From NCBI RefSeq assembly GCF_044704955.1, contig NW_027254527.1:1-64000 (forward strand): a stretch of 64,000 bases of DNA, given 5' to 3'. Origin of the DNA: Pristiophorus japonicus. Its lineage: Eukaryota. The stretch's first letter is position 1. Every line of letters begins with the position of its first letter. The position numbers and the translations under genes are program-made. The notes below the pieces were generated by a model. It was not told the origin of the DNA. It saw only the letters and a list, made by a program, of their open reading frames with translations, and did no database searches. Positions 1 through 64,000 of this stretch are shown here, piece after piece.

Positions 1-1395
1 CCCCCGACCCAGGAGGTTCCCCCCCCCCCGACCCAGGAGGTTCCCCCCCCGACCCAGGAGGTTCCCCCCCGTCCCCCCAGGAGGTTCCCCTCCCCCCCAG
101 GAGGTTCCCCCCCCCGACCCAGGAGGTTCCCCCCCGACCCAGGAGGTTACCCCCCCCGACCCAGGAGGTTCCCCCCCCGACCCAGGAGGTTCCCCCCCCG
201 ACCCAGGAGGTTCCCCCCCCGACCCAGGAGGTTCCCCCCCCGACCCAGGAGGTTACCCCCCCCGTCCCCCCAGGAGGTACCTCCCCCGACCCAGGAGGTT
301 CCCCCCCCGACCCAGGAGGTTCCCCCCCCGACCCAGGAGGTACCTCCCCCGACCCAGGAGGTTCCCCCCCCGACCCAGGAGGTTCCCCCCCCGACCCAGG
401 AGGTTCCCCCCCCCCGACCCAGGAGGTTCCTCCCCCCACCCCCCAGGAGGTTCCCCCCCCGACCCAGGAGGTTCCCCCCCGACCCAGGAGGTTACCCCCC
501 CCCCTCCCAGGAGGTTCCTCCCCCCACCCCCCCAGGAGGTTCCCCCCCGACCCAGGAGGTTCCCCCCCCGTCCCCCCAGGAGGTTCCTCCCCCGACCCAG
601 GAGGTTCCCCCCCCCGACCCAGGAGGTTCCTCCCCCGACCCAGGAGGTTCCCCCCCCGACCCAGGAGGTTCCTCCCCCGTCCCCCCAGGAGGTTCCCCCC
701 CCCGACCCAGGAGGTTCCCCCCCCGACCCAGGAGGTTACCCCCCCCTCCCAGGAGGTTCCTCCCCCCACCCCCCCAGGAGGTTCCCCCCCCGACCCAGGA
801 GGTTCCCCCCCCGACCCAGGAGGTTCCTCCCCCGTCCCCCCAGGAGGTTCCTCCCCCGACCCAGGAGGTTCCTCCCCCGTCCCCCCAGGAGGTTCCCCCC
901 CCGACCCAGGAGGTTCCCCCCCGACCCAGGAGGTCCCCCCCCCGACCCAGGAGGTTCCTCCCCCGTCCCCCCAGGAGGTTCCTCCCCCGACCCAGGAGGT
1001 TCCCCCCCGACCCAGGAGGTCCCCCCCCCCGACCCAGGAGGTTCCCCCCCGACCCAGGAGGTCCCCCCCCGACCCAGGAGGTTCCCCCCCGACCCAGGAG
1101 GTTCCCCCCCCGACCCAGGAGGTTCCTCCCCCGTCCCCCCAGGAGGTTCCCCCCCCGACCCAGGAGGTTCCTCCCCCCTCCCCCCAAGGAGGTTACCCCC
1201 CCCCACAGGAGGTTCCTCCCCCCTCCCCCCCAGGAGGTTCCTCCCCCCTCCCCCCAAGGAGGTTACCCCCCCCCACAGGAGGTTCCTCCCCCCTCCCCCC
1301 CAGGAGGTTCCTCCCCCCTCCCCCCCAGGAGGTTCCCCCCCCGACCCAGGAGGTTCCTCCCCCGTCCCCCCAGGAGGTTACCCCCCGCCCCCAGG
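1..1395. repeat. C-rich minisatellite (CnGACCCAGGAGGTT, about 20 bp)
   Basis: Direct inspection; a related array resumes at 2440-2790 after the CR1. Confidence 0.95.
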
Positions 1396-1397
1396 GG

Positions 1398-2440
1398 ATT
1401 AGTGGGAAAGCGGGTTGTGTAGAGGACACAGAGAGGCTGCAAAGAGATTTAGATAGGTTAAGCGAATGGGCTAAGGTTTGGCAGATGGAATACAATGTCG
1501 GAAAGTGTGAGGTCATCCACCTTGGGGAAAAAACAGTAAAAGGGAATATTATTTGAATGGGGAGAAATTACAACATGCTGCGGTGCAGAGGGACCTGGGG
1601 GTCCTTGTGCATGAAACTCTTTTAGAAAAACATGTCTGTGTTGAAAGGTGTGGGACGTTATTCCACCTCTCTCAGAATCAGGTTTGGTTAAACTGTGAAA
1701 CGGAATGAAAAATGCTGAGAATCGTAGTGTGCATGAATCCCAAAAAGTTAGTTTGCAGGTGCAGCAGGTAATCAGGAAGGCGAATGGAATGTTGGCCTTC
1801 ATTGCGAGAGGGATGGAGTACAAAAGCAGGGAGGTCCTGCTGCAACTGTACAGGGTATTGGTGAGGTCGCACCTGGAGTACTGCGTGCAGTTTTGGTCAC
1901 CTTACTTAAGGAAGGATATACTAGCTTTGGAGGGGGTACAGAGACGATTCACTAGGCTGATTCCGGAGATGAGGGGGTTACCTTATGATGATAGATTGAG
2001 TAGACTGGGTCTTTACTTGTTGGAGTTCAGAAGGATGAGGGGTGATCTTATAGAAACATTTAAAATAATGAAAGGGATAGACAAGATAGAGGCAGAGAGG
2101 TTGTTTCCACTGGTCGGGGAGACTAGAACTAGGGGGCACAGCCTCAAAATACGGGGGAGCCAATTTAAAACTGAGTTGAGAAGGAATTTCTTCTCCCAGA
2201 GGGTTGTGAATCTGTGGAATTCTCTGCCCAAGGAAGCAGTTGAGGCTAGCTCATTGAATGTATTCAAGTCACAGATAGATAGATTTTTAACCAATAAGGG
2301 AATTAAGGGTTACGGGGAGCGGGCGGGTAAGTGGAGCTGAGTCCACGGCCAGATCAGCCATGATCTTGTTGAATGGTGGAGCAGGCTCGAGGGGCTAGAT
2401 GGCCTACTCCTGTTCCTAATTCTGATGTTCTTATGTTCTT
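1398..2440 (+). mobile_element. CR1-clade LINE, subfamily A, 5'-truncated, with a 112-nt insert at 1616-1727
   Basis: ORF2 C-terminus (HLEYCVQFWSP, TRGHSLK, NFFSQRVVNLWNSLP) and (TTCTTATG)n-type tail. Confidence 0.92.
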
Positions 2441-2790
2441 ATTACCAGATTACACCCCACCCCCGCCAAGAGGTTACCAGATTACACCCCCCCCCGCCAG
2501 GAGGTTACCAGATTACACCCCCCCCGCCAAGAGGTTACCAGATTACACCCCCCCCGGCCAAGAGGTTACCAGATTACACCCCCCCCCCCGCCAGGAGGTT
2601 ACCAGATTACACCCCCCCCGCCAAGAGGTTACCAGATTACACCCCACCCCCGCCAGGAGGTTACCAGATTACACCCTCCCCCGCCAAGAGGTTACCAGAT
2701 TACACCCCCCCCGGCCAAGAGGTTACCAGATTACAGCCCCCCCCCCCGCCAGGAGGTTACCCCTCCCCCATAGGAGGTTACCCCTCCCCC
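2440..2790. repeat. About 32-bp minisatellite (AGGTTACCAGATTACACn GCCAAG)
   Basis: Direct inspection. Confidence 0.9.
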
Positions 2791-3129
2791 AATCAGGGGC
2801 ACAGGGGAGCAACGCCCCCATCTTGCATTTCTTGGCTTGTAAATTGACGGAGAAAACATAATCAGAACGTCAGGGATCCACCCGAGCCGTTTTGGATCCA
2901 CTCGCTGTAACCCTGAACAACAGATCCCCAGCGGGGACTGCAATGGGGCTGAGCGACATGTTAATAAAAATGCAATCCCTGCTTTGTGAAATGCAGCGAG
3001 AGATGCAGACTGCTGAGTGAAATGGGAGAAATGCTGGTTTGCTCAGAGCCCCCATGTAGGGCTGTGCATCGATCTGTGACATCGAGCACACACTGAGGCA
3101 ATGAGGACCCCTCCTCACCATTCACAGCG

Positions 3130-3530
3130 AGCCCAGTGTCCAATCTCTCCATGGTCTCACCTCTCCCTCATCTCTCTATCCTTCTCCAGCCCTACAGCCC
3201 CTCCGGGAACCCTGCATTCCTCAACTCTGGCCTCTTGTACATCCTGCACTCCCATCGCCCCAAAACTGTCAGCCACCCGTGGCTTCAGCCCCGTGTCTGG
3301 GCCCGAACCTCAGGAACTCCCTCCTAAACCTCATGGCTTGTCACCCTCTCTCTCCCTGGGACACAGCCTGCCCCGTGACCCAGCTTTTGGTCACTCTCCT
3401 TCTTTCTCCTGCTTCACAATATTCCCACATTACAACACTGACTACAGACAGTGCTTCATTGGCTGGAAAGCGCTTTGAGGCGTCCGGTGCTGGTGACAGG
3501 CGCTATATAAATGCAAGTCTTTCCTTCCTT
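3130..3530 (+). mobile_element. L2/SINE 3'-end remnant
   Basis: Ends in GGCGCTATATAAATGCAAGTCTTT, the tail shared with the SINEs here. Confidence 0.5.
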
Positions 3531-3837
3531 TGGCTCGGTGACAATTTTTGTCTGCGTCAATTTGAACGGGAATACCTCCACAACACAGTTATAATATACA
3601 TGTTCTAAACCATCACATATTTAAAATTCATCAAAAGGAAATGTAATTATTAAAAACAAAAATTTAATTTTTTGAAAAATAAATTTACATATTTTAAAGG
3701 GTCCACAAATAAACTTACCTTATTTAATAGGATTTTAAATGTTTAAATTATTGAAAATGCATTTTTCTGTCCTTTAAAAGTCTTATGCTGATTAAAGCAG
3801 GCCTTACACCTGCTTCTATCACTTGGAAAAATTGTTG

Positions 3838-4195
3838 GGCCTGGGGCAGGGGGCCAGGGGCAGGGGGCCAGGGGCCGGGGCAGGGTCAGGAGCCGGGGCA
3901 GAGGGCCAGGGCCCGGGGCAGGGTCAGGAGCCGGGGCAGAGGGCCGGGGCAGGGGGCCTGGGGCAGAGGGCCAGGGCCTGGGGCAGGGTCAGGGTCAGGG
4001 GCTGGGGGCCAGGTCAGGGCCTGGGGCAGGGTCAGGGTCAGGGGCAGGGTCAGGGTCAGGGTCAGGGGCAGAGGGGCAGGGGCAGGGGCAGGGTCAGGGG
4101 CAGGGTCAGGGGGCAGGGGCAGGGGCAGGGTCAGGGTCAGGGTCAGGGTCAGGGGGCAGGGTCAGGGTCAGGGGGCAGGGTCAGGGGCAGGGCAG
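3838..4195. repeat. (GGGGCA/GGGTCA)n hexamer repeat
   Basis: Direct inspection. Confidence 0.9.
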
Positions 4196-4709
4196 GCAGC
4201 CCAACTATCTGCCCGCGGAGGCCCTTTATCCGGATGTGTGCGACCTGTGGCGAGGATTGCTGTGGGTTTGGGCACACGCTGTGAATGCCTAAACCTGCAG
4301 CTCACACACCCTCGGGGCCAGTGACATCCTTCACACATTCCCCCTTTACACTGGTCTCTCACAGGACCATGGTCACTTCAGTCACCCCGCAGCTCACTGC
4401 GTGTTCTGAGCGCTATTCACACACACACATTCACTGTGTGTCACAACTCAGGCAATGTTTACCCTGTGTATATGTAATCTCAACACTGGGAGAGGGAGGA
4501 GGCAGGATGGCCATCTCTGGGTCAGGATTGAAACCTTTAATGAGTACCGGGAATCACCCTCTCCGGCTGCAGATTGAGCTGCTGTGTCAGCACAGTCTCT
4601 GTCTGACAGGACCGTGTCTTTGATTCATTTAAAGATCGTCTCTGTTCCTCTCCCCGGCATTTTGAACAGAAATGCTGTCGGATTGGGATTGGTCACATTG
4701 AGACTTGTC

Positions 4710-6290
4710 ACAGTGTGCAATCAGTGATTCTCAAACCCAGGTGTAGTGTACACCGTGTGCAATCAGTGATTCTCAAACCCAGGTGTAGTATACACCGTGT
4801 GCAATCAGTGATTCTCAAACCCAGGTGTAGTGTACACCGTGTGCAATCAGTGATTCTCAAACCCAGGTGTAGTATACACCGTGTGCAATCAGTGATTCTC
4901 AAACCCAGGTGTAGTATACACCGTGTGCAATCAGTGATTCTCAAACCCAGGTGTAGTGTACACCGTGTGCAATCAGTGATTCTCAAACCCAGGTGTAGTG
5001 TACACTGTGTATAGTCAGTGATTCTCAAACCCAGGTGTAGTGTACACCGTGCAATCAGTGATTCTCAAACCCAGGTGTAGTGTACACCGTGTGCAATCAG
5101 TGATTCTCAAACCCAGGTGTAGTGTACACCGTGTATAGTCAGTGATTCTCAAACCCAGGTGTAGTGTACACCATGTATAGTCAGTGATTCTCAAACCCAG
5201 GCCTAATATACACCGTGTATAGTCAGTGATTATCAAACCCAGGTTTAATATACACCGTGTAATCAGTGATTCTCAAACCCAGGTTTAATATACACCGTAT
5301 ATAGTCAGTGATTGTCAAACCCAGGTTTAATATACACCGTGTATAGTCAGTGATTATCAAACCCAGGTTTAATATACACCGTGCAATCAGTGATTCTCAA
5401 ACCCAGGTTTAATATACACCGTGTATAGTCAGTGATTCTCAAACCCAGGTGTAATATACACCGTATATAGTCAGTGATTCTCAAACCCAGGTTTAATATA
5501 CACCGTGTATAGTCAGTGATTATCAAACCCAGGTTTAATATACACTGTATATAGTCATTGATTATCAAACCCAGGTTTAATATACACCGTGCAATCAGTG
5601 ATTCTCAAACCCAGGTGTAATATACACCGTATATAGTCAGTGATTATCAAATCCAGGTGTAATATACACCGTATATAGTCAGTGATTATCAAACCCAGGT
5701 TTAATATACACCATGTATAGTCAGTGATTATCAAACCCAGGTTTAATATACACCGTATATAGTCAGTGATTATCAAATCCAGGTGTAATATACACCGTAT
5801 ATAGTCAGTGATTATCAAACCCAGGTTTAATATACACCATGTATAGTCAGTGATTATCAAACCCAGGTGTAATATACACCGTATATAGTCAGTGATTATC
5901 AAACCCAGGTTTAATATACACCATGTATAGTCAGTGATTCTCAAACCCAGGTGTAATATACACCGTGTATAGTCAGTGATTCTCAAACCCAGGTGTAATA
6001 TACACCGTGTATAGTCAGTGATTCTCAAACCCAGGTTTAATATACACCGTATATAGTCAGCGATTATCAAACCCAGGTTTAATATACACCGTATATAGTC
6101 AGTGATTATCAAACCCAGGTTTAATATACACCGTATATAGTCAGTGATTCTCAAACCCAGGTTTAATATACACCGTATATAGTCAGTGATTATCAAACCC
6201 AGGTTTAATATACACCGTGTATAGTCAGTGATTATCAAACCCAGGTTTAATATACACTGTGTATAGTCAGTGATTATCAAACCCAGGTTG
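4710..6290. repeat. 42-bp minisatellite (TCAGTGATTCTCAAACCCAGGTGTAGTGTACACCGTGTGCAA)
   Basis: 14-aa periodicity in the spurious ORFs. Confidence 0.95.
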
Positions 6291-6611
6291 AGTCTGCACG
6301 GTGCTGATGTTAAATGTTGCGGTTTTTGGAAGGTGCTCAGCCCCTGTCTTGCATCAGTGATCAAGTCTGGACATTGAACAGTTCCCAGTGACAGAGGCTC
6401 ACCCATCATCAGGCCACACAGGGCCGCAATATTCCCCTTGTTATTCCAAAATGATGATATTATTGGGCGAGAGACGCTTCATTCCGTTTACTCAGGGGGA
6501 GGAGAGGAGGGGAATTTATAAAACCACTTCCCAAATTTGAATTCCGTGTGATCATTGAGCTCCTGTCGTTGACTGATGTCAGTATCCGGGAGCTGGGTGA
6601 ATGATACCGAG

Positions 6612-7166
6612 AAACATAGAAAATAGGTGCAGGAGTATGCCATTCGGCCCTTCGAGCCTGCACCACCATTCAATAAGATCATGGCTGATCATTCCCTCAG
6701 TACCCCTTTCCTGCTTTCTCTCCATACCCCTTGATCCCTTTAGCCGTAAGGGCCACATCTAACTCCCTCTTGAATATGTCCAATGAACTGGCATCAACAA
6801 CTCTCTGTGGCAGGGAATTCCACAGGTTAACAACTCTCTGAGTGAAGCAGTTTCTCCTCATCTCAGTCCTAAATGGCCTACCCCTTATCCTCAGACTGTG
6901 ACCCCTGGTTCTGGACTTCCCCAACATCGGGAACATTCTTCCTGCATCTAACTTGTCCAGTCCCGTCAGAATCTTATATGTCTCTATGAGATCCCCTCTC
7001 ATTCTTCTAAACTCCAGTGAATAAAGGCCCAGTTGTTCCAGTCTCTCCTCATATGACAGTCCAGCCATCCCTGGAATCAGTCTGGTGAACTTTCGCTGCA
7101 CTCCCTCAATAGCAAGAACGTCCTTCCTCAGATTAGGAGACCAAAACTGAACACAATATTCCAGGT
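6612..7166 (-). mobile_element. CR1 LINE subfamily B 3' fragment
   Basis: ORF 6697-7101 is the ORF2 C-terminus; (TTTCTATG) tail. Confidence 0.9.
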
Positions 7167-7299
7167 GTGGAACCCTTTCTATTTCTGCTACCCAGAGTTT
7201 TCATCCAAAACCTATCGGGTTGTGCAGGGCACCAGTCGGGCTGCTGTGTCCTTTCTCAGCAATGTGCCTCAGGAACAACATCATTAAAGACGCCCCCCC

Positions 7300-8305
7300 G
7301 CCTTTCACTGGATCAATGGAACATTACGTCCCTCCCTTTCACTGGATCATTGGGACATTCCCCCCACCCCTTTCACTGGATCAATGGAACATCCCCCCCC
7401 CCCCGTCACTGGATCAATGGAACATCCCCCCCCCCCCCCGTCACTGGATCAATGGGACATTCCCCCCCCCATCATTGGATCAATTGGACATTCCCCTCCC
7501 CCCCCCCCACATCACTGGATCAATGGAACATTCCCCCTCCACCCCGTCACTGGATCAATGGGACATTCCCCCCCCCCCCATCACTGGATCAATTGGACAT
7601 TCCCCTTCCCCCCCCCACGTCATTGGATCAATGGAACATCCCCCCCCCCCGTCACTGGATCAATGGAACATTCCCCCCCCCCCCGTCACTGGATCAATGG
7701 GACATTCCCACCCCCCTTTCAATGGATCAATTGGACATTCCCCTCCGCCCCCCCCACCCCCCCACATCACTGGATCAATGGAACATCCCCCCCCCCCGTC
7801 ACTGGATCAATGGAACATCCCCCCACCCCCCCACGTCACTGGATCAATGGAACATCCCCCCACCCCCCCGTCACTGGATCAATGGAACATCCCCCCCCCC
7901 CCCCGTCACTGGATCAATGGAACATCCCCCCACCCCCCCGTCACTGGATCAGTGGAACATCCCCCCCCCCCGTCCCCGTCACTGGATCAATGGAACATTT
8001 CCCCCCCGCCCCACCCCGTCACTGGATCAATGGAACATCCCCCCCCCATCACTGGATCAATGGGACATTCCCCCCTCCCCCGTCACTGGATCAATGGAAC
8101 ATCCCCCCCCCCCGTCACTGGATTAATGGAACATTCCCCCCCCCCCCCGTCACTGGATCAATGGAACATCCCCCCCCCCCCCGTCACTGGATCAATGGGA
8201 CATTCCCCCCCCCCCCCATCACTGGATCAATGGAACATCCCCCCCCCCGTCACTGGATCAGTGGAACATTTCCCCCCCCCCGTCACTGGATCAATGGGAC
8301 ATTAC
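7300..8305. repeat. About 30-35-bp minisatellite (GTCACTGGATCAATGGAACATCn)
   Basis: Direct inspection. Confidence 0.95.
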
Positions 8306-8490
8306 TCTTTCCCCCCCCCCCCCCACCCCGCCCTCATTGTATCCCTGGGCCAGAGATGGTCCTCCAATTGTTGCCCACTCGGCCCAGACCAAAGAGGCAA
8401 CGGTCAAGCTGTGGGGCCGGGACCGACCCGAAGTGACCCAGCAAAGAATGACCATGTAGACCAGGAGTGGGCTGGGCTGGGGAACCGAGC

Positions 8491-10229
8491 TTGGGCTGTA
8501 CCCCCTCCCTCTGTGTACACTCTATCCCCATATACACCGTGGGCTGTACCCCCTCCCTCTGTGTACACTCTATCCCCATATACACCATGGGCTGTACCCT
8601 CCCTCTGTGTACACTCTATCCACACACACACCATGGGCTGTACCCTCCCTCTGTGTACACTGTATCCCAATATACACCGTGGGCTGACCCTCCCTCTGTG
8701 TACACTCTATCCCACACACACCGTGGGCTGTACCCTCCCTCTGTGTACACTGTATCCCCATATACACCGTGGGCTGACCCTCCCTCTGTGTGCACTCTAT
8801 CCCACACACACCGTGGGCTGTACCATCCCTCTGTGTACACTCTATCCCCACACACACCGTGGGTTGTACCCCCTCCCTCTGTGTACACTGTATCCACACA
8901 CACCATGGGTTGACCCTCCCTCTGTGTACCCTCTATCCCCGTATACACCGTGGGCTGTACCCCCTCCCTCTGTGTACACTCTATCCCCACACACACCGTG
9001 GGCTGTACCCCCTCCCTCTGTGTACACTCTATCCCCATATACACCGTGGGCTGTACCCCCCTCCCTCTGTGTACATTCTATCCCCACACACACCATGGGC
9101 TGTACCCTCCCTCTGTGTACACTGTATCCCAATATACACCGTGGGCTGACCCTCCCTCTGTGTGCACTCTATCCCCACACACCGTGGCCTGACCCTTCCT
9201 CTGTGTACAGTCTATCCCCACACACCGTGGCCTGACCCTTCCTCTGTGCAACACTCTATCCCACACACCGTGGGCTGTACCCTCCCTCTGTGTACACTCT
9301 ATCCCCACACACCGTGGGCTGTACCCTCCCTCTGTGTACACTCTATTCCCAACATATACCGTGGGCTGTACCCTCCCTCTGTGTACACTCTATCCCCACA
9401 CACACCATGGGCTGTACCCCTCCCTCTGTGTACACTCTATCCCCACACACTGTGGGCTGACCCTCCCCCTGTGTACACTCTATCCCCACACACACCATAC
9501 GCTGACCCTCCCTCTGTGTACACTCTATCCACACACACCGTGGCCTGCCCCTCCCTCTGTGTACACTCTATCCCACACACACCGTGACCTGACCCTCCCT
9601 CTGTGTACACTCTATCCACACACACCGTGGCCTGACCCTCCCTCTGTGTACACTCTATCCCCACACACACCGTGACCTGACCCTCCCTCTGTGTACACTC
9701 TATCCACACACACCGTGGCCTGACCCTCCCTCTGTGTACACTCTATCCCCACACACACCGTGGGCTGACCCTCCCTCTGTGTACACTCTATCCCCACACA
9801 CACTGTGAGCTGTACCCTCCCTCTGTGTACACTCTATCCCCACACACACTGTGGGCTGTACACCCTCCCTCTGTGTACACTCTATCTCCACACACACTGT
9901 GGGCTGTACCCCCTCCCTCTGTGTACACTCTATCCCCACACACACTGTGGGCTGTACCCCCTCCCTCTGTGTACACTCTATCTCCACACACACTGTGGGC
10001 TGACCCTCCCTCTGTGTACACTCTATCCCCACACACACTGTGGGCTGTACCCCCTCCCTCTGTGTACACTCTATCTCCACACACACTGTGGGCTGACCCT
10101 CCCTCTGTGTACACTCTATCCCCACACACACTGTGGGCTGTACCCTCCCTCTGTGCACACTCTATCCCCACACACACCGTGGGCTGACCCTCCCTCTGTG
10201 TACACTCTATCCCCACACACACTGTGGGC
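8491..10229. repeat. About 45-bp minisatellite (TGGGCTGTACCCTCCCTCTGTGTACACTCTATCCCCACACACACCG)
   Basis: Direct inspection; same family at 19619-20224. Confidence 0.95.
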
Positions 10230-10292
10230 CATGTCTATAAGCCATCAGACACTTTGTAATAAAATCCAGCGGCCAATTCCATTCACAACCAA

Positions 10293-10423
10293 TCACTTTA
10301 TTTCGCATTTGTTTTGGTGACATTTATATTGACGCTCGTCACCATCGGGAAGGGTCACTTTAAGGTTAGTCTGGTAGAGAAACTTCGGCACACACCCAGA
10401 ACAAGAGCACGCAGCGTTTCCAC
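10293..10423 (-). CDS. IgW: IgW short-form Cys-rich secretory tail exon (GGNAACSCSGCVPKFLYQTNLKVTLPDGDERQYKCHQNKCEIK*)
   Basis: Acceptor ttccggttccag|GT, in phase with CH2; 43 aa then TGA. PKF-x-Y and terminal CEIK recall the known IgW/IgX short tail. Absent from the ORF track. Confidence 0.88.
10297..10302 (-). terminator. Candidate polyadenylation signal AATAAA within the last codons of the secretory tail
   Basis: GAAATAAAGTGA on the minus strand, followed by GT/T-rich sequence. Confidence 0.55.
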
Positions 10424-10794
10424 CTGGAACCGGAAGAGTTGCAGATTTAAGTGTTATACATTTTCACCTCCCGTCCCGTGCTGGGAAAGTGGGAGCTCCA
10501 CACGGCCCCGGAGCTCTGCTCCATCCGGAGTTTATATGATGCTAAAAGGGAGCAGATCGTGTGGACCATAACACGCTTTCTCACCTGGTCCTGAACAGGC
10601 GAACCAGAGACACGAGCTGCGCTTAAAGGGGAGCCGGGGACGGGTCACTTCAAATCTGATGTGGGGGATCAATATTTCAGTGAGTGGTCAATCGATGGAA
10701 CACGTTCCCTCAGGAGAGGGTGCAGCAGCTCGTGGCAATTCATTCAAATGCAAAACTGGGCAGATTTCTTTCCTACCTGTGGGTGTATGTGCAG

Positions 10795-11475
10795 AAATCG
10801 CAGAAGGTTGAGAGGAGATTTGACAGAGGTGTTCTCAGGTTGGGAAAGCAGTTATAAAGGCTTCCAGGATCCTGGGCTTCATAAACCGAGGCACAGAGTA
10901 CTGCCCGTGGGAATGATGATGGACCTGTATAAAACACGGGTTCGGCCCCAGCTGGAGTATTGTGTCCAATTCTGGGCCCCGCACTTTAGGAAGGATGTGA
11001 AGGCCTTAGAGAGGGTGCAGAGGGGATTTCCGAGAATGGTTCCAGGGATGAGGGACTTCAGTGACGGGGATAGACTGGAGAAGCTGGGGTTGTTCCCCTT
11101 GGAGCAGAGAAGGTTGAGAGGAGATTTGATCCAGGTGTTCACAATCATGAGGGATCTGGACAGAGGTCGAAAGAAACTGTTCCCATTGGGGGAAGGGTCA
11201 GGAACCAGAGGGACACAGATTTAAGGCGATTGGCAGAAGAACCAGAGGCGATGTAAGAAAATACTTGTTTACGCAGCGAGTGGTTGGGATCTGGAATTCA
11301 GGGCCTGAGAGGGTGGAGGAGGCAGACTCAATCCTGCTTTCAAAAGGGAGTTGGATAAATATCTGAAGGGAAAAATATTGGCGGGCTACGGGGAAAGGGC
11401 GGGGAGTGGGACTGGCTGGGGTCAGCACGGGCTCGATGGGCTGACTGGCCTTTCGTGCTGTGACCATTCTCTGGT
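10795..11475 (+). mobile_element. Degenerate CR1 3' fragment
   Basis: RPQLEYCVQFWAPHFRKDV motif. Confidence 0.8.
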
Positions 11476-11847
11476 TCTAGTCTATAAAATAACATTTGGG
11501 AGACAGTAGGAAGGGAACAGGTAGGAGGTGAAGGTATCGATGGGCCGCCCGTTTCACGCTCTGCACCATTATCCTTTCCATTGAAGTTAGCGGAGAGTAA
11601 AATCGGGCGAGAGTGTAAACGGGTGACCAGCCCGACCCCGGCAGTTTCCCCGCCCAGCGCCTTGGGTTAAAGTTACTCTCTCTAAGTGTCGGTTCAGTAT
11701 CAACACGTAAAATACTAAACATCTCGCCTCTCTCACCAGGGGCGATATTCGGGACAGTGATTCACGAGTTAAAGGCGAACATTAGCGCATTAAGTTAATA
11801 CAAGGCTGAATTACTGACCATATTCCTCCCCCTCAGATACCACTTAC

Positions 11848-12153
11848 CCGCTTGATACCTCATGCTGATTGTGTTAGGGAGGTTCGAAGATCCATGGGCC
11901 ACTTCACAGGTGTAGACCTCCCCCTTGGTCCATTCCTCCACAGGCACCGTCAGGTAAGCCACCGTTTCAAAGGTATCGGCGGCTCCCGGTCTGGAAGGGA
12001 GAACGATACCCTTCTGGTCCACCCCGCCTTTCTTCCAGGAAACCTTTAGTTTGTCGGGATAGAATCCAGATATGGCACAGCCCAGGACAGCGGTGGTTTG
12101 ATTGTAGACAACCTCCGGCGATGGAACAAGCGAGATGAGGCTTGGAGCTTGAG
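11848..12153 (-). CDS. IgW: IgW constant exon CH2 (TQAPSLISLVPSPEVVYNQTTAVLGCAISGFYPDKLKVSWKK...FETVAYLTVPVEEWTKGEVYTCEVAH...ISMRYQA)
   Basis: 306-nt phase1/phase1 exon (ttacag| and G|GTAAGT), open frame, C1-set motifs. The ORF track shows only its C-terminal part. Confidence 0.92.
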
Positions 12154-12487
12154 CTGTAACACGTTACAAGATTTCAGATTAAATGGGGTTGGGATTGGCC
12201 GCGATCTAATGCAGTAGCAGAACGGGCCGGAGATGCTGACTAGCCTACCCCTGTTCCTGTGTTCCCCTGGACAGATATCGAGGGGTATCAACAGAACAAG
12301 GGAATCCTGTGGATCTCTCAGGTGACCTTTCATCTCACTCAGCCTGTCAATCCACCCCCAATTGTGACTGGATTCTCTCTCGGCCTCTCCTGAAATGTGT
12401 GGTTACTTTTCAGATCTGGGCTCGGAAAACCAGCCTCCCTTTTCACATTTCAGATGCTGACCGATTTGCTGTGTATGTTCACAGCAT

Positions 12488-12912
12488 CATAGAAATTTAC
12501 AGCACGGAAGGAGGCCATTCGGCCCATCGTGTCCACACCGGCCGACCAAGAGCTACCCAGCCTAATCCCACTTTCCAGCTCTCGGTCCGTAGCCCTGTGG
12601 GTTACAGCACTTCAGGTGTACATCCAGGTCCTGTTTAAATAAGGTGAGGGTTTCTGCCTCTACCACCCTTTCAGGCCGTGAATTCCAGACCCCCACCACC
12701 CTCTGGGTTAAAAACTTTCCCCTCAAATTCCCCCGACCAATTACTTTAAATCTACGTCCCCTGGTTATTGACCCCTCGGCTAAGGGAAACGAGTCCTTCC
12801 TATCCACTCTATCCAGGCCCCTCATAATTTTATACACCTCAATCAGGTCTCCCCTCAGCCTCCTCTGTTCCAAAGTAAACAACCCCAGCCGATCCAATCT
12901 GTCCTCACAGCC
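12488..12912 (-). mobile_element. Degenerate CR1 3' fragment
   Basis: [19 protein letters not shown]...FLTQRVVGVWNS. Confidence 0.8.
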
Positions 12913-13036
12913 AATGTTTCTGCAGGGACCTGAAGATCCCACAGTGCCCATAACCGGGTCTGGGATCGGAGTCGACAGGGCTGTACTTTGTAACCTTCTC
13001 GCTGAGCCTGTGGGGAAACTACAATTATCCACAAGA

Positions 13037-14879
13037 TGCAGGCAGTGTGAGCCCGTACCTTCACCATTCCCCCTCCATGGTGCAGTGTGAGCCCGTACCT
13101 TCACCATTCCCCCTCCATGGTGCAGTGTGAGCCCGTACTGACACCATTCCCCCTCCATGGTGCAGGCAGTGTGAGACGTACCGACACCATTCCCCCTCCA
13201 TGGTGCAGTGTGAGACGTACCGACACCATTCCCCCTCCATGGTGCAGTGTGAGACGTACCGACACCATTCCCCCTCCATGGTGCAGTGTGAGACGTACCG
13301 ACACCATTCCCCCTCCATGGTGCAGGCAGTGTGAGACGTACCGACACCATTCCCCTTCCATGGTGCAGGCAGTGTGAGACGTACCGACACCATTCCCCCT
13401 CCATGGTGCAGTGTGAGACGTACCGACACCATTCCCCCTCCATGGTGCAGTGTGAGACGTACCGACACCATTCCCCCTCCACGGTGCAGGCAGTGTGAGA
13501 CGTACCGACACCATTCCCCCTCCATGGTGCAGGCAGTGTGAGACGTACCGACACCATTCCCCCTCCATGGTGCAGGCAGTGTGAGACGTACCGACACCAT
13601 TCCCCCTCCATGGTGCAGTGTGAGACGTACCGACACCATTCCCCCTCCATGGTGCAGTGTGAGACGTACCGACACCATTCCCCCTCCATGGTGCAGTGTG
13701 AGACGTACCGACACCATTCCCCCTCCATGGTGCAGTGTGAGACGTACCGACACCATTCCCCCTCCATGGTGCAGTGTGAGACGTACCGACACCATTCCCC
13801 CTCCATGGTGCAGTGTGAGACGTACCGACACCATTCCCCCTCCATGGTGCAGGCAGTGTGAGACATACCGACACCATTCCCCCTCCATGGTGCAGTGTGA
13901 GACGTACCGACACCATTCCCCCTCCATGGTGCAGTGTGAGCCCGTACCGACACCATTCCCCCTCCATGGTGCAGTGTGAGACGTACCGACACCATTCCCC
14001 CTCCATGGTGCAGTGTGAGACGTACCGACACCATTCCCCCTCCATGGTGCAGTGTGAGACGTACCGACACCATTCCCCCTCCATGGTGCAGGCAGTGTGA
14101 GACGTACCGACACCATTCCCCCTCCATGGTGCAGTGTGAGCCCGTACCGACACCATTCCCCCTCCATGGTGCAGTGTGAGCCGTACCGACACCATTCCCC
14201 CTCCATGGTGCAGTGTGAGACGTACCGACACCATTCCCCCTCCATGGTGCAGTGTGAGACGTACCGACACCATTACCCCTCCATGGTGCAGTGTGAGACG
14301 TACCGACACCATTCCCCCTCCATGGTGCAGGCAGTGTGAGACGTACTGACACCATTCCCCCTCCATGGTGCAGTGTGAGACGTACCGACACCATTCCCCC
14401 TCCATGGTGCAGTGTGAGACGTACCGACACCATTCCCCCTCCATGATGCAGTGTGAGACGTACCGACACCATTCCCCCTCCATGGTGCAGTGTGAGACGT
14501 ACCGACACCATTCCCCCTCCATGGTGCAGTGTGAGACGTACCTACACCATTCCCCCTCCATGGTGCAGTGTGAGACGTACTGACACCATTCCCCCTCCAT
14601 GGTGCAGTGTGAGACGTACCGACACCATTCCCCCTCCATGGTGCAGTGTGAGACGTACCGACACCATTCCCCCTCCATGGTGCAGTGTGAGACGTACCGA
14701 CACCATTCCCCCTCCATGGTGCAGTGTGAGACGTACCGACACCATTCCCCCTCCATGGTGCAGTGTGAGCCGTACCGACACCATTCCCCCTCCATGGTGC
14801 AGTGTGAGACGTACCGACACCATTCCCCCTCCATGGTGCAGTGTGAGACGTACCGACACCATTCCCCCTCCATGGTGCA
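13037..14879. repeat. 39/43-bp minisatellite (GTGCAGTGTGAGACGTACCGACACCATTCCCCCTCCATG)
   Basis: Direct inspection. Confidence 0.95.
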
Positions 14880-15019
14880 ATAGTAAATGGTGTCAATCGG
14901 TGTGGGGCGGGAACTCGAGGCGCCGACAGCCAATCGGCAGCCCACTTGTAGCTCCGCCCCATTGTCCTCAACATTGACCTCGGTGTAGGAAGGACGGACA
15001 AAAGAGGCAACGCAAGTTA

Positions 15020-18000
15020 AATGGCACTATTACAGGGAGTGAATGGTGCCCTATTACAGGGGGTGAATGGTGCCCTATTACAGGGGGTGAATGGTGCCCT
15101 ATTACAGGGGGTGAATGGTGCCCTATTCCAGGGGGTGAATGGAGCCCTATTACAGGGGGTGAATGGAGCCATATTACAGGGGGTGAATGGTGCCCTATTA
15201 CAGGGGTTGAATGGTGCCCTATTACAGGGGGTGAATGGTGCCGTATTACAGGAGGTGAATGGTGCCCTATTACAGGGCGTGAATGGTGCCCTATTACAGG
15301 GGGTGAATGGTGCCCTATTACAGGGGGTGAATGGTGCCCTATTACAGGGGGTGAATGGTGCCCTATTACAGGGGGTGAATGGTGCCCTATTACAGGGGGT
15401 TAATGGTGCCCTATTACAGGGGGTGATTGGTGCCCTATTACAGGAGGTGAATGGTGCCCTATTATAGGGGGTGAATGGTGCCCTATTACAGGGGGTGAAT
15501 GGTGCCCTATTACAGGGGGTGAATGGAGTCCTATTACAGGGGGTGAATGGTGCCCTATTACAGGGGGTGAATGGTGCCCTATTACAGGGGGTGAATGGTG
15601 CCCTATTACACGGGGTAAATGGTGCCCTATTACAGGGGTGAATGGTGCCCTATTACAGGTGGTGAATGGTGCCCTATTACAGGGGGTGAATGGAGCCCTA
15701 TTACAGGGGGTGAATGGTGCTCTATTACAGGGGGTGAATGGTGCCATATTACAGGAGGTGAATGGTGCCCTATTACAGGGGGTGAATGGTGCCCTATTAC
15801 AGGAGGTGAATGGTGCCCTATTACAGGGGATGAATGGTGCCCTATTACAGGGGGTGAATGGTGCCCTATTACAGGGGGTGAATGGTGCAGTATTACAGGG
15901 GGTGAATGGTGCCCTATTACAGGGGGTGAATGTGCCCTATTACAGGGGGAATGGTGCCCTATTACAGGGAGGGAATCGAGCCCTATTACAGGCGATGAAT
16001 GGCGCCCTATTACAGGGGGGGAATGGAGCCCTATTACAGAGGGTGAATGTGCCCTATTACAGGGGGGGAATGGAGCCCTATTACAGGCGGTGAATGGCGC
16101 CCTATTACAGGGGGGGAATGTGCCCTATTACAGGGGGGAATGGTGCCCTATTACAGGGAGTGAATGTGCCCTATTACAGGGGGTGAATGGTGCCCTATTA
16201 CAGGGGGTGAATGGTGCCCTATTACAGGGGGTGAATGGTGCCCTATTACAGGAGGTGAATGGTGCACTATTACAGGGGGTGAATGGTGCCCTATTACAGG
16301 GGGTGAATGGTGCCCTATTACAGGGGGTGAATGGTGCCCTATTACAGGAGGTGAATGTGCCCTATTACAGGGGGTGAATGGTGCCCTATTACAGGGGGTG
16401 AATGGTGCCCTATTACAGGAGGTGAATGGTGCCCTATTATAGGGGGTGAATGGTGCCCTATTACAGGGGGTGAATGGTGCCCTATTACAGGAGGTGAATG
16501 GTGCCCTATTACAGGGGGTGAATGGTGCCCTATTACAGGGGGTGAATGGTGCCCTATTACAGGGGCTGAATGGTGCCCTATTACAGGGGGTGAATGGAGC
16601 CCTATTACAGGGGGTGAATGTGCCCTATTACAGGGGGAATGGTGCCCTATTACAGGGAGGGAATCGAGCCCTATTACAGGCGATGAATGGCGCCCTATTA
16701 CAGGGGGGGAATGGAGCCCTATTACAGAGGGTGAATGTGCCCTATTACAGGGGGTGAATGGTGCCCTATTACAGGGGGTGAATGGTGCCCTATTACAGGA
16801 GGTGAATGGTGCACTATGACAGGGGGTGAATGGTGCCCTATTACAGGGGGTGAATGGTGCCCTATTACAGGGGGTGAATGGTGCCCTATTACAGGGGGTG
16901 AATGGTGCCCTATTACAGGGGGTGAATGGTGCCCTATTACAGGGGGTGAATGGTGCCCTATTACAGGAGGTGAATGTGCCCTATTACAGGGGGTGAATGG
17001 TGCCCTATTACAGGGGGTGAATGGTGCCCTATTACAGGAGGTGAATGGTGCCCTATTATAGGGGGTGAATGGTGCCCTATTACAGGGGGTGAATGGTGCC
17101 CTATTACAGGAGGTGAATGGTGCCCTATTACAGGGGGTGAATGGTGCCCTATTACAAAGGGTGAATGGTGCACTATTACAGGGGGTGAATGGTGCCCTAT
17201 TACAGGAGGTGAATGGTGCCCTATTACAGGGGGTGAATGTGCCCTATTACAGGGGGAATGGTGCCCTATTACAGGGGGGGAATGGTGCCCTATTACAGGG
17301 GGTAAATGTGCCCTATTACAGGGGGAATGGAGCCCTATTACAGGCGGTGAATGGCGCCCTATTACAGGGGATGAATGTGCCCTATTACAGGGGATGATTG
17401 TGCCCTATTACAGGGGGTGAATGGTGCCCTATTACAGGGGGTGAATGGTGCCCTATTACAGGGGGTGAATGGTGCCCTATTACAGGGGGTGAATGGTGCC
17501 CTATTCCAGGGGGTGAATGGAGCCCTATTACAGGGGGTGAATGGAGCCATATTACAGGGGGTGAATGGTGCCCTATTACAGGGGTTGAAAGGTGCCCTAT
17601 TACAGGGGGTGAATGGTGCCGTATTACAGGAGGTGAATGGTGCCCTATTACAGGGGGTGAATGGTGCCCTATTACAGGGGGTGAATGGTGCCCTATTACA
17701 GGGGGTGAATGGTGCCCTATTACAGGGGGTGAATGGTGCCCTATTACAGGGGGTGAATGGTGCCCTATTACAGGGGGTTAATGGTGCCCTATTACAGGGG
17801 GTGATTGGTGCCCTATTACACGGGGTAAATGGTGCCCTATTACAGGGGTGAATGGTGCCCTATTACAGGTGGTGAATGGTGCCCTATTACAGGGGGTGAA
17901 TGGAGCCCTATTACAGGGGGTGAATGGTGCTCTATTACAGGGGGTGAATGGTGCCATATTACAGGAGGTGAATGGTGCCCTATTACAGGGGGTGAATGGT

Positions 18001-19252
18001 GCCCTATTACAGGAGGTGAATGGTGCCCGATTACAGGGGATGAATGGTGCCCTATTACAGGGGGTGAATGGTGCCCTATTACAGGGGGTGAATGGTGCAG
18101 TATTACAGGGGGTGAATGGTGCCCTATTACAGGGGGTGAATGTGCCCTATTACAGGGGGAATGGTGCCCTATTACAGGGAGGGAATCGAGCCCTATTACA
18201 GGCGATGAATGGCGCCCTATTACAGGGGGGGAATGGAGCCCTATTACAGAGGGTGAATGTGCCCTATTACAGGGGGGGAATGGAGCCCTATTACAGGCCG
18301 TGAATGGTGCCCTATTACAGGGGGTGAATGGTGCCCTATTACAGGAGGTGAATGGTGCACTATTACAGGGGGTGAATGGTGCCCTATTACAGGGGGTGAA
18401 TGGTGCCCTATTACAGGGGGTGAATGGTGCCCTATTACAGGGGGTGAATGGTGCCCTATTACAGGGGGTGAATGGTACCCTATTACAGGAGGTGAATGGT
18501 GCCCTATTACAGGGGGTGAATGGTGCCCTATTACAGGGGGTGAATGGTGCCCTATTACAGGGGCTGAATGGTGCCCTATTACAGGGGGTGAATGGAGCCC
18601 TATTACAGGGGGTGAATGTGCCCTATTACAGGGGGAATGGTGCCCTATTACAGGGAGGGAATCGAGCCCTATTACAGGCGATGAATGGCGCCCTATTACA
18701 GGGGGGGAATGGAGCCCTATTACAGAGGGTGAATGTGCCCTATTACAGGGGGTGAATGGTGCCCTATTACAGGGGGTGAATGGTGCCCTATTACAGGAGG
18801 TGAATGGTGCACTATTACAGGGGGTGAATGGTGCCCTATTACAGGGGGTGAATGGTGCCCTATTACAGGGGGTGAATGGTGCCCTATTACAGGGGGTGAA
18901 TGGTGCCCTATTACAGGGGGTGAATGGTGCCCTATTACAGGAGGTGAATGGTGCCCTATTACAGGAGGTGAATGTGCCCTATTACAGGGGGTGAATGGTG
19001 CCCTATTACAGGGGGTGAATGGTGCCCTATTACAGGGGGTGAATGGTGCCCTATTACAGGGGATGAATGTGCCCTATTACAGGGGGTGAATGGTGCCCTA
19101 TTACAGGGGGTGAATGGTGCCCTATTACAGGGGGTGAATGGAGCCCTATTACAGGGAGGGAATTATGCCTTATTACAGGGGGTGAATGGTGCCCTATTAC
19201 AGGGGGTGAATGGTGCCCTATTACAGGGGGTGAATGGTGCACTATTACAGGG
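15020..19252. repeat. 24-bp minisatellite (GGTGCCCTATTACAGGGGGTGAAT), 4.2 kb
   Basis: Direct inspection. Confidence 0.95.
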
Positions 19253-19254
19253 TT

Positions 19255-20590
19255 GCAGGGACCAAGGAGACCGGTGGGTTTGTGAACACAAACCTTTGAA
19301 GGGCAGCAGGACAAGTGGCCGAGATTTTTCAGTAAAAAGCACTCGGGATCCTGGGCTTTATAAACCGAGGCGTAGAGCACAAAGGCAAGGGAGTTATTCC
19401 CCACAACCGCCGTAAATCACCGGCCAGGCCCCAGCTGGTGGATTGTGGCGGATTGCCGGAGCCGCACTGGACCAAGGAATTCAAGGCCATGGAGAGGCCG
19501 CAGGGGAGAGTTACTGAAATGGATTAGGGGCTTCAGTGACATGGGGCGACCACAGAAGCTGGGATTGTTCTCCTTCTGTACAGCAGAGAAGGTTCAGGGG
19601 GGAATGTAATGGATGTGTCCCACACACCGTGAGCTGTACCCTCCCTCTGTGTACACTCTATCCCCACACACCGTGGGCTGTACCCTCCCTCTGTGTACAC
19701 TCTATCCCCACACACCGTGGGCTGTACCCTCCCTCTGTGTACACTCTATCCCCACAAACACCATGGGCTGTATCCTCCCTCTGCATGCACTCTATCCCCA
19801 TATACACCGTGCACTGTACCCCCTCCCTCTGTGTACACTCTATCCCCACACACACCGTGGACTGTACCCTCCCTCTGTGTGCACTCTATCCCCACACACA
19901 CCGTGGGCTGTACCCGCTCCCTCTGTGCACATTCTATCCCCACACACACTGTGGGCTGTACCCCCTCCCTCTGTGTACACTCTATCCCCACACACTGTGG
20001 GCTGACCCTCCCTCTGTGCACACTCTATCCCCATTTACACCATGGGCTGTACCCTCCCTCTGTGTACACTCTATCCCCACACACCGTGGGATGTACCCTC
20101 CCTCTGTGTACACTCTATCCCCATATACACCGTGGGCTGACCCTCCCTCTGTGTACACTCTATCCCCACACACACCATGGGCTGTATCCTCCCTCTGTGT
20201 ACACTCTATCCCCACACATACCGTGGGGGAATGTAATGGATGTGTGCCAGATTGTGAGGGGTTCAGTGGATGGGGGAAACTGTTGCCACTGCCGGGAGGG
20301 TGGGTGGCCAGAGGTCACAGATAGAATTCAATTGGCAAAAAATCCAGGGGGAAGATGAGGAATTTAGCAAAAAAAATGTTGTTATACCCTCAGCGACAAG
20401 CTAAGATCTGGAATGTAGTGTCTGGGAGAGGGGGTGGGAGCAGACTTAATCATGTTTTTCCAAAGGGAATTGGATAAATACTTGAATCGGGAAAATCTGC
20501 AGGGCTTTGGGGAAAGAGCGGGGGGGGAGTGGGAATAATGTGATACCTCGGATATTGCTGGTACAGGCGCGATGGGCCCAATGGAGTCCT
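19255..20590 (+). mobile_element. Highly degenerate CR1 3' region interrupted by a minisatellite
   Basis: Residual similarity to the other CR1 3' ends (GGCCCCAGCTGG, CAGAGAAGGTT, AAAGGGAATTGGATAAATAC, GGGGAAAGAGCGGGG). Confidence 0.6.
19619..20224. repeat. Second array of the 45-bp minisatellite, flanked by 21-bp direct repeats
   Basis: GGGGGAATGTAATGGATGTGT at 19598-19618 and 20225-20245. Confidence 0.9.
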
Positions 20591-20619
20591 GTCCTGTAGG
20601 GTTCTATCAACCAGAGCCG

Positions 20620-22525
20620 GGTTGGGAGTGTGTGTGTGGGGGGGTGGGGAGTGTGTGTGGGGTGGGGGGGGGAAGGGGAGTGTGTGTGTCGGGGGGGGGA
20701 GTGTGTGTGGGGTGGGGGGGGAGTGTGTGTGTCGCGGGTGGGGGGGGGGTGGTGGTTATTGAGAGTGTGTGTGTGTGGGGGGAGGGAGGGGGAGTGTGTG
20801 TGTCGGGGGGGGGGGGTGTGGGGATGGGGGGGAGAGGGATGAGTGTGTGGGAAGGGGGGGGAGTGTGTGTGTGTGGGGTGGGGGGGGATGTGTGTATGTG
20901 GGGGATGATTGTGTGTGTCGGGGGGGTATTGAGAGTGTGTGTGTGTGGGGGGGAGGGGGAGCGGGGGTTGGGAGTGCGCGTGAGGGTGGGGGGGAGGGGA
21001 AGGGGAGTGTGTGTGTGGGGGGGGGAGGGGGAGTGTGTGGGGTGGGGGAGTGTGTGGGGATGGGGGGGAGGGGTGTTGGGAGTGTGTGTGTGGGTGGGGG
21101 GGGGGGAGTGTGTGTGCCGGGGGGGGAGGGGGAGTGTGTGGGGATGGGGGGGAGAGGGATGAGTGTGTGGGAAGGGGGGGGAAGTGTGTGGGGTGTGTGT
21201 GTTGGGGGGGAGTGTGTGTGCCGGGGGGGAGGGGGAGTGTGTGGGGATGGGGGGAGGGGTGTTGGGAGTGTGTGTGGATGGGGGGAGGGGACGGGGAGTG
21301 TGTGGTGAGGGGGGTAGTGTGTGGGGAGGGGGGGGAGTGTGTGGGGATGGGAGGGGAGAGGGGGGGGAGTGTGTGGGGAGGGGCGGACGTGTGTGGGGTG
21401 TGTGTGTTCGGGGGGAGTGTGTGTGCCGGGGGGGAGGGGGAGTGTGTGGGGATGGGGGGAGGGGTGTTGGGAGTGTGTGTGGATGGGGGGAGGGGACGGG
21501 GAGTGTGTGGTGAGGGGGGTAGTGTGTGGGGAGGGGGGGGAGTGTGTGGGGATGGGAGGGGAGAGGGGGGGGAGTGTGTGGGGAGGGGGGGACGTGTGTG
21601 GGGTGTGTGTGTGGGGGGGGGAGTGTGTGTGCCGGGTGGGGGAGGGGGGAGTGTGTGGGGATGGGGGAGGGGTGTTGGGAGTGTGTGTGGATGGGGGGAG
21701 GGGACGGGGAATGTGTGGTGAGGGGGTTAGTGTGTGGGGAGGGGAGGGGGGGAGTGTGTGGGGAGGGGGGGAATGTGTGGGGAGGGGGAGGGGAATGTGT
21801 GGGGAGGGGGAGGGGAATGTGTGGGGAGGGGGGGGAATGTGTGGGGAGGGGGGGGAGTGTGTGGGGAGGGGGGGAGAGGGGGGAGTGTGTGAGGAGGGGG
21901 GGGAGTGTGTGGGGAGGGGGGTAGTGTGTGGGAAGGGGGGGAGTGTGTGGGGAGAGGGGGGAGTGTTTTGGGAGGGGGGGAGTGCGTGGGGAGGGGGGGG
22001 AGTGCGTGGGGAGGGGGAGGGGAGTGTGTGGGGATGGGGGAGAGGAGGGAGTGTGTGGGGAGAGGGGGGAGTGTGTGGGGAGGGGGGGTAGAGTGTGTGG
22101 GGAGGGGGGGGGAGTGTGTGGGGAGGGGGGGGAGTGTGTGGGGAGGGGGGGAGTGTGTGGGGAGGGGGTGGGAGTGTGTGTGGAGGGGGGGGAGTGTGTG
22201 TGGGGAGGAGGGGGGGAGTGTGTGGGGAGGGGAGGGGGGGAGTGTGTGGGGAGGGGGGGCAGTGTGTGGGGAGGGGGGGGGAGTGTGTGGGGAGGGGGGG
22301 AGTGTGTGGGGAGGGGGGGGGAGTGTGTGGGGAGGAGAGGGAGTGTGTGGGGAGGGGGGGGAGTGTGTGGGGAGGGGGTGGGAGTGTGTGGGGAGGGGGG
22401 GGGGAGTGTGTGTGGGGATGGGGGGGAGAGGGGGGAGTGTGTGGGGAGGGGGGGAGAGTGTGTGGGGAGGGGGGGAGAGCGTGTGGGGAGGGGGGTAGTG
22501 CGTGGGGAGGGGGAGGGGGAGGGGA
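20620..22525. repeat. G-rich low-complexity array (GGGAGTGTGTGGGG...)
   Basis: Direct inspection. Confidence 0.95.
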
Positions 22526-22861
22526 CACGAGCGAGGACCCAATGGGCGGTATGACATCAGTCACCCGTTACATACTTTCATTGACTTTAGACCCGAATAT
22601 CGGGCGTGTCATATCACGGGCGGTAGAGGCGATTCGGATGACATTACGTCTCCGCCCATTGTCCAATTTCAGGTGATTTCTCATTGCCCTGTATTGTGCC
22701 ACCATCAGCACCGCTGGTGTCCCGGGGATAGAATGTGGGGCACAGGACTCTGTACCGCTTCTATTGCCTAACAGCCTCCCACATTGCTGGTCACATTTCC
22801 TCGTCCAGTTTCACCCCCGACACCAGTGCAGTTTTAAATGGCCAATCATGTCTGTACTCAC

Positions 22862-23182
22862 TTTTAGGTCCAGGTTCTGGGGTCTGAGCCGGCACCATTT
22901 CACTGGCCTTGTACCCCGCCTTGCAGTAGTAGACCCGATTGGTTTCCCAATCTGCTGCAGAGACTTTGAGCACACTGCTCATCGTGTACGCCATATTTTG
23001 CCCCAAGACAGCCGGATACTTCTTCACTCCAGTCGTGATGTCCGCACCATTAGTGGACCATGTCTGAATGATGCTCTTGGGCTGAAAATCTTTGACCAGG
23101 CACAGGAAGGTGATCCCATCTTGGTTGGAGTTGCTGCCACAGGAAGGGTTGGCGATGTAGACAGATGGTTTGGACTGAACAA
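22862..23182 (-). CDS. IgW: IgW constant exon CH1 (VVQSKPSVYIANPSCG...FLCLVKDFQP...WSTNG...KKYPAVLGQN...YYCKAGY...PEPGPK)
   Basis: 321-nt phase1/phase1 exon (ttaccttccag| and A|GTGAGT) with C1-set C-W-C. Motifs recall chondrichthyan IgW/IgX CH1 rather than IgM. Confidence 0.92.
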
Positions 23183-23333
23183 CTGGAAGGTAAATAGGTG
23201 CACACAGATAAGTCCAGTAAACAAAGTGCATGACAGGCACACACAGCAGGAGAGATTGTGTTGTGTATAACACCAGCCATTTCCCCAAACAGTTACACTG
23301 TGACACAACCAGCTTACAGTTGTATTGTGGCTC

Positions 23334-23765
23334 ATAGAAACATAGAAACATAGAAATTAGGTGCAGGAGCAGGTCATTCGGCCCTTCGAGCCTGCACCGC
23401 CATTCAATAAGATCATGACTGATCATGCAACCTCAGTACCTCTTTCCTGCTTTCTCTCCATACCCCTTGATCCCTTGAGCCGTAAGGGCCATATCTAACA
23501 AACTGGCATCAACAACTTTCTACGGTCGCGAATTCCACAGGTTAACCACTCTGAGTGAAGCAGTTTCTCCTCATCTCGGTCCTAAATGGTTTCCCCTTAT
23601 TCTTAGAGAGTGACCCCTGGTTCTGGAACTACCCAGCAATGGGAACATTCTTCCTGCCTCGAACCTGTCTAATCCCGTCAGAAATTTATATGTTTCTATG
23701 AGATCCCCTCTCATTTTTCTAAACTCCAGTGGATACAAGCCCAGTTGATCCAGTCTCTCCTCGTA
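23334..23765 (-). mobile_element. CR1 subfamily B 3' fragment just upstream of the CH1 acceptor
   Basis: (CATAGAAA)n tail and 3'UTR match the other subfamily B copies. Confidence 0.85.
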
Positions 23766-24084
23766 TGGCTCAGTTGGGAATCATGGTATCATTCTCAGCT
23801 CTGTCAGAAGGTAGTGGGTTCAAGCCCGCTCCAGATCCTTGAGCCCATCATCCAGGCTGATACTCCAGTGCAGTGCTGAGGGAGTGATTAATGCAGTGAC
23901 ATTGACTGGGAGATTAACGCAGTGACATTGATTGGGAGATTAATGCACTGACATTGATTGGGAGATTAACGCACTGACATTGATTGGGAGATTAATGCAC
24001 TGACATTGATTGGGAGATTAACGCACTTACATTGATTGGGAGATTAATGCAGTGACATTGGTTGGGAGATTAACGCACTGACAA

Positions 24085-25617
24085 TTATAGCAGATGCATT
24101 CGTTATAATCGACCAAAATTCTCTGGACTCTGGGGAGGTACCAGCGGATTGGAAAGCAGCTAATGTAACGCCTCTGTTTAAAAAAGGGGGCAGACAAAAG
24201 GCAGGTAACTATAGGCCAGTTAATTTAACATCTGTAGTGAGGAAAATGCTTGAAACCATCATTAAGGAAGAAATAGCAGGACATCTAGATAGGAATAGTG
24301 CAATCAAGCAGACGCAACATGGATTCATGAAGGGGAAATCATGTTTAACTAATTTACTTCTTTGAGGATATAACGAGCATGGTGGATAGAGGTGTACCGA
24401 TGGATGTGGTGTATTTAGATTTCCAAAAGGCATTCGATAAGGTGCCACACAAAAGGTTACTGCAGAAGATAAAGGTACGCGGAGTCAGAGGAAATGTATT
24501 AGCATGGATCGAGAATTGGCTGGCTAACAGAAAGCAGAGAGTCAGGATAAATGGGTCCTTTTCAGGTTGGAAATTGGTGGTTAGTGGTGTGCCACAGGGA
24601 TCGGTGCTGGGACCACAACTGTTTACAATATACATAGATGACCTGGAAGAGGGGACAGAGTGTAGCGCAACAAAATTTGCAGATGACACAAAGATTAGTG
24701 GGAAAGCGGGTTGTGTAGAGGACACAGAGGCTGCAAAGAGATTGAGATAGGTTAAGCGAATGGGCTAATGTTTGCCAGATGGAATACAATGTCATAAAAT
24801 GTGAGGTCATCCACCTTGGAAAACAAAACAGTAAAAGGGAATATTATTTGAATGGGGAGAAATTGCAACATGCTGTGGTGCAGATGGACCTGGGGGTCCT
24901 TGTGCATGAATCCCAAAAAGTTAGTTTGCAGGTGCAGCAGGTAATCAGGAAGGCGAATGGAATGTTGGCCTTCATTGCGAGAGGGATGGAGTACAAAAGC
25001 AGGGAGGTCCTGCTGCAACTGTACAGGGTATTGGTGAGGCCGCACCTGGAGTACTGCGTGCAGTTTTGCTCACCTTACTTAAGGAAGGATATACTAGCTT
25101 TGGAGGGGGTACAGAGACGATTCACTCGGCTGATTCCGGAGATGAGGGGGTTACCTTATGATGATAGATTGAGTAGACTGGGTCTTTAATCGTTGGAGTT
25201 CAGAAGGATGAGGGGTGATCTTATAGAAACATTTAAAAAAATGAAAGGGATAGACAAGATAAGAGGCAGAGAGGTTGTTTCCACTGGTCGGGGAGACTAG
25301 AACTAGGGGGCACAGCCTCAAAATACAGGGGAGCCAATTTAAAACTGAGTTGAGAAGGAATTTCTTCTCCCAGAGGGTTGTGAACCTGTGGAATTCTCTG
25401 CCCAAAGAAGCAGTTGAGGCTAGCTCATTGAATGTATTCAAATCACAGATAGATAGATTTTTAACCAATAAGGGAATTAAGGGTTACGGGGAGCGGGCGG
25501 GTAAGTGGGACTGAGTCCACGGCCAGATCAGCCATGATCTTGTTGAATGGTGGAGCAGGCTCGAGGGGCTAGATGGCCTACTCCTGTTCCTAATTCTTAT
25601 GTTCTTATGTTCTTATG
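24085..25617 (+). mobile_element. CR1 LINE subfamily A, 5'-truncated, frameshifted, no insert
   Basis: RT motifs YLDFQKAFDKV, GVPQGSVLGP and FADD; (TTCTTATG)n tail. Confidence 0.92.
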
Positions 25618-25864
25618 ATTGGGAGATTAATGCACTGACATTGATTGGGAGATTAATGCACTGACATTGATTGGGAGATTAATGCGGTGACACTGATTGG
25701 GAGATTAGTGCACTGATATTGATTGGGAGATTAATGCACTGACATTGATTGGGAGATTAATGCACTGACATTGATTGGGAGATTAATGCACTGACATTGA
25801 TTGGGAGATTAATGCACTGACATTGATTGGGAGATTAATGCACTGACATTGATTGGGAGATTAA

Positions 25865-27835
25865 TAGAAACATAGAAACATAGAAAATAGGTGCAGGAGT
25901 AGGCCATTCAGCCCTTCTAGCCTGCACCGCCATTCAATGAGTTCATGGCTGAACATGCAACTTCAGTACAACATTCCTGCTTTCTCGCCATAACCCTTGA
26001 TCCCCCGAGTAGTAAGGACTACATCTAACTCCTTTTTGAATATATTTAGTGAATTGGCCTCAACAACTTTCTGTGTTAGAGAATTCCACAGGTTCACCAC
26101 TCTCTGGGTGAAGAAGTTTCTCCTCATCTCGGTCCTAAATGGCTTACCCCTTATCCTTAGACTGTGACCCCTGGTTCTGGACTTCCCCAATATTGGGAAC
26201 ATTCTTCCTGCATCTAACCTGTCTGAACCCATCAGAATTTTAAACGTTTCAATGAGGTCCCCTCTCATTCTTCTGAACTCCAGTGAATACAAGCCCAGTT
26301 GATCCAGTCTTTCTTGATAGGTCAGTCCCGCCATCCCAGGAATCAGTCTGGTGAACCTTCGCTGCACTCCCTCGATAGCAAGAATGTCCTTCCTCAAGTT
26401 AGGAGACCAAAACTGTACACAATACTCCAGGTGTGGCCTCACCAAGGCCCTGTACAACTGTACCAACACCTCCCTGCCCCTGTACTCAAATCCCCTCGCT
26501 ATGAAGGCCAACATGCCATTTGCTTTCTTAACCGCCTGCTGTACCTGCATACCAACCTTCAATGACTGACGTACCATGACACCCAGGTCTCGTTGCACCT
26601 CCCCTTTTCCTAATCTGTCACCATTCAGATAATACTCTGTCTCTCTGTTTTTAACCACCGAAGTGGATAACCTCACATTTATCCACATTATACTTCATCT
26701 GCCATGCATTTGCCCACTCACCAAACCTATCCAAGTCACTCTGCAGCCTCATAGCATCCTCCTCGCAGCTCACACTGCCACCTAACTTAGTGTCATCCGC
26801 AAATTTGGAGATACTACATTTAATCCCCTCGTCTAAATCATTAATGTAAAGTGTAAACAGCTGGGGCCCCAGCACAGAACCTTGCGGTACCCCACTAGTC
26901 ACTGCCTGCCATTCTGAAAAGTCCCCATTTACTCCTACTCTTTGCTTCCTGTCTGACAACCAGTTCTCAATCCATGTCAGCACACTACCCCCAATCCCAT
27001 GTGCTTTAACTTTGCACATTAATCTCTTGTGTGGGACCTTGTCGAAAGCCTTCTGAAAGTCCAAATATACCACATCAACTGGTTCTCCCTTGTCCACTCT
27101 ACTGGAAACATCCTCAAACAATTCCAGAAGATTTGTCAAGCATGATTTCCCTTTCACAAATCCATGCTGACTTGGACCTATCATGTCACCTCTTTCCAAA
27201 TGCGCTGCTATGACATCCTTAATAATTGATTCCATCATTTTACCCACTACGGAAGTCAGGCTGACCAGTCTATAATTCCCTGTTTTCTATCTCCGTCCTT
27301 TTTTAAAAAGTGGGGTTACATTGGCAACACTCCACTCGATAGGAACTGATCCAGAGTCAATGGAATGTTGGAAAATGACTATCAATGCATCCGCTATTTC
27401 CAAGGCCACCTCCTTAAGTACTGTGGGATGCAGTCCACCAGGCTCTGGGGATTTATCGGCCTTCAATCCCATCAATTTCCCCAACACAATTTCCCAACTA
27501 ATAAGGATTTCCCTCAGTTCCTCCTCCTTACTAGACCCTCTGACCCCTTTTATATCCGGAAGGTTGTTTGTGTCCTCCTTAGTGAATACTGAACCAAAGT
27601 ACTTGTTCAATTGGTCTGCCATTTCTTTGTTCCCCATTATGACTTCCCCTGATTCTGACTGCAGGGGACCTACATTTGTCTTTACTAACCTTTTTCTCTT
27701 TACATATCTATAGAAACCTTTGCAATCCGTCTTAATGTTCCCTGCAAGCTTCTTCTCGAACTCCATTTTCCCTGCCCAAATCAAAACCTTTGTCATCCTC
27801 TGCTGATTTCTAAATTGCTCCCAATCCCCGAGTTT
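25865..27835 (-). mobile_element. CR1 LINE subfamily B, 5'-truncated
   Basis: Frameshifted RT ORFs 25963-27796. Confidence 0.92.
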
Positions 27836-28668
27836 GCACTGACATTGATTGGGAGATTAATGCACTGATGTTGATTGGGAGATTAATGCGCTGACATTGA
27901 TTGGGAGATTAATGCACTGACATTGATTGGGAGATTAATGCGCTGACATTGATTGGGAGATTAATGCACTGACGTTGATTGGGAGATTAATGCGATGACA
28001 TTGATTGGGAGATTAATGCATTGAACAGTGATTGGGAGATTAATACGGTGACCATTGATTGGGAGATTAATGCACTGACATTGATTGGGATATAATGCAC
28101 TGACGTTCATTGAGAGATTAATGCGATGACATTGATTGGGAGATTAATGCACTGACATTGATTGGGAGATTAATGCATTGAACAGTGATTGGGAGATTAA
28201 TACGGTGACCATTGATTGGGAGATTAATGCACTGACATTGATTGGGATATAATGCACTGACGTTCATTGAGAGATTAATGCGATGACATTGATTGGGAGA
28301 TTAATGCACTGACGTTGATTGGGAGATTAATGCGCTGACATTGATTGGGTATTAATGCGCTGACATTGATTGGGTGATTAATGCGATGACATTGATTGGG
28401 AGATTAATGCACTGACGTTCATTGAGAGATTAATGCGATGACATTGATTGGGAGATTAATGCACTGACGTTCATTGAGAGATTAATGCACTGACATTGAT
28501 TGGGGGATTAATACACTGACCTTGATTGGGAGATTAGTGCACTGACATTGATTGGGAGATTAATGCGCTGACATTGATTGGGAGATTAATGCGCTGACAT
28601 TGATTGGGAGATTAATGCATTGAAGTTGATTGGGAGATTAATGCACTGAACAGTGATTGGGAGATTAA

Positions 28669-31600
28669 TAGAACATAGAAACACAGGAAATAGGTGCAGG
28701 AGTAGGCCATTCGGCCCTTCGAGCCTGCAGCGCCATTCAATGAGTTCATGGCTGAACATTCAACTTCAGCACCCCATTCCTGCTTTCTCGCCATTCCCCT
28801 TGATCCCCCGAGTAGTAAGGACTACATCTAACTCCTTTTTGAATATATTTAGTGAATTGGCCTCAACAACTTTCTGTGGTAGAGAATTCCACAGGTTCAC
28901 CACTCTCTGGGTGAAGAAGTTCCTCCTCATCTCGGTCCTAAATGGCTTACCCCTTATCCTTAGACTGTGACCCTTGGTTCTGGACTTCCCCAACATTGGG
29001 AACATTCTTCCTGCATCTAACCTGTCTAACCCCGTCAGAATTTTAAACGTTTCTATGAGGTCCCCTCTCATTCTTCTGAACTCCAGTGAATACAAGCCCA
29101 GTTGATCCAGTCTTTCTTGATAGGTCAGTCCCACCATCCCGGGAATCAGTCTGGTGAACCTTCGCTGCACTCCCTCAATAGCAAGAATGTCCTTCCTCAG
29201 GTTAGGAGACCAAAACTGTACACAATATTCCAGGTGTGGCCTCACCAAGGCCCTGTACAACTGTAGTAACACCTCCCTGCCCCTGTACTCAAATCCCCTC
29301 GCTTTGAAGGCCAACATGCCATTTGCTTTCTTAACCGCCTGCTGTACCTGCATGCCAACCTTCAATGACTGATGTACCATGACACCCAGGTCTCGTTGCA
29401 CCTCTCCTTTTCCTAATCTGTCATCATTCAGATAATAGTCTGTCTCTCCGTTTTTACCACCAAAGTGGATAACCTCACAATGATCCAGATTATACTTCAT
29501 CTGCCATGCATTTGCCCACTCACCTAACTTAACCAAGTCACTCTGCAGCCTCATAGCATCCTCCTCGCAGCTCACACTGCCACCCAACATAGTGTCATCC
29601 GCAAATTTGGAGAAACTACATTTAATCCCCTCATCTTAATCATTAATGTACAATGTAAACAGCTGGGGCCCCAGTACAGAACCTTGCGGTACCCCACTAG
29701 TCACTGCCTCCCATTCTGAAACGTACCCATTTACTCCTACTCTTTGCTTTCTGTCTGCCAACCAGTTCTCAATCCATGTCAGCACACTACCCCCAATCCC
29801 ATGTGCTTTAACTTTGCACATTAATCTCTTGTGTGGGACCTTGTCGAAAGCCTTCTGAAAGTCCAAATACACCACATCAACTGGTTCTCCCTTGTCCATT
29901 CTACTGGAAACATCCTCAAAAAATTCCAGAAGATTTGTCAAGCATGATTTCCCTTTCACAAATCCATGCTGACTTAGACCTAGCATGTCACCTCTTTCCA
30001 AATGCGCTGCTATGATATCCTTAATAATTGATTCCATCATTTTACCCACTACGGAAGTCAGGCTGACCGGTCTATAATTCCCTGTTTTCTCTCTCCCTCA
30101 TTTTTTAAAAAGTGGTGTTACATTGGCTACCCTCCACTCCGTAGGAACTGATCCAGAGTCTATGGAATGTTGGAAAATGACTGTCAATGCATCCGCTATT
30201 TCCAAGGCCACCTCCTTAAGTACTCTGGATGCAGTCCATCAGGCCCTGGGGATTTATCGGCCTTCAATCCCATCAATTTCCCCAACACAATTTCCCGACT
30301 AATAAGGATTTCCCTCAGTTCCTCCTCCTTACTAGACCCTCTGACCCCTTTTATATCCAGAAGGTTGTTTGTGTCCTCCTCAGTGAATACCGAACCAAAG
30401 TACTTGTTCAATTGGTCTGCCATTTCTTTGTTCCCCGTTATGACTTCCCCTGATTCTGACTGCAGGGGACCTACGTTTGTCTTTACTAATCTTTTTCTCT
30501 TTACATATCTATAGAAACTTTTGCAGTCCGTCTTAATGTTCCCTGCAAGCTTCTTCTCGTACTCCATTTTCCCTGCCCTAATCAAACCCTTTGTCCTCCT
30601 TTGCTGAGTTCTAAATTTCTCCCAGTCCCTGGGTTCACTGCTATTTCTGGCCAATTTGTATGCCACTTCCTTGGCTTTAATACTATCCCTGATTTCCCTA
30701 GATAGCCACGGTTGAGCCACCTTCCCTTTTTTATTTTAACGCCAGACAGGAATGTACAATTGTTGTAGTTCATCCATGCAGTCTCTAAATGTCTGCCATT
30801 GCCCATCCACAGTCAACCCCTTCAGTATCATTCGCCAATCTATCCTAGCCAATTCACGCCTCATACCTTCAAAGTTACCCTTCTTTAAGTTCTGGACCAT
30901 GGTCTCTGAATTAACCATTTCATTCTCCATCCTGATGTAGAATTCCACCATATTATGGTCACTCTTCCCCAAGGGGCCTCGCACAACGAGATTGCTAATT
31001 AATCCTCTCTCATTACACAACACCCAGTCTAAGATGGCCTCCTCCCTAGTTGGTTCCTTGACATATTGGTCTAGAAAACCATCCCAGGAAGCCCTCCAGG
31101 AAATCCTCCTCCACCATATTGCTTCTAGTTTGGTTAGCCCAATCTATATGCATATTAAAGTCACCCATGATAACTGCTGAACCTTTATTGCATGCACCCC
31201 TAATTTCCAGTTTGATCCCCTCCCCAACATCACTACTACTGTTTGGAAGTCTGTACACAACTCCCACTTGCGTTTTCTGCCCCTTGGTATTCCGTAGCTC
31301 CACCCATACCGATTCCACATCATCCACGCTAATATCTTTCGTTACAATTGCATTAATTTCCTCTGTAACCAGCAACACCACCCCAGCTCCTTTTCCTTTC
31401 TGTCTATCTTTCCTAAATGTTGAAACCCCTGGATGTTGAGTTCCCAGCCTTGGTCACCCTGGAGCCATGTCTCTGTGATGCCAACCACATCGTATCCGTT
31501 AACTGCTATCTGCACAGTTAATTCATCCACCTTATTCTGAATACTCCTCGCATTGAGGCACAGAGCCTTCAGGCTTGCCTTTTTAACACACTTATACCCT

Positions 31601-31805
31601 TTAGAATGTTGCTGCAAAGTGGCCCTTTTTATTTTTTGCCTTGGGTTTCTCTGCCCTCCACTTTTACTCATTTCCTTTCTGTCTTTTGCTTCTGTCTCCA
31701 TTTTGTTTCCCTCTGTCTCCCTGCATTGGTTCCCATCCCCCTGCCATATTAGTTTAACTCCTCCCCAACAGCACTAGCAAACACTCCCCCTAGGACATTG
31801 GTTCC
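28669..31805 (-). mobile_element. CR1 LINE subfamily B, nearly complete broken ORF2 (APE endonuclease and RT)
   Basis: LNARSIQNK, GITETW, MGDFN and SDH endonuclease motifs plus RT motifs; several frameshifts. Confidence 0.92.
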
Positions 31806-31809
31806 TGTG

Positions 31810-32365
31810 ACATGGCTGATCATGCAACTTCAGTTCCCCATTCCTGCTTTTGCTCAATACCCCTTGAGCCCTTTAGCCGTAAGGGCCACATCTAACTCCC
31901 TTTTGAATATATCGAACGAACTGGCCTCAACAACTTTCTGTGGTAGTGAATTCCACAGGTTCACAATTCTCTGAGTGATGAAGTTTTCCTCATCTCAGTC
32001 CTAAATGGCTTACCCCTTTTCCTTCGGGAGAAGCTGCCGGATTGTGGTAAAAACCCACCGGGTTCACAAGAACACAAGAATTAGGAGCAGGAGTCCGCCA
32101 TTCGGCCCCTCGAGCCTGCCCCGCCATTTAATAAGATCATGGCTGATCTTCGACCTCAACTCCACTTTCCTGCACTATCCCCATATCCCTCGATTCCCTT
32201 AATATCCAAAAATCTATCGATCTCCGTCTTAAATATACTGAAAGGCTGAGCCTCCAGCCCTCGGGGGCAGAGAATTGCAGAGATTCACCCCCCTCTGAGT
32301 GAAGAAGTTTCTCCTTATCTCAGGTTTAAATGGCCGACCCCTTATTCTGAGACTGTGACCCCGAT
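31810..32365 (-). mobile_element. Two short CR1 3' fragments, the second splitting a SINE remnant (about 32030-32490)
   Basis: Similarity to CR1 3'UTRs elsewhere in the window. Confidence 0.7.
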
Positions 32366-32987
32366 TCATTAACGTTCTTCAGGGACGTGAACCTGCCGCC
32401 CCCTCCCCGGTCTGGGCCTACATGTGACTCCAGTCACACACACCCCCAGGGCAACTAGGGATGGGCAATAAATGCCAGCCACACTGACCTGAAAAATTAG
32501 AAAGGAAATCTAAGCCCTTGGTGATAGAGCGATTGCAGTAAAAGGCAATTAATGGCGGTGATTAATGAACTCTCAGGAATAGGGCAAGGATCAGACTGGG
32601 CAGAGATTGATGTAAACGGACACGTTATCACAGGTGACTCCATTCCCCAGAATTTGACGGGGGGAAAGAAATTGCTAAAAACTAAGGAACAAGTGTGTGT
32701 GTGTGTGGAGGTTGTGTAGGATAGAGAGGGTGAGAGTAACAGAGAGCGAGAAAGGAGAGAGAGCAAGAATGAAAGAAAGACGCATTTATATAGCGCCTTT
32801 CACAACCACCGGACATCCCAAAGCACTTTACAGCCAATGAAGTACTTTTGGAGTGTGGTCACTGTTGTAATGTGGGAAATGCGACAGCCAATTTGTGCAC
32901 AGCAAGCTCCCACACACAGCAATGTGATAATGACACGACAATCTGTGACCACACTCCAAAAGTACTTCATTGGCTGCGTAGCTCTCT

Positions 32988-33655
32988 GGGACACCCTGCG
33001 ACTGTGAAGCCCCCCCAGGGACACCCCCCAGGGACACCCTCCCCCCCCCCCCCGGGGACACCCCCCAGGGACATCCTGCGACCAGGGACACCCCCCGGGG
33101 ACACCCCCCAGGGACACCCTGCGACCGGGGACACCCCCTGAGGACACCCCCTCTGGGACACCCCCTCTGGGACCGTGAAGCCCCCCAAGGGACACCCCCT
33201 GGGAACACCCTGCGAACCTGAAGTCCCCCGGAGACACCCCCCGGGGACACCCTGCGACCGGGGACACCCCCCTGGGGACACACTCCCAGGGTCACCCCCC
33301 CGGGACACCCCCCTGGGACACCCTGCGACTGTGAAGCCCCCCGGGGACACCCCCTCTGGGACACCCCCTCTGGGACCGTGAAGCCCCCCAGGGGACACCC
33401 CCTGGGGACACCCTGCGAACCTGAAGCCCCCCGGAGACACCCCCCTGGGACACCCTGCGACCGGGGACACCCTGCGACTGTGAAGCCCCCCTGGGGACAC
33501 ACTCCCGGGGACACCCCCCCGGGACACCCCCCTGGGACACCCTGCGACTGTGAAGCCCCCCGGGGACACCCCCCGGGGACACCCCCCCGGGAACACCCTG
33601 CGACTGTGAAGCCCCCCGGGGACACCCCCCCGGGAACACCCTGCGACTGTGAAGG
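32988..33655. repeat. C-rich GGACACCCC-type array within SINE tail sequence
   Basis: Direct inspection. Confidence 0.85.
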
Positions 33656-33854
33656 GCGCTATACAAAGGCGAGTCTTTTTTAAAAACAGGAAAACAAAAT
33701 AAAAACCTGGAAATCTGAATTTGAAAACAAAGTTGTGATGAAAGGTCACGGACCGGAAACGTTTCTCTGACCCCAGCCGCGGCCGGAGCTGCTGAACGTT
33801 TCCAGAGCGGGCGGCACGGTGATATCAGTCGGTCATCTTCCACCCTGGGACTGG

Positions 33855-34358
33855 GGGGTCAGTGGGGGTCAGAGCGGGGTGGGTGGGGGTCAGAGCGGGT
33901 CAGAGCGGGGTCGGTGGAGGTCAGAGCGGGGTCGGTGGAGGTCAGAGCGGGGTGGTTGGGGGTCAGAGCGGGGTGGGTGGGGGTCAGTGTGGGTCAGAGC
34001 GGGGTCGGTGGAGGTCAGAGCGGGGTCGGTGGAGGTCAGAGCGGGGTCGGTGGAGGTCAGAGCGGGATCGGTGGAGGTGAGAGCGGGGTCGGTGGGGGTC
34101 AGAGCGGGTCGGTGGGGGTCAGAGCGGGGTCGGAGGGGGTCAGAGCGGGGTCGGTGGGGGTCAGAGCGGGGTCGGTGGGGGTCAGAGCGAGGTCGGTGGG
34201 GGTCAGAGCGAGGTCGGTGGGGGTCAGAGCGGGGTCGGTGGGGGTCAGAACAGGGTCGGTGGGGGTCAGAGCAGGTCGGTGGGGGTCAGAGCGGGTCAGA
34301 GCGGGGTCGGTGGGGGTCAGAGCAGGTCGGTGGGGGTCAGAGCGGGGTCGGTGGGGGT
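33855..34358. repeat. 21-bp G-rich minisatellite (GGTCAGAGCGGGGTCGGTGGG)
   Basis: Direct inspection. Confidence 0.9.
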
Positions 34359-34605
34359 CCTTCTCATCTCAGTTTTAAATGGGCGACCCCTTACTCTGAA
34401 ACTATTCCCCTAGTTGTAGATTCCCCCACGAGGGGAAATATCCTCTCTGTGTCGACCTTGTCGAGCCCCCTCAGAATCTTATATGTTTCAATAAGGTCAC
34501 CTCTCTGTCTTCTAAACTCCAACTTACTCAGCCTTTCCTCATAAGTCAACCCCTTCATCTCAGGAATCAACCTGGTGAACTTCTCTGAACTGCCTCCAAT
34601 GCCAG
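34358..34605 (-). mobile_element. CR1 fragment
   Basis: FTRLIPEMKGLTYEERL...RGDLIETYKI. Confidence 0.8.
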
Positions 34606-34649
34606 TATAATGTTGTCTTTGGGGACAGATGGACAATAGCCGCCCATTG

Positions 34650-36375
34650 GCAGTGGCTCAGTGGGCAGCACTCTCGCCTCGGACTCACGTGGGCGTGGGT
34701 TCAAGTCCCGCTCCGGAGACTTGAGCACATAAATCTAGGCCGACACTCCCAGTGCAGTGCTGAGGGAGTGCTGCACTGTCGGAGGGGCAGTACTGAGGGA
34801 GCGCCGCACTGTCGGAGGGGCAGTACTGAGGGAGTGCCACACTGTCGGAGGGGCAGTACTGAGGGAGTGCTGCACTGTCGGAGGGGCAGTACTGAGGGAG
34901 TGCTGCACTGTCGGAGGGGCGGTACTGAGGGAGTGCCGCACTGTCAGAGGGGCAGTACTGAGGGAGTGCCGCACTGTCGGAGGGGCGGTACTGAGGGAGC
35001 GCCGCACTGTTGGAGGGGCGGTACTGAGTGAGCGCCGCACTGTCGGAGGGGCAGTACTGAGGGAGTGCTGCACTGTCGGAGGGGCGGTACTGAGGGAGTG
35101 CCGCACTGTCGGAGGGGCAGTACTGAGGGAGTGCTGCACTGTCAGAGGGGCGGTACTGAGGGAGTGCCGCACTGTCGGAGGGGCAGTACTGAGGGAGTGC
35201 CACACTGTCGGAGGGGCAGTGCTGAGGGAGTGCTGCACTGTCGGAGGGGCAGTACTGAGGGAGCGCCGCACTGTCGGAGGGGCAGTACTGAGGGAGTGCC
35301 ACACTGTCGGAGGGGCGGTACTGAGGGAGTGCCGCACTGTTGGAGGGGCGGTACTGAGTGAGCGCCGCACTGTCGGAGGGGCAGTACTGAGGGAGTGCTG
35401 CACTGTCGGAGGGGCGGTACTGAGGGAGTGCCGCACTGTCGGAGGGGCAGTACTGAGGGAGTGCTGCACTGTCAGAGGGGCGGTACTGAGGGAGTGCCGC
35501 ACTGTCGGAGGGGCAGTACTGAGGGAGCGCCGCACTGTCGGAGGGACAGTACTGGGGGAGTGCTGCACTGTCGGAGGGGCAGTACTGAGGGAGTGCCACA
35601 CTGTCGGAGGGGCAGTACTTGAGGGAGTGCTGCACTGTCGGAGGGACAGTACTGAGGGAGTGCTGCACTGTCGGAGGGGCAGTACTGAGGGAGTGCCGCA
35701 CTGTCGGAGGGACAGTACTGAGGGAGTGCCGCACTGTTGGAGGGGCAGTACTGAGTGAGCGCCGCACTGTCGGAGGGGCAGTACTGAGGGAGTGCTGCAC
35801 TGTCGGAGGGTCGGTACTGAGGGAGTGCCACACTGTCGGAGGGGCAGTACTGAGGGAGTGCTGCACTGTCAGAGGGGCGGTACTGAGGGAGTGCCGCACT
35901 GTCGGAGGGGCAGTACTGAGGGAGCGCCGCACTGTCGGAGGGACAGTACTGGGGGAGTGCTGCACTGTCGGAGGGGCAGTACTGAGGGAATGCCACACTG
36001 TCGGAGGGGCAGTACTTGAGGGAGTGCTGCACTGTCGGAGGGACAGTACTGAGGGAGCGCCGCACTGTCGGAGGGGCAGTACTGAGGGAGTGCTGCACTG
36101 TCGGAGGGGCAGTACTGAGGGAGCGCCGCACTGTTGGAGGTGCATTCTTTCAGGTGAATGGTTAAACTGATTCCCTGAGGTCCTGGGCCAATACTTATCC
36201 CTGAAGATCACAAAAACAGATGATCTGGTCATTACCAGCTTGTTTTGTGTGGGAGCTTGCTGTGCACAAACTCGCTATCATTATGTTACACTTCAAAAGT
36301 ACTTCAGCGGCTGTAAAGCGCTCAGGGACATCCTGAGATCATCAAAGGCGCTATATAAATGCAAGTTCTTCCTTT
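34650..36375 (+). mobile_element. tRNA-derived (DeuSINE-like) SINE with an internal 33-bp unit amplified about 40 times (34750-36135)
   Basis: A-box GTGGCTCAGTGG, B-box GGTTCAAGTCCC, tail GGCGCTATATAAATGCAAG. Confidence 0.75.
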
Positions 36376-36424
36376 CACAACTGTTTCTAATGCATGACGA
36401 TCAAGCTTGGTTAAAAAAAAGAAA

Positions 36425-37300
36425 TACTTGCATTTATACAACACCTTTCACAACCACCGGACGTCTCAAAGTGCTTTACAGCCAATGAAGTACTTTATGA
36501 AGTGTAGTCACTGTTGTAATGAAGGAATCAATATTGGCCTAGGACACCGGGGATAGCCCCACCTGCTCTTCTTCGAAATAGAGCCATTGGATCTTTTACA
36601 TCCAAATGAGAAAGCAGGCGGGGCCTCGGTTTAACATCTCATCGCTCAGCGCTCCCTCAGTACTGCCCCTCCGACAGTGCAGCAGTCCCTCAGTACTGCC
36701 CCTCCGACAGTGCGGCGTTCCCTCAGCACTGCCCCTCCGACAGTGCAGCACTCCCTCAGTACTGCCCCTCCGACAGTGCGGCGCTCCCTCAGTACTGACC
36801 CTCCGACAGTGCGGCGTTCCCTCAGTACTGCCCCTCCGACAGTGCAGCACTCCCTCAGTACTGCCCCTCTGACAGTGCAGCACTCCCTCAGTACTGCCCC
36901 TCCGACAGTGCAGCACTCCCTCAGTACTGCCCCTCCCACAGTGCAGCACTCCCTCAGTACTGCCCCTCCGACAGTGCAGCACTCCCTCAGTACTGCCCCT
37001 CCGACAGTGCGGCGCTCCGACAGTGCAGCACTCCCTCAGTACTGCCCCTCCGACAGTGCGGCGCTCCGACAGTGCAGCACTCCCTCAGAACTGCTCCTCT
37101 GACAGTGCAGCACTCCCTCAGTGCTGCCCCTCCAACAGTGCAGCACTCCCTCAGTACTGCCCCTCTGACAGTGCAGCACTCCCTCAGTACTGCACTGGAG
37201 TGTCTGCCTGGATTTAAATATTCAAGTCCCTGGAGTGGGATTTGAACCCACAACCTCCTGACTCCGAGGCGAGTGAGCTGCCCACTGAGCCACGGCTGAC
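36425..37300 (-). mobile_element. Same SINE family in opposite orientation, with 33-bp array at 36650-37195
   Basis: Reverse-complement A/B boxes at 37238-37295 and the same repeat unit. Confidence 0.75.
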
Positions 37301-37674
37301 ACTGGAACCTGTGAAATCTAACCCAGTTAGGGGATAAATGATGACATGGAATTGGCACAGCACTAAGATCGAGTCCTTCACTGGAACAGTCAAGCTCGAG
37401 AACACATGGGAAATATAAAGTGATTTGTTCAGAATCTAACCGGACTGATCACTGACTTCACACTGAAGCAAAAACGTATTCATTCCCTGAGCCTCACAGA
37501 ATATTGAAGAACGGCAAATCATGTGTTTCTGTCATGGGACAATAACTGCTCTGCCGTCTCCCACAATGAGGGCCCCAGAGCGTTCCCACCTTCTTGTTGA
37601 TTTGTTTTGCACTTTTTATATGAAACTAAACTGCTGCAGTTTGCTTTCATACCTAAAGAACAGGTATTCCGAAG

Positions 37675-40005
37675 TACCTGTCCTGGGAGTGTTTAGTGGG
37701 ACAGTGTAGAGGGAGCTTTACTCTGTATCTAACCCCCTGTACCTGCCCTGGGTGTGTTTAGTGGGCCATGTAGAGGGAGCTTTACTCTGTATCTAACCCC
37801 CTGTACCTGCCCTGGGAGTGTTTGATTGGTCATGTAGAGGGAGTTTTACTCTGTATCTAACCCCGTGCTGTACCTGCCCTGGGAGTGTTTGATGGGATAG
37901 TGTAGAGGGAGCTTTACTTTGTATCCAACCCCGTGCTGTACCTGCCCTGGGAGTGTTTGATGGGACAGTATAGAGGGAGTTTTACTCTGTATCGAACCCC
38001 CTGTACCTGCCCTGGGAGTGTTTGATGGGACAGTGTAGAGGGAGCTTTACTCTGTATCTAACTCGTGCTGTACCTGCCCTGGGAGTGTTTGGTGGGACAG
38101 TGTAGAGGGAGCTTTACTCTGTATCTAACCCCCTGTACCTGCCCTGGGTGTGTTTGATATGACAGTGTAGAGGAAGCTTTACTCTGTATCTAACCCCATG
38201 CTGTACCTGCCCTGGGAGTGTTTGATGGGCCATGTAGAGGGAGCTTTACTCTGTATAGAAACATAGAAAATAGGTGCAGGAGCAGGCCATTCAGCCCTTC
38301 TAGCCTGCACCGCCATTCAATGAGTTCATGGCTGAACATGAAATTTCAGTACCCCCTTCCTGCTTTCTCGCCATAACCCTTGATCCCACGAGTAGTAAGG
38401 ACTTCATCTAACTCCTTTTTGAATATATTTAGTGAATGGCCTCAACAACTTTCTGTGGTAGAGAATTCCACAGGTTCACCACTCTCTGGGTGAAGAAGTT
38501 TCTCCTCATCTCGGTCCTAAATGGCTTCCCCCTTATCCTTAGACTGTGACCCCTGGTTCTGGACTTCCCCAACATTGGGAACATTCTTCCTGCATCTAAC
38601 CTGTCTAAACCCGTCAGAATTTTAAACGTTTCCATGAGGTCCCCTCTCATTCTTCTGAAATCCAGTGAATACAAGCCCAGTTGATCCAGTCTTTCTTGAT
38701 AGGTCAGTCCCACCATCCCGGGAATCAGTCTGGTGAATCTTCGCTGCACTCCCTCAATAGCAAGAATGTCCTTCCTCAAGTTAGGAGACCAAAACTGTAC
38801 ACAATACTCCAGGTGTGGCCTCACCAAGGCCCTGTACAACTGTAGCAACACCTCCCTGCCCCTGTACTCAAATCCCCTCGCTATGAAGGCCAACATGCCA
38901 TTTGCTTTCTTAACCGCCTGCTGTACCTGCATGCCAACCTTCAATGACTGATGTACCATGACACCCAGGTCTCGTTGCATCTTCCCTTTTCCTAATCTGT
39001 CACCATTCAGATCATAGTCTATCTCTCTGTTTTTACCACCAAAGTGGATAACCTCACATTTATCCACATTATACTTCATCTGCCATGCATTTGCCCACTC
39101 ACCTAACCTATCCAAGTCACTCTGCAGCCTAATAGCATCCTCCTCGCAGCTCACACTGCCACCCAACTTAGTGTCATCCGCAAATTTGGAGATACTGCAT
39201 TTAATCCCCTCATCTAAATCATTAATGTACAATGTAAACAGCTGGGGCCCCAGCACAGAACCTTGCGGCACCCCACTAGTCACTGCCTGCCATTCTGAAA
39301 AGTACCCATTTACTCCTACTCTTTGCTTCCTGTCTGACAACTAGTTCTCAATCCACGTCAGCACACTACCCCCAATCCCATGTGCTTTAACTTTGCACAT
39401 TAATCTCTTGTGTGGGACCTTGTCGAAAGCCTTCTGAAAGTCCAAATATACCACATCAACTGGTTCTCCCTTGTCCAGTCTACTGGAAACATCCTCAAAA
39501 ATTCCAGAATATTTGTCAAGCATGATTTCCCTTTCACAAATCCATGCTGACTTGGACCTATCATGTCACCATTTTCCAGATGCGCTGCTATGACATCCTT
39601 AATAATTGATTCCATCATTTTACCCACTACGGAGGTCAGGCTGACCGGTCTATAATTCGCTGTTTTCTCTCTCCCTCCTTTTTTAAAAAGTGGGGTTACA
39701 TTGGCTACCCTCCACTCGATAGGAACTGATCCAGAGTCAATGGAATGTTGGAAAATGACTGTCAATGCATCCGCTATTTCCAAGGCCACCTCCTTAAGTA
39801 CTCTGGGATGCAGTCCATCAGGCCCTGTACCTGCCCTGGGAATGTTTGGTGGGCCATGTAGAGGGAGCTTTACTCTGTATCTAACCTCGTGCTGTACCTG
39901 CCCTGGGTGTGTTTGATGGGCCATGTAGAGGGAGCTTTACTCTGTATCTAACCCCCTGTACCTGCCCTGGGTGTGTTTGGTGGGCCATGTAGAGGGAGCC
40001 TTACT
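37675..40005. repeat. 64-66-bp minisatellite (37675-38255 and 39825-40005) split by a CR1
   Basis: Direct inspection. Confidence 0.9.
38255..39825 (-). mobile_element. CR1 LINE subfamily B inserted into a 64-66-bp minisatellite
   Basis: RT ORFs 38429-39825. Confidence 0.92.
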
Positions 40006-40971
40006 TTACACTGATGTCAATGGAATGCTAACTCAGACGGAGTGTGATACCAGCTGCTGATTTGCCATGAACCGATTTACTATACCACCCAAAGGCAATT
40101 ACAGCTTTGTGGAATGAGACACAGGAGGAGACCGGTCAGCCAGCCACGCCTGGTCGAGCTCACGAATTAATCCCAGTCCCCTGCTTGTTCACCATAACCT
40201 TGTAAAAGGTTTTCACATGAAGTATTTATCCAATTCTCATTTAAAAGATACTGTGGAACCTGCTCCCACCGCCCTTTCACACATTGCGTTCCAGATCATA
40301 ACAACTCGCTGTGTAAAACCTTTCCTTATTTACCCCAATATTGTCTCCAAAAGTTTCCCCACTGAAGTCAGGCTGACTGGCCTGTTGCTCCCTTATACCC
40401 TTCACCTGCTTTCTCAATTCATAGAAACATAGAAAATAGGTGCAGGAGTAGGCCATTCAGCCCTTCGAGCCTGCACCACCATTCAATAAGATCATGGCTG
40501 ATCATTCCCTCAGTACCCCTTTCCTGCTTTCTCTCCATACCCCTTGGTCCCTTTAGCCGTAAGGGCCACATCTAACTCCCTTTTGAATTTTAAAAACTGC
40601 TTCTTCCCCAAGGAAAACAAACTGAAGTGTCCTTAATTCCAACAATAAATCCCGAGATATTTTTAATATCCGTGCAATGCTGACTGAGGCTGTTCATTAT
40701 ACCGGATGGGCCTCATACACTACATTACCGTATGAGGTTGATGGGTGTTTTTGTGACTGGAAGGATGTTTCCAGTGGGGTTCCGCAGGGCTCAGTACTGG
40801 GTCCCTTGCTTTTTCTGGTATGTATCAATGATCGAGACTTAAATGTTGGGGGTATGATTAAGAAGTTTGATACTAAAATTGGCCGTGTGGTTGATAATGA
40901 AGAAGAAAGCTGTGGACTGCAGGAAGATATCAATGTACTGGTCAGGTGGGCAGAACTGTGGCAAATGAAAT

Positions 40972-43176
40972 ACAAATCAAAGCTTTTACCGATATATAAA
41001 ACGGAAAAGAGTGACTAAAGTAAATGTTGGTCCTTTAGAAGATGAGAAGGGGGATTTAATAATGGGAAATATGGAAATGGCTGAGACCTTAAACAATTAT
41101 TTTGCTTCGGTCTTCACAGTGGAAGACACAAAAACCATGCCAGAAATTGCTGGTCACGGGAATGTGGGAAGGGAGGACCTTGAGATAATCACTATCACTA
41201 GGGGGGTAGTGCTGGACAGGCTAATGGATCTCAAGGTAGACAAGTCCCCTGGTCCTGATGAAATGCATCCCAGGGTATTAAAAGAGATGGCGGACGTTAT
41301 AGCAGATGCATTGGTTATAATCTACCAAAATTCTCTGGACTCTGGGGAGGTACCAGCGGATTGGAAAGCAGCTAATGTAACGCCTCTGTTTAAAAAAGGG
41401 GGCAGACAAAAGGCAGGTAACTATAGGCCGGTTAGTTTAACATCTGTAGTGGGGAAAATGCTTGAAACTATCATTAAAGAAGAAATAGCGGGACATCTAG
41501 ATAGGAATAGTGCAATCAAGCAGACGCAGCATGGATTCATGAAGGGGAAATCATGTTTAACTAATTTACTGGAATTCTTTGAGGATATAATGAGCATGAT
41601 AGATAGAGGTGTACCGATGGATGTGGTGTATTTAGATTTCCAAAAGGCATTCGATAAGGTGCCACACAAAAGGTTACTGCAGAAGATAAAGGTACGCGGA
41701 GTCAGGAAATGTAATAGCATGGATCGAGAATTGGCTGGCTAACAGAAAGTAGACAGTCGGGATAAATGGGTCCTTTTCAGGTGGGAAATCAGTGGTTAGT
41801 GTTGTGCCACAGGGATCGGTGCTGGGACCACAACTGTTTACAATATACATAGATGACCTGGAAGAGGGGACAGAGTGTAGTGTAACAAAATTTGAGAATG
41901 ACACTAAGATTAGTGGGAAAGCGGGTTGTGTAGAGGACACAGAGAGTCTGCAAAGAGATTTAGATAGGTTAAGCGAATGGGCTAAGGTTTGGCAGATGGA
42001 ATACAATGTCGGAAAATGTGAAGTCATCCACCTTGGAAAAAAAACAGTAAAAGGGAATATTATTTGAATGGGGAGAAATTACAACATGCTGCGGTGCAGA
42101 GGGACCTGGGGGTCCTTGTGCATGAATTTTCTCTAAGATTCTTTTCCCATACCATTCGCCTCCAACCTTCCTCTTTCTGCTCATAGCTCTTGTGATGCCA
42201 ACCCTTCCACTGCAGCCAGGGTTCATCCAATTCAGGATCTAATCTTGGGGCTGCAAAGACTCCAACCAGGCACAAAGAAAGTACACAGTAGATCTTCATC
42301 CTTTCTTCTTCGCTCCCTGCCGCTCCCGGGCTACAATCTATCGTACTCGCGAGCGCCACCAGTTTTTATGGATCGCGTCATCCCCGCACTGATACATTTT
42401 CAGCACTGATTGGCTGGCCCATCCAGGCATGGACCACACCCAGTCACGAGATGCAGTGCTCAGAGTGTGCTGTCGATTCATGAATCCCAAAAAGTTAGTT
42501 TTCAGGTGCAGCAGGTAATCAGGAAGGCGAATGGAATGTTGGCCTTCATTGCGAGAGGGATGGAGTACAAAAGCAGGGAGGTCCTGCTGCAACTGTATAG
42601 GGTATTAGTGAGGCCGCACCTGGAGTACTGCGTGCAGTTTTGGTCACCTTACTTAAGGAAGGATATACTAGCTTTGGAGGGGGTACAGAGACGATTCACT
42701 CGGCTGATTCCGGAGATGAGGGGGTTACCTTATGATGATAAATTGAGTAGACTGGGTCTTTACTCGTTGGAGTTCAGAAGGATGAGGGGTGATCTTATAG
42801 AAACATTTAAAATCATGAAAGGGATAGTCAAGATAGAGGCAGAGAGGTTGTTTCCACTGGTCAGGGAGACTAGAACTAGGGGGCACAGCCTCAAAATACG
42901 GGGGGGCCAATTTAAAACAGAGTTGAGAAGGAATTTCTTCTCCCAGAGTCTGTGGAATTCTCTGCTCAAGGAAGCAGTTGAGGCGAGCTCATTAAATGTA
43001 TTCAAGTCACAGATAGATAGATTTTTAACCAATAAGGGAATAAGGGTTACGGGGAGCGGGTGGGTAAGTGGAGCTGAGTCCACGGCCAGATCAGCCATGA
43101 TCTTGCTGAATGGCGGAGCAGGCTCGAGGGGCTAGATGGCCTACTCCTGTTCCTGATATGTTCTTATGTTCTTATG
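40972..43176 (+). mobile_element. CR1 LINE subfamily A carrying the cathepsin L fragment, inserted in an older CR1
   Basis: RT motifs in 41011-42067; ORF2 C-terminus in 42480-43080; tail at 43155-43176. Confidence 0.92.
42128..42478 (-). pseudogene. ctsl: Captured cathepsin L-like 5' fragment (upstream sequence, 5'UTR and about 57 codons of prepropeptide) inside a CR1
   Basis: ATG at 42299: MKIYCVLSLCLVGVFAAPRLDPELDEPWLQWKGWHHKSYEQKEEGWRRMVWEKNLR, a signal peptide plus the I29 propeptide EEGWRRxxWEKN motif. Flanked by a CATGAAT duplication. Confidence 0.88.
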
Positions 43177-44889
43177 AAATGTGAGGTAATGCATTTGGGG
43201 AGGTCTAACAAGGAAAGGAATACACAATAAATGGTAGGACACTGAGAAGTGTAGAGGAACAAAGGGACCTGGGAGTGCAGGTCCACAGATCCCTGAAGGT
43301 AGCAGGCCAGGTAGATTAGGTGGTTAAGAAGGCATACGGAGTGCTTGCCTTTATTGGCCGAGGCATATAATATAAGAGCAGGGGGTTATGCTTGAACTGT
43401 ATAAAACACTAGTTAGGCCACAGCTGGAGTACTGCCTGCAGTTCTGGTCACCACATTACAGGAAAGATGTGAATGCACTGGAGAGGGTACAGAGGAGATT
43501 TACATAGATACATAGATACATAGAAAATAGGTGCAGTTGTCGGCCATTCGGCTCTTCGAGCCTGCACCACCATTCAATATATGAGGATCTGCCTGGGTTG
43601 GAGAATTTTGTCTATGAGGAAAGATTGGATAGGCTGGGGTTGTTTTCTTTGGAACAGAGGTGGCTGAGGGGAGACCTGATTGAGGTGTATAAAATTATGA
43701 GGGGCCTGGATAGGGTGGATAGTAAGGATCTGTTCCCTTAGCAGAGGGGTCAACAACCAGGGAGCACACCCGATTTACTATACCACCCAAAGGCAATTGC
43801 ATCTTTGTGGAATGATAAACAGGAGGAGGCCGTTCATCCAGGTAGGAGGTCTAGAGGGGTGGTGGGGGTCTGGAACTCACTGCCTGAAAGGGTGGTAGAG
43901 GCAGAAACCCTCACCACATTTAAAAAGTACTTGGATGTGCCGTAACCTACAGGGCTACGGATCAAGAGCTGGAAAGTGGGATTAAGCTGGGTAGCCTCTT
44001 GGTCAGCCGGCACGGACACGATGGGCTGAATGGCCTCCTTGCATGCTGTAAATTTCTATGATTCTATGATATGATTACAGTACATTAGCGACCTCCTACT
44101 CTACCTTTCTGTTAACCGAGTCCAGAACACAAGCTCGGGCTCAACTGATGAGTTCAACATCTTTGCAGAACTGTTCATTCAATATTCACCCCGATTGATA
44201 GGTTGGAGGACTGTTCTATTAACTTATAGGAAACAGAGGGGAGAGAGACAGAGACAAAGGAGGATAGGGGAACAGCAAGAGAGGGCAAGAAATAAAGAGG
44301 GGAGAAAGAAAGAACAAAAACAAAGAAAAGAATCAAAGGAGGAAAGGTGAGGATGAAAGGAGGCAATAAACGAGGCGAAGGAGAGAGTGAGGAAAGGAAG
44401 GGGTAGCCAATCCCCAGTCAGAAAATTCAGACAATAAACACCACAAAAAAACATCGAAAGCATCCGGGCACAAGATACGTTTGGCTGTCCAGTTTTCAAA
44501 GCCTTTCTGGCAAAGAAGGATGTGTGTTGGAAGTGCACAGGCCGAGGGGTTTTCAAAGCAGTTAGTTTAACTGGACCAAGTGTTTGTGCTCAGTGAGGTG
44601 TGTTGTTCCACACCACACAGTGTGTGTTAGAATCCAGTCCAGATAGATACACCAGGTGTAAGAACAGTTCCACACAGTGTGTGTTAGAATCCAGTCCAGA
44701 TAGATACACCAGGTTTAATGACAGTACTACACTGTACAGTGCATGTTAGAATCCAGTCCAGATAGATACACCAGGTGTAATGAAAGTCTACTTTGTGCTC
44801 TGCCCCGACAAGGTTAGGGAGGGCCATTGAAGCTCCCTTTACCGCGAACGGGCCATAAAGCTGCATCTCAAACAGATCATAGGATTAAC

Positions 44890-45990
44890 AATGGATATAC
44901 GGCACAGAAACAGGCCATTCGGCCCAACCAGGCCATGCTGCTGTTTATGCCCCACTCGAGCCTCCTCCCGTCTTTCCTCATCTAACTCTATCAGCATAAC
45001 CCTCCATACCCTTCTCCCCCATTGGCTTGTCCAGCCTCCCCTTAAATACATCGATACTATTCACTTCAATCACTCCCTGTGGCAGCGAGTTCCACATTCT
45101 CATCACTCTCTGGGTAAAGGAGTTTCTCCTGAATTCCCCATTGGATTTCTTGGTGACTACCTTATATTGATGACCTCTAGTTATGCTCTTCCCCACAAGT
45201 GGAAACACCTTCTCTGTATCCACCCTATCAAAACATTCCATAATTGTAAAGACCTCTATTAGGTCACCCCTCAGCCTTCTTTTTCCAAGAGAAAAGAGAC
45301 CCAGCCTGTTCATCCTTTCCCGATATGTATACCTCGCATTTCTGGTATCATCCCTGTAAATCTGTCTCCTTTCTCTAATATGGTGACCAGAACATTACGC
45401 AGGACTCCAAGTGTGGTCTAACCAAAGCTCGATACAGGTTTAGCATAACTTCCCTATTCTTCAATTCGATACCTCTAGAAATATACCCGAGTGCTTGCCT
45501 GGCTAACCAACATCACAATTTTTAATGATTTGTTCCAAGATCCCTTTGTTCCTCTATCCTACCTAGACTCACACCCTCCAAGTAATAAGTGACCTCCCTA
45601 TCCCTTAATCAACATAACAAAAACAGATTATCTGGACATTATCATGTTGCTGTGTGTGGGAGCTTGCTGTGCACAAATTGGCTGCCATGTTTCCCACATT
45701 ACAACAGTGACTACACTTCAAAGTACTTCATTGGCTGTAAAATGCTTTGAGAAGTCTGGTGGCCGTGAAAGGCGCGATATAAATGCAAGTCTTTCTTTCT
45801 CCCTAACAAAATGTAATACGTGCTCGGTGAACTTAATTTGCCAGTTTGCCCATTCTGTAAGTTTATTAATGTCCTCCTGTAAGTTGTTGCAGGCCTCCTC
45901 AGTATTGACGGTCGCCAAGTTTGGTGTCAGCCGCCAATTTAGAAATTGTGCTTTTGATTCCAAAGTCTAAACCGTTAATATAAATTATAT
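44890..45990 (-). mobile_element. Degenerate CR1 with a SINE tail inserted at about 45615-45800
   Basis: RLGLFSLGKRRLRGDL...FTQRVMRMWNSLP. Confidence 0.75.
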
Positions 45991-46437
45991 AAGACCATCT
46001 CATTTCCCACACGCCTTGCCTTAATTTGAGATGCTGCCTCCATTAAAAGGAGCGGGTCAGAACCGCCCGAGTGATAAACCTTGTTCCACTCACACTGCAA
46101 GAGGAGATCTTACTCCATCCATTACACTTGCACTCTGCCAGATTTAGTCATCAATGAGTTAATACATGTGTGTGAAATTCCCTCCTCCAATGTTTTAACC
46201 CAATAATTGTGAACATCATTCAAACTGAACAGAAAAATCTGATACCAATAGACTGCCAATTAACAGATCCATTGCTGTTATTGCTAAGGAACGATTTCGA
46301 CTGCACAGAAATCCTTCTAGTTCTCAACCCTTGAATTGGTTCAGTTCAAGCTGAGGTTTCAGAGACGAGAGGTGAATTAAACACTAAATTGGGAGCATGC
46401 ACCGCGCAGATAGTTAAACGGCGACTGTCCAGGCACA

Positions 46438-46920
46438 ATAAGAACATAAGAAATAGGAGCAGGAGTCAGCCATACGGCCCCTCGAGCCTGCTCCGCCGTT
46501 CAATAAGATCAATGGACTCAGCTCCATTTCCCTGCCCGCTTCCCATAACCCTTTATTCTCTTATTGCTTAAAAATCTATCTTCCTCCACCTTAAATATAT
46601 TCAGTTACCCAACCTCCACAGCTTTCTGGGGCAGAGAATTCCAGATTCATGACCCTCAGAGAAGAAATTCCTCCTCATCTGTTTTAAATGGGCGGCCCCT
46701 TATTCTGAAACTATGCCCCCAGTTCTAGATTCCCCCACACGGGGAAACATCCTCTCTGCATCCACCTTGTCGAGCCTCCTCAGAATCTTATATGTTTCAA
46801 TAAGATCACCTCTCATTCTTCTGAACTCTAATATATAGGTCCAATCTGCTCAACCTTTCTTCATTAGACAACCCCTTCATCTCAGGAATTAACCGAGTGA
46901 ACCTTCCCTGAACTGCTCCA
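46438..46920 (-). mobile_element. CR1 3' fragment
   Basis: (TTCTTATG) tail and ORF2 C-terminal similarity. Confidence 0.8.
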
Positions 46921-47620
46921 CAATACAGTATCAACAGGACACAACCTTATGACACATGCAGCCGTTTGCTATCGGTCCGGCAGCTCGCTGGTTAATGCTG
47001 AACGCTTGTTGGTGTGAGACATGTTTGATAAACACAAGTCCCTGTTTCTCATTCTGTGCAAACTATTTGCCCTCCATCAGCACTGAAATATCCAGTGGAA
47101 CCTGGAACTTATTCTGTTTTACATCTAAAAGCTGTTCCTTCAATGATGTTAACTGTAACCTTAAACAACAGTCTGTGACTCCAACTGTTAAATCCCGACA
47201 CAATTGGATACTGTGTTTTAACTCGGATTATAACAAACCCCTAAAGCGCCTGCAATGTCCTACCGTCCAAATGATCAAATCTCCACCCACAGAGCAAGTG
47301 TCCCAAAACTAGAATGTGTATCCCGCAGCTCAGACTGAACACATCCTGTAAAGCCAATAACCTCCTCATTTATTAGATTCCGGGAATCAATTCTGTGGGC
47401 TTAAATCTTAACCCTGAACACTCCATCCAGTTAGCAGATGTCAGCCACAATTACTGGGTGTATTTTTAACTCGAAAGAATGGAGTCAGTCTCGGATAGAG
47501 TCGCGTAATTATTCTGAATATCTCACCGATTTCACACATTCGTGTATTACCGAATTCGCTAAATAACGCAAATTAAGAAAATCAATATCAGATCAGGAAG
47601 GAATGAGAAGTTTGTCTTAC

Positions 47621-47668
47621 CCGAAGTCACTGTCAGCGAGGTTCCTGTGCCCCAGTAAGCAAGATAGT
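47621..47668 (-). CDS. IgW: IgH J segment (YLAYWGTGTSLTVTS)
   Basis: W-G-x-G-T motif; phase-1 donor G|GTAAGA; adjacent heptamer CACAGTG at 47669-47675. Confidence 0.93.
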
Positions 47669-47707
47669 CACAGTGCTCCGTCTCCTGGTCCCAGCAATGT
47701 AGGAACT
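47669..47707 (+). other. J 23-RSS with degenerate nonamer
   Basis: CACAGTG + 23 nt + GTAGGAACT (4/9 match to ACAAAAACC). Confidence 0.7.
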
Positions 47708-48070
47708 TCACCCGCACAAATATCTCACAATCTCAGGGTGTGGTGAAAATAAAAAGCTGCTTTTATCCTGGGAGCAGCAGCCGCCTGTATTTGGATCTGA
47801 CAGTCCATCCTAAACCTGCTCCGGGTATTCATCACTCAGCTGGTTTTGCACTTTCCCTGTCAGCGGCTAGCGGCTCCTGCACATCGCCGACAAACACACT
47901 CGCTCCTTAGCACCTTTTATTCCCCACAAATCCACATTTCCCTCCCACAGTCCGAGTGGGCGATGATCCATGTGAGTGTGAGAGGCAGCAATGCGGAACC
48001 TGTGGGCACGGGCTGTGAATCAGCCGCTTATTTGTGGCGGGGAGTTTTTGTCAAGCTCTGTACTGCTGTG

Positions 48071-48084
48071 GGCCGTATACCCAG
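48071..48084 (-). other. IgH D2 segment CTGGGTATACGGCC with 12-RSS on both sides (48085-48112; 48043-48070)
   Basis: Plus strand CACAGTG-12-TCAAACACC; minus strand CACAGCA-12-ACAAAAACT. Confidence 0.88.
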
Positions 48085-48486
48085 CACAGTGCTTCACCCC
48101 AGCTCAAACACCGCCGCCAGAAGATCCAGCCCCAAACACAATGTCCCACCAACCTGCCGCTGGCTTTATGGCCCCTCAGTCTGTCTCCGTGTTCCACACA
48201 CAGCAGCTGTCAAACCTGGGCTTCCAGGACTTTGTAAAATGGAGCTATAATCCACAGGGAGCTTTCCGTGTTCTTGGTCCCACATCTGTTACTCGCTGCT
48301 TTCTCCTTCCTTTCAAGTTATATCTTTAAAGAAAATTGCTTGCACAGCCAGACTGTTTAATCGGGATCTGCTTTCTATCCAGGGGTGATGAAGCAAAGGC
48401 TGGTGAGATGGCCCGAAGAGTCCAATTTAAGCAGCTTTGGTGTGGCAGGTTTTTGAATGGAGGGAGCCCCCACCTCTCACACTGTG

Positions 48487-48500
48487 CCACCCAGTATAGG
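48487..48500 (-). other. IgH D1 segment CCTATACTGGGTGG with V-side 12-RSS (48501-48528) and J-side 23-RSS (48448-48486)
   Basis: Plus strand CACAGTG-12-ACAATAACC; minus strand CACAGTG-23-TCAAAAACC. Matches the shark V23/12-D1-23/12-D2-12/23-J layout. Confidence 0.92.
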
Positions 48501-48619
48501 CACAGTGATACACAGCCGTACAATAACCTCTGCCTCTGTCACTGACACTGGCCCCAGTCACTGCACATTGAAACTGCACTGGCTCGGCTACAAGTGAGTG
48601 ACCCTGCTCTTTGATTCAC

Positions 48620-48917
48620 GCTGGCGATGGTGGTTCTGTCACTGGCCCAGTGATCTGAAAACCTGGATTCAATAATCCCAGGAACTCCCGAGTTCAAATC
48701 CCTCTATGGGAGTTTGGCAATTTCATTTTTAAAATCTGAGGCTAAAAAATTCTGGGCTCAGTAAAAGTGACCATGCAGCTGGCGGATGGTCGTAAACACC
48801 CAACTGGTCACTGAGGTCCTTCTGGAACACAGCCGAGCCTATAGGTGACTCCAGTCCAACCCCCAATTGCTTGCCCCTTACCTGCTCTCTGAAGTGGTCC
48901 CAGTGAGACACTCAGTT
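48620..48917 (+). mobile_element. tRNA-headed SINE remnant
   Basis: B-box-like GAGTTCAAATCCC; core shared with the remnant at about 32030-32490. Confidence 0.55.
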
Positions 48918-49039
48918 ACCACCACCATCATCATCATAGGCAGTCCCTCAAAAGGCTTGCATCCACTCTCAGTGAGTTCTCAGGTGACTGAACAGTCCAA
49001 TACGGGAATGACAGTCTCTGTCACAGGTGGGGCACAGCT

Positions 49040-49838
49040 GTAGATAAATTCAGGTTATCCACTTTGGTGGCAAAAACAGGAAGGCAGATTATTATCTGAA
49101 TAGTGATGGATTCGGAAAATGGGAGATGCAACGAGACCTGGGTGCCATGGTACATCAGTCATTGAAAGTTGGCATGCAGGTACAGCAGGTGGTGAAGAAG
49201 GCAAATAGCATGTTGGCCTTCATAGCGAGAGGATTTGAGTATAGGAACAGGGAGGTCTTACTGCAGTTGTACAGGGCCTTGGTGAGGCAACACCTGGAAT
49301 ATTGTGTACAGTTTTGGTCTCCTAATCTGAGGAAGGACATTCTTGCTATTGAGGGAGTTCAGCAAATGTTCACCAGATTGATTCCCGGGATGGCAGGACT
49401 GACATATGAAGAAAGATTGGATCGACTAGGCTTATATTCACTGGAATTTAGAAGCATGAGAGGGGATCTCATAGAAACATATAAAATTCTGATGGGATTG
49501 GACAGGTTAGATGCAAGAACAATGTTCCCGATGTTGGGGAAGTCCAGAACCAGGGGTCACAGTCTAAGGATAAGGGGTAAGCCATTTAGGACCGAGATGA
49601 GGAGAAACTTCTTCACTCAGAGAATTGTGAACCTGTGGAATTCTCTACCACAGAAAGTTGTTGAGGTCAATTCATTAGATATATTCAAAAGGGAGTTAGA
49701 TATGGCACTTACAGTTACAGTATGGAGAGAAAGCAGGAATGGGGTACTGAAGTTGCGTGACCAGCCATGATCATATTGAATGGTGATGCAGGCTCGAAGG
49801 GCCGAAGGCCTACTCCTGCACCTATTTTCTATGTTTCT
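49040..49838 (+). mobile_element. CR1 subfamily B 3' fragment inserted in the RTE 3' region
   Basis: ORF 49126-49770. Confidence 0.9.
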
Positions 49839-51912
49839 GTGACAGACAGTGGTTGAAGGAAGGGGTGGGTGGGGCAAGTTTGCCGCACGCTCCTTCCGCT
49901 GCCTGCGCTTGGCTTCTGCATGCTCTCGGCGACGAGACTCGAGGTACTCAGCATCCTTCCAGATGCATCTCCTCCACTTTGGGTGGTCTTTGGCCAGGGA
50001 CTCCCAGGTGTCGGTGGGGATGTTGTACTTTTTCAAGGAGGCTTTGAGGGTGTCCTTAAAGCATTTCCTATGTCCACCTGGGGCTCACTTGCCGTGTAGG
50101 AGTTCCGAGTAGAGCACTTGTTTTCGGAGTATCGTGTCGGGCATGTGGACAATGTGGCCTGCTCAGCGGAGCTGGTCGAGTGTGGTCAATGCTTCGATGC
50201 TGGGGATGTTGGCCTGATCGAGAACACTGACGTTGAGGAGGACACTCCATAATCCCTCACGATTGACAGAGTCGAAGGCCATTGTTTGGTCATAGAAGGC
50301 CATGTACAGGGGTTGGTGCTGCTCCCTGCATTTCTCTTGTATCTGCCGCGTGGTGAAGATCATGTCCGTTGTGTCCCTTAGTGGGCGGAATCCGCATTGT
50401 GTCTCTGGGGGGAGCTCTTCAGCGACAGGGAGAAGGCGATTGAGGAGGATTCTTGCGATGACCTTCCCTGTGGCCGACAGCAGGGAAACTCCTCTGTAAT
50501 TACCACAATCATACTGGTCTCCTTTCTTGAAGATGGTCACGATTACAGTGTCTCTGAGATCCCCTGGGATAAGAGAAATGAGATCATGGCTCCGCAATAA
50601 TAGTGTTTTGGTGTTTCGGAGGGGATTCCTTCTGCTCCTGAGGCCTTGTTGTTCTTCAGTAGTCAGATACTGAGCAGGGCTTGTGCTGAGATGGTGGCGG
50701 GTAGCATGCTGTGGGATGGAATTGAGGACACTCACGTTGAAGACAGAGTCTCGGTTAAGGAGATTTTCGAAGTGCTCCTTCCAGCGGGCACTGACTGCCT
50801 CTCTGTTCTTAGCCCTCAGTGGGGTAGGAACTTGGGTGCTTGGGCCGTAGGTGATCTTGACTACGCTAAAGAATCCTCGCACGTCGTGGTTGTCGGCTCG
50901 TTGCTGGATCTCCTGCACTTTCTCCACCCACCATCTGTTCTTTAGGTCACGGGTTTTCTGTTGGACCTCGGTCTTAAGACGTCTATAGAGCTGCTTTCTT
51001 GCCCTCGAGTTGTGTTGCTGTTTCCAGTTCAAGAATGCCTTGCGCTTGCAGCTTATTAGCTCCTGGATCTCCTGGCCATTCTCGTGGAACCAGTCTTGGT
51101 GTTTCCTGGTCGAGTGACCGAGCGTCTCTTCACAGGTGCTAATTATGGAGGCCTTGAGGCAGACCAGGCACTCTGAGTCTCTGGGTCACTGGGAGTAGTC
51201 AGGCTGGTTGTGAGGCACTGGCTGAATAGAGCTTTCTTAGCAGGATCTTTGAGTGCTCCAGCGTTGATTTTCCTGCGGCATTGTTTCTGTTGCTGCGGCT
51301 GTTTTGGGGCTACATTGATGGAAATGACTGAGCGGATTAGACGGTGATCCATTCAGCAGTCGTCGACTGCTGGCATGGGGTGGGTGATGCGCACGTCCTT
51401 GCGATCCCTCGCTCAGACGAAGACGTAGTTGAGCAGATGCCAGAGCTTGGAACAAGGGTGTTGCCATGAAGACTTGTATTTGTTTCTCTGACGGAACAAA
51501 GTGTTGGTTATGACGAGGGCGTGTTCTAAGCATTTTGTCAGGAGCAGGGTACTGCTGGAGTGGGTTTCCAGATCCCCTCTCTGCCGATCACATCTCCCCA
51601 GAGGTCTGTGTCTTTACCGACTCTGGTATTAAAGTCACTGAGGAGGATCAGCTTGTCGCCTGTTGGGACTCAGGACAGGGATTGTTCAAGGCTGGAGTAG
51701 AATTGCTCTTTGGTCTTATCTGTAGCTTCCAGTGTTGGGCCCTATGCGCTGAAGACCATAGCACACTGATTCCGGGCTCGGGTGAACCGAAGGTTCATTT
51801 ATCCTGCAGGGGGAGTCTCTGAGATGTCCAACTAGCTCATTTTTTATGGCGCAGAGTACCCCATGGAGGCGGCGTTCTGCTTCTGGTTTCCCTTTCCAGA
51901 AGAAGGTGTAAC

Positions 51913-54900
51913 TGTAGTGTTTCTGCACCTTGTTACAAACTCACACGAGGCATGGATATATCAGACCCGGTCACTCTGTGACCTTCACTTTATTCCCAGG
52001 ACTAAAGAGTGCTGATCCTGGGTGGGACCTCCCCTTTTATACCTGGAAGCCCAGGTGAGGAGCTCACTCCCTGTGGTCAGGGTGTGCATTACAAGGGTAC
52101 AGGTACAGTGTGCATGAGTTACAGTTACATACTTATAGTCATTGCAAGGTGGTTAAATACATGACATCACCTCCCCCTCAGGTCTTTTTGTCTCAGAGGT
52201 TAAGTCTATCGGGTGGTCTGCGCTCTCTCGTGGAGCGCTGCAGTTGTGGCTCTGGTGGCTGAGCCTCAGCACGTGTCTCTGTCACTTGAGGTGATTCCGG
52301 CCTGTCCGGGCTGGCCACAGGGACTGTGCATGCTGAGGGCTGTCTTTGTTGCTCATACGCTGGCAGTGGTGTGGGTGCTATCTCATCATGCTCTTCTTCC
52401 AGTTCCTCCGTGTCTATGCTGAACCTTGTCTTTACTTGGTCCAAGTGTTTGCGGCATATCTGCCCATTGTTTAGTCTGACCACCATGACCCTGTTTCCTT
52501 CTTTGCCAATTACGATGCCCTCAAGCCACTTGGGTCCCAAAGCATGGTTAATAACAAATACTGGGTCATCTATTTCTATACACCTCCCCCTTGAACCTCG
52601 ATCATGGAGCTCGGTTTGGGACTGGCGCTTGCCCTCAACAATGTCTGCCAGGTCTGGGTGAATGAGGGACAGCTGCGTCTTGAGTTTCATGAGGAGTTCC
52701 GCTGGCGGGACTCCCGTGAGCAAATGCGGCCGGGACCTGTAGGCCAGCAGGAGGCGCGATAGTCGGTACTGAAGGGAAGGTCCTTGGATACGTAGCTTGC
52801 CCTGCTTTATGACTTGGACCTTACGTTCCGCCTGGCCAATGGAAGCTGGCTTGAACGGCGCTATCCGGACATGTTTGATCCCATTGCCCGACATAAACTC
52901 CTGGAATTCATGGCTGGTGAAACACGGGTCATTATCACTGACCAGGATGTCCAGCAAGCCGTGGGTCGCGAAAACCATATGCAGACTCTCCACAATGATA
53001 GATATCGTGCACGAGTTTAATATGATGCACTCGATCCACTTCGAGTACGCATCGACAACGATCAGGAACATTTTCCCCATGAACGGGCCCGCATAGTCTT
53101 CGTGAATACGTGACCATGGCCTGGTGGGCCAGGGCCACGGGCTGAGTGGGGCCTCCCTGGGGGCGTTGCCCAGCTGGGCACACATCGTGCACCTGTGAAC
53201 CCAGTGTTCCAGGTCTGAGTCAATCTCCGGCCACCATACATGTGACCGGGCAATGGCCTTCATTAACACGATGCCTGGGTGCTCGCTGTGGAGTTCCCGG
53301 ATGAACGCTTCCCTTCCTTTCTGGGGCATGACTACCTGGCTGCCCCATAACAGGCAGTCGGCTTGGACGGAGAGTTCATCCATCCGTCTCTGAAACGGTC
53401 TGACCTCCTCGGGGCACGCCCTGTGTGCGGGCGCCCAATCCCCCGTCAGGACACATTTCTTTATCATGGATAGGAGGGGGTCCCTGTTGGTCCAGAGTTT
53501 GATCTGGCGGGCTGTGATGGGAGAGCCCGCAGTGTCAAAAGCCTCAACAGCCATGACCATCTCGGCGCTCTGCTTCGACGCCCCCTCGGTGGTGGCCAAT
53601 GGGAGCCTGCTGAGTGCATCAGCGCAGTTTTCGGTGCCTGGCTGGTGCCGTATGGTGTAGTCATACGCAGCCAGTGTGAGGGCCCATCGCTGTATGCGAG
53701 CTGACGCATTAGCGTTGACAGCCTTGCTGTTGGACAACAAGGATGTTAACGGCTTGTGGTCCGTCTCTAGCTCGAACCGTCTACCGAAGAGATACTGGTG
53801 CATCTTTTTCACACGGTACACACACGCGAGTGCCTCCTTCTCGACCGCGCCATATCCACGCTCTGCCTGGGAGAGCGACCTGGAGGTGTAAGCCACCGGT
53901 TGGAGTTGGCCGTCATCGTTACCCTGCAACACACACCCAACCCCCGTAGGATGACGCATCGCACGTTAAAACCAGTTTTTTACAGGGGTCATACAAAGTC
54001 AACAGTTTGTTGGAACACAGCAGGTTCCTCGCCTGATTGAAAGCCCGTTCTTGACAATCCCCCCAAACCGTTCACAACCTTTACGGAGGAGCATGTGTAA
54101 CGGCTCCAACAATGTGCTTCAGTTCAGCAGGAAGTTCCCAAAATAGTTCAAGAGTCCCAGGAATGATCGCAACTCCGATGTGTTGCCAGGCCTGGGCGCC
54201 CGGCGAATCGCCTCAGTTTCTGATTCAGTGGGCCGGATCCCGTGTACAGCAACCCTCCTGCCCAGGAACTCGACCTCTGTGGTCAAAAACACGCACTTGG
54301 CCTTTTTCAGCCGCAGGCCTACCTGTTCCAATCGGCGTAGCACCTCCTCCAGGTTGCGGAGGTGTTCCTCAGTGTCTCGACCCATTATAAGAATGTCGTC
54401 TTGGAACACGATCATTCCAGGGATGGACTTGAGCAAACTTTCCATGTTTCGCTGAAAGATAGCCACTGCTGAACGAATGCCAAACAGACACCTGTTGTCG
54501 ACAAATAATCCTTTGTGCGTGATGATGGTCAGAAACTTGGATTCTTCAGTCAGTTCCTGAGTCATGTAGGCCAAAGTGAGGTCCAGCTTCGTGAACAGCT
54601 TACCACCTGCCAGCGTGGCAAAAAGGTCCTCCGCTCTCGGGAGCGGGTATTGGTCTTGCAGCGACACTCGGTTGATGGTGGCTTTGTAGTCTCCACAAAT
54701 CCTGACCGAGCCGTCTGTTTTAAACACAGGAACGATGGGACTTGCCCAGTCGCTGAATTCAACGGCCGAAATTATGCCCTCTCTGAGCAGCCTGTCCAGT
54801 TCACTTTCAATTTTTTCACGCATCACATACGGCACCGCTCTGGCCTTGTGGTGCACTGGTCTGGTGCCCGGAGTGATGTGTATCACTACTTTGGTGCCCT

Positions 54901-56438
54901 TGAATGTTCCGACACCGGGTTGAAAGAGTGACTTGAATTTTTGTAGGACCTGTGAGCATGAACTTCGCTCCACGGATGAAATAGCGTGCACATCCCCCCA
55001 TTTCCATTTCATCTCAGTTAGCCAACTCCTCCCTAAGAGCGCGGGGCCATTTGCCGGAATAATCCAGAGTGGCAGCCGGTTCTGTGATCCATTATGCGTT
55101 ACCACCAAGTTTGTACTGCCCAGCACTGGGATTATCTCTCTGGTGTACGTCCATAGCTGAGTCTCAATACATTCCAGTTTGGGCCTGCTAGCTCTGTGTG
55201 GCGATAGTTTCTCAAATTGTTGGGCACTCATGAGGGACTGGCTAGCTCCCGTATCCAGCTGCCATTCAGTAAGACTTTCATCATCATGGGTGGCGTTTTG
55301 GTGTATGAGCTGTGGATGTCGGCCACATGAACTCTCTGAAATTCAGCATCCATGGTTGTTCCCCAGGCCTCATCCTGCATTGCAGACCCCTCGTCTGGTT
55401 CGTCTGTCTCGCAGACTAGCCTTGCTAGTGCCTTTTTGCACATCCTGGCCAGGTGTCACTTGACATTACAAATCCTACAGGTGTAAAGTTGGAACCTGCA
55501 GATTTTTGCAGTTTGCCTGGGTGGTGTCGAATTGCCCTTGCCTGCCTGTGGGGTACTGTCATTTTTATTACATTGATTCCCTGGTTCAACGCAACTTTAA
55601 AACCAGGGCTGTGTGCGTAAATTAGCTTGGTCTCCTCTTCCCCTGCCATAAAGGTCTGAGCTATCAACGACGCCCCTTCTAAAGTCAAATCCTTAGTCTT
55701 TATGAGCTTCCTGAAAATGCCGGCATGATTAATGCTCTCAATGAAACAGTCCCTTAACATCTCCCCACTGCAGGCATCGTAGAACTTACAGAGACTGGCC
55801 AAACGCTGCAGTTCCACCACGAAGTCCGAGATGTTTTGTCCCTCCCGACGCCGGTGAGAGTACAACCAGTGCCGGGCCATGTGTACGCTACTTGCCGTCT
55901 TGAGATGCTCACTGATCAGCTGGCTGAGCTCTTTGAAGGACTTGTCCGCTGGCTTTTGGGATGCGAGCAGGTCTTTGATCAGCGCATACGTCTGTGGACC
56001 ACAGCTAGTCAGTAGATGCACCCTCCGCTTGTCAGCCGCTGTCGCTCCCAGCCAGTCCTTTGTGACAAAGCTCTGCTGGAGTCTTTCCACAAAGTCGTCC
56101 CAGTCCTCACCCACACAGTAACGTTCCTCTGTGCCACCGGTGGCCATCCTCGTGGTTCGGTGATTCTTGATTCTCGTCGCCCGATGTAATATCTCTGCAC
56201 CTTGTTACAAACTCACACGAGGCATGTATATATCAGACACGGTCACTCTGTGACCTTCACTTTATTCCCAGGACTAAAGAGTGCTGATCCTGGGTGGGAC
56301 CTCCCCTTTTATACCTGGAAGCCCAGGTGAGGAGCTCACTCCCTGTGGTCAGGGTGTGCATTACAAGGGTACAGGTACAGTGTGCATGAGTTACAGTTAC
56401 AGACTTATAGTCATTGCAAGATGGTGAAATACATGACA
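51913..56438 (-). mobile_element. Ty3/Gypsy LTR retrotransposon with both LTRs, frameshifted
   Basis: 254-bp TG...CA LTRs at 51913-52166 and 56185-56438; PBS-like GGCGACGAG near 56174-56182; PPT 52167-52178; gag 56147-55425; RT (FQDDIL) 55231-54119; RNase H and integrase 53959-52193. Confidence 0.93.
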
Positions 56439-56865
56439 TCACCTCCACCTTGTTCCTTGAGCTGGCCTTCCCCTGCCGCCGGGTCACAGTTAGGGCGGCG
56501 ATGTCGATGAAACGTCGGAGTTCCTGGGCAACTATAGCAGTGCGATGTTCTGGTCTGTCGCTGTTGTGGTTGTCCATGAGGGTCCTGATGTTCCAGATCC
56601 CGAACTTCATTCTCGAGAGTGGAAGATGCCTGTGCGTGAATTCGTTTATCGTGGGGTGGCCATCGCACACCAGCTTCCACATGGACTTGACGGAGCAAGG
56701 TCTTGGTCCCATCACAAGGTCTTGGTCCCATCACAAGGTCTTGGTCCCATCACAAGGTCTTGGTCCCATCACAAGGGGACCCAAGACAATTGGAGACCGG
56801 GCTCTTCTGCATCCTCGAGAATTAATAAATATATCAATTCTTAGATATGTCCCAAGGCCCAGCTT

Positions 56866-57800
56866 CAGGTCACCCCAGGAATCCCCTGCTAATCCTCATC
56901 ATAGGCCGTCCCCCCAGAGCCAGGATTCCCCGCTAATCTTCATCATAGGCCGTCCCCCCAGAGCCAAGAATCTCCCGCTAATCTTCATCACAGGCAGTCC
57001 TCCCGGAGCCAGGAATCCCCCGCTAATCTTCATCACAGGCAGTCCTCCCGGAGCCAGGAATCCCCCGCTAATCTTCAACATAGACCATCCCCCTGCAGCC
57101 AGGAATCCCCCGCTAATCTTCATCATAGGCAGTCCCCCGGAGCCAGGAATCCCCCGCTAATCTTCAACATAGGCCTTCCCCCCGGAGCCAGGAATCCCCG
57201 GCTAATCCTCATCATAGGCCAACCTCCGGAGCCAGGAATCCCCCGCTAATCTTCATCATAGGCCGCCCCCCCGGAGTCAGGAATCCCCCGCTAATCTTCA
57301 TCATAGGCAGTCCCCTGGAGTCAGGAATCCCCCGCTAATCTTCATTATAGGCTGTCCCCTGGAGTCAGGAATCCCCCGCTAATCTTCATCATAGGCCATC
57401 CCCCGGAGCCAGGAATTCCCCACTAATCTTCATCATAGGCAGTCCCCTGGAGTCAGGAATCCCCCGCTAATCTTCATCATAGGCCATCCCCCGGAGCCAG
57501 GAATTCCCCACTAATCTTCATCATAGGCAGTCCTCCCGGAGCCAGGAATCCCCCGCTAATCTTCATCATAGGCCGCCCCCCCGGAGCCAGGAATCCCCCG
57601 CTTATCTTCATCATAGGTCATCCCCCCGGAGCCAGGAATCCCCCGCTAATCTTCATCATAGGCCATCCCCCGGAGTCAGGAATCCCCCGCTAATCTTCAT
57701 CATAGACCATCCCCCGGAGCCAGGAATCCCCCACTAATCTTCCTCATAGACCATCCCCCGGAGCCAGGAATCCTCCGCTAATCTTCATTATAGGCAGTTC
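56866..57800. repeat. About 43-bp minisatellite (CCGGAGCCAGGAATCCCCCGCTAATCTTCATCATAGGCAGTCC)
   Basis: Direct inspection. Confidence 0.95.
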
Positions 57801-58035
57801 CTATAATGGGGGGTGGGGGGCAGATGATGGGTGGGTGGGGTGGGGTGCGCAGACTTTGGGGAGGGGGGCAGACAGTAGATTGGTGGGGGGGGTCTGGGCT
57901 GTATGATCCTGGGGCTTCCCAGCTAATGCCCTCTCCCATTCCCGGGGGGGGCGGGGGCAGATCCCAACACAGCGAGGCTCGGGGTGAGCCATGGTGCTTC
58001 CCCTTTCACTGATTCCCCTGACTGTAGTGCGGCTG

Positions 58036-58074
58036 AGTTTTTGTACCAGCCCAGCCCTGCTTCCTCTCACTGTG
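58036..58074 (-). other. V 23-RSS
   Basis: Minus strand CACAGTG + 23 nt + ACAAAAACT. Confidence 0.95.
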
Positions 58075-58373
58075 TCTCGCACAGTAATAGATGGCGGTGT
58101 CGTTGGCTGTCAGTTTGCTGATTTCCAGGTACGCGATGCTGCTGGCCTTGGACACGGTAAATTTGAAGTGTTGAAGTCCAGGTGAGTAATACTTTTTATT
58201 GTCATATCCTATGGTCGCCAGCCACTCCAGCCCTTGCCCGGGGGCCTGTTTAACCCAGGCAATGCTGTTGCTGTCGAGGCTGAAGCCACTGACTGTACAG
58301 GACAGTTTGTGAGACTCCCCGGGCCGTTTCACGGCAGCAGCAGACTGTCTCAGCTCGATGGCGGACCGCACGC
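58075..58373 (-). CDS. IgW: IgW VH exon (GVRSAIELRQ...GESHKLSCTVSGFSLDSNSIAWVKQAPGQGLEWL...DTAIYYCAR), unrearranged
   Basis: Acceptor ttctgttcacag|GC; open frame with first Cys, W-x-K-Q-x-PG-x-GLEW and D-x-A-x-YYC-AR V-set motifs, followed directly by an RSS. Confidence 0.95.
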
Positions 58374-58481
58374 CTGTGAACAGAAGAGAGAGTGAGAAGG
58401 GTGCACTTTAATACAGGGAACAACACGGGCTCACACAGCCTCCCGGACAAGCCAGGCAGCACTGGGTGCACAATAACTCAC

Positions 58482-58527
58482 CCATCACACAGGCCAGAAG
58501 GACACCGAGACAAGCAGCACTCGCCAT
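58482..58527 (-). CDS. IgW: IgW heavy-chain leader exon 1 (MASAACLGVLLACVM+G)
   Basis: ATG at 58527; 46-nt hydrophobic leader ending in phase-1 donor G|GTGAGT; 108-nt intron to the V exon, as in Ig V genes. Confidence 0.9.
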
Positions 58528-58611
58528 TACCCCTGTGTGTGCAGACAGACAGACACACGCCACAAATCGGTAGCTTCAGGGCGCCTTGGTGTGGGGACCC
58601 AGTCGGTGCTG

Positions 58612-58700
58612 TTTAAATAGGGAACTGGGCTGAGTGAGTGAGTGAGGTTCCAACAGAGGCACACCCACTCAAACCACAGGTTCAGCTTCCTCTCACCGCC
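58612..58700 (-). promoter_or_regulatory. Putative VH promoter: TATTTAAA box, RUNX-like and PU/ETS-like sites
   Basis: TATTTAAA (58619-58612) about 85 nt upstream of the leader ATG; TGTGGTT near 58675 and GAGGAAG near 58690 on the minus strand. No octamer seen. Confidence 0.55.
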
Positions 58701-58821
58701 CCCAGCACATATTTCAATTCCCTGATTTATTTATACAGCATGTCCCCAGCAAGAATCAGTTCCGCATTCAAAGTCCAGGGACACTTTGCTTCTGGTTATT
58801 TATTTGAATGTTAAACAGAGA

Positions 58822-61800
58822 AACTGAGAGACACCAGTCAGTGTACAGATATCTCTTTGAAAGAGATGGACTGAGAGATACCAGTCAGTGATCAGCTATC
58901 ACCCTGAGAGAGAGGGACTGAGAGACACCAGTCAGTGTACAGCTATCACCCTAAGGGAGAGGGACTGAGAGAACCCAGTCAGTGTACAGATATCACCCTG
59001 AGAGAGAGGGATTAAGAGACACCAGTCAGTGTCCAGATATCTCTTTGAAAGAGTAGGACTGAGAGACACCAGTCAGTGTTCATATATTTCCCTGAGGGAG
59101 AGGGACTGAGTGACACCAGTCAGTGTACAAATATCACCCTCAGGGAGAGGGACTGAGAGATACCAGTCAGTGGACAGATATCACCCTCAGGGAGAGGAAC
59201 TGAGAAAAAACAGTCAGTGCACAGATATCACCCTCAGGAAGAGGGACTGAGAGATACCAGTCAGTGTACAGGTTTCTCCCTGAGGGAGAGGGGACTGAGA
59301 GACACCAGTCAGTGTCCAGATATCTCTCTGAGAGAGAGGGACCAAGAGACCCCAGTCAGTGTCCAGATATCTCTTTGAAAGAGAGGGACTGAGAGACACC
59401 AGTCAGTGTTCAGATATTGCCCTGAGGGAGAGGGATTGAGAGACACCAGTCAGTGTACAAATATCTACCTGAGGGACAGGGGACTGAGAGACACCAGTCA
59501 GTGTACAGATATCTCCCTGAGGGAGAGGGGTCTGAGAGACAATAGTCAGTGTACAGATATCTCCCTGAGGGAGAGGGGACTGAGAGACACCAGTCAGTGT
59601 GCAGATATCACCCTGAGGGAGTGGAGACTGAGAGACACCAGTCAGTGTACATATATCTCCCTGAGGGAGAGAGGGACTGAGAGACACCAGTCAGTGTACA
59701 GATATCTCCCTGAGGGAGAGGGACTGAGAGACACCAGTCAGTGTTCATTAATCTCCCTGAGGGAGAGGAGACTGAGAGACACCAGTCAGTGTACAGTTAT
59801 CTCTTTGAAAGAGAGGGACTAAGAGACACCAGTCAGTGTTCAGTAATCTCCCTGAGGGAGAGGAGACTGAGAGACACCAGTCAGTGTACAGATATCTCCC
59901 TGAGGGAGAGGGACTAGGAGACCCCAGTCAGTGTTCAGATATCTCCCTGAGGGAGAGGGACGGAGAGACACCAGTCAGTGTCCAGATAACCCACGAAGGG
60001 AGAGGGACTGAGTCACACCAGCCAGTGTACAGATATCTCCCTGAGGGAGAGGGACGAAGAGACCTCAGTCAATGTCCAGATATCTCTTTGAAAGAAAGGG
60101 ACTGAGAGACACCAGTCAGTGTTCAGATATCTCCCTGAGGGAGAGGGACTGAGAGACACCAGTCAGTGTACAGATATCTCCCTGAGGGAGAGGGACTGAG
60201 TGACACCAGTCAGTGTACAGATATCTCCCTGAGAGAGAGGGACTGAGAGACACCAGTCAGTGTACAGACATCTTCCTGAGGGAGAGTACTGAGAGACACC
60301 AGTCAGTGTACAGATATCTCCCTGAGGTGGAGAGACCGAGAGACACCAGTCAGTCTGCAGATATGTCCCTGAGGGAGAGGGACTGAGAGACACCAGTCAG
60401 TGTACAGATATCTCCCTGAGGGAGAGGGAATGGGAGACACCAGTCAGTGTTCAGATATCCCCCTGAGAGAGAGGGGACTGATTGACTCCAGTCAGTGTAC
60501 AGATATCTCCCTGAGGGAGACGGACAGAGAGACACATGTCAGTATCCAATATTTCCCTGAAGGAGAAGGACTGATGGACAGCTGTCAGTGTACATATATC
60601 ACCCTGAGGGAGAGGGACTGAAGGACACCAGTCAATTTACAGATATCTCCCTGAGGGAGAGGGAATGTGAGACACCATTCAGTGTACAGATATCCCCCTC
60701 AGTGAGATGGATTGAAAGGCACCAATCAGTGTGCAGATATCTCCCTGAGGCAGAGGGGTCTGAGAGACACCAGTCAGTGTACAGATATCACCCTGAGGGA
60801 GAGGTGTCTGAGAGACACCCGTCAGTGTGCAGATATCACTCTGAGGGAGAGGGACTGAGGGACACCAGTCAGTGTACAGATATCTCCCTGAGGCGGAGGG
60901 GACTGAGAGACACCAGTCCGTTTACAGATATCACCCTGAGGGAGTGGGACTGAGAGACACAAGTAAGTGTACAGACACCTTCCTGAGGGAGAGGTACTGA
61001 GAGACACAAGTAAGTGTGCAGACATCTTCCTGAGGGAGAGGTACTGAGAGACACCAGTCATTGTACAGATATCTCCCTGAGGTGGAGGGAGCGAGAGACA
61101 CAGTCTGCAGATATGTCCCTGAGTGAGTGGGACTGAGAGACACCAGCCAGTGCACAGATATCTCCCTGAGGGAGAGGGACTGAGAGACACCAGTCAATGT
61201 ACAGATATCTCCCTGAGGAAGAGGGACTGACAGACACCAGTCAGTGTACAGATATCTCCCTGAGGGAGAGGGACTGAGAGACACCAGTCAATGTACAGAT
61301 ATCTCCCTGAGGGAGAGGGACTGAGAGACACCAGTCAGTGTACATATATTTTCCTGAGGGAGAGGGACTGAGAGGCACCAGTCAATGTACATATATTTTC
61401 CTGAGGGAGAGGGACTGAGAGGCACCAGTCAGTGTACAGATATCTCCCTGAGGGAGAGGGACTGAGAGGCACCAGTCAGTGTACAGATATCTCCCTGAGG
61501 GAGACGGACTGAGAGACACCAGTCAGTGTACAGATATCTCCCTGAGGGAGAGGGACTGAGAGACACAAGTAAGTGTACAGACATCTTCCTGAGGGAGAGG
61601 GACTGAGAGACAACAGTCAATGTCCAGACATCTCCCTGAGGGAGAGGGACTGAGAGACACCAGTCAATGTACAGATATCTCCCTGAGGAAGAGGGACCGA
61701 GAGACACCAGTCAGTCTACAGATATGTCCCTGAGGGATTGGGAATTAGAGACACCAATCAGTGTACAGATATCTTCCTGAGGGAGAGGGACAGAGAGACA

Positions 61801-64000
61801 CCCGTCAGTGTACAGATATCTCCCTGAGGGAGAAGGACTGAGTGACACCAGTCAGTGTACAGATATCACCCTGAGGGAGAGGGACTGAAGGACACCAGTC
61901 AGTGTACAGATATCTCCCTGAGGGAGAGGGGACTGAGAGACACCAGTCAGTGTACAGATATCTCCCTGAGGGAGAGGGACTGAGTGACACCAGTCAGTGT
62001 ACAGATATCTCCCTGAGGGAGAGGGACTGAGAGACACCAGTCAGTGTACAGATATCTCCCTGAGGGAGAGGGTCTGAGAGACTCCAGTCAGTGTACAGCT
62101 ATCTCCCTGAGGGAGATGGACTGAGTGACACCAGTCAGTGTACAGATAGCTCACTGAGGGAGAGGGACTGAGAGACACCAGTCAGTGTACAGATATCTCC
62201 CTGAGGGAGAGGGACTGAGAGTCACAAGTAAGTGTACAGATATCTCCCTGAGGGAGAGGGGACTGAGAGACACCAGTCAGTGTACAGATATCTCCCTGAG
62301 GGAGAGGGTCTGAGAGACTCCAGTCAGTGTACAGCTATCTCCCTGAGGGAGAGGGACTGAGTGACACCAGTCAGTGTACAGATATCTCACTGAGGGAGAG
62401 GGACTGAGAGACACCAGTCAGTGTACATATATTTTCCTGAGGGAGAGGGACTGAGAGGCACCAGTCAGTGTACAGATATCTCCCTGAGGGAGAGGGACTG
62501 AGTGACACCAGTCAGTGTACAGATATCTCCCTGAGGGAGAGGGACTGAGAGTCACAAGTAAGTGTACAGATATCTCCCTGAGGGAGAGGGGACTGAGAGA
62601 CACCAGTCAGTGTACAGATATCTCCCTGAGGGAGAGGAACTGAGAGGCACCAGTCAGTGCACAAATATCTCCCTGAGGGAGAGGGACTGAGAGACACCAG
62701 TCAATGTCCAGAAATCTCCCTGAGGAAGAGGGTCTGACAGATACCAGTCAGTGTACAGATATCACCGTGAGGGAGTGGAACTGAGAGACACCAGTCAGTG
62801 TACAGATATCTCACTGAGGGAGAGGGACTGAGAAATACAAGTAAGTGTACTGGCATCTTCCTGAGGGAGAGGTATTGAGAGACACCAGTCAGTGTACAGA
62901 TATCTCCCTGAGGTGGAGGGACCGAGAGACACCAGTCAGTCTACAGATATGTCCCTGAGGGAGTGGGAATTAGAGACACCAATCAGTGTACAGATATGTC
63001 CCTCAGTGAGTGGGACTGAGAGAAACCAGCCAGTGTACAGATATCTCCCTGAGGGAGAGGGACTGAGAGACATCAGTCAATGTACAGGTATCTTCCTGAG
63101 GGACAGGTACTGAGAGACACCAATCAGTGTACAGATATCTCCCTGAGTGGAGGGACCGAGAGACACCAGTCAGTCAACCGATATCCCTGAGGGAGTGGGA
63201 ATTAGAGACACCAATCAGTGTACAGACATCTTCCTGAGGGAGAGGGACTGAGAAACACCAGTCAGTGTACAGATATCTCCCTGAGAGAGAGGGACTGAGA
63301 GACACCAGTCAGTGTACAGATATCTTCCTGAGGGAGAGGGACTGAGAAACACCAGTCAGTGTACAGATATCTCCCTGAGAGAGAGGGACTGAGAGACACC
63401 AGTCAGTGTACAGATATCTCACTGAGGGAGAGGGACTGAGAGACACCAGTCAGTGTACAGGTATCTCCCTGAGGGAGAGGGAATGTGAGACACCAGTCAG
63501 TGTTCAGATATCCCCCTGAGAGAGAGGGGACTGATTGACTCCAGTCAGTGTACAGATATCTCCCTGAGGGAGACGGACAGAGAGACACATGTCAGTATCC
63601 AATATTTCCCTGAGGGAGAGGGACTGACGGACAGCTGTCAGTGTACATATATCACCCTGAGGGAGAGGGATTGAAGGACACCAGTCAATTTACAGATATC
63701 TCCCTGAGGGAGAGGGAATGTGAGACACCATTCAGTGTACAGATATCCCCCTCAGTGAGAAGGATTGAAAGGCACCAATCAGTGTGCAGATATCTCCCTG
63801 AGGCAGAGGGGACTGAGAGACACCAGTCAGTGTACAGATATCACCCTGAGGGAGAGGTTTCTGAGAGACACCCGTCAGTGTGCAGATATCGCTCTGAGGG
63901 AGAGGGACTGAGGGACACCAGTCAGTGTACAGATATCTCCCTGAGGCGGAGGGGACTGAGAGACACCAGTCCGTGTACAGACATCTCTCTGAGGAAGAGG
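58822..64000. repeat. 47-48-bp satellite (GACTGAGAGACACCAGTCAGTGTACAGATATCTCCCTGAGGGAGAGG), over 5 kb, upstream of the VH promoter
   Basis: Direct inspection; runs off the window end. Confidence 0.95.

What the first reader, a model, noticed from the sequence alone, without database searches (positions are those of the whole stretch)
1606..42485. A fixed cargo-capture site in a CR1 subfamily: different inserts at the same nucleotide in separate copies
Seen: three copies of CR1 subfamily A span the motif GGGTCCTTGTGCATGAA^TCCCAAAAAG. Copy 2 (motif core at 24901-24910) is empty. Copy 1 has a 112-nt unrelated insert (1616-1727) flanked by a 10-nt duplication, TGTGCATGAA. Copy 3 has a 351-nt cathepsin L insert (42128-42478) flanked by CATGAAT. 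Both left junctions fall after CATGAA within 1 nt, and only the duplication length differs. Inference: two unrelated insertions at one position of a multi-kb element suggest a sequence-specific nick with a fixed plus-strand cut and variable second cut, filled by reverse-transcribed cellular RNA. This would be a cassette-like acquisition site, either element-driven gene-fragment capture or host-driven disruption of ORF2. I know no description of this in CR1. The evidence is only n=2.
Basis: partly seen in the sequence, partly recalled or inferred. Interest (0 to 1): 0.9.

Follow-up and report, generated by a model that had tools for sequence, protein, structure and literature searches.

The report
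Recurrent landing site inside CR1 retrotransposons
Two of three copies of one CR1 jumping gene in this shark window carry unrelated inserts at the same nucleotide; one insert is a spliced cathepsin L mRNA fragment. This looks like the cut site of a site-specific LINE enzyme, not a cargo-capture device of CR1.

Summary
Three CR1 subfamily-A copies carry GGTCCTTGTGCATGAA|TCCCAAAAAG. Copy 2 is empty. Copy 1 has a 112-nt insert with a perfect 10-nt duplication, and copy 3 a 351-nt insert with a perfect 7-nt duplication.

The geometry matches target-primed reverse transcription. The fixed edge is a nick after CATGAA on the CR1 sense strand, and the other edge varies. That geometry predicts the orientation of the RNA copy, and the cathepsin L insert has it. 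The insert also lacks a conserved intron, so it came from spliced mRNA. It has no poly(A) and stops inside the coding region.

The "cassette capture / host disruption" reading is not supported. The likelier cause is a sequence-specific LINE endonuclease using this CR1 site as a landing pad, with cellular RNA copied in as a by-product.

The scan has noted this before on other DNA of this genome: many notes describe a Tx1-type LINE landing at one fixed CR1 ORF2 site. I could not verify that it is the same site.

The contig lay-down was neutral. Its apparent joints at the site are Hi-C ligation scars, because the site contains GAATC. The evidence here is still n=2.

The parts
1397..1615 (+). CR1 subfamily-A copy 1, left part. 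It is 5'-truncated at about 1397, sits inside a C-rich satellite, and ends ...GGTCCTTGTGCATGAA.
1606..1615 (+). Left copy of the 10-nt target duplication TGTGCATGAA (copy 1).
1616..1727 (.). 112-nt insert of unknown origin. It has no other copy in the window, no Rfam family and no fold signal. By TPRT geometry its RNA sense would be the minus strand.
1728..2442 (+). CR1 copy 1, right part. It begins with the right copy of TGTGCATGAA (1728-1737) and runs to the (TTCTTATG)n tail.
24085..25616 (+). CR1 subfamily-A copy 2, uninterrupted. The empty site TGTGCATGAA|T is at 24901-24911, within ORF2 ...DLGVLVHE|SQKVSLQ...
40969..42127 (+). CR1 subfamily-A copy 3, left part (the RT region starts at about 40969).
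42121..42127 (+). Left copy of the 7-nt target duplication CATGAAT (copy 3).
42128..42478 (-). 351-nt insert carrying the 5' part of a cathepsin L mRNA, antisense to CR1. It has no poly(A).
42129..42299 (-). Cathepsin L coding part: 57 codons, MKIYC...WEKNLRE. It is continuous across the conserved intron position after residue 41 (window 42170-42185).
42300..42478 (-). 179 nt upstream of the ATG, presumably 5' UTR. It contains a CCAAT motif (42409-42413) and CATAAAAA (42363-42370).
42479..43175 (+). CR1 copy 3, right part. It begins with the right copy of CATGAAT (42479-42485) and runs to the tail.

Best explanation
The motif GTGCATGAA|TCCC in ORF2 of this CR1 subfamily is the cut site of a sequence-specific LINE endonuclease. 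The most likely enzyme is that of the Tx1-type family which other notes of this scan report landing at one fixed CR1 ORF2 site in this genome. Proposed steps follow. (1) The enzyme nicks the CR1 sense strand after CATGAA (inferred from the shared edge of the two duplications). (2) The freed 3'-OH primes reverse transcription of an RNA. In copy 3 this was a spliced cathepsin L mRNA, primed internally at an A-rich stretch in codon 57 and copied towards its 5' end. The orientation and the intron loss are shown; copying right up to the cap is inferred. In copy 1 it was an unidentified 112-nt template, possibly a 5'-truncated 3' end of the LINE itself (untested). (3) The second strand is cut 7 or 10 nt away, giving target duplications of variable length (shown). 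On this reading the inserts are dead by-products of a landing-pad enzyme acting on the wrong RNA. They are not cargo acquired by CR1.
For: Two independent copies are interrupted within 1 nt of each other with perfect 10- and 7-nt duplications. The third copy is empty, and no other CR1 copy in the window is interrupted. The fixed edge lies on the + strand. TPRT then predicts that the RNA sense of the insert is on the minus strand, and cathepsin L is sense on the minus strand. The insert runs through the place where five library proteins (P0125, P0134, P0149, P0153, P0160) read into an intron, and it matches the spliced relatives P0121 and P0122. Left and right CR1 parts of each copy show matching divergence, so each is one element that was split. 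Related CR1 subfamilies B and C have a different sequence at this position and are uninterrupted. Tx1-clade endonucleases are known to be highly sequence-specific nickases that target other repeats, including a transposon (PMC1950540, PMC4494074). As a lead, not support: 28 notes of this scan match 'Tx1 CR1 target', describing a Tx1-type LINE at one fixed CR1 ORF2 site with duplications of 9-17 nt in this genome. As a weak hint: in run X2 a 97-nt deletion variant starts exactly at 24910.
Against: There are only two events. There is no Tx1 copy or Tx1 ORF in this window, and neither insert is recognisably Tx1. Identity of my site with the Tx1 target of the other notes is untested, because the notes give no sequence. 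If Tx1 is the usual occupant of the site, finding two non-Tx1 occupants and no Tx1 here is somewhat unexpected. There is no poly(A) or LINE tail at the 3' end of either insert. The contig lay-down did not list 24910 among the best-supported loose-end places, although the table was subsampled and counts contigs rather than copies. The upstream 179 nt of the cathepsin insert contains promoter-like motifs (CCAAT, CATAAAAA), so the template may not have been the ordinary mRNA.
Confidence: 0.5

Rival explanations
1. The nick is made by CR1's own endonuclease, or by another LINE that is not site-specific but has a strong local preference. The antisense strand of the site reads ATTCATG, which resembles the CR1 tail unit (A/G)TTCTTATG, so the nicked end might pair with CR1-like tails.
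For: The CR1 tail is (TTCTTATG)3, and the minus strand of the site is GGGA|TTCATGCAC. The family is enormously abundant and young: hundreds of thousands of contigs were laid and copies are 95-98% alike, so its enzymes have been active.
Against: The three CR1 copies themselves integrated without clear target duplications and at unrelated flank sequences. No CR1 copy sits antisense in this site in the window. The similarity to the tail needs a 2-nt gap.
Confidence: 0.15
2. The inserts arose while the CR1 copies were being made. The reverse transcriptase left the CR1 template at a pause point, copied another RNA, and returned a few bases back, which created the short duplications.
For: Non-LTR reverse transcriptases jump between templates (cited in PMC4494074). 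Summed contig depth steps up just right of the site in all four runs, which could reflect frequent stops there.
Against: First-strand switching would place the foreign RNA in the same sense as CR1, but cathepsin L is antisense. A precise duplication on both sides is the signature of staggered DNA cuts, not of template jumps. The depth step coincides with the start of a stretch conserved among CR1 subfamilies, and the tool warns that contig depth is a poor measure.
Confidence: 0.1
3. Coincidence: two ordinary, unrelated nested insertions happened to fall at the same place.
For: There are only two events. The scan looked at hundreds of windows rich in repeats, so a coincidence with p of about 0.003 per pair will occur somewhere.
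Against: The two events share the same strand polarity of fixed and variable edge. The orientation prediction was met. There are no other interruptions in about 10 kb of CR1 in the window. Other notes independently report a fixed CR1 ORF2 landing site in this genome.
Confidence: 0.08
4. One reading: a cassette-like acquisition site by which CR1 captures gene fragments, or by which the host disrupts ORF2.
For: The fixed site lies inside ORF2, and one insert is a host gene fragment carrying its start codon and upstream sequence.
Against: The cargo is antisense, truncated inside the propeptide and has no evident use. Neither insert occurs a second time in the window. There is no evidence of re-amplification. 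A simpler known mechanism accounts for every feature.
Confidence: 0.05

Closest known systems
Tx1L in Tx1D (Xenopus laevis) and other target-specific Tx1-clade LINEs (Keno in U2 genes, Kibi/Koshi in microsatellites)
   Same: An APE-type endonuclease nicks one exact sequence inside another multicopy repeat, so independent copies of the target are hit at the same nucleotide (PMC1950540, PMC4494074).
   Different: The target here is the ORF2 of a CR1 LINE, not a DNA transposon or an RNA gene. In this window the occupants are a cellular mRNA fragment and an unidentified 112-nt piece, not Tx1 copies. No Tx1 ORF is present in the window.
LINE-mediated processed pseudogenes (L1-type retrocopies)
   Same: Target duplications of variable length, loss of an intron and TPRT geometry.
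   Different: There is no poly(A) tail. The copy starts inside the coding region and keeps the 5' end, whereas retrocopies usually keep the 3' end and lose the 5' end. The target is fixed instead of a loose TTTT/AA-like consensus.
Chimeric retrocopies by template switching (U6/L1 type)
   Same: A LINE reverse transcriptase copies a cellular RNA that is not its own.
   Different: Those chimeras join the parts in the same orientation and share one pair of outer duplications. Here the foreign piece is antisense and is itself flanked by a duplication of CR1 sequence.
cDNA capture at chromosome breaks (yeast HO-break experiments; from my own knowledge, not checked here)
   Same: Reverse-transcribed cellular RNA fills a DNA break.
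   Different: Those events lack regular target duplications and have no fixed natural site.

Membership tests
CR1 LINE (the target element) | ORF2 reverse transcriptase related to CR1-clade elements | tested here: met
   bird CR1 ORF2 fragments match at 46-51% identity over the full query. Callorhinchus and Chiloscyllium RT proteins match at 67-72%. Pfam RVT_1 is recorded on the hits.
CR1 LINE (the target element) | 3' end made of a short 8-nt repeat rather than poly(A), with frequent 5' truncation | tested here: met
   the tail is (TTCTTATG)3 in all three copies. The copies start at 1397, 24085 and about 40969.
TPRT-made retrocopy (processed pseudogene) | Flanking target-site duplication | tested here: met
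   Perfect 10-nt and 7-nt duplications.
TPRT-made retrocopy (processed pseudogene) | Introns of the source gene absent | tested here: met
   the insert is continuous where five library proteins read into an intron (after residue 41). Only this one intron position could be tested.
TPRT-made retrocopy (processed pseudogene) | Poly(A) tail at the 3' end next to the first nick | tested here: not met
   the copy ends in ...CTTAGAGAAA(A) inside codon 57, with only 3-4 A. Copy 1 ends ...AAAAGAGT.
Landing site of a target-specific (Tx1-clade) LINE | Independent target copies hit at the same nucleotide, with one fixed edge | tested here: met
   Two of three sites are filled. The edges lie after CATGAA or CATGAAT on the + strand, and the other edge is 10 or 7 nt away. 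n=2.
Landing site of a target-specific (Tx1-clade) LINE | The LINE itself (Tx1-type EN/RT ORFs, or its 3' end) occupies the site | tested here: not met
   No Tx1-type ORF was found among the ten large window ORFs scanned with Pfam. The 52-56 kb element is Ty3/gypsy-like. Insert 3 is cathepsin L and insert 1 is unidentified. Other notes report Tx1 at a CR1 site elsewhere in this genome, but I could not compare sequences.
Landing site of a target-specific (Tx1-clade) LINE | The endonuclease nicks this sequence specifically | not testable with these tools
   This needs a nicking assay with the recombinant endonuclease.
Template-switch chimeric retrocopy | Foreign RNA joined in the same orientation as the LINE, with no internal duplication of LINE sequence | tested here: not met
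   Cathepsin L is antisense to CR1 and is flanked by duplicated CR1 letters.

The most novel reading that the evidence does not exclude
The site is cut by something other than a resident Tx1 LINE, either a CR1-encoded or a host-encoded sequence-specific nuclease.
Probability: 0.1. Interest if true: 0.8.

Novelty: new variant of a known kind. Interest (0 to 1): 0.45.

Why it matters
If the site is the landing pad of a Tx1-type LINE, this adds a LINE coding region to the known targets of target-specific LINEs. That part has already been noted by this scan on other DNA of the genome. What this window adds is that the same cut can be filled with spliced host mRNA copied from an internal priming point to the 5' end. 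That would show a 'stringent', site-specific LINE machinery (or a repair polymerase working at its cut) acting on foreign RNA. It would also give a defined genomic address at which such rare by-products can be collected and counted. It does not support a new gene-capture function for CR1.

Tried and rejected
1. Protein route to sample more copies. The best hits were only 85% identical, so they come from other species or subfamilies. Their N-terminal boundaries at query residues 12, 45, 53 and 61 are ATG/GTG/TTG start calls, not junctions. This gave no information on the hot spot.

2. Metagenome scan for the left half-site. It returned 57 chance 17-mers in unrelated, mostly bacterial, contexts and no CR1.

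3. Contig lay-down on the empty copy.
- Four of the 15 listed joints touch 24909/24910, which at first looked like a hot spot.
- All the recurrent X1 joints lie at GANTC or GATC sites, and the site itself contains GAATC. They are Hi-C ligation scars, so I rejected them as evidence.
- The step-up in summed depth right of the site coincides with a block conserved across CR1 subfamilies, and contig depth is unreliable.
- All runs were Logan contigs, so no read-level junction test or per-position count was possible.

4. Insert 1. It has no Rfam family, no fold signal (z = +0.5 on both strands) and no second copy in the window.

5. Earlier notes. Look-ups by sequence were blank. 'Tx1 CR1 antisense' matched nothing informative.

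The cathepsin L gene structure was therefore inferred from intron read-through proteins rather than from genomic DNA.

7. No Tx1 ORF was found in the window.

8. Literature. No held paper describes a Tx1-type element that targets CR1.
Full report
**What is in the sequence**

The finding is accurate to the base.
- The window holds exactly three copies of the left half-site GGTCCTTGTGCATGAA and three of the right half-site CATGAATCCCAAAAAGTTAG.
- In copy 2 (24085-25616) the two halves overlap as one uninterrupted motif.
- In copy 1 they are separated by 112 nt (1616-1727) and TGTGCATGAA is duplicated (1606-1615 and 1728-1737).
- In copy 3 they are separated by 351 nt (42128-42478) and CATGAAT is duplicated (42121-42127 and 42479-42485).
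- The + strand is the CR1 sense strand. The site lies in ORF2 at ...DLGVLVHE|SQKVSLQ....

**What the host element is**

- It is a CR1. ORF2 fragments of bird CR1 match at 46-51% over the whole query, and chimaera and shark RT proteins match at 67-72%.
- All three copies end in (TTCTTATG)3, the kind of 8-nt tail repeat typical of CR1.
- The copies are independent integrations. They are 5'-truncated at 1397, 24085 and about 40969, and they sit in different satellites.
- Left and right parts of copies 1 and 3 are equally similar to each other, 97.7% and 96.9%. Each is therefore one element that was split, not two fragments that happen to abut.
- Related CR1 subfamilies in the window, about 70% identical, read GTACATCAGTCATTGAAGG at the homologous place and are uninterrupted.

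**Is it more than chance?**

Given one insertion, a second within 1 nt over the 924 shared bases has p of about 0.003. No other insertion interrupts roughly 10 kb of CR1 sequence in the window. On the other hand this is n=2, picked out of a scan of hundreds of repeat-rich windows, so chance cannot be dismissed on the window alone.

**Geometry**

- The edge shared by the two events is the right end of the duplication on the + strand: after CATGAA in copy 1, and after CATGAA or CATGAAT in copy 3, where the next inserted base is also T.
- The other edge differs by four bases.
- In target-primed reverse transcription the fixed edge is the first nick. Its 3'-OH is extended with the complement of an RNA.
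- The + strand downstream of CATGAA should therefore read antisense RNA, starting at the priming point and running towards the RNA's 5' end.
- Copy 3 shows exactly this. The + strand reads the antisense of cathepsin L from codon 57 back through the ATG and 179 nt of upstream sequence.
- This is a real test with even odds of failing, and it passed.

**RNA origin of insert 3**

- The 57 codons (MKIYC...WEKNLRE) match cathepsin L prepropeptides: 65-67% identity to P0121 and P0122, with E down to 3e-17.
- Five library proteins (P0125, P0134, P0149, P0153, P0160) leave the cathepsin sequence directly after ...YHE with a valine. P0125 returns to ...EEGWRR 22 residues later. These are read-throughs of an intron.
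- The window's insert runs straight on (SYEQ-KEEGWRR), like the spliced relatives. The insert therefore lacks a conserved intron and derives from spliced mRNA.
- It has no poly(A). It ends in ...CTTAGAGAAA(A) inside the coding region, which indicates internal priming.
So only one intron position is tested, and it remains an inference that the copy reaches the true 5' end of the mRNA.
- The upstream 179 nt contains CCAAT and CATAAAAA motifs about 45 nt apart. If these are the real promoter, the template started upstream of the usual start site. This is unexplained.

**Insert 1**

The 112 nt have no second copy in the window, no Rfam family and no fold signal on either strand. Its origin is unknown. 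A 5'-truncated 3' end of a LINE is possible.

**Who makes the nick?**

- A fixed nick site inside another multicopy repeat is the known habit of target-specific LINEs, notably the Tx1 clade.
- Tx1L inserts in the transposon Tx1D, and its endonuclease nicks almost exclusively at that site in vitro (PMC1950540). Keno, Kibi and Koshi target U2 genes and microsatellites (PMC4494074, PMC4640811).
- After I had reached that reading, the scan's own notes gave a specific lead. 28 notes on other pieces of this genome match 'Tx1 CR1 target', among them eight listed with titles and six with follow-up reports. They describe a Tx1-type LINE that lands at one exact site in CR1 ORF2, with duplications of 9, 11, 16 or 17 letters, and stacks there.
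- Variable duplication length with one fixed nucleotide is what I see here.
- I could not verify that the site is the same. The notes carry no sequence, look-ups by sequence were blank, and DNA words are not accepted.
- This window holds no Tx1 ORF. The only other large retroelement, at 52-56 kb, is Ty3/gypsy-like.
- The notes are therefore a lead, not evidence. It also counts somewhat against the link that neither occupant here is recognisably Tx1.

**Genome-wide test attempted**

- All runs that hold this DNA are kept only as Logan contigs.
- I laid four runs on the empty copy so that any filled copy would appear as a loose end.
- The family is enormous: 277,502, 149,545 and 18,990 contigs in three runs of the same species, and 43 in a relative. 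The tables were subsampled.
- The site is not among the six best-supported loose-end places of any run. Those places are private indels of copy 2.
- Four of the 15 listed joints touch 24909/24910. However, every recurrent X1 joint lies at a GANTC or GATC site (24126, 24322, 24482, 24908, 25119, 25513, 25217, 25536), with the filled-in ends expected of a Hi-C library. The site itself contains GAATC, so these are ligation scars, not biology.
- What remains is weak. In run X2, a 97-nt deletion variant starts exactly at 24910. In the related species, a contig ends exactly at 24910. Summed depth steps up right of the site, but this coincides with a block conserved among subfamilies.
- I treat the lay-down as neutral.

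**Other attempts to sample copies**

The protein library returned other species' subfamilies whose boundaries reflect start-codon calls. A metagenome scan for the half-site returned only chance matches.

**Verdict**

The functional reading is not supported, whether as a cargo-capture cassette of CR1 or as a host device against ORF2.

The best explanation, at confidence about 0.5, is a site-specific LINE endonuclease using this CR1 motif as a landing pad, probably the Tx1-type family noted elsewhere in this genome. Cellular RNA is occasionally copied into the cut. The rivals are:
- a strong local preference of CR1's own or another LINE's endonuclease (0.15);
- template switching during CR1 integration (0.10), disfavoured by the antisense orientation and the duplications;
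- coincidence (0.08);

No held paper describes a Tx1-type element that targets CR1. The kind of system is nevertheless known, and the scan has already noted it on other DNA. The new element here is the mRNA-derived filling of the site.

Noticed in passing
window 1-1395, 2442-2761, 4721-6289, 8492-10229, 13042-14879, 15027-19252, 23886-24083, 25616-25865, 27835-28669, 34754-36144, 58823-64000: The window is mostly satellite arrays of many different units (21, 31, 42, 45, 39, 24, 26, 33 and 47 nt). The CR1 copies sit inside or between them, which suggests a heterochromatic region.
   Followed up: partly
window 25618-27828 and 28421-30629: A 2.2-kb block (26-nt satellite plus a subfamily-B CR1 on the minus strand) is duplicated in tandem at 94.8% identity.
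   Followed up: no
window 52196-56147, minus strand: Ty3/gypsy-like LTR retrotransposon ORFs: RVT_1, RNase H-like, integrase zinc-binding and integrase core domains.
   Followed up: no
run X1, laid on window 24085-25616: Run X1 behaves as a Hi-C library. Its contigs carry joints only at GANTC and GATC sites. Anyone laying this run on repeats of this genome will see false 'recurrent breakpoints' at such sites.
   Followed up: yes
window 42300-42478, minus strand: The 179 nt upstream of the cathepsin L start codon carry a CCAAT box and a CATAAAAA motif about 45 nt apart, arranged like a promoter. If real, the reverse-transcribed RNA began upstream of the usual start site.
   Followed up: no
window 24917-25616 versus 24085-24916: Summed contig word depth rises 1.5- to 3-fold just right of the site in all four runs. 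This may only reflect conservation among CR1 subfamilies or ordinary 5' truncation, and I did not resolve it.
   Followed up: partly
window 34688-36232, minus strand: A 515-aa ORF over a 33-nt satellite gives a Pfam Mucin-like hit. This is most likely a repeat artefact.
   Followed up: no

Follow-up and report, generated by a model that had tools for sequence, protein, structure and literature searches.

The locus and its features

The window, as we call the whole 64,000-nucleotide stretch of Pristiophorus japonicus DNA analysed here, carries on its plus strand, at about 40.9-43.2 kb, a decayed LINE of the CR1 type, read from the letters and matched by the RVT_1 profile, which is broken by foreign sequence. 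The foreign sequence is an insert of 351 bp (42128-42478) on the minus strand, antisense to the CR1, with CATGAAT on either side. The original prediction had placed a cathepsin L fragment at 42128-42299; the insert turns out to be about double that length, reaching 42478, and the 178 further bases are upstream and exon-1 sequence of the parent gene. The features, in window coordinates, are as follows.

40979..42127, plus strand: host CR1-type LINE with a 5'-truncated ORF2, portion 5' of the insertion (RVT_1 E 1.7e-13; 94-97% identity to paralogues)
42121..42127, plus strand: left repeat of the 7-bp target duplication, CATGAAT (found once only in 22 of 26 non-duplicate paralogues)
42121..42127, plus strand: putative Tx1 nick inside the left duplication copy, after CATGA, plus or minus one base (Tx1 tails start immediately past GTGCATGA)
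42128..42176, minus strand: cathepsin L exon 3, first 49 nt, ending at the AAAAA run of the mRNA (parent C1:103751784-103751832)
42177..42300, minus strand: cathepsin L exon 2, 124 nt (100% identity to parent C1:103751934-103752057; procathepsin L match)
42177..42300, minus strand: content of exon 2, namely the ATG at 42299-42297, the signal peptide and the start of the propeptide
42301..42478, minus strand: exon 1 and upstream sequence, 178 nt, spliced from an AAG/GTACGA donor (parent C1:103752869-103753046, 97% identity)
42413-42409 and 42370-42364, minus strand: promoter-like motifs in the 178-nt piece, CCAAT and the TATA-like CATAAAA, respectively
42479..42485, plus strand: right copy of the target duplication CATGAAT (2-nt microhomology, TG, to the parent at the 5' junction)
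42486..43176, plus strand: host CR1, portion 3' of the insertion, to its 3' tail (91-95% identity to paralogues)
37800..47500, no strand: block of segmental duplication, this being its minimum extent, common to contigs C3873, C2079 and C3019 (97-99% identity, about 9.5-10 kb)

The minus-strand open reading frame of the insert, P0001, encodes MKIYCV...YEQKEEGWRRMVWEKNLR. Among solved structures it comes closest to procathepsin L (E 4.5e-10), which bears out the identity proposed earlier, and it matches Inhibitor_I29 weakly (E 0.012), under the cut-off. The copy codes for only 50 residues and then enters antisense CR1; it is a dead, non-functional fossil. Its antisense orientation, its 3' truncation and its lack of poly(A), all of them anticipated, can be seen directly. 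An Rfam search across the window gave no matches.

A spliced cathepsin L transcript as the template

A search of the animal's own genome with the insert returned seven matches from six candidates, all scored. Four of them are full-length copies, and the other three are parts of a single gene on contig C1. Between these parts (178, 124 and 49 nt) the parent gene has GT..AG introns, 811 and 101 bp long, both precisely absent from the insert. Human CTSL has an intron at the position equivalent to YEQ/KEEGWRR (YGM/NEEGWRR), and it is exactly at YEQ/KEE that intron 2 of the parent (101 bp) sits, where the original prediction had expected an intron. Contigs from two public sequencing runs of one study also skip the 101-bp intron. 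Since both parent introns are missing from the insert, the template was a spliced RNA, as had been proposed, and the suggested comparison with the parental ctsl locus came out as foreseen, with introns 1 and 2 present in the parent and lost from the insert.

The exact loss of both introns is what a processed pseudogene would display. The copy lacks the mRNA 3' end and poly(A) of the classical kind, stopping 49 nt into exon 3 without a tail, and has the features of a tailless retropseudogene: a retained 5' end, which is a putative cap site, a truncated 3' end, no oligo(A) and a target duplication.

Two exon-1 donors (G000:C1:103752804 and 103752868), separated by 64 nt, and two TATA-like motifs with a spacing of 140 nt can be recognised in the parent gene. 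The insert starts 108 nt upstream of one TATA-like motif and 32 nt past another TATAA, and its exon-1 donor lies 64 nt upstream of the donor joined to exon 2 in both runs, whose contigs (two runs, one study) span no part of insert positions 42308-42478. Judging from the sequence, the template was likely a minor isoform that used the upstream start and the upstream exon-1 donor.

A single insertion into an empty site

The four copies of the insert share flanks of about 10 kb at 97-99% identity, far past the ends of the CR1, and are therefore segmental duplicates of one event. Among the best 30 CR1 matches, which include these four duplicates, the 26 non-duplicate paralogues contain the cathepsin insert in no case; 22 are uninterrupted, with the site present once, so that the 7-bp target duplication is proved against an empty site, and the remaining four carry a Tx1-like element at the same place. 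A CR1 family with cathepsin L as cargo, which the original prediction had implied by that word, was considered and rejected on these grounds: the sequence entered a CR1 copy, duplicating the target as it did so, and owes its multiplication to segmental duplication alone. A cargo or template-switch chimera would be expected to lie in the sense of the LINE and to have spread to unrelated loci, whereas this insert is antisense and its copies have common flanks.

Changes common to the four copies amount to 18 of 1,059 positions in the CR1 flanks (1.7%) and to 6 of 351 between insert and parent (1.7%). The divergences being equal, the ages give no order for the CR1 and cathepsin insertions. Five of the six shared changes of the insert fall in the non-coding 178 nt, and they may be parent-side or allelic.

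A Tx1-clade LINE has its fixed target at the insertion site

The likely inserting agent was absent from the original prediction. The element that occupies the site in four of the 26 paralogues is GC-rich and unlike the insert, and it is likewise antisense to the CR1. It has an ORF1 with a zinc knuckle and an ORF2 with APE-type endonuclease and reverse transcriptase domains; the closest named relative of this ORF2 is that of Xenopus Tx1L (49% identity over 97%), and by its sequence the element belongs to the Tx1 clade. Its insertion is sequence-specific, with at least 7,008 exact junctions of site and tail among 53,978 occurrences of the site 18-mer (13%) and none for a reversed-pattern control. 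A first junction pattern, with 1,124 matches, was discarded, as it captured mostly older CR1 variants.

Of the 11 Tx1 copies nearest to the query, nine have their end at GTGCATGA, and all those inspected at the CR1 site are antisense to the CR1. Their target duplications end at the same CATGAA and, in the two of four inserts that 10 kb of sequence sufficed to resolve, measure 14 and 15 bp. Since the tail does not vary, the nick can be put after CATGA, no more than one base from the cathepsin junction; for an insertion landing at random, the chance of coming within 1 nt of the site, on this strand, is about 1.4e-5. The insertion does not lie at the L1 target consensus TT/WAAAAWW; the site reads GTGCATGA/ATCCC, which is the Tx1 target.

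Other RNAs at the same nucleotide

Further passengers were sought among hand-picked junctions with a non-Tx1 continuation, chosen by their left junction. U6, 7SL and tRNAs occur at the site, on the same strand, in five of 20 such loci, and 5S in one of 20 of a second hand-picked set. A SINE-like family with poly(A) and a U2-like head (Rfam U2 E 1e-5 on L142, under the gathering score; U1 E 0.07) lies antisense at the Tx1 site (loci L138, L142, L182-L184, L189, L190, L192, L194, L195, L198, L199, L201, L202, L205, L207 and L247) and resembles the crocodilian SINEU. The insert at L197 has one parent (G000:C18:99001675-99001839), from which its poly(A) is absent, and is 5'-inverted; that at L204 has two genomic matches, and the A-run at its end, about 20 nt past AATAAA, is also found in the genome.

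Directly past the site, a T-run was matched 49 times at 41 distinct places, of which 19 resemble Tx1 tail variants; past a control CR1 18-mer located 18-35 nt downstream it was never matched, a control present in 19 of the 44 empty-like sites that were fetched. Antisense orientation to the CR1 is shared by the non-Tx1 RNA inserts that were looked at, L169 being the one clear exception. Inspection by eye of the hand-picked junction loci turned up no other spliced coding insert.

Junctions and duplication lengths

On the RNA 3' side, CTTAGAAAAATTGAAC in the parent corresponds to CTTAGAGAAAA in the insert, after which the target begins; one non-parental G near the junction is common to all four copies. 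Homology of this breakpoint to ATTCATG is 2-3 nt if the G is an inserted base and 0 if it is a substitution, and a 6-nt target match 40 nt further 3' in the mRNA went unused. Priming through a long ATTCATG homology was accordingly rejected. Of the mechanism first put forward, the geometry stands, that is, priming from the plus-strand 3' end (CATGA/A/T) and copying toward the RNA 5' end, but internal priming guided by ATTCATG does not, the microhomology expected at the mRNA breakpoint being limited to 2-3 nt or none.

The breakpoint sits at the sole five-A run in the 586 nt examined. Tailless copies typically end at an A-rich internal stretch with some complementarity to the target; here that complementarity would be 0-3 nt, depending on the alignment. 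The mRNA end AAAAAUU appears to resemble the Tx1 element's own end, AAAAGAGUU, and at four loci with Tx1 copies at the CR1 site (L191, L196, L244 and L246) these start at an internal A-tract of their own. The 5' side junction has 2 nt of homology.

At 7 bp, the duplication of the cathepsin copy has half the usual length for Tx1's own copies, 14-15 bp. In a sample that is not random (loci hand-picked by the left junction, with inserts resolved in the fetched DNA at 52 of 158 sites, 50 of them unique), an automatic table gave duplications of at least 11 bp for 18 of 21 Tx1-tailed inserts vs 6 of 29 others, and shorter ones for 3 of 21 and 23 of 29, respectively. After hand correction, in which L214 and L228 were moved to Tx1, L148 was dropped as unclear, and L125 and L147 were re-read as long, long duplications accompany 20 of 23 Tx1 and 5 of 26 non-Tx1 inserts (p 2e-6). 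The pattern, with short duplications going to passengers, is opposite to that of human L1, where short duplications are reported to go with 5'-truncated copies made in cis and not with passengers moved in trans (PMC2912911).

How the retrocopy may have been made

A retrocopy that has lost two introns, carries a 7-bp duplication against an empty site and goes back to a single origin shares its nucleotide and strand with thousands of Tx1 copies and with other cellular RNAs. Its position at the exact landing site of Tx1 suggests that the Tx1 enzyme likely pasted it in, and we consider it highly probable that it arose by target-primed reverse transcription in trans, with the Tx1 ORF2 protein priming at the nick that it had itself made. 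The Tx1 endonuclease would nick the CR1 plus strand after ...GTGCATGA, and the Tx1 reverse transcriptase would take cathepsin L mRNA in place of its own RNA. Synthesis would start at AAAAAUU of the mRNA, much as at the element's own end, somewhat more probably at an internal position than at a broken 3' end, and would proceed for about 350 nt to, or near, the 5' end of the likely minor transcript with its upstream start and upstream exon-1 donor. The usual overhang of 14-15 nt would be trimmed before the 5' side is joined by the 2-nt microhomology, leaving a duplication of 7 bp, and the region would later have been segmentally duplicated to four copies. As far as the sequence goes, priming at the A-run followed by UU and priming at a broken RNA end fit equally well.

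The counterpoint to this proposal is the 7-bp duplication, short vs the 14-15 bp of Tx1's own copies. Moreover, since the insert has no Tx1 tail, it does not itself name the reverse transcriptase and assigns only the cut site. The cut is assigned to the Tx1 family, and the copying was very probably its work as well.

It is improbable, though worth weighing, that the Tx1 endonuclease made the cut and that the break was patched by cathepsin L cDNA of another reverse transcriptase (L1, RTE, CR1, an LTR element or a repair polymerase). Such patching would suit the missing tail, the short microhomologies at both ends and the shortened duplication; inserts close to the site do occur with very short duplications or with minor deletions, and internal fragments of spliced mRNA without poly(A) are described at Cas9 breaks by Ono et al. 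(2015; PMC4516963). Capture should, however, be blind to strand, whereas the non-Tx1 RNA inserts are antisense save for L169 and the orientation of the present insert agrees with Tx1 priming; besides, the insert has a duplication, and its left flank is unbroken up to the nick. Inserts made by this repair of breaks with reverse-transcribed products resemble the cathepsin copy in comprising spliced, poly(A)-less mRNA fragments, in their microhomology and in the nuclease cut, but they are reported to be usually truncated at both ends and mostly to lack a duplication (PMC4516963). The cathepsin copy, unlike them, keeps its 5' end, has a duplication and obeys the strand rule of Tx1.

Still harder to uphold is the view, the nearest of the alternatives to the original prediction, that the reverse transcriptase of CR1, during the insertion of this CR1 copy, left its cDNA for the mRNA while making the second strand and then resumed 7 nt further back. 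The geometry would be identical and the divergences of CR1 and insert, 1.7% each, are indistinguishable; yet such a switch would have no preference for this nucleotide, making coincidence with the Tx1 target a matter of about 1e-5, and the breakpoint homology is only 0-3 nt with the better 6-nt match nearby unused. A switch of template in first-strand CR1 synthesis had rightly been excluded from the outset. The least credible of all is copying, at the DNA level, of a cathepsin L retrogene that already lacked introns, or else a CR1 subfamily with the sequence as its cargo, since the four copies and the promoter-like motifs that might speak for it are set against shared flanks of about 10 kb past the CR1 ends, the lack of the insert in all 26 other close CR1 paralogues, and a genome search (six of six candidates scored) in which no other intronless source was found.

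Relation to known systems

Target-primed reverse transcription in trans by Tx1, the reading we prefer, can be set beside several systems. Tailless retropseudogenes (Noll et al., 2015; PMC5322556) are therian, with the anole as the only reported case outside mammals, and are ascribed to relaxed L1 activity at TT/WAAAAWW; the class includes mRNA-derived cases, and internal priming was proposed. Like them, the cathepsin copy retains its 5' end, is truncated at the 3' end, lacks poly(A), has a duplication and stops at an A-run; unlike them, it lies at a sequence-specific Tx1 target inside CR1, in an animal that the matches to the Tx1 ORF2 place likely among cartilaginous fishes. In crocodilians, Tx1-Mar LINEs and SINEU (Kojima, 2015; PMC4494074) exemplify Tx1 families that target another transposon, partly in antisense, and trans-mobilisation was concluded there from a shared target preference, the same logic as is used here for the cathepsin copy. 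The crocodilian targets are Mariner, Harbinger, LTR elements and microsatellites, and the passengers are SINEs, whereas here the target is CR1 and the passenger a spliced coding mRNA. Tx1L of Xenopus laevis (YTX2; PMC1950540) likewise has a sequence-specific endonuclease aimed at another mobile element, but its target is the DNA transposon Tx1D, it is described as stringent, and the accessible part of that paper mentions no mRNA passenger.

Tailless retropseudogenes are known, then, as are Tx1 families that target transposons and move SINEs in trans; what is added is a host mRNA at a Tx1 site in CR1. In the open literature searched, no report of a CR1-targeting Tx1 element and no case of a host mRNA copied to a Tx1 target was found. 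The makers of gene retrocopies outside mammals have mostly been deduced from correlation, and it is by correlation that a 2026 preprint on 14,081 retrocopies in cartilaginous fishes names CR1 or Tx1 (10.64898/2026.06.26.734816). With a spliced mRNA at a site-specific Tx1 target, the address itself names the likely maker, which would tie a host-gene copy to a named element outside mammals, and it extends tailless retrocopies past the L1 of mammals and lizards. We lean towards a broader picture in which Tx1 is strict on DNA and relaxed on RNA, parking tailed and tailless host retrocopies at one nucleotide of some 54,000 CR1 copies, with passengers finishing their insertion differently; the genome would then hold a barcoded experiment of nature, from which the enzyme that makes processed pseudogenes outside mammals could be read off. 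A single pattern search lists every passenger, so that the choice of RNA and the poorly understood joining of the 5' side become testable in vivo.

Further observations at the site

Short ends of unique sequence, most of them A-tailed, were also seen at the site (L197, L204, L188, L203 and L150). A tRNA-headed SINE with the Tx1 terminal AAGAG recurs at L124, L144, L154, L157 and L262; the copy at L154 has a 7SL head, and that at L144 is 3'-truncated at AAAATT, as is the cathepsin copy. Chains of RNAs within single insertions at L134, L145, L200 and L245 (tRNA-tRNA-U6, tRNA-tRNA-Tx1 tail, tRNA-5S and three tRNAs), two to four small RNAs per insertion, suggest frequent template jumps. Between target and tail, 1-3 additional bases, reading as an A-tail followed by U's, are found at L142, L144, L145, L182, L183, L190, L198, L201 and L202, which would point either to RNAs uridylated at the 3' end or to bases that the enzyme added without a template. 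At L254, L255, L256, L055, L116 and L127 a short duplication of the site encloses no passenger and just one or two additional A's, and these look like aborted insertions.

Distant Tx1 subfamilies (L086-L107) end at other fixed motifs, CCACAG or of the CAGCTC type, which suggests shifts of target; by eye, CCACAG sits, in another CR1 subfamily, at the homologous codon position. In the 3' tail of Tx1 (L045:128-170), the words TTTGCAGGTG and CCCAAAA recur just past the CR1 target (window 42486-42510) in swapped order, possibly by chance or possibly through pairing of RNA and target. The 64-kb contig as a whole is dominated by minisatellite arrays (49 TRF rows; window 1-23000, 33000-38300 and 56700-64000), has internal repeats at about 24000-30300, and looks like a duplicated region of the subtelomeric or microchromosome type.
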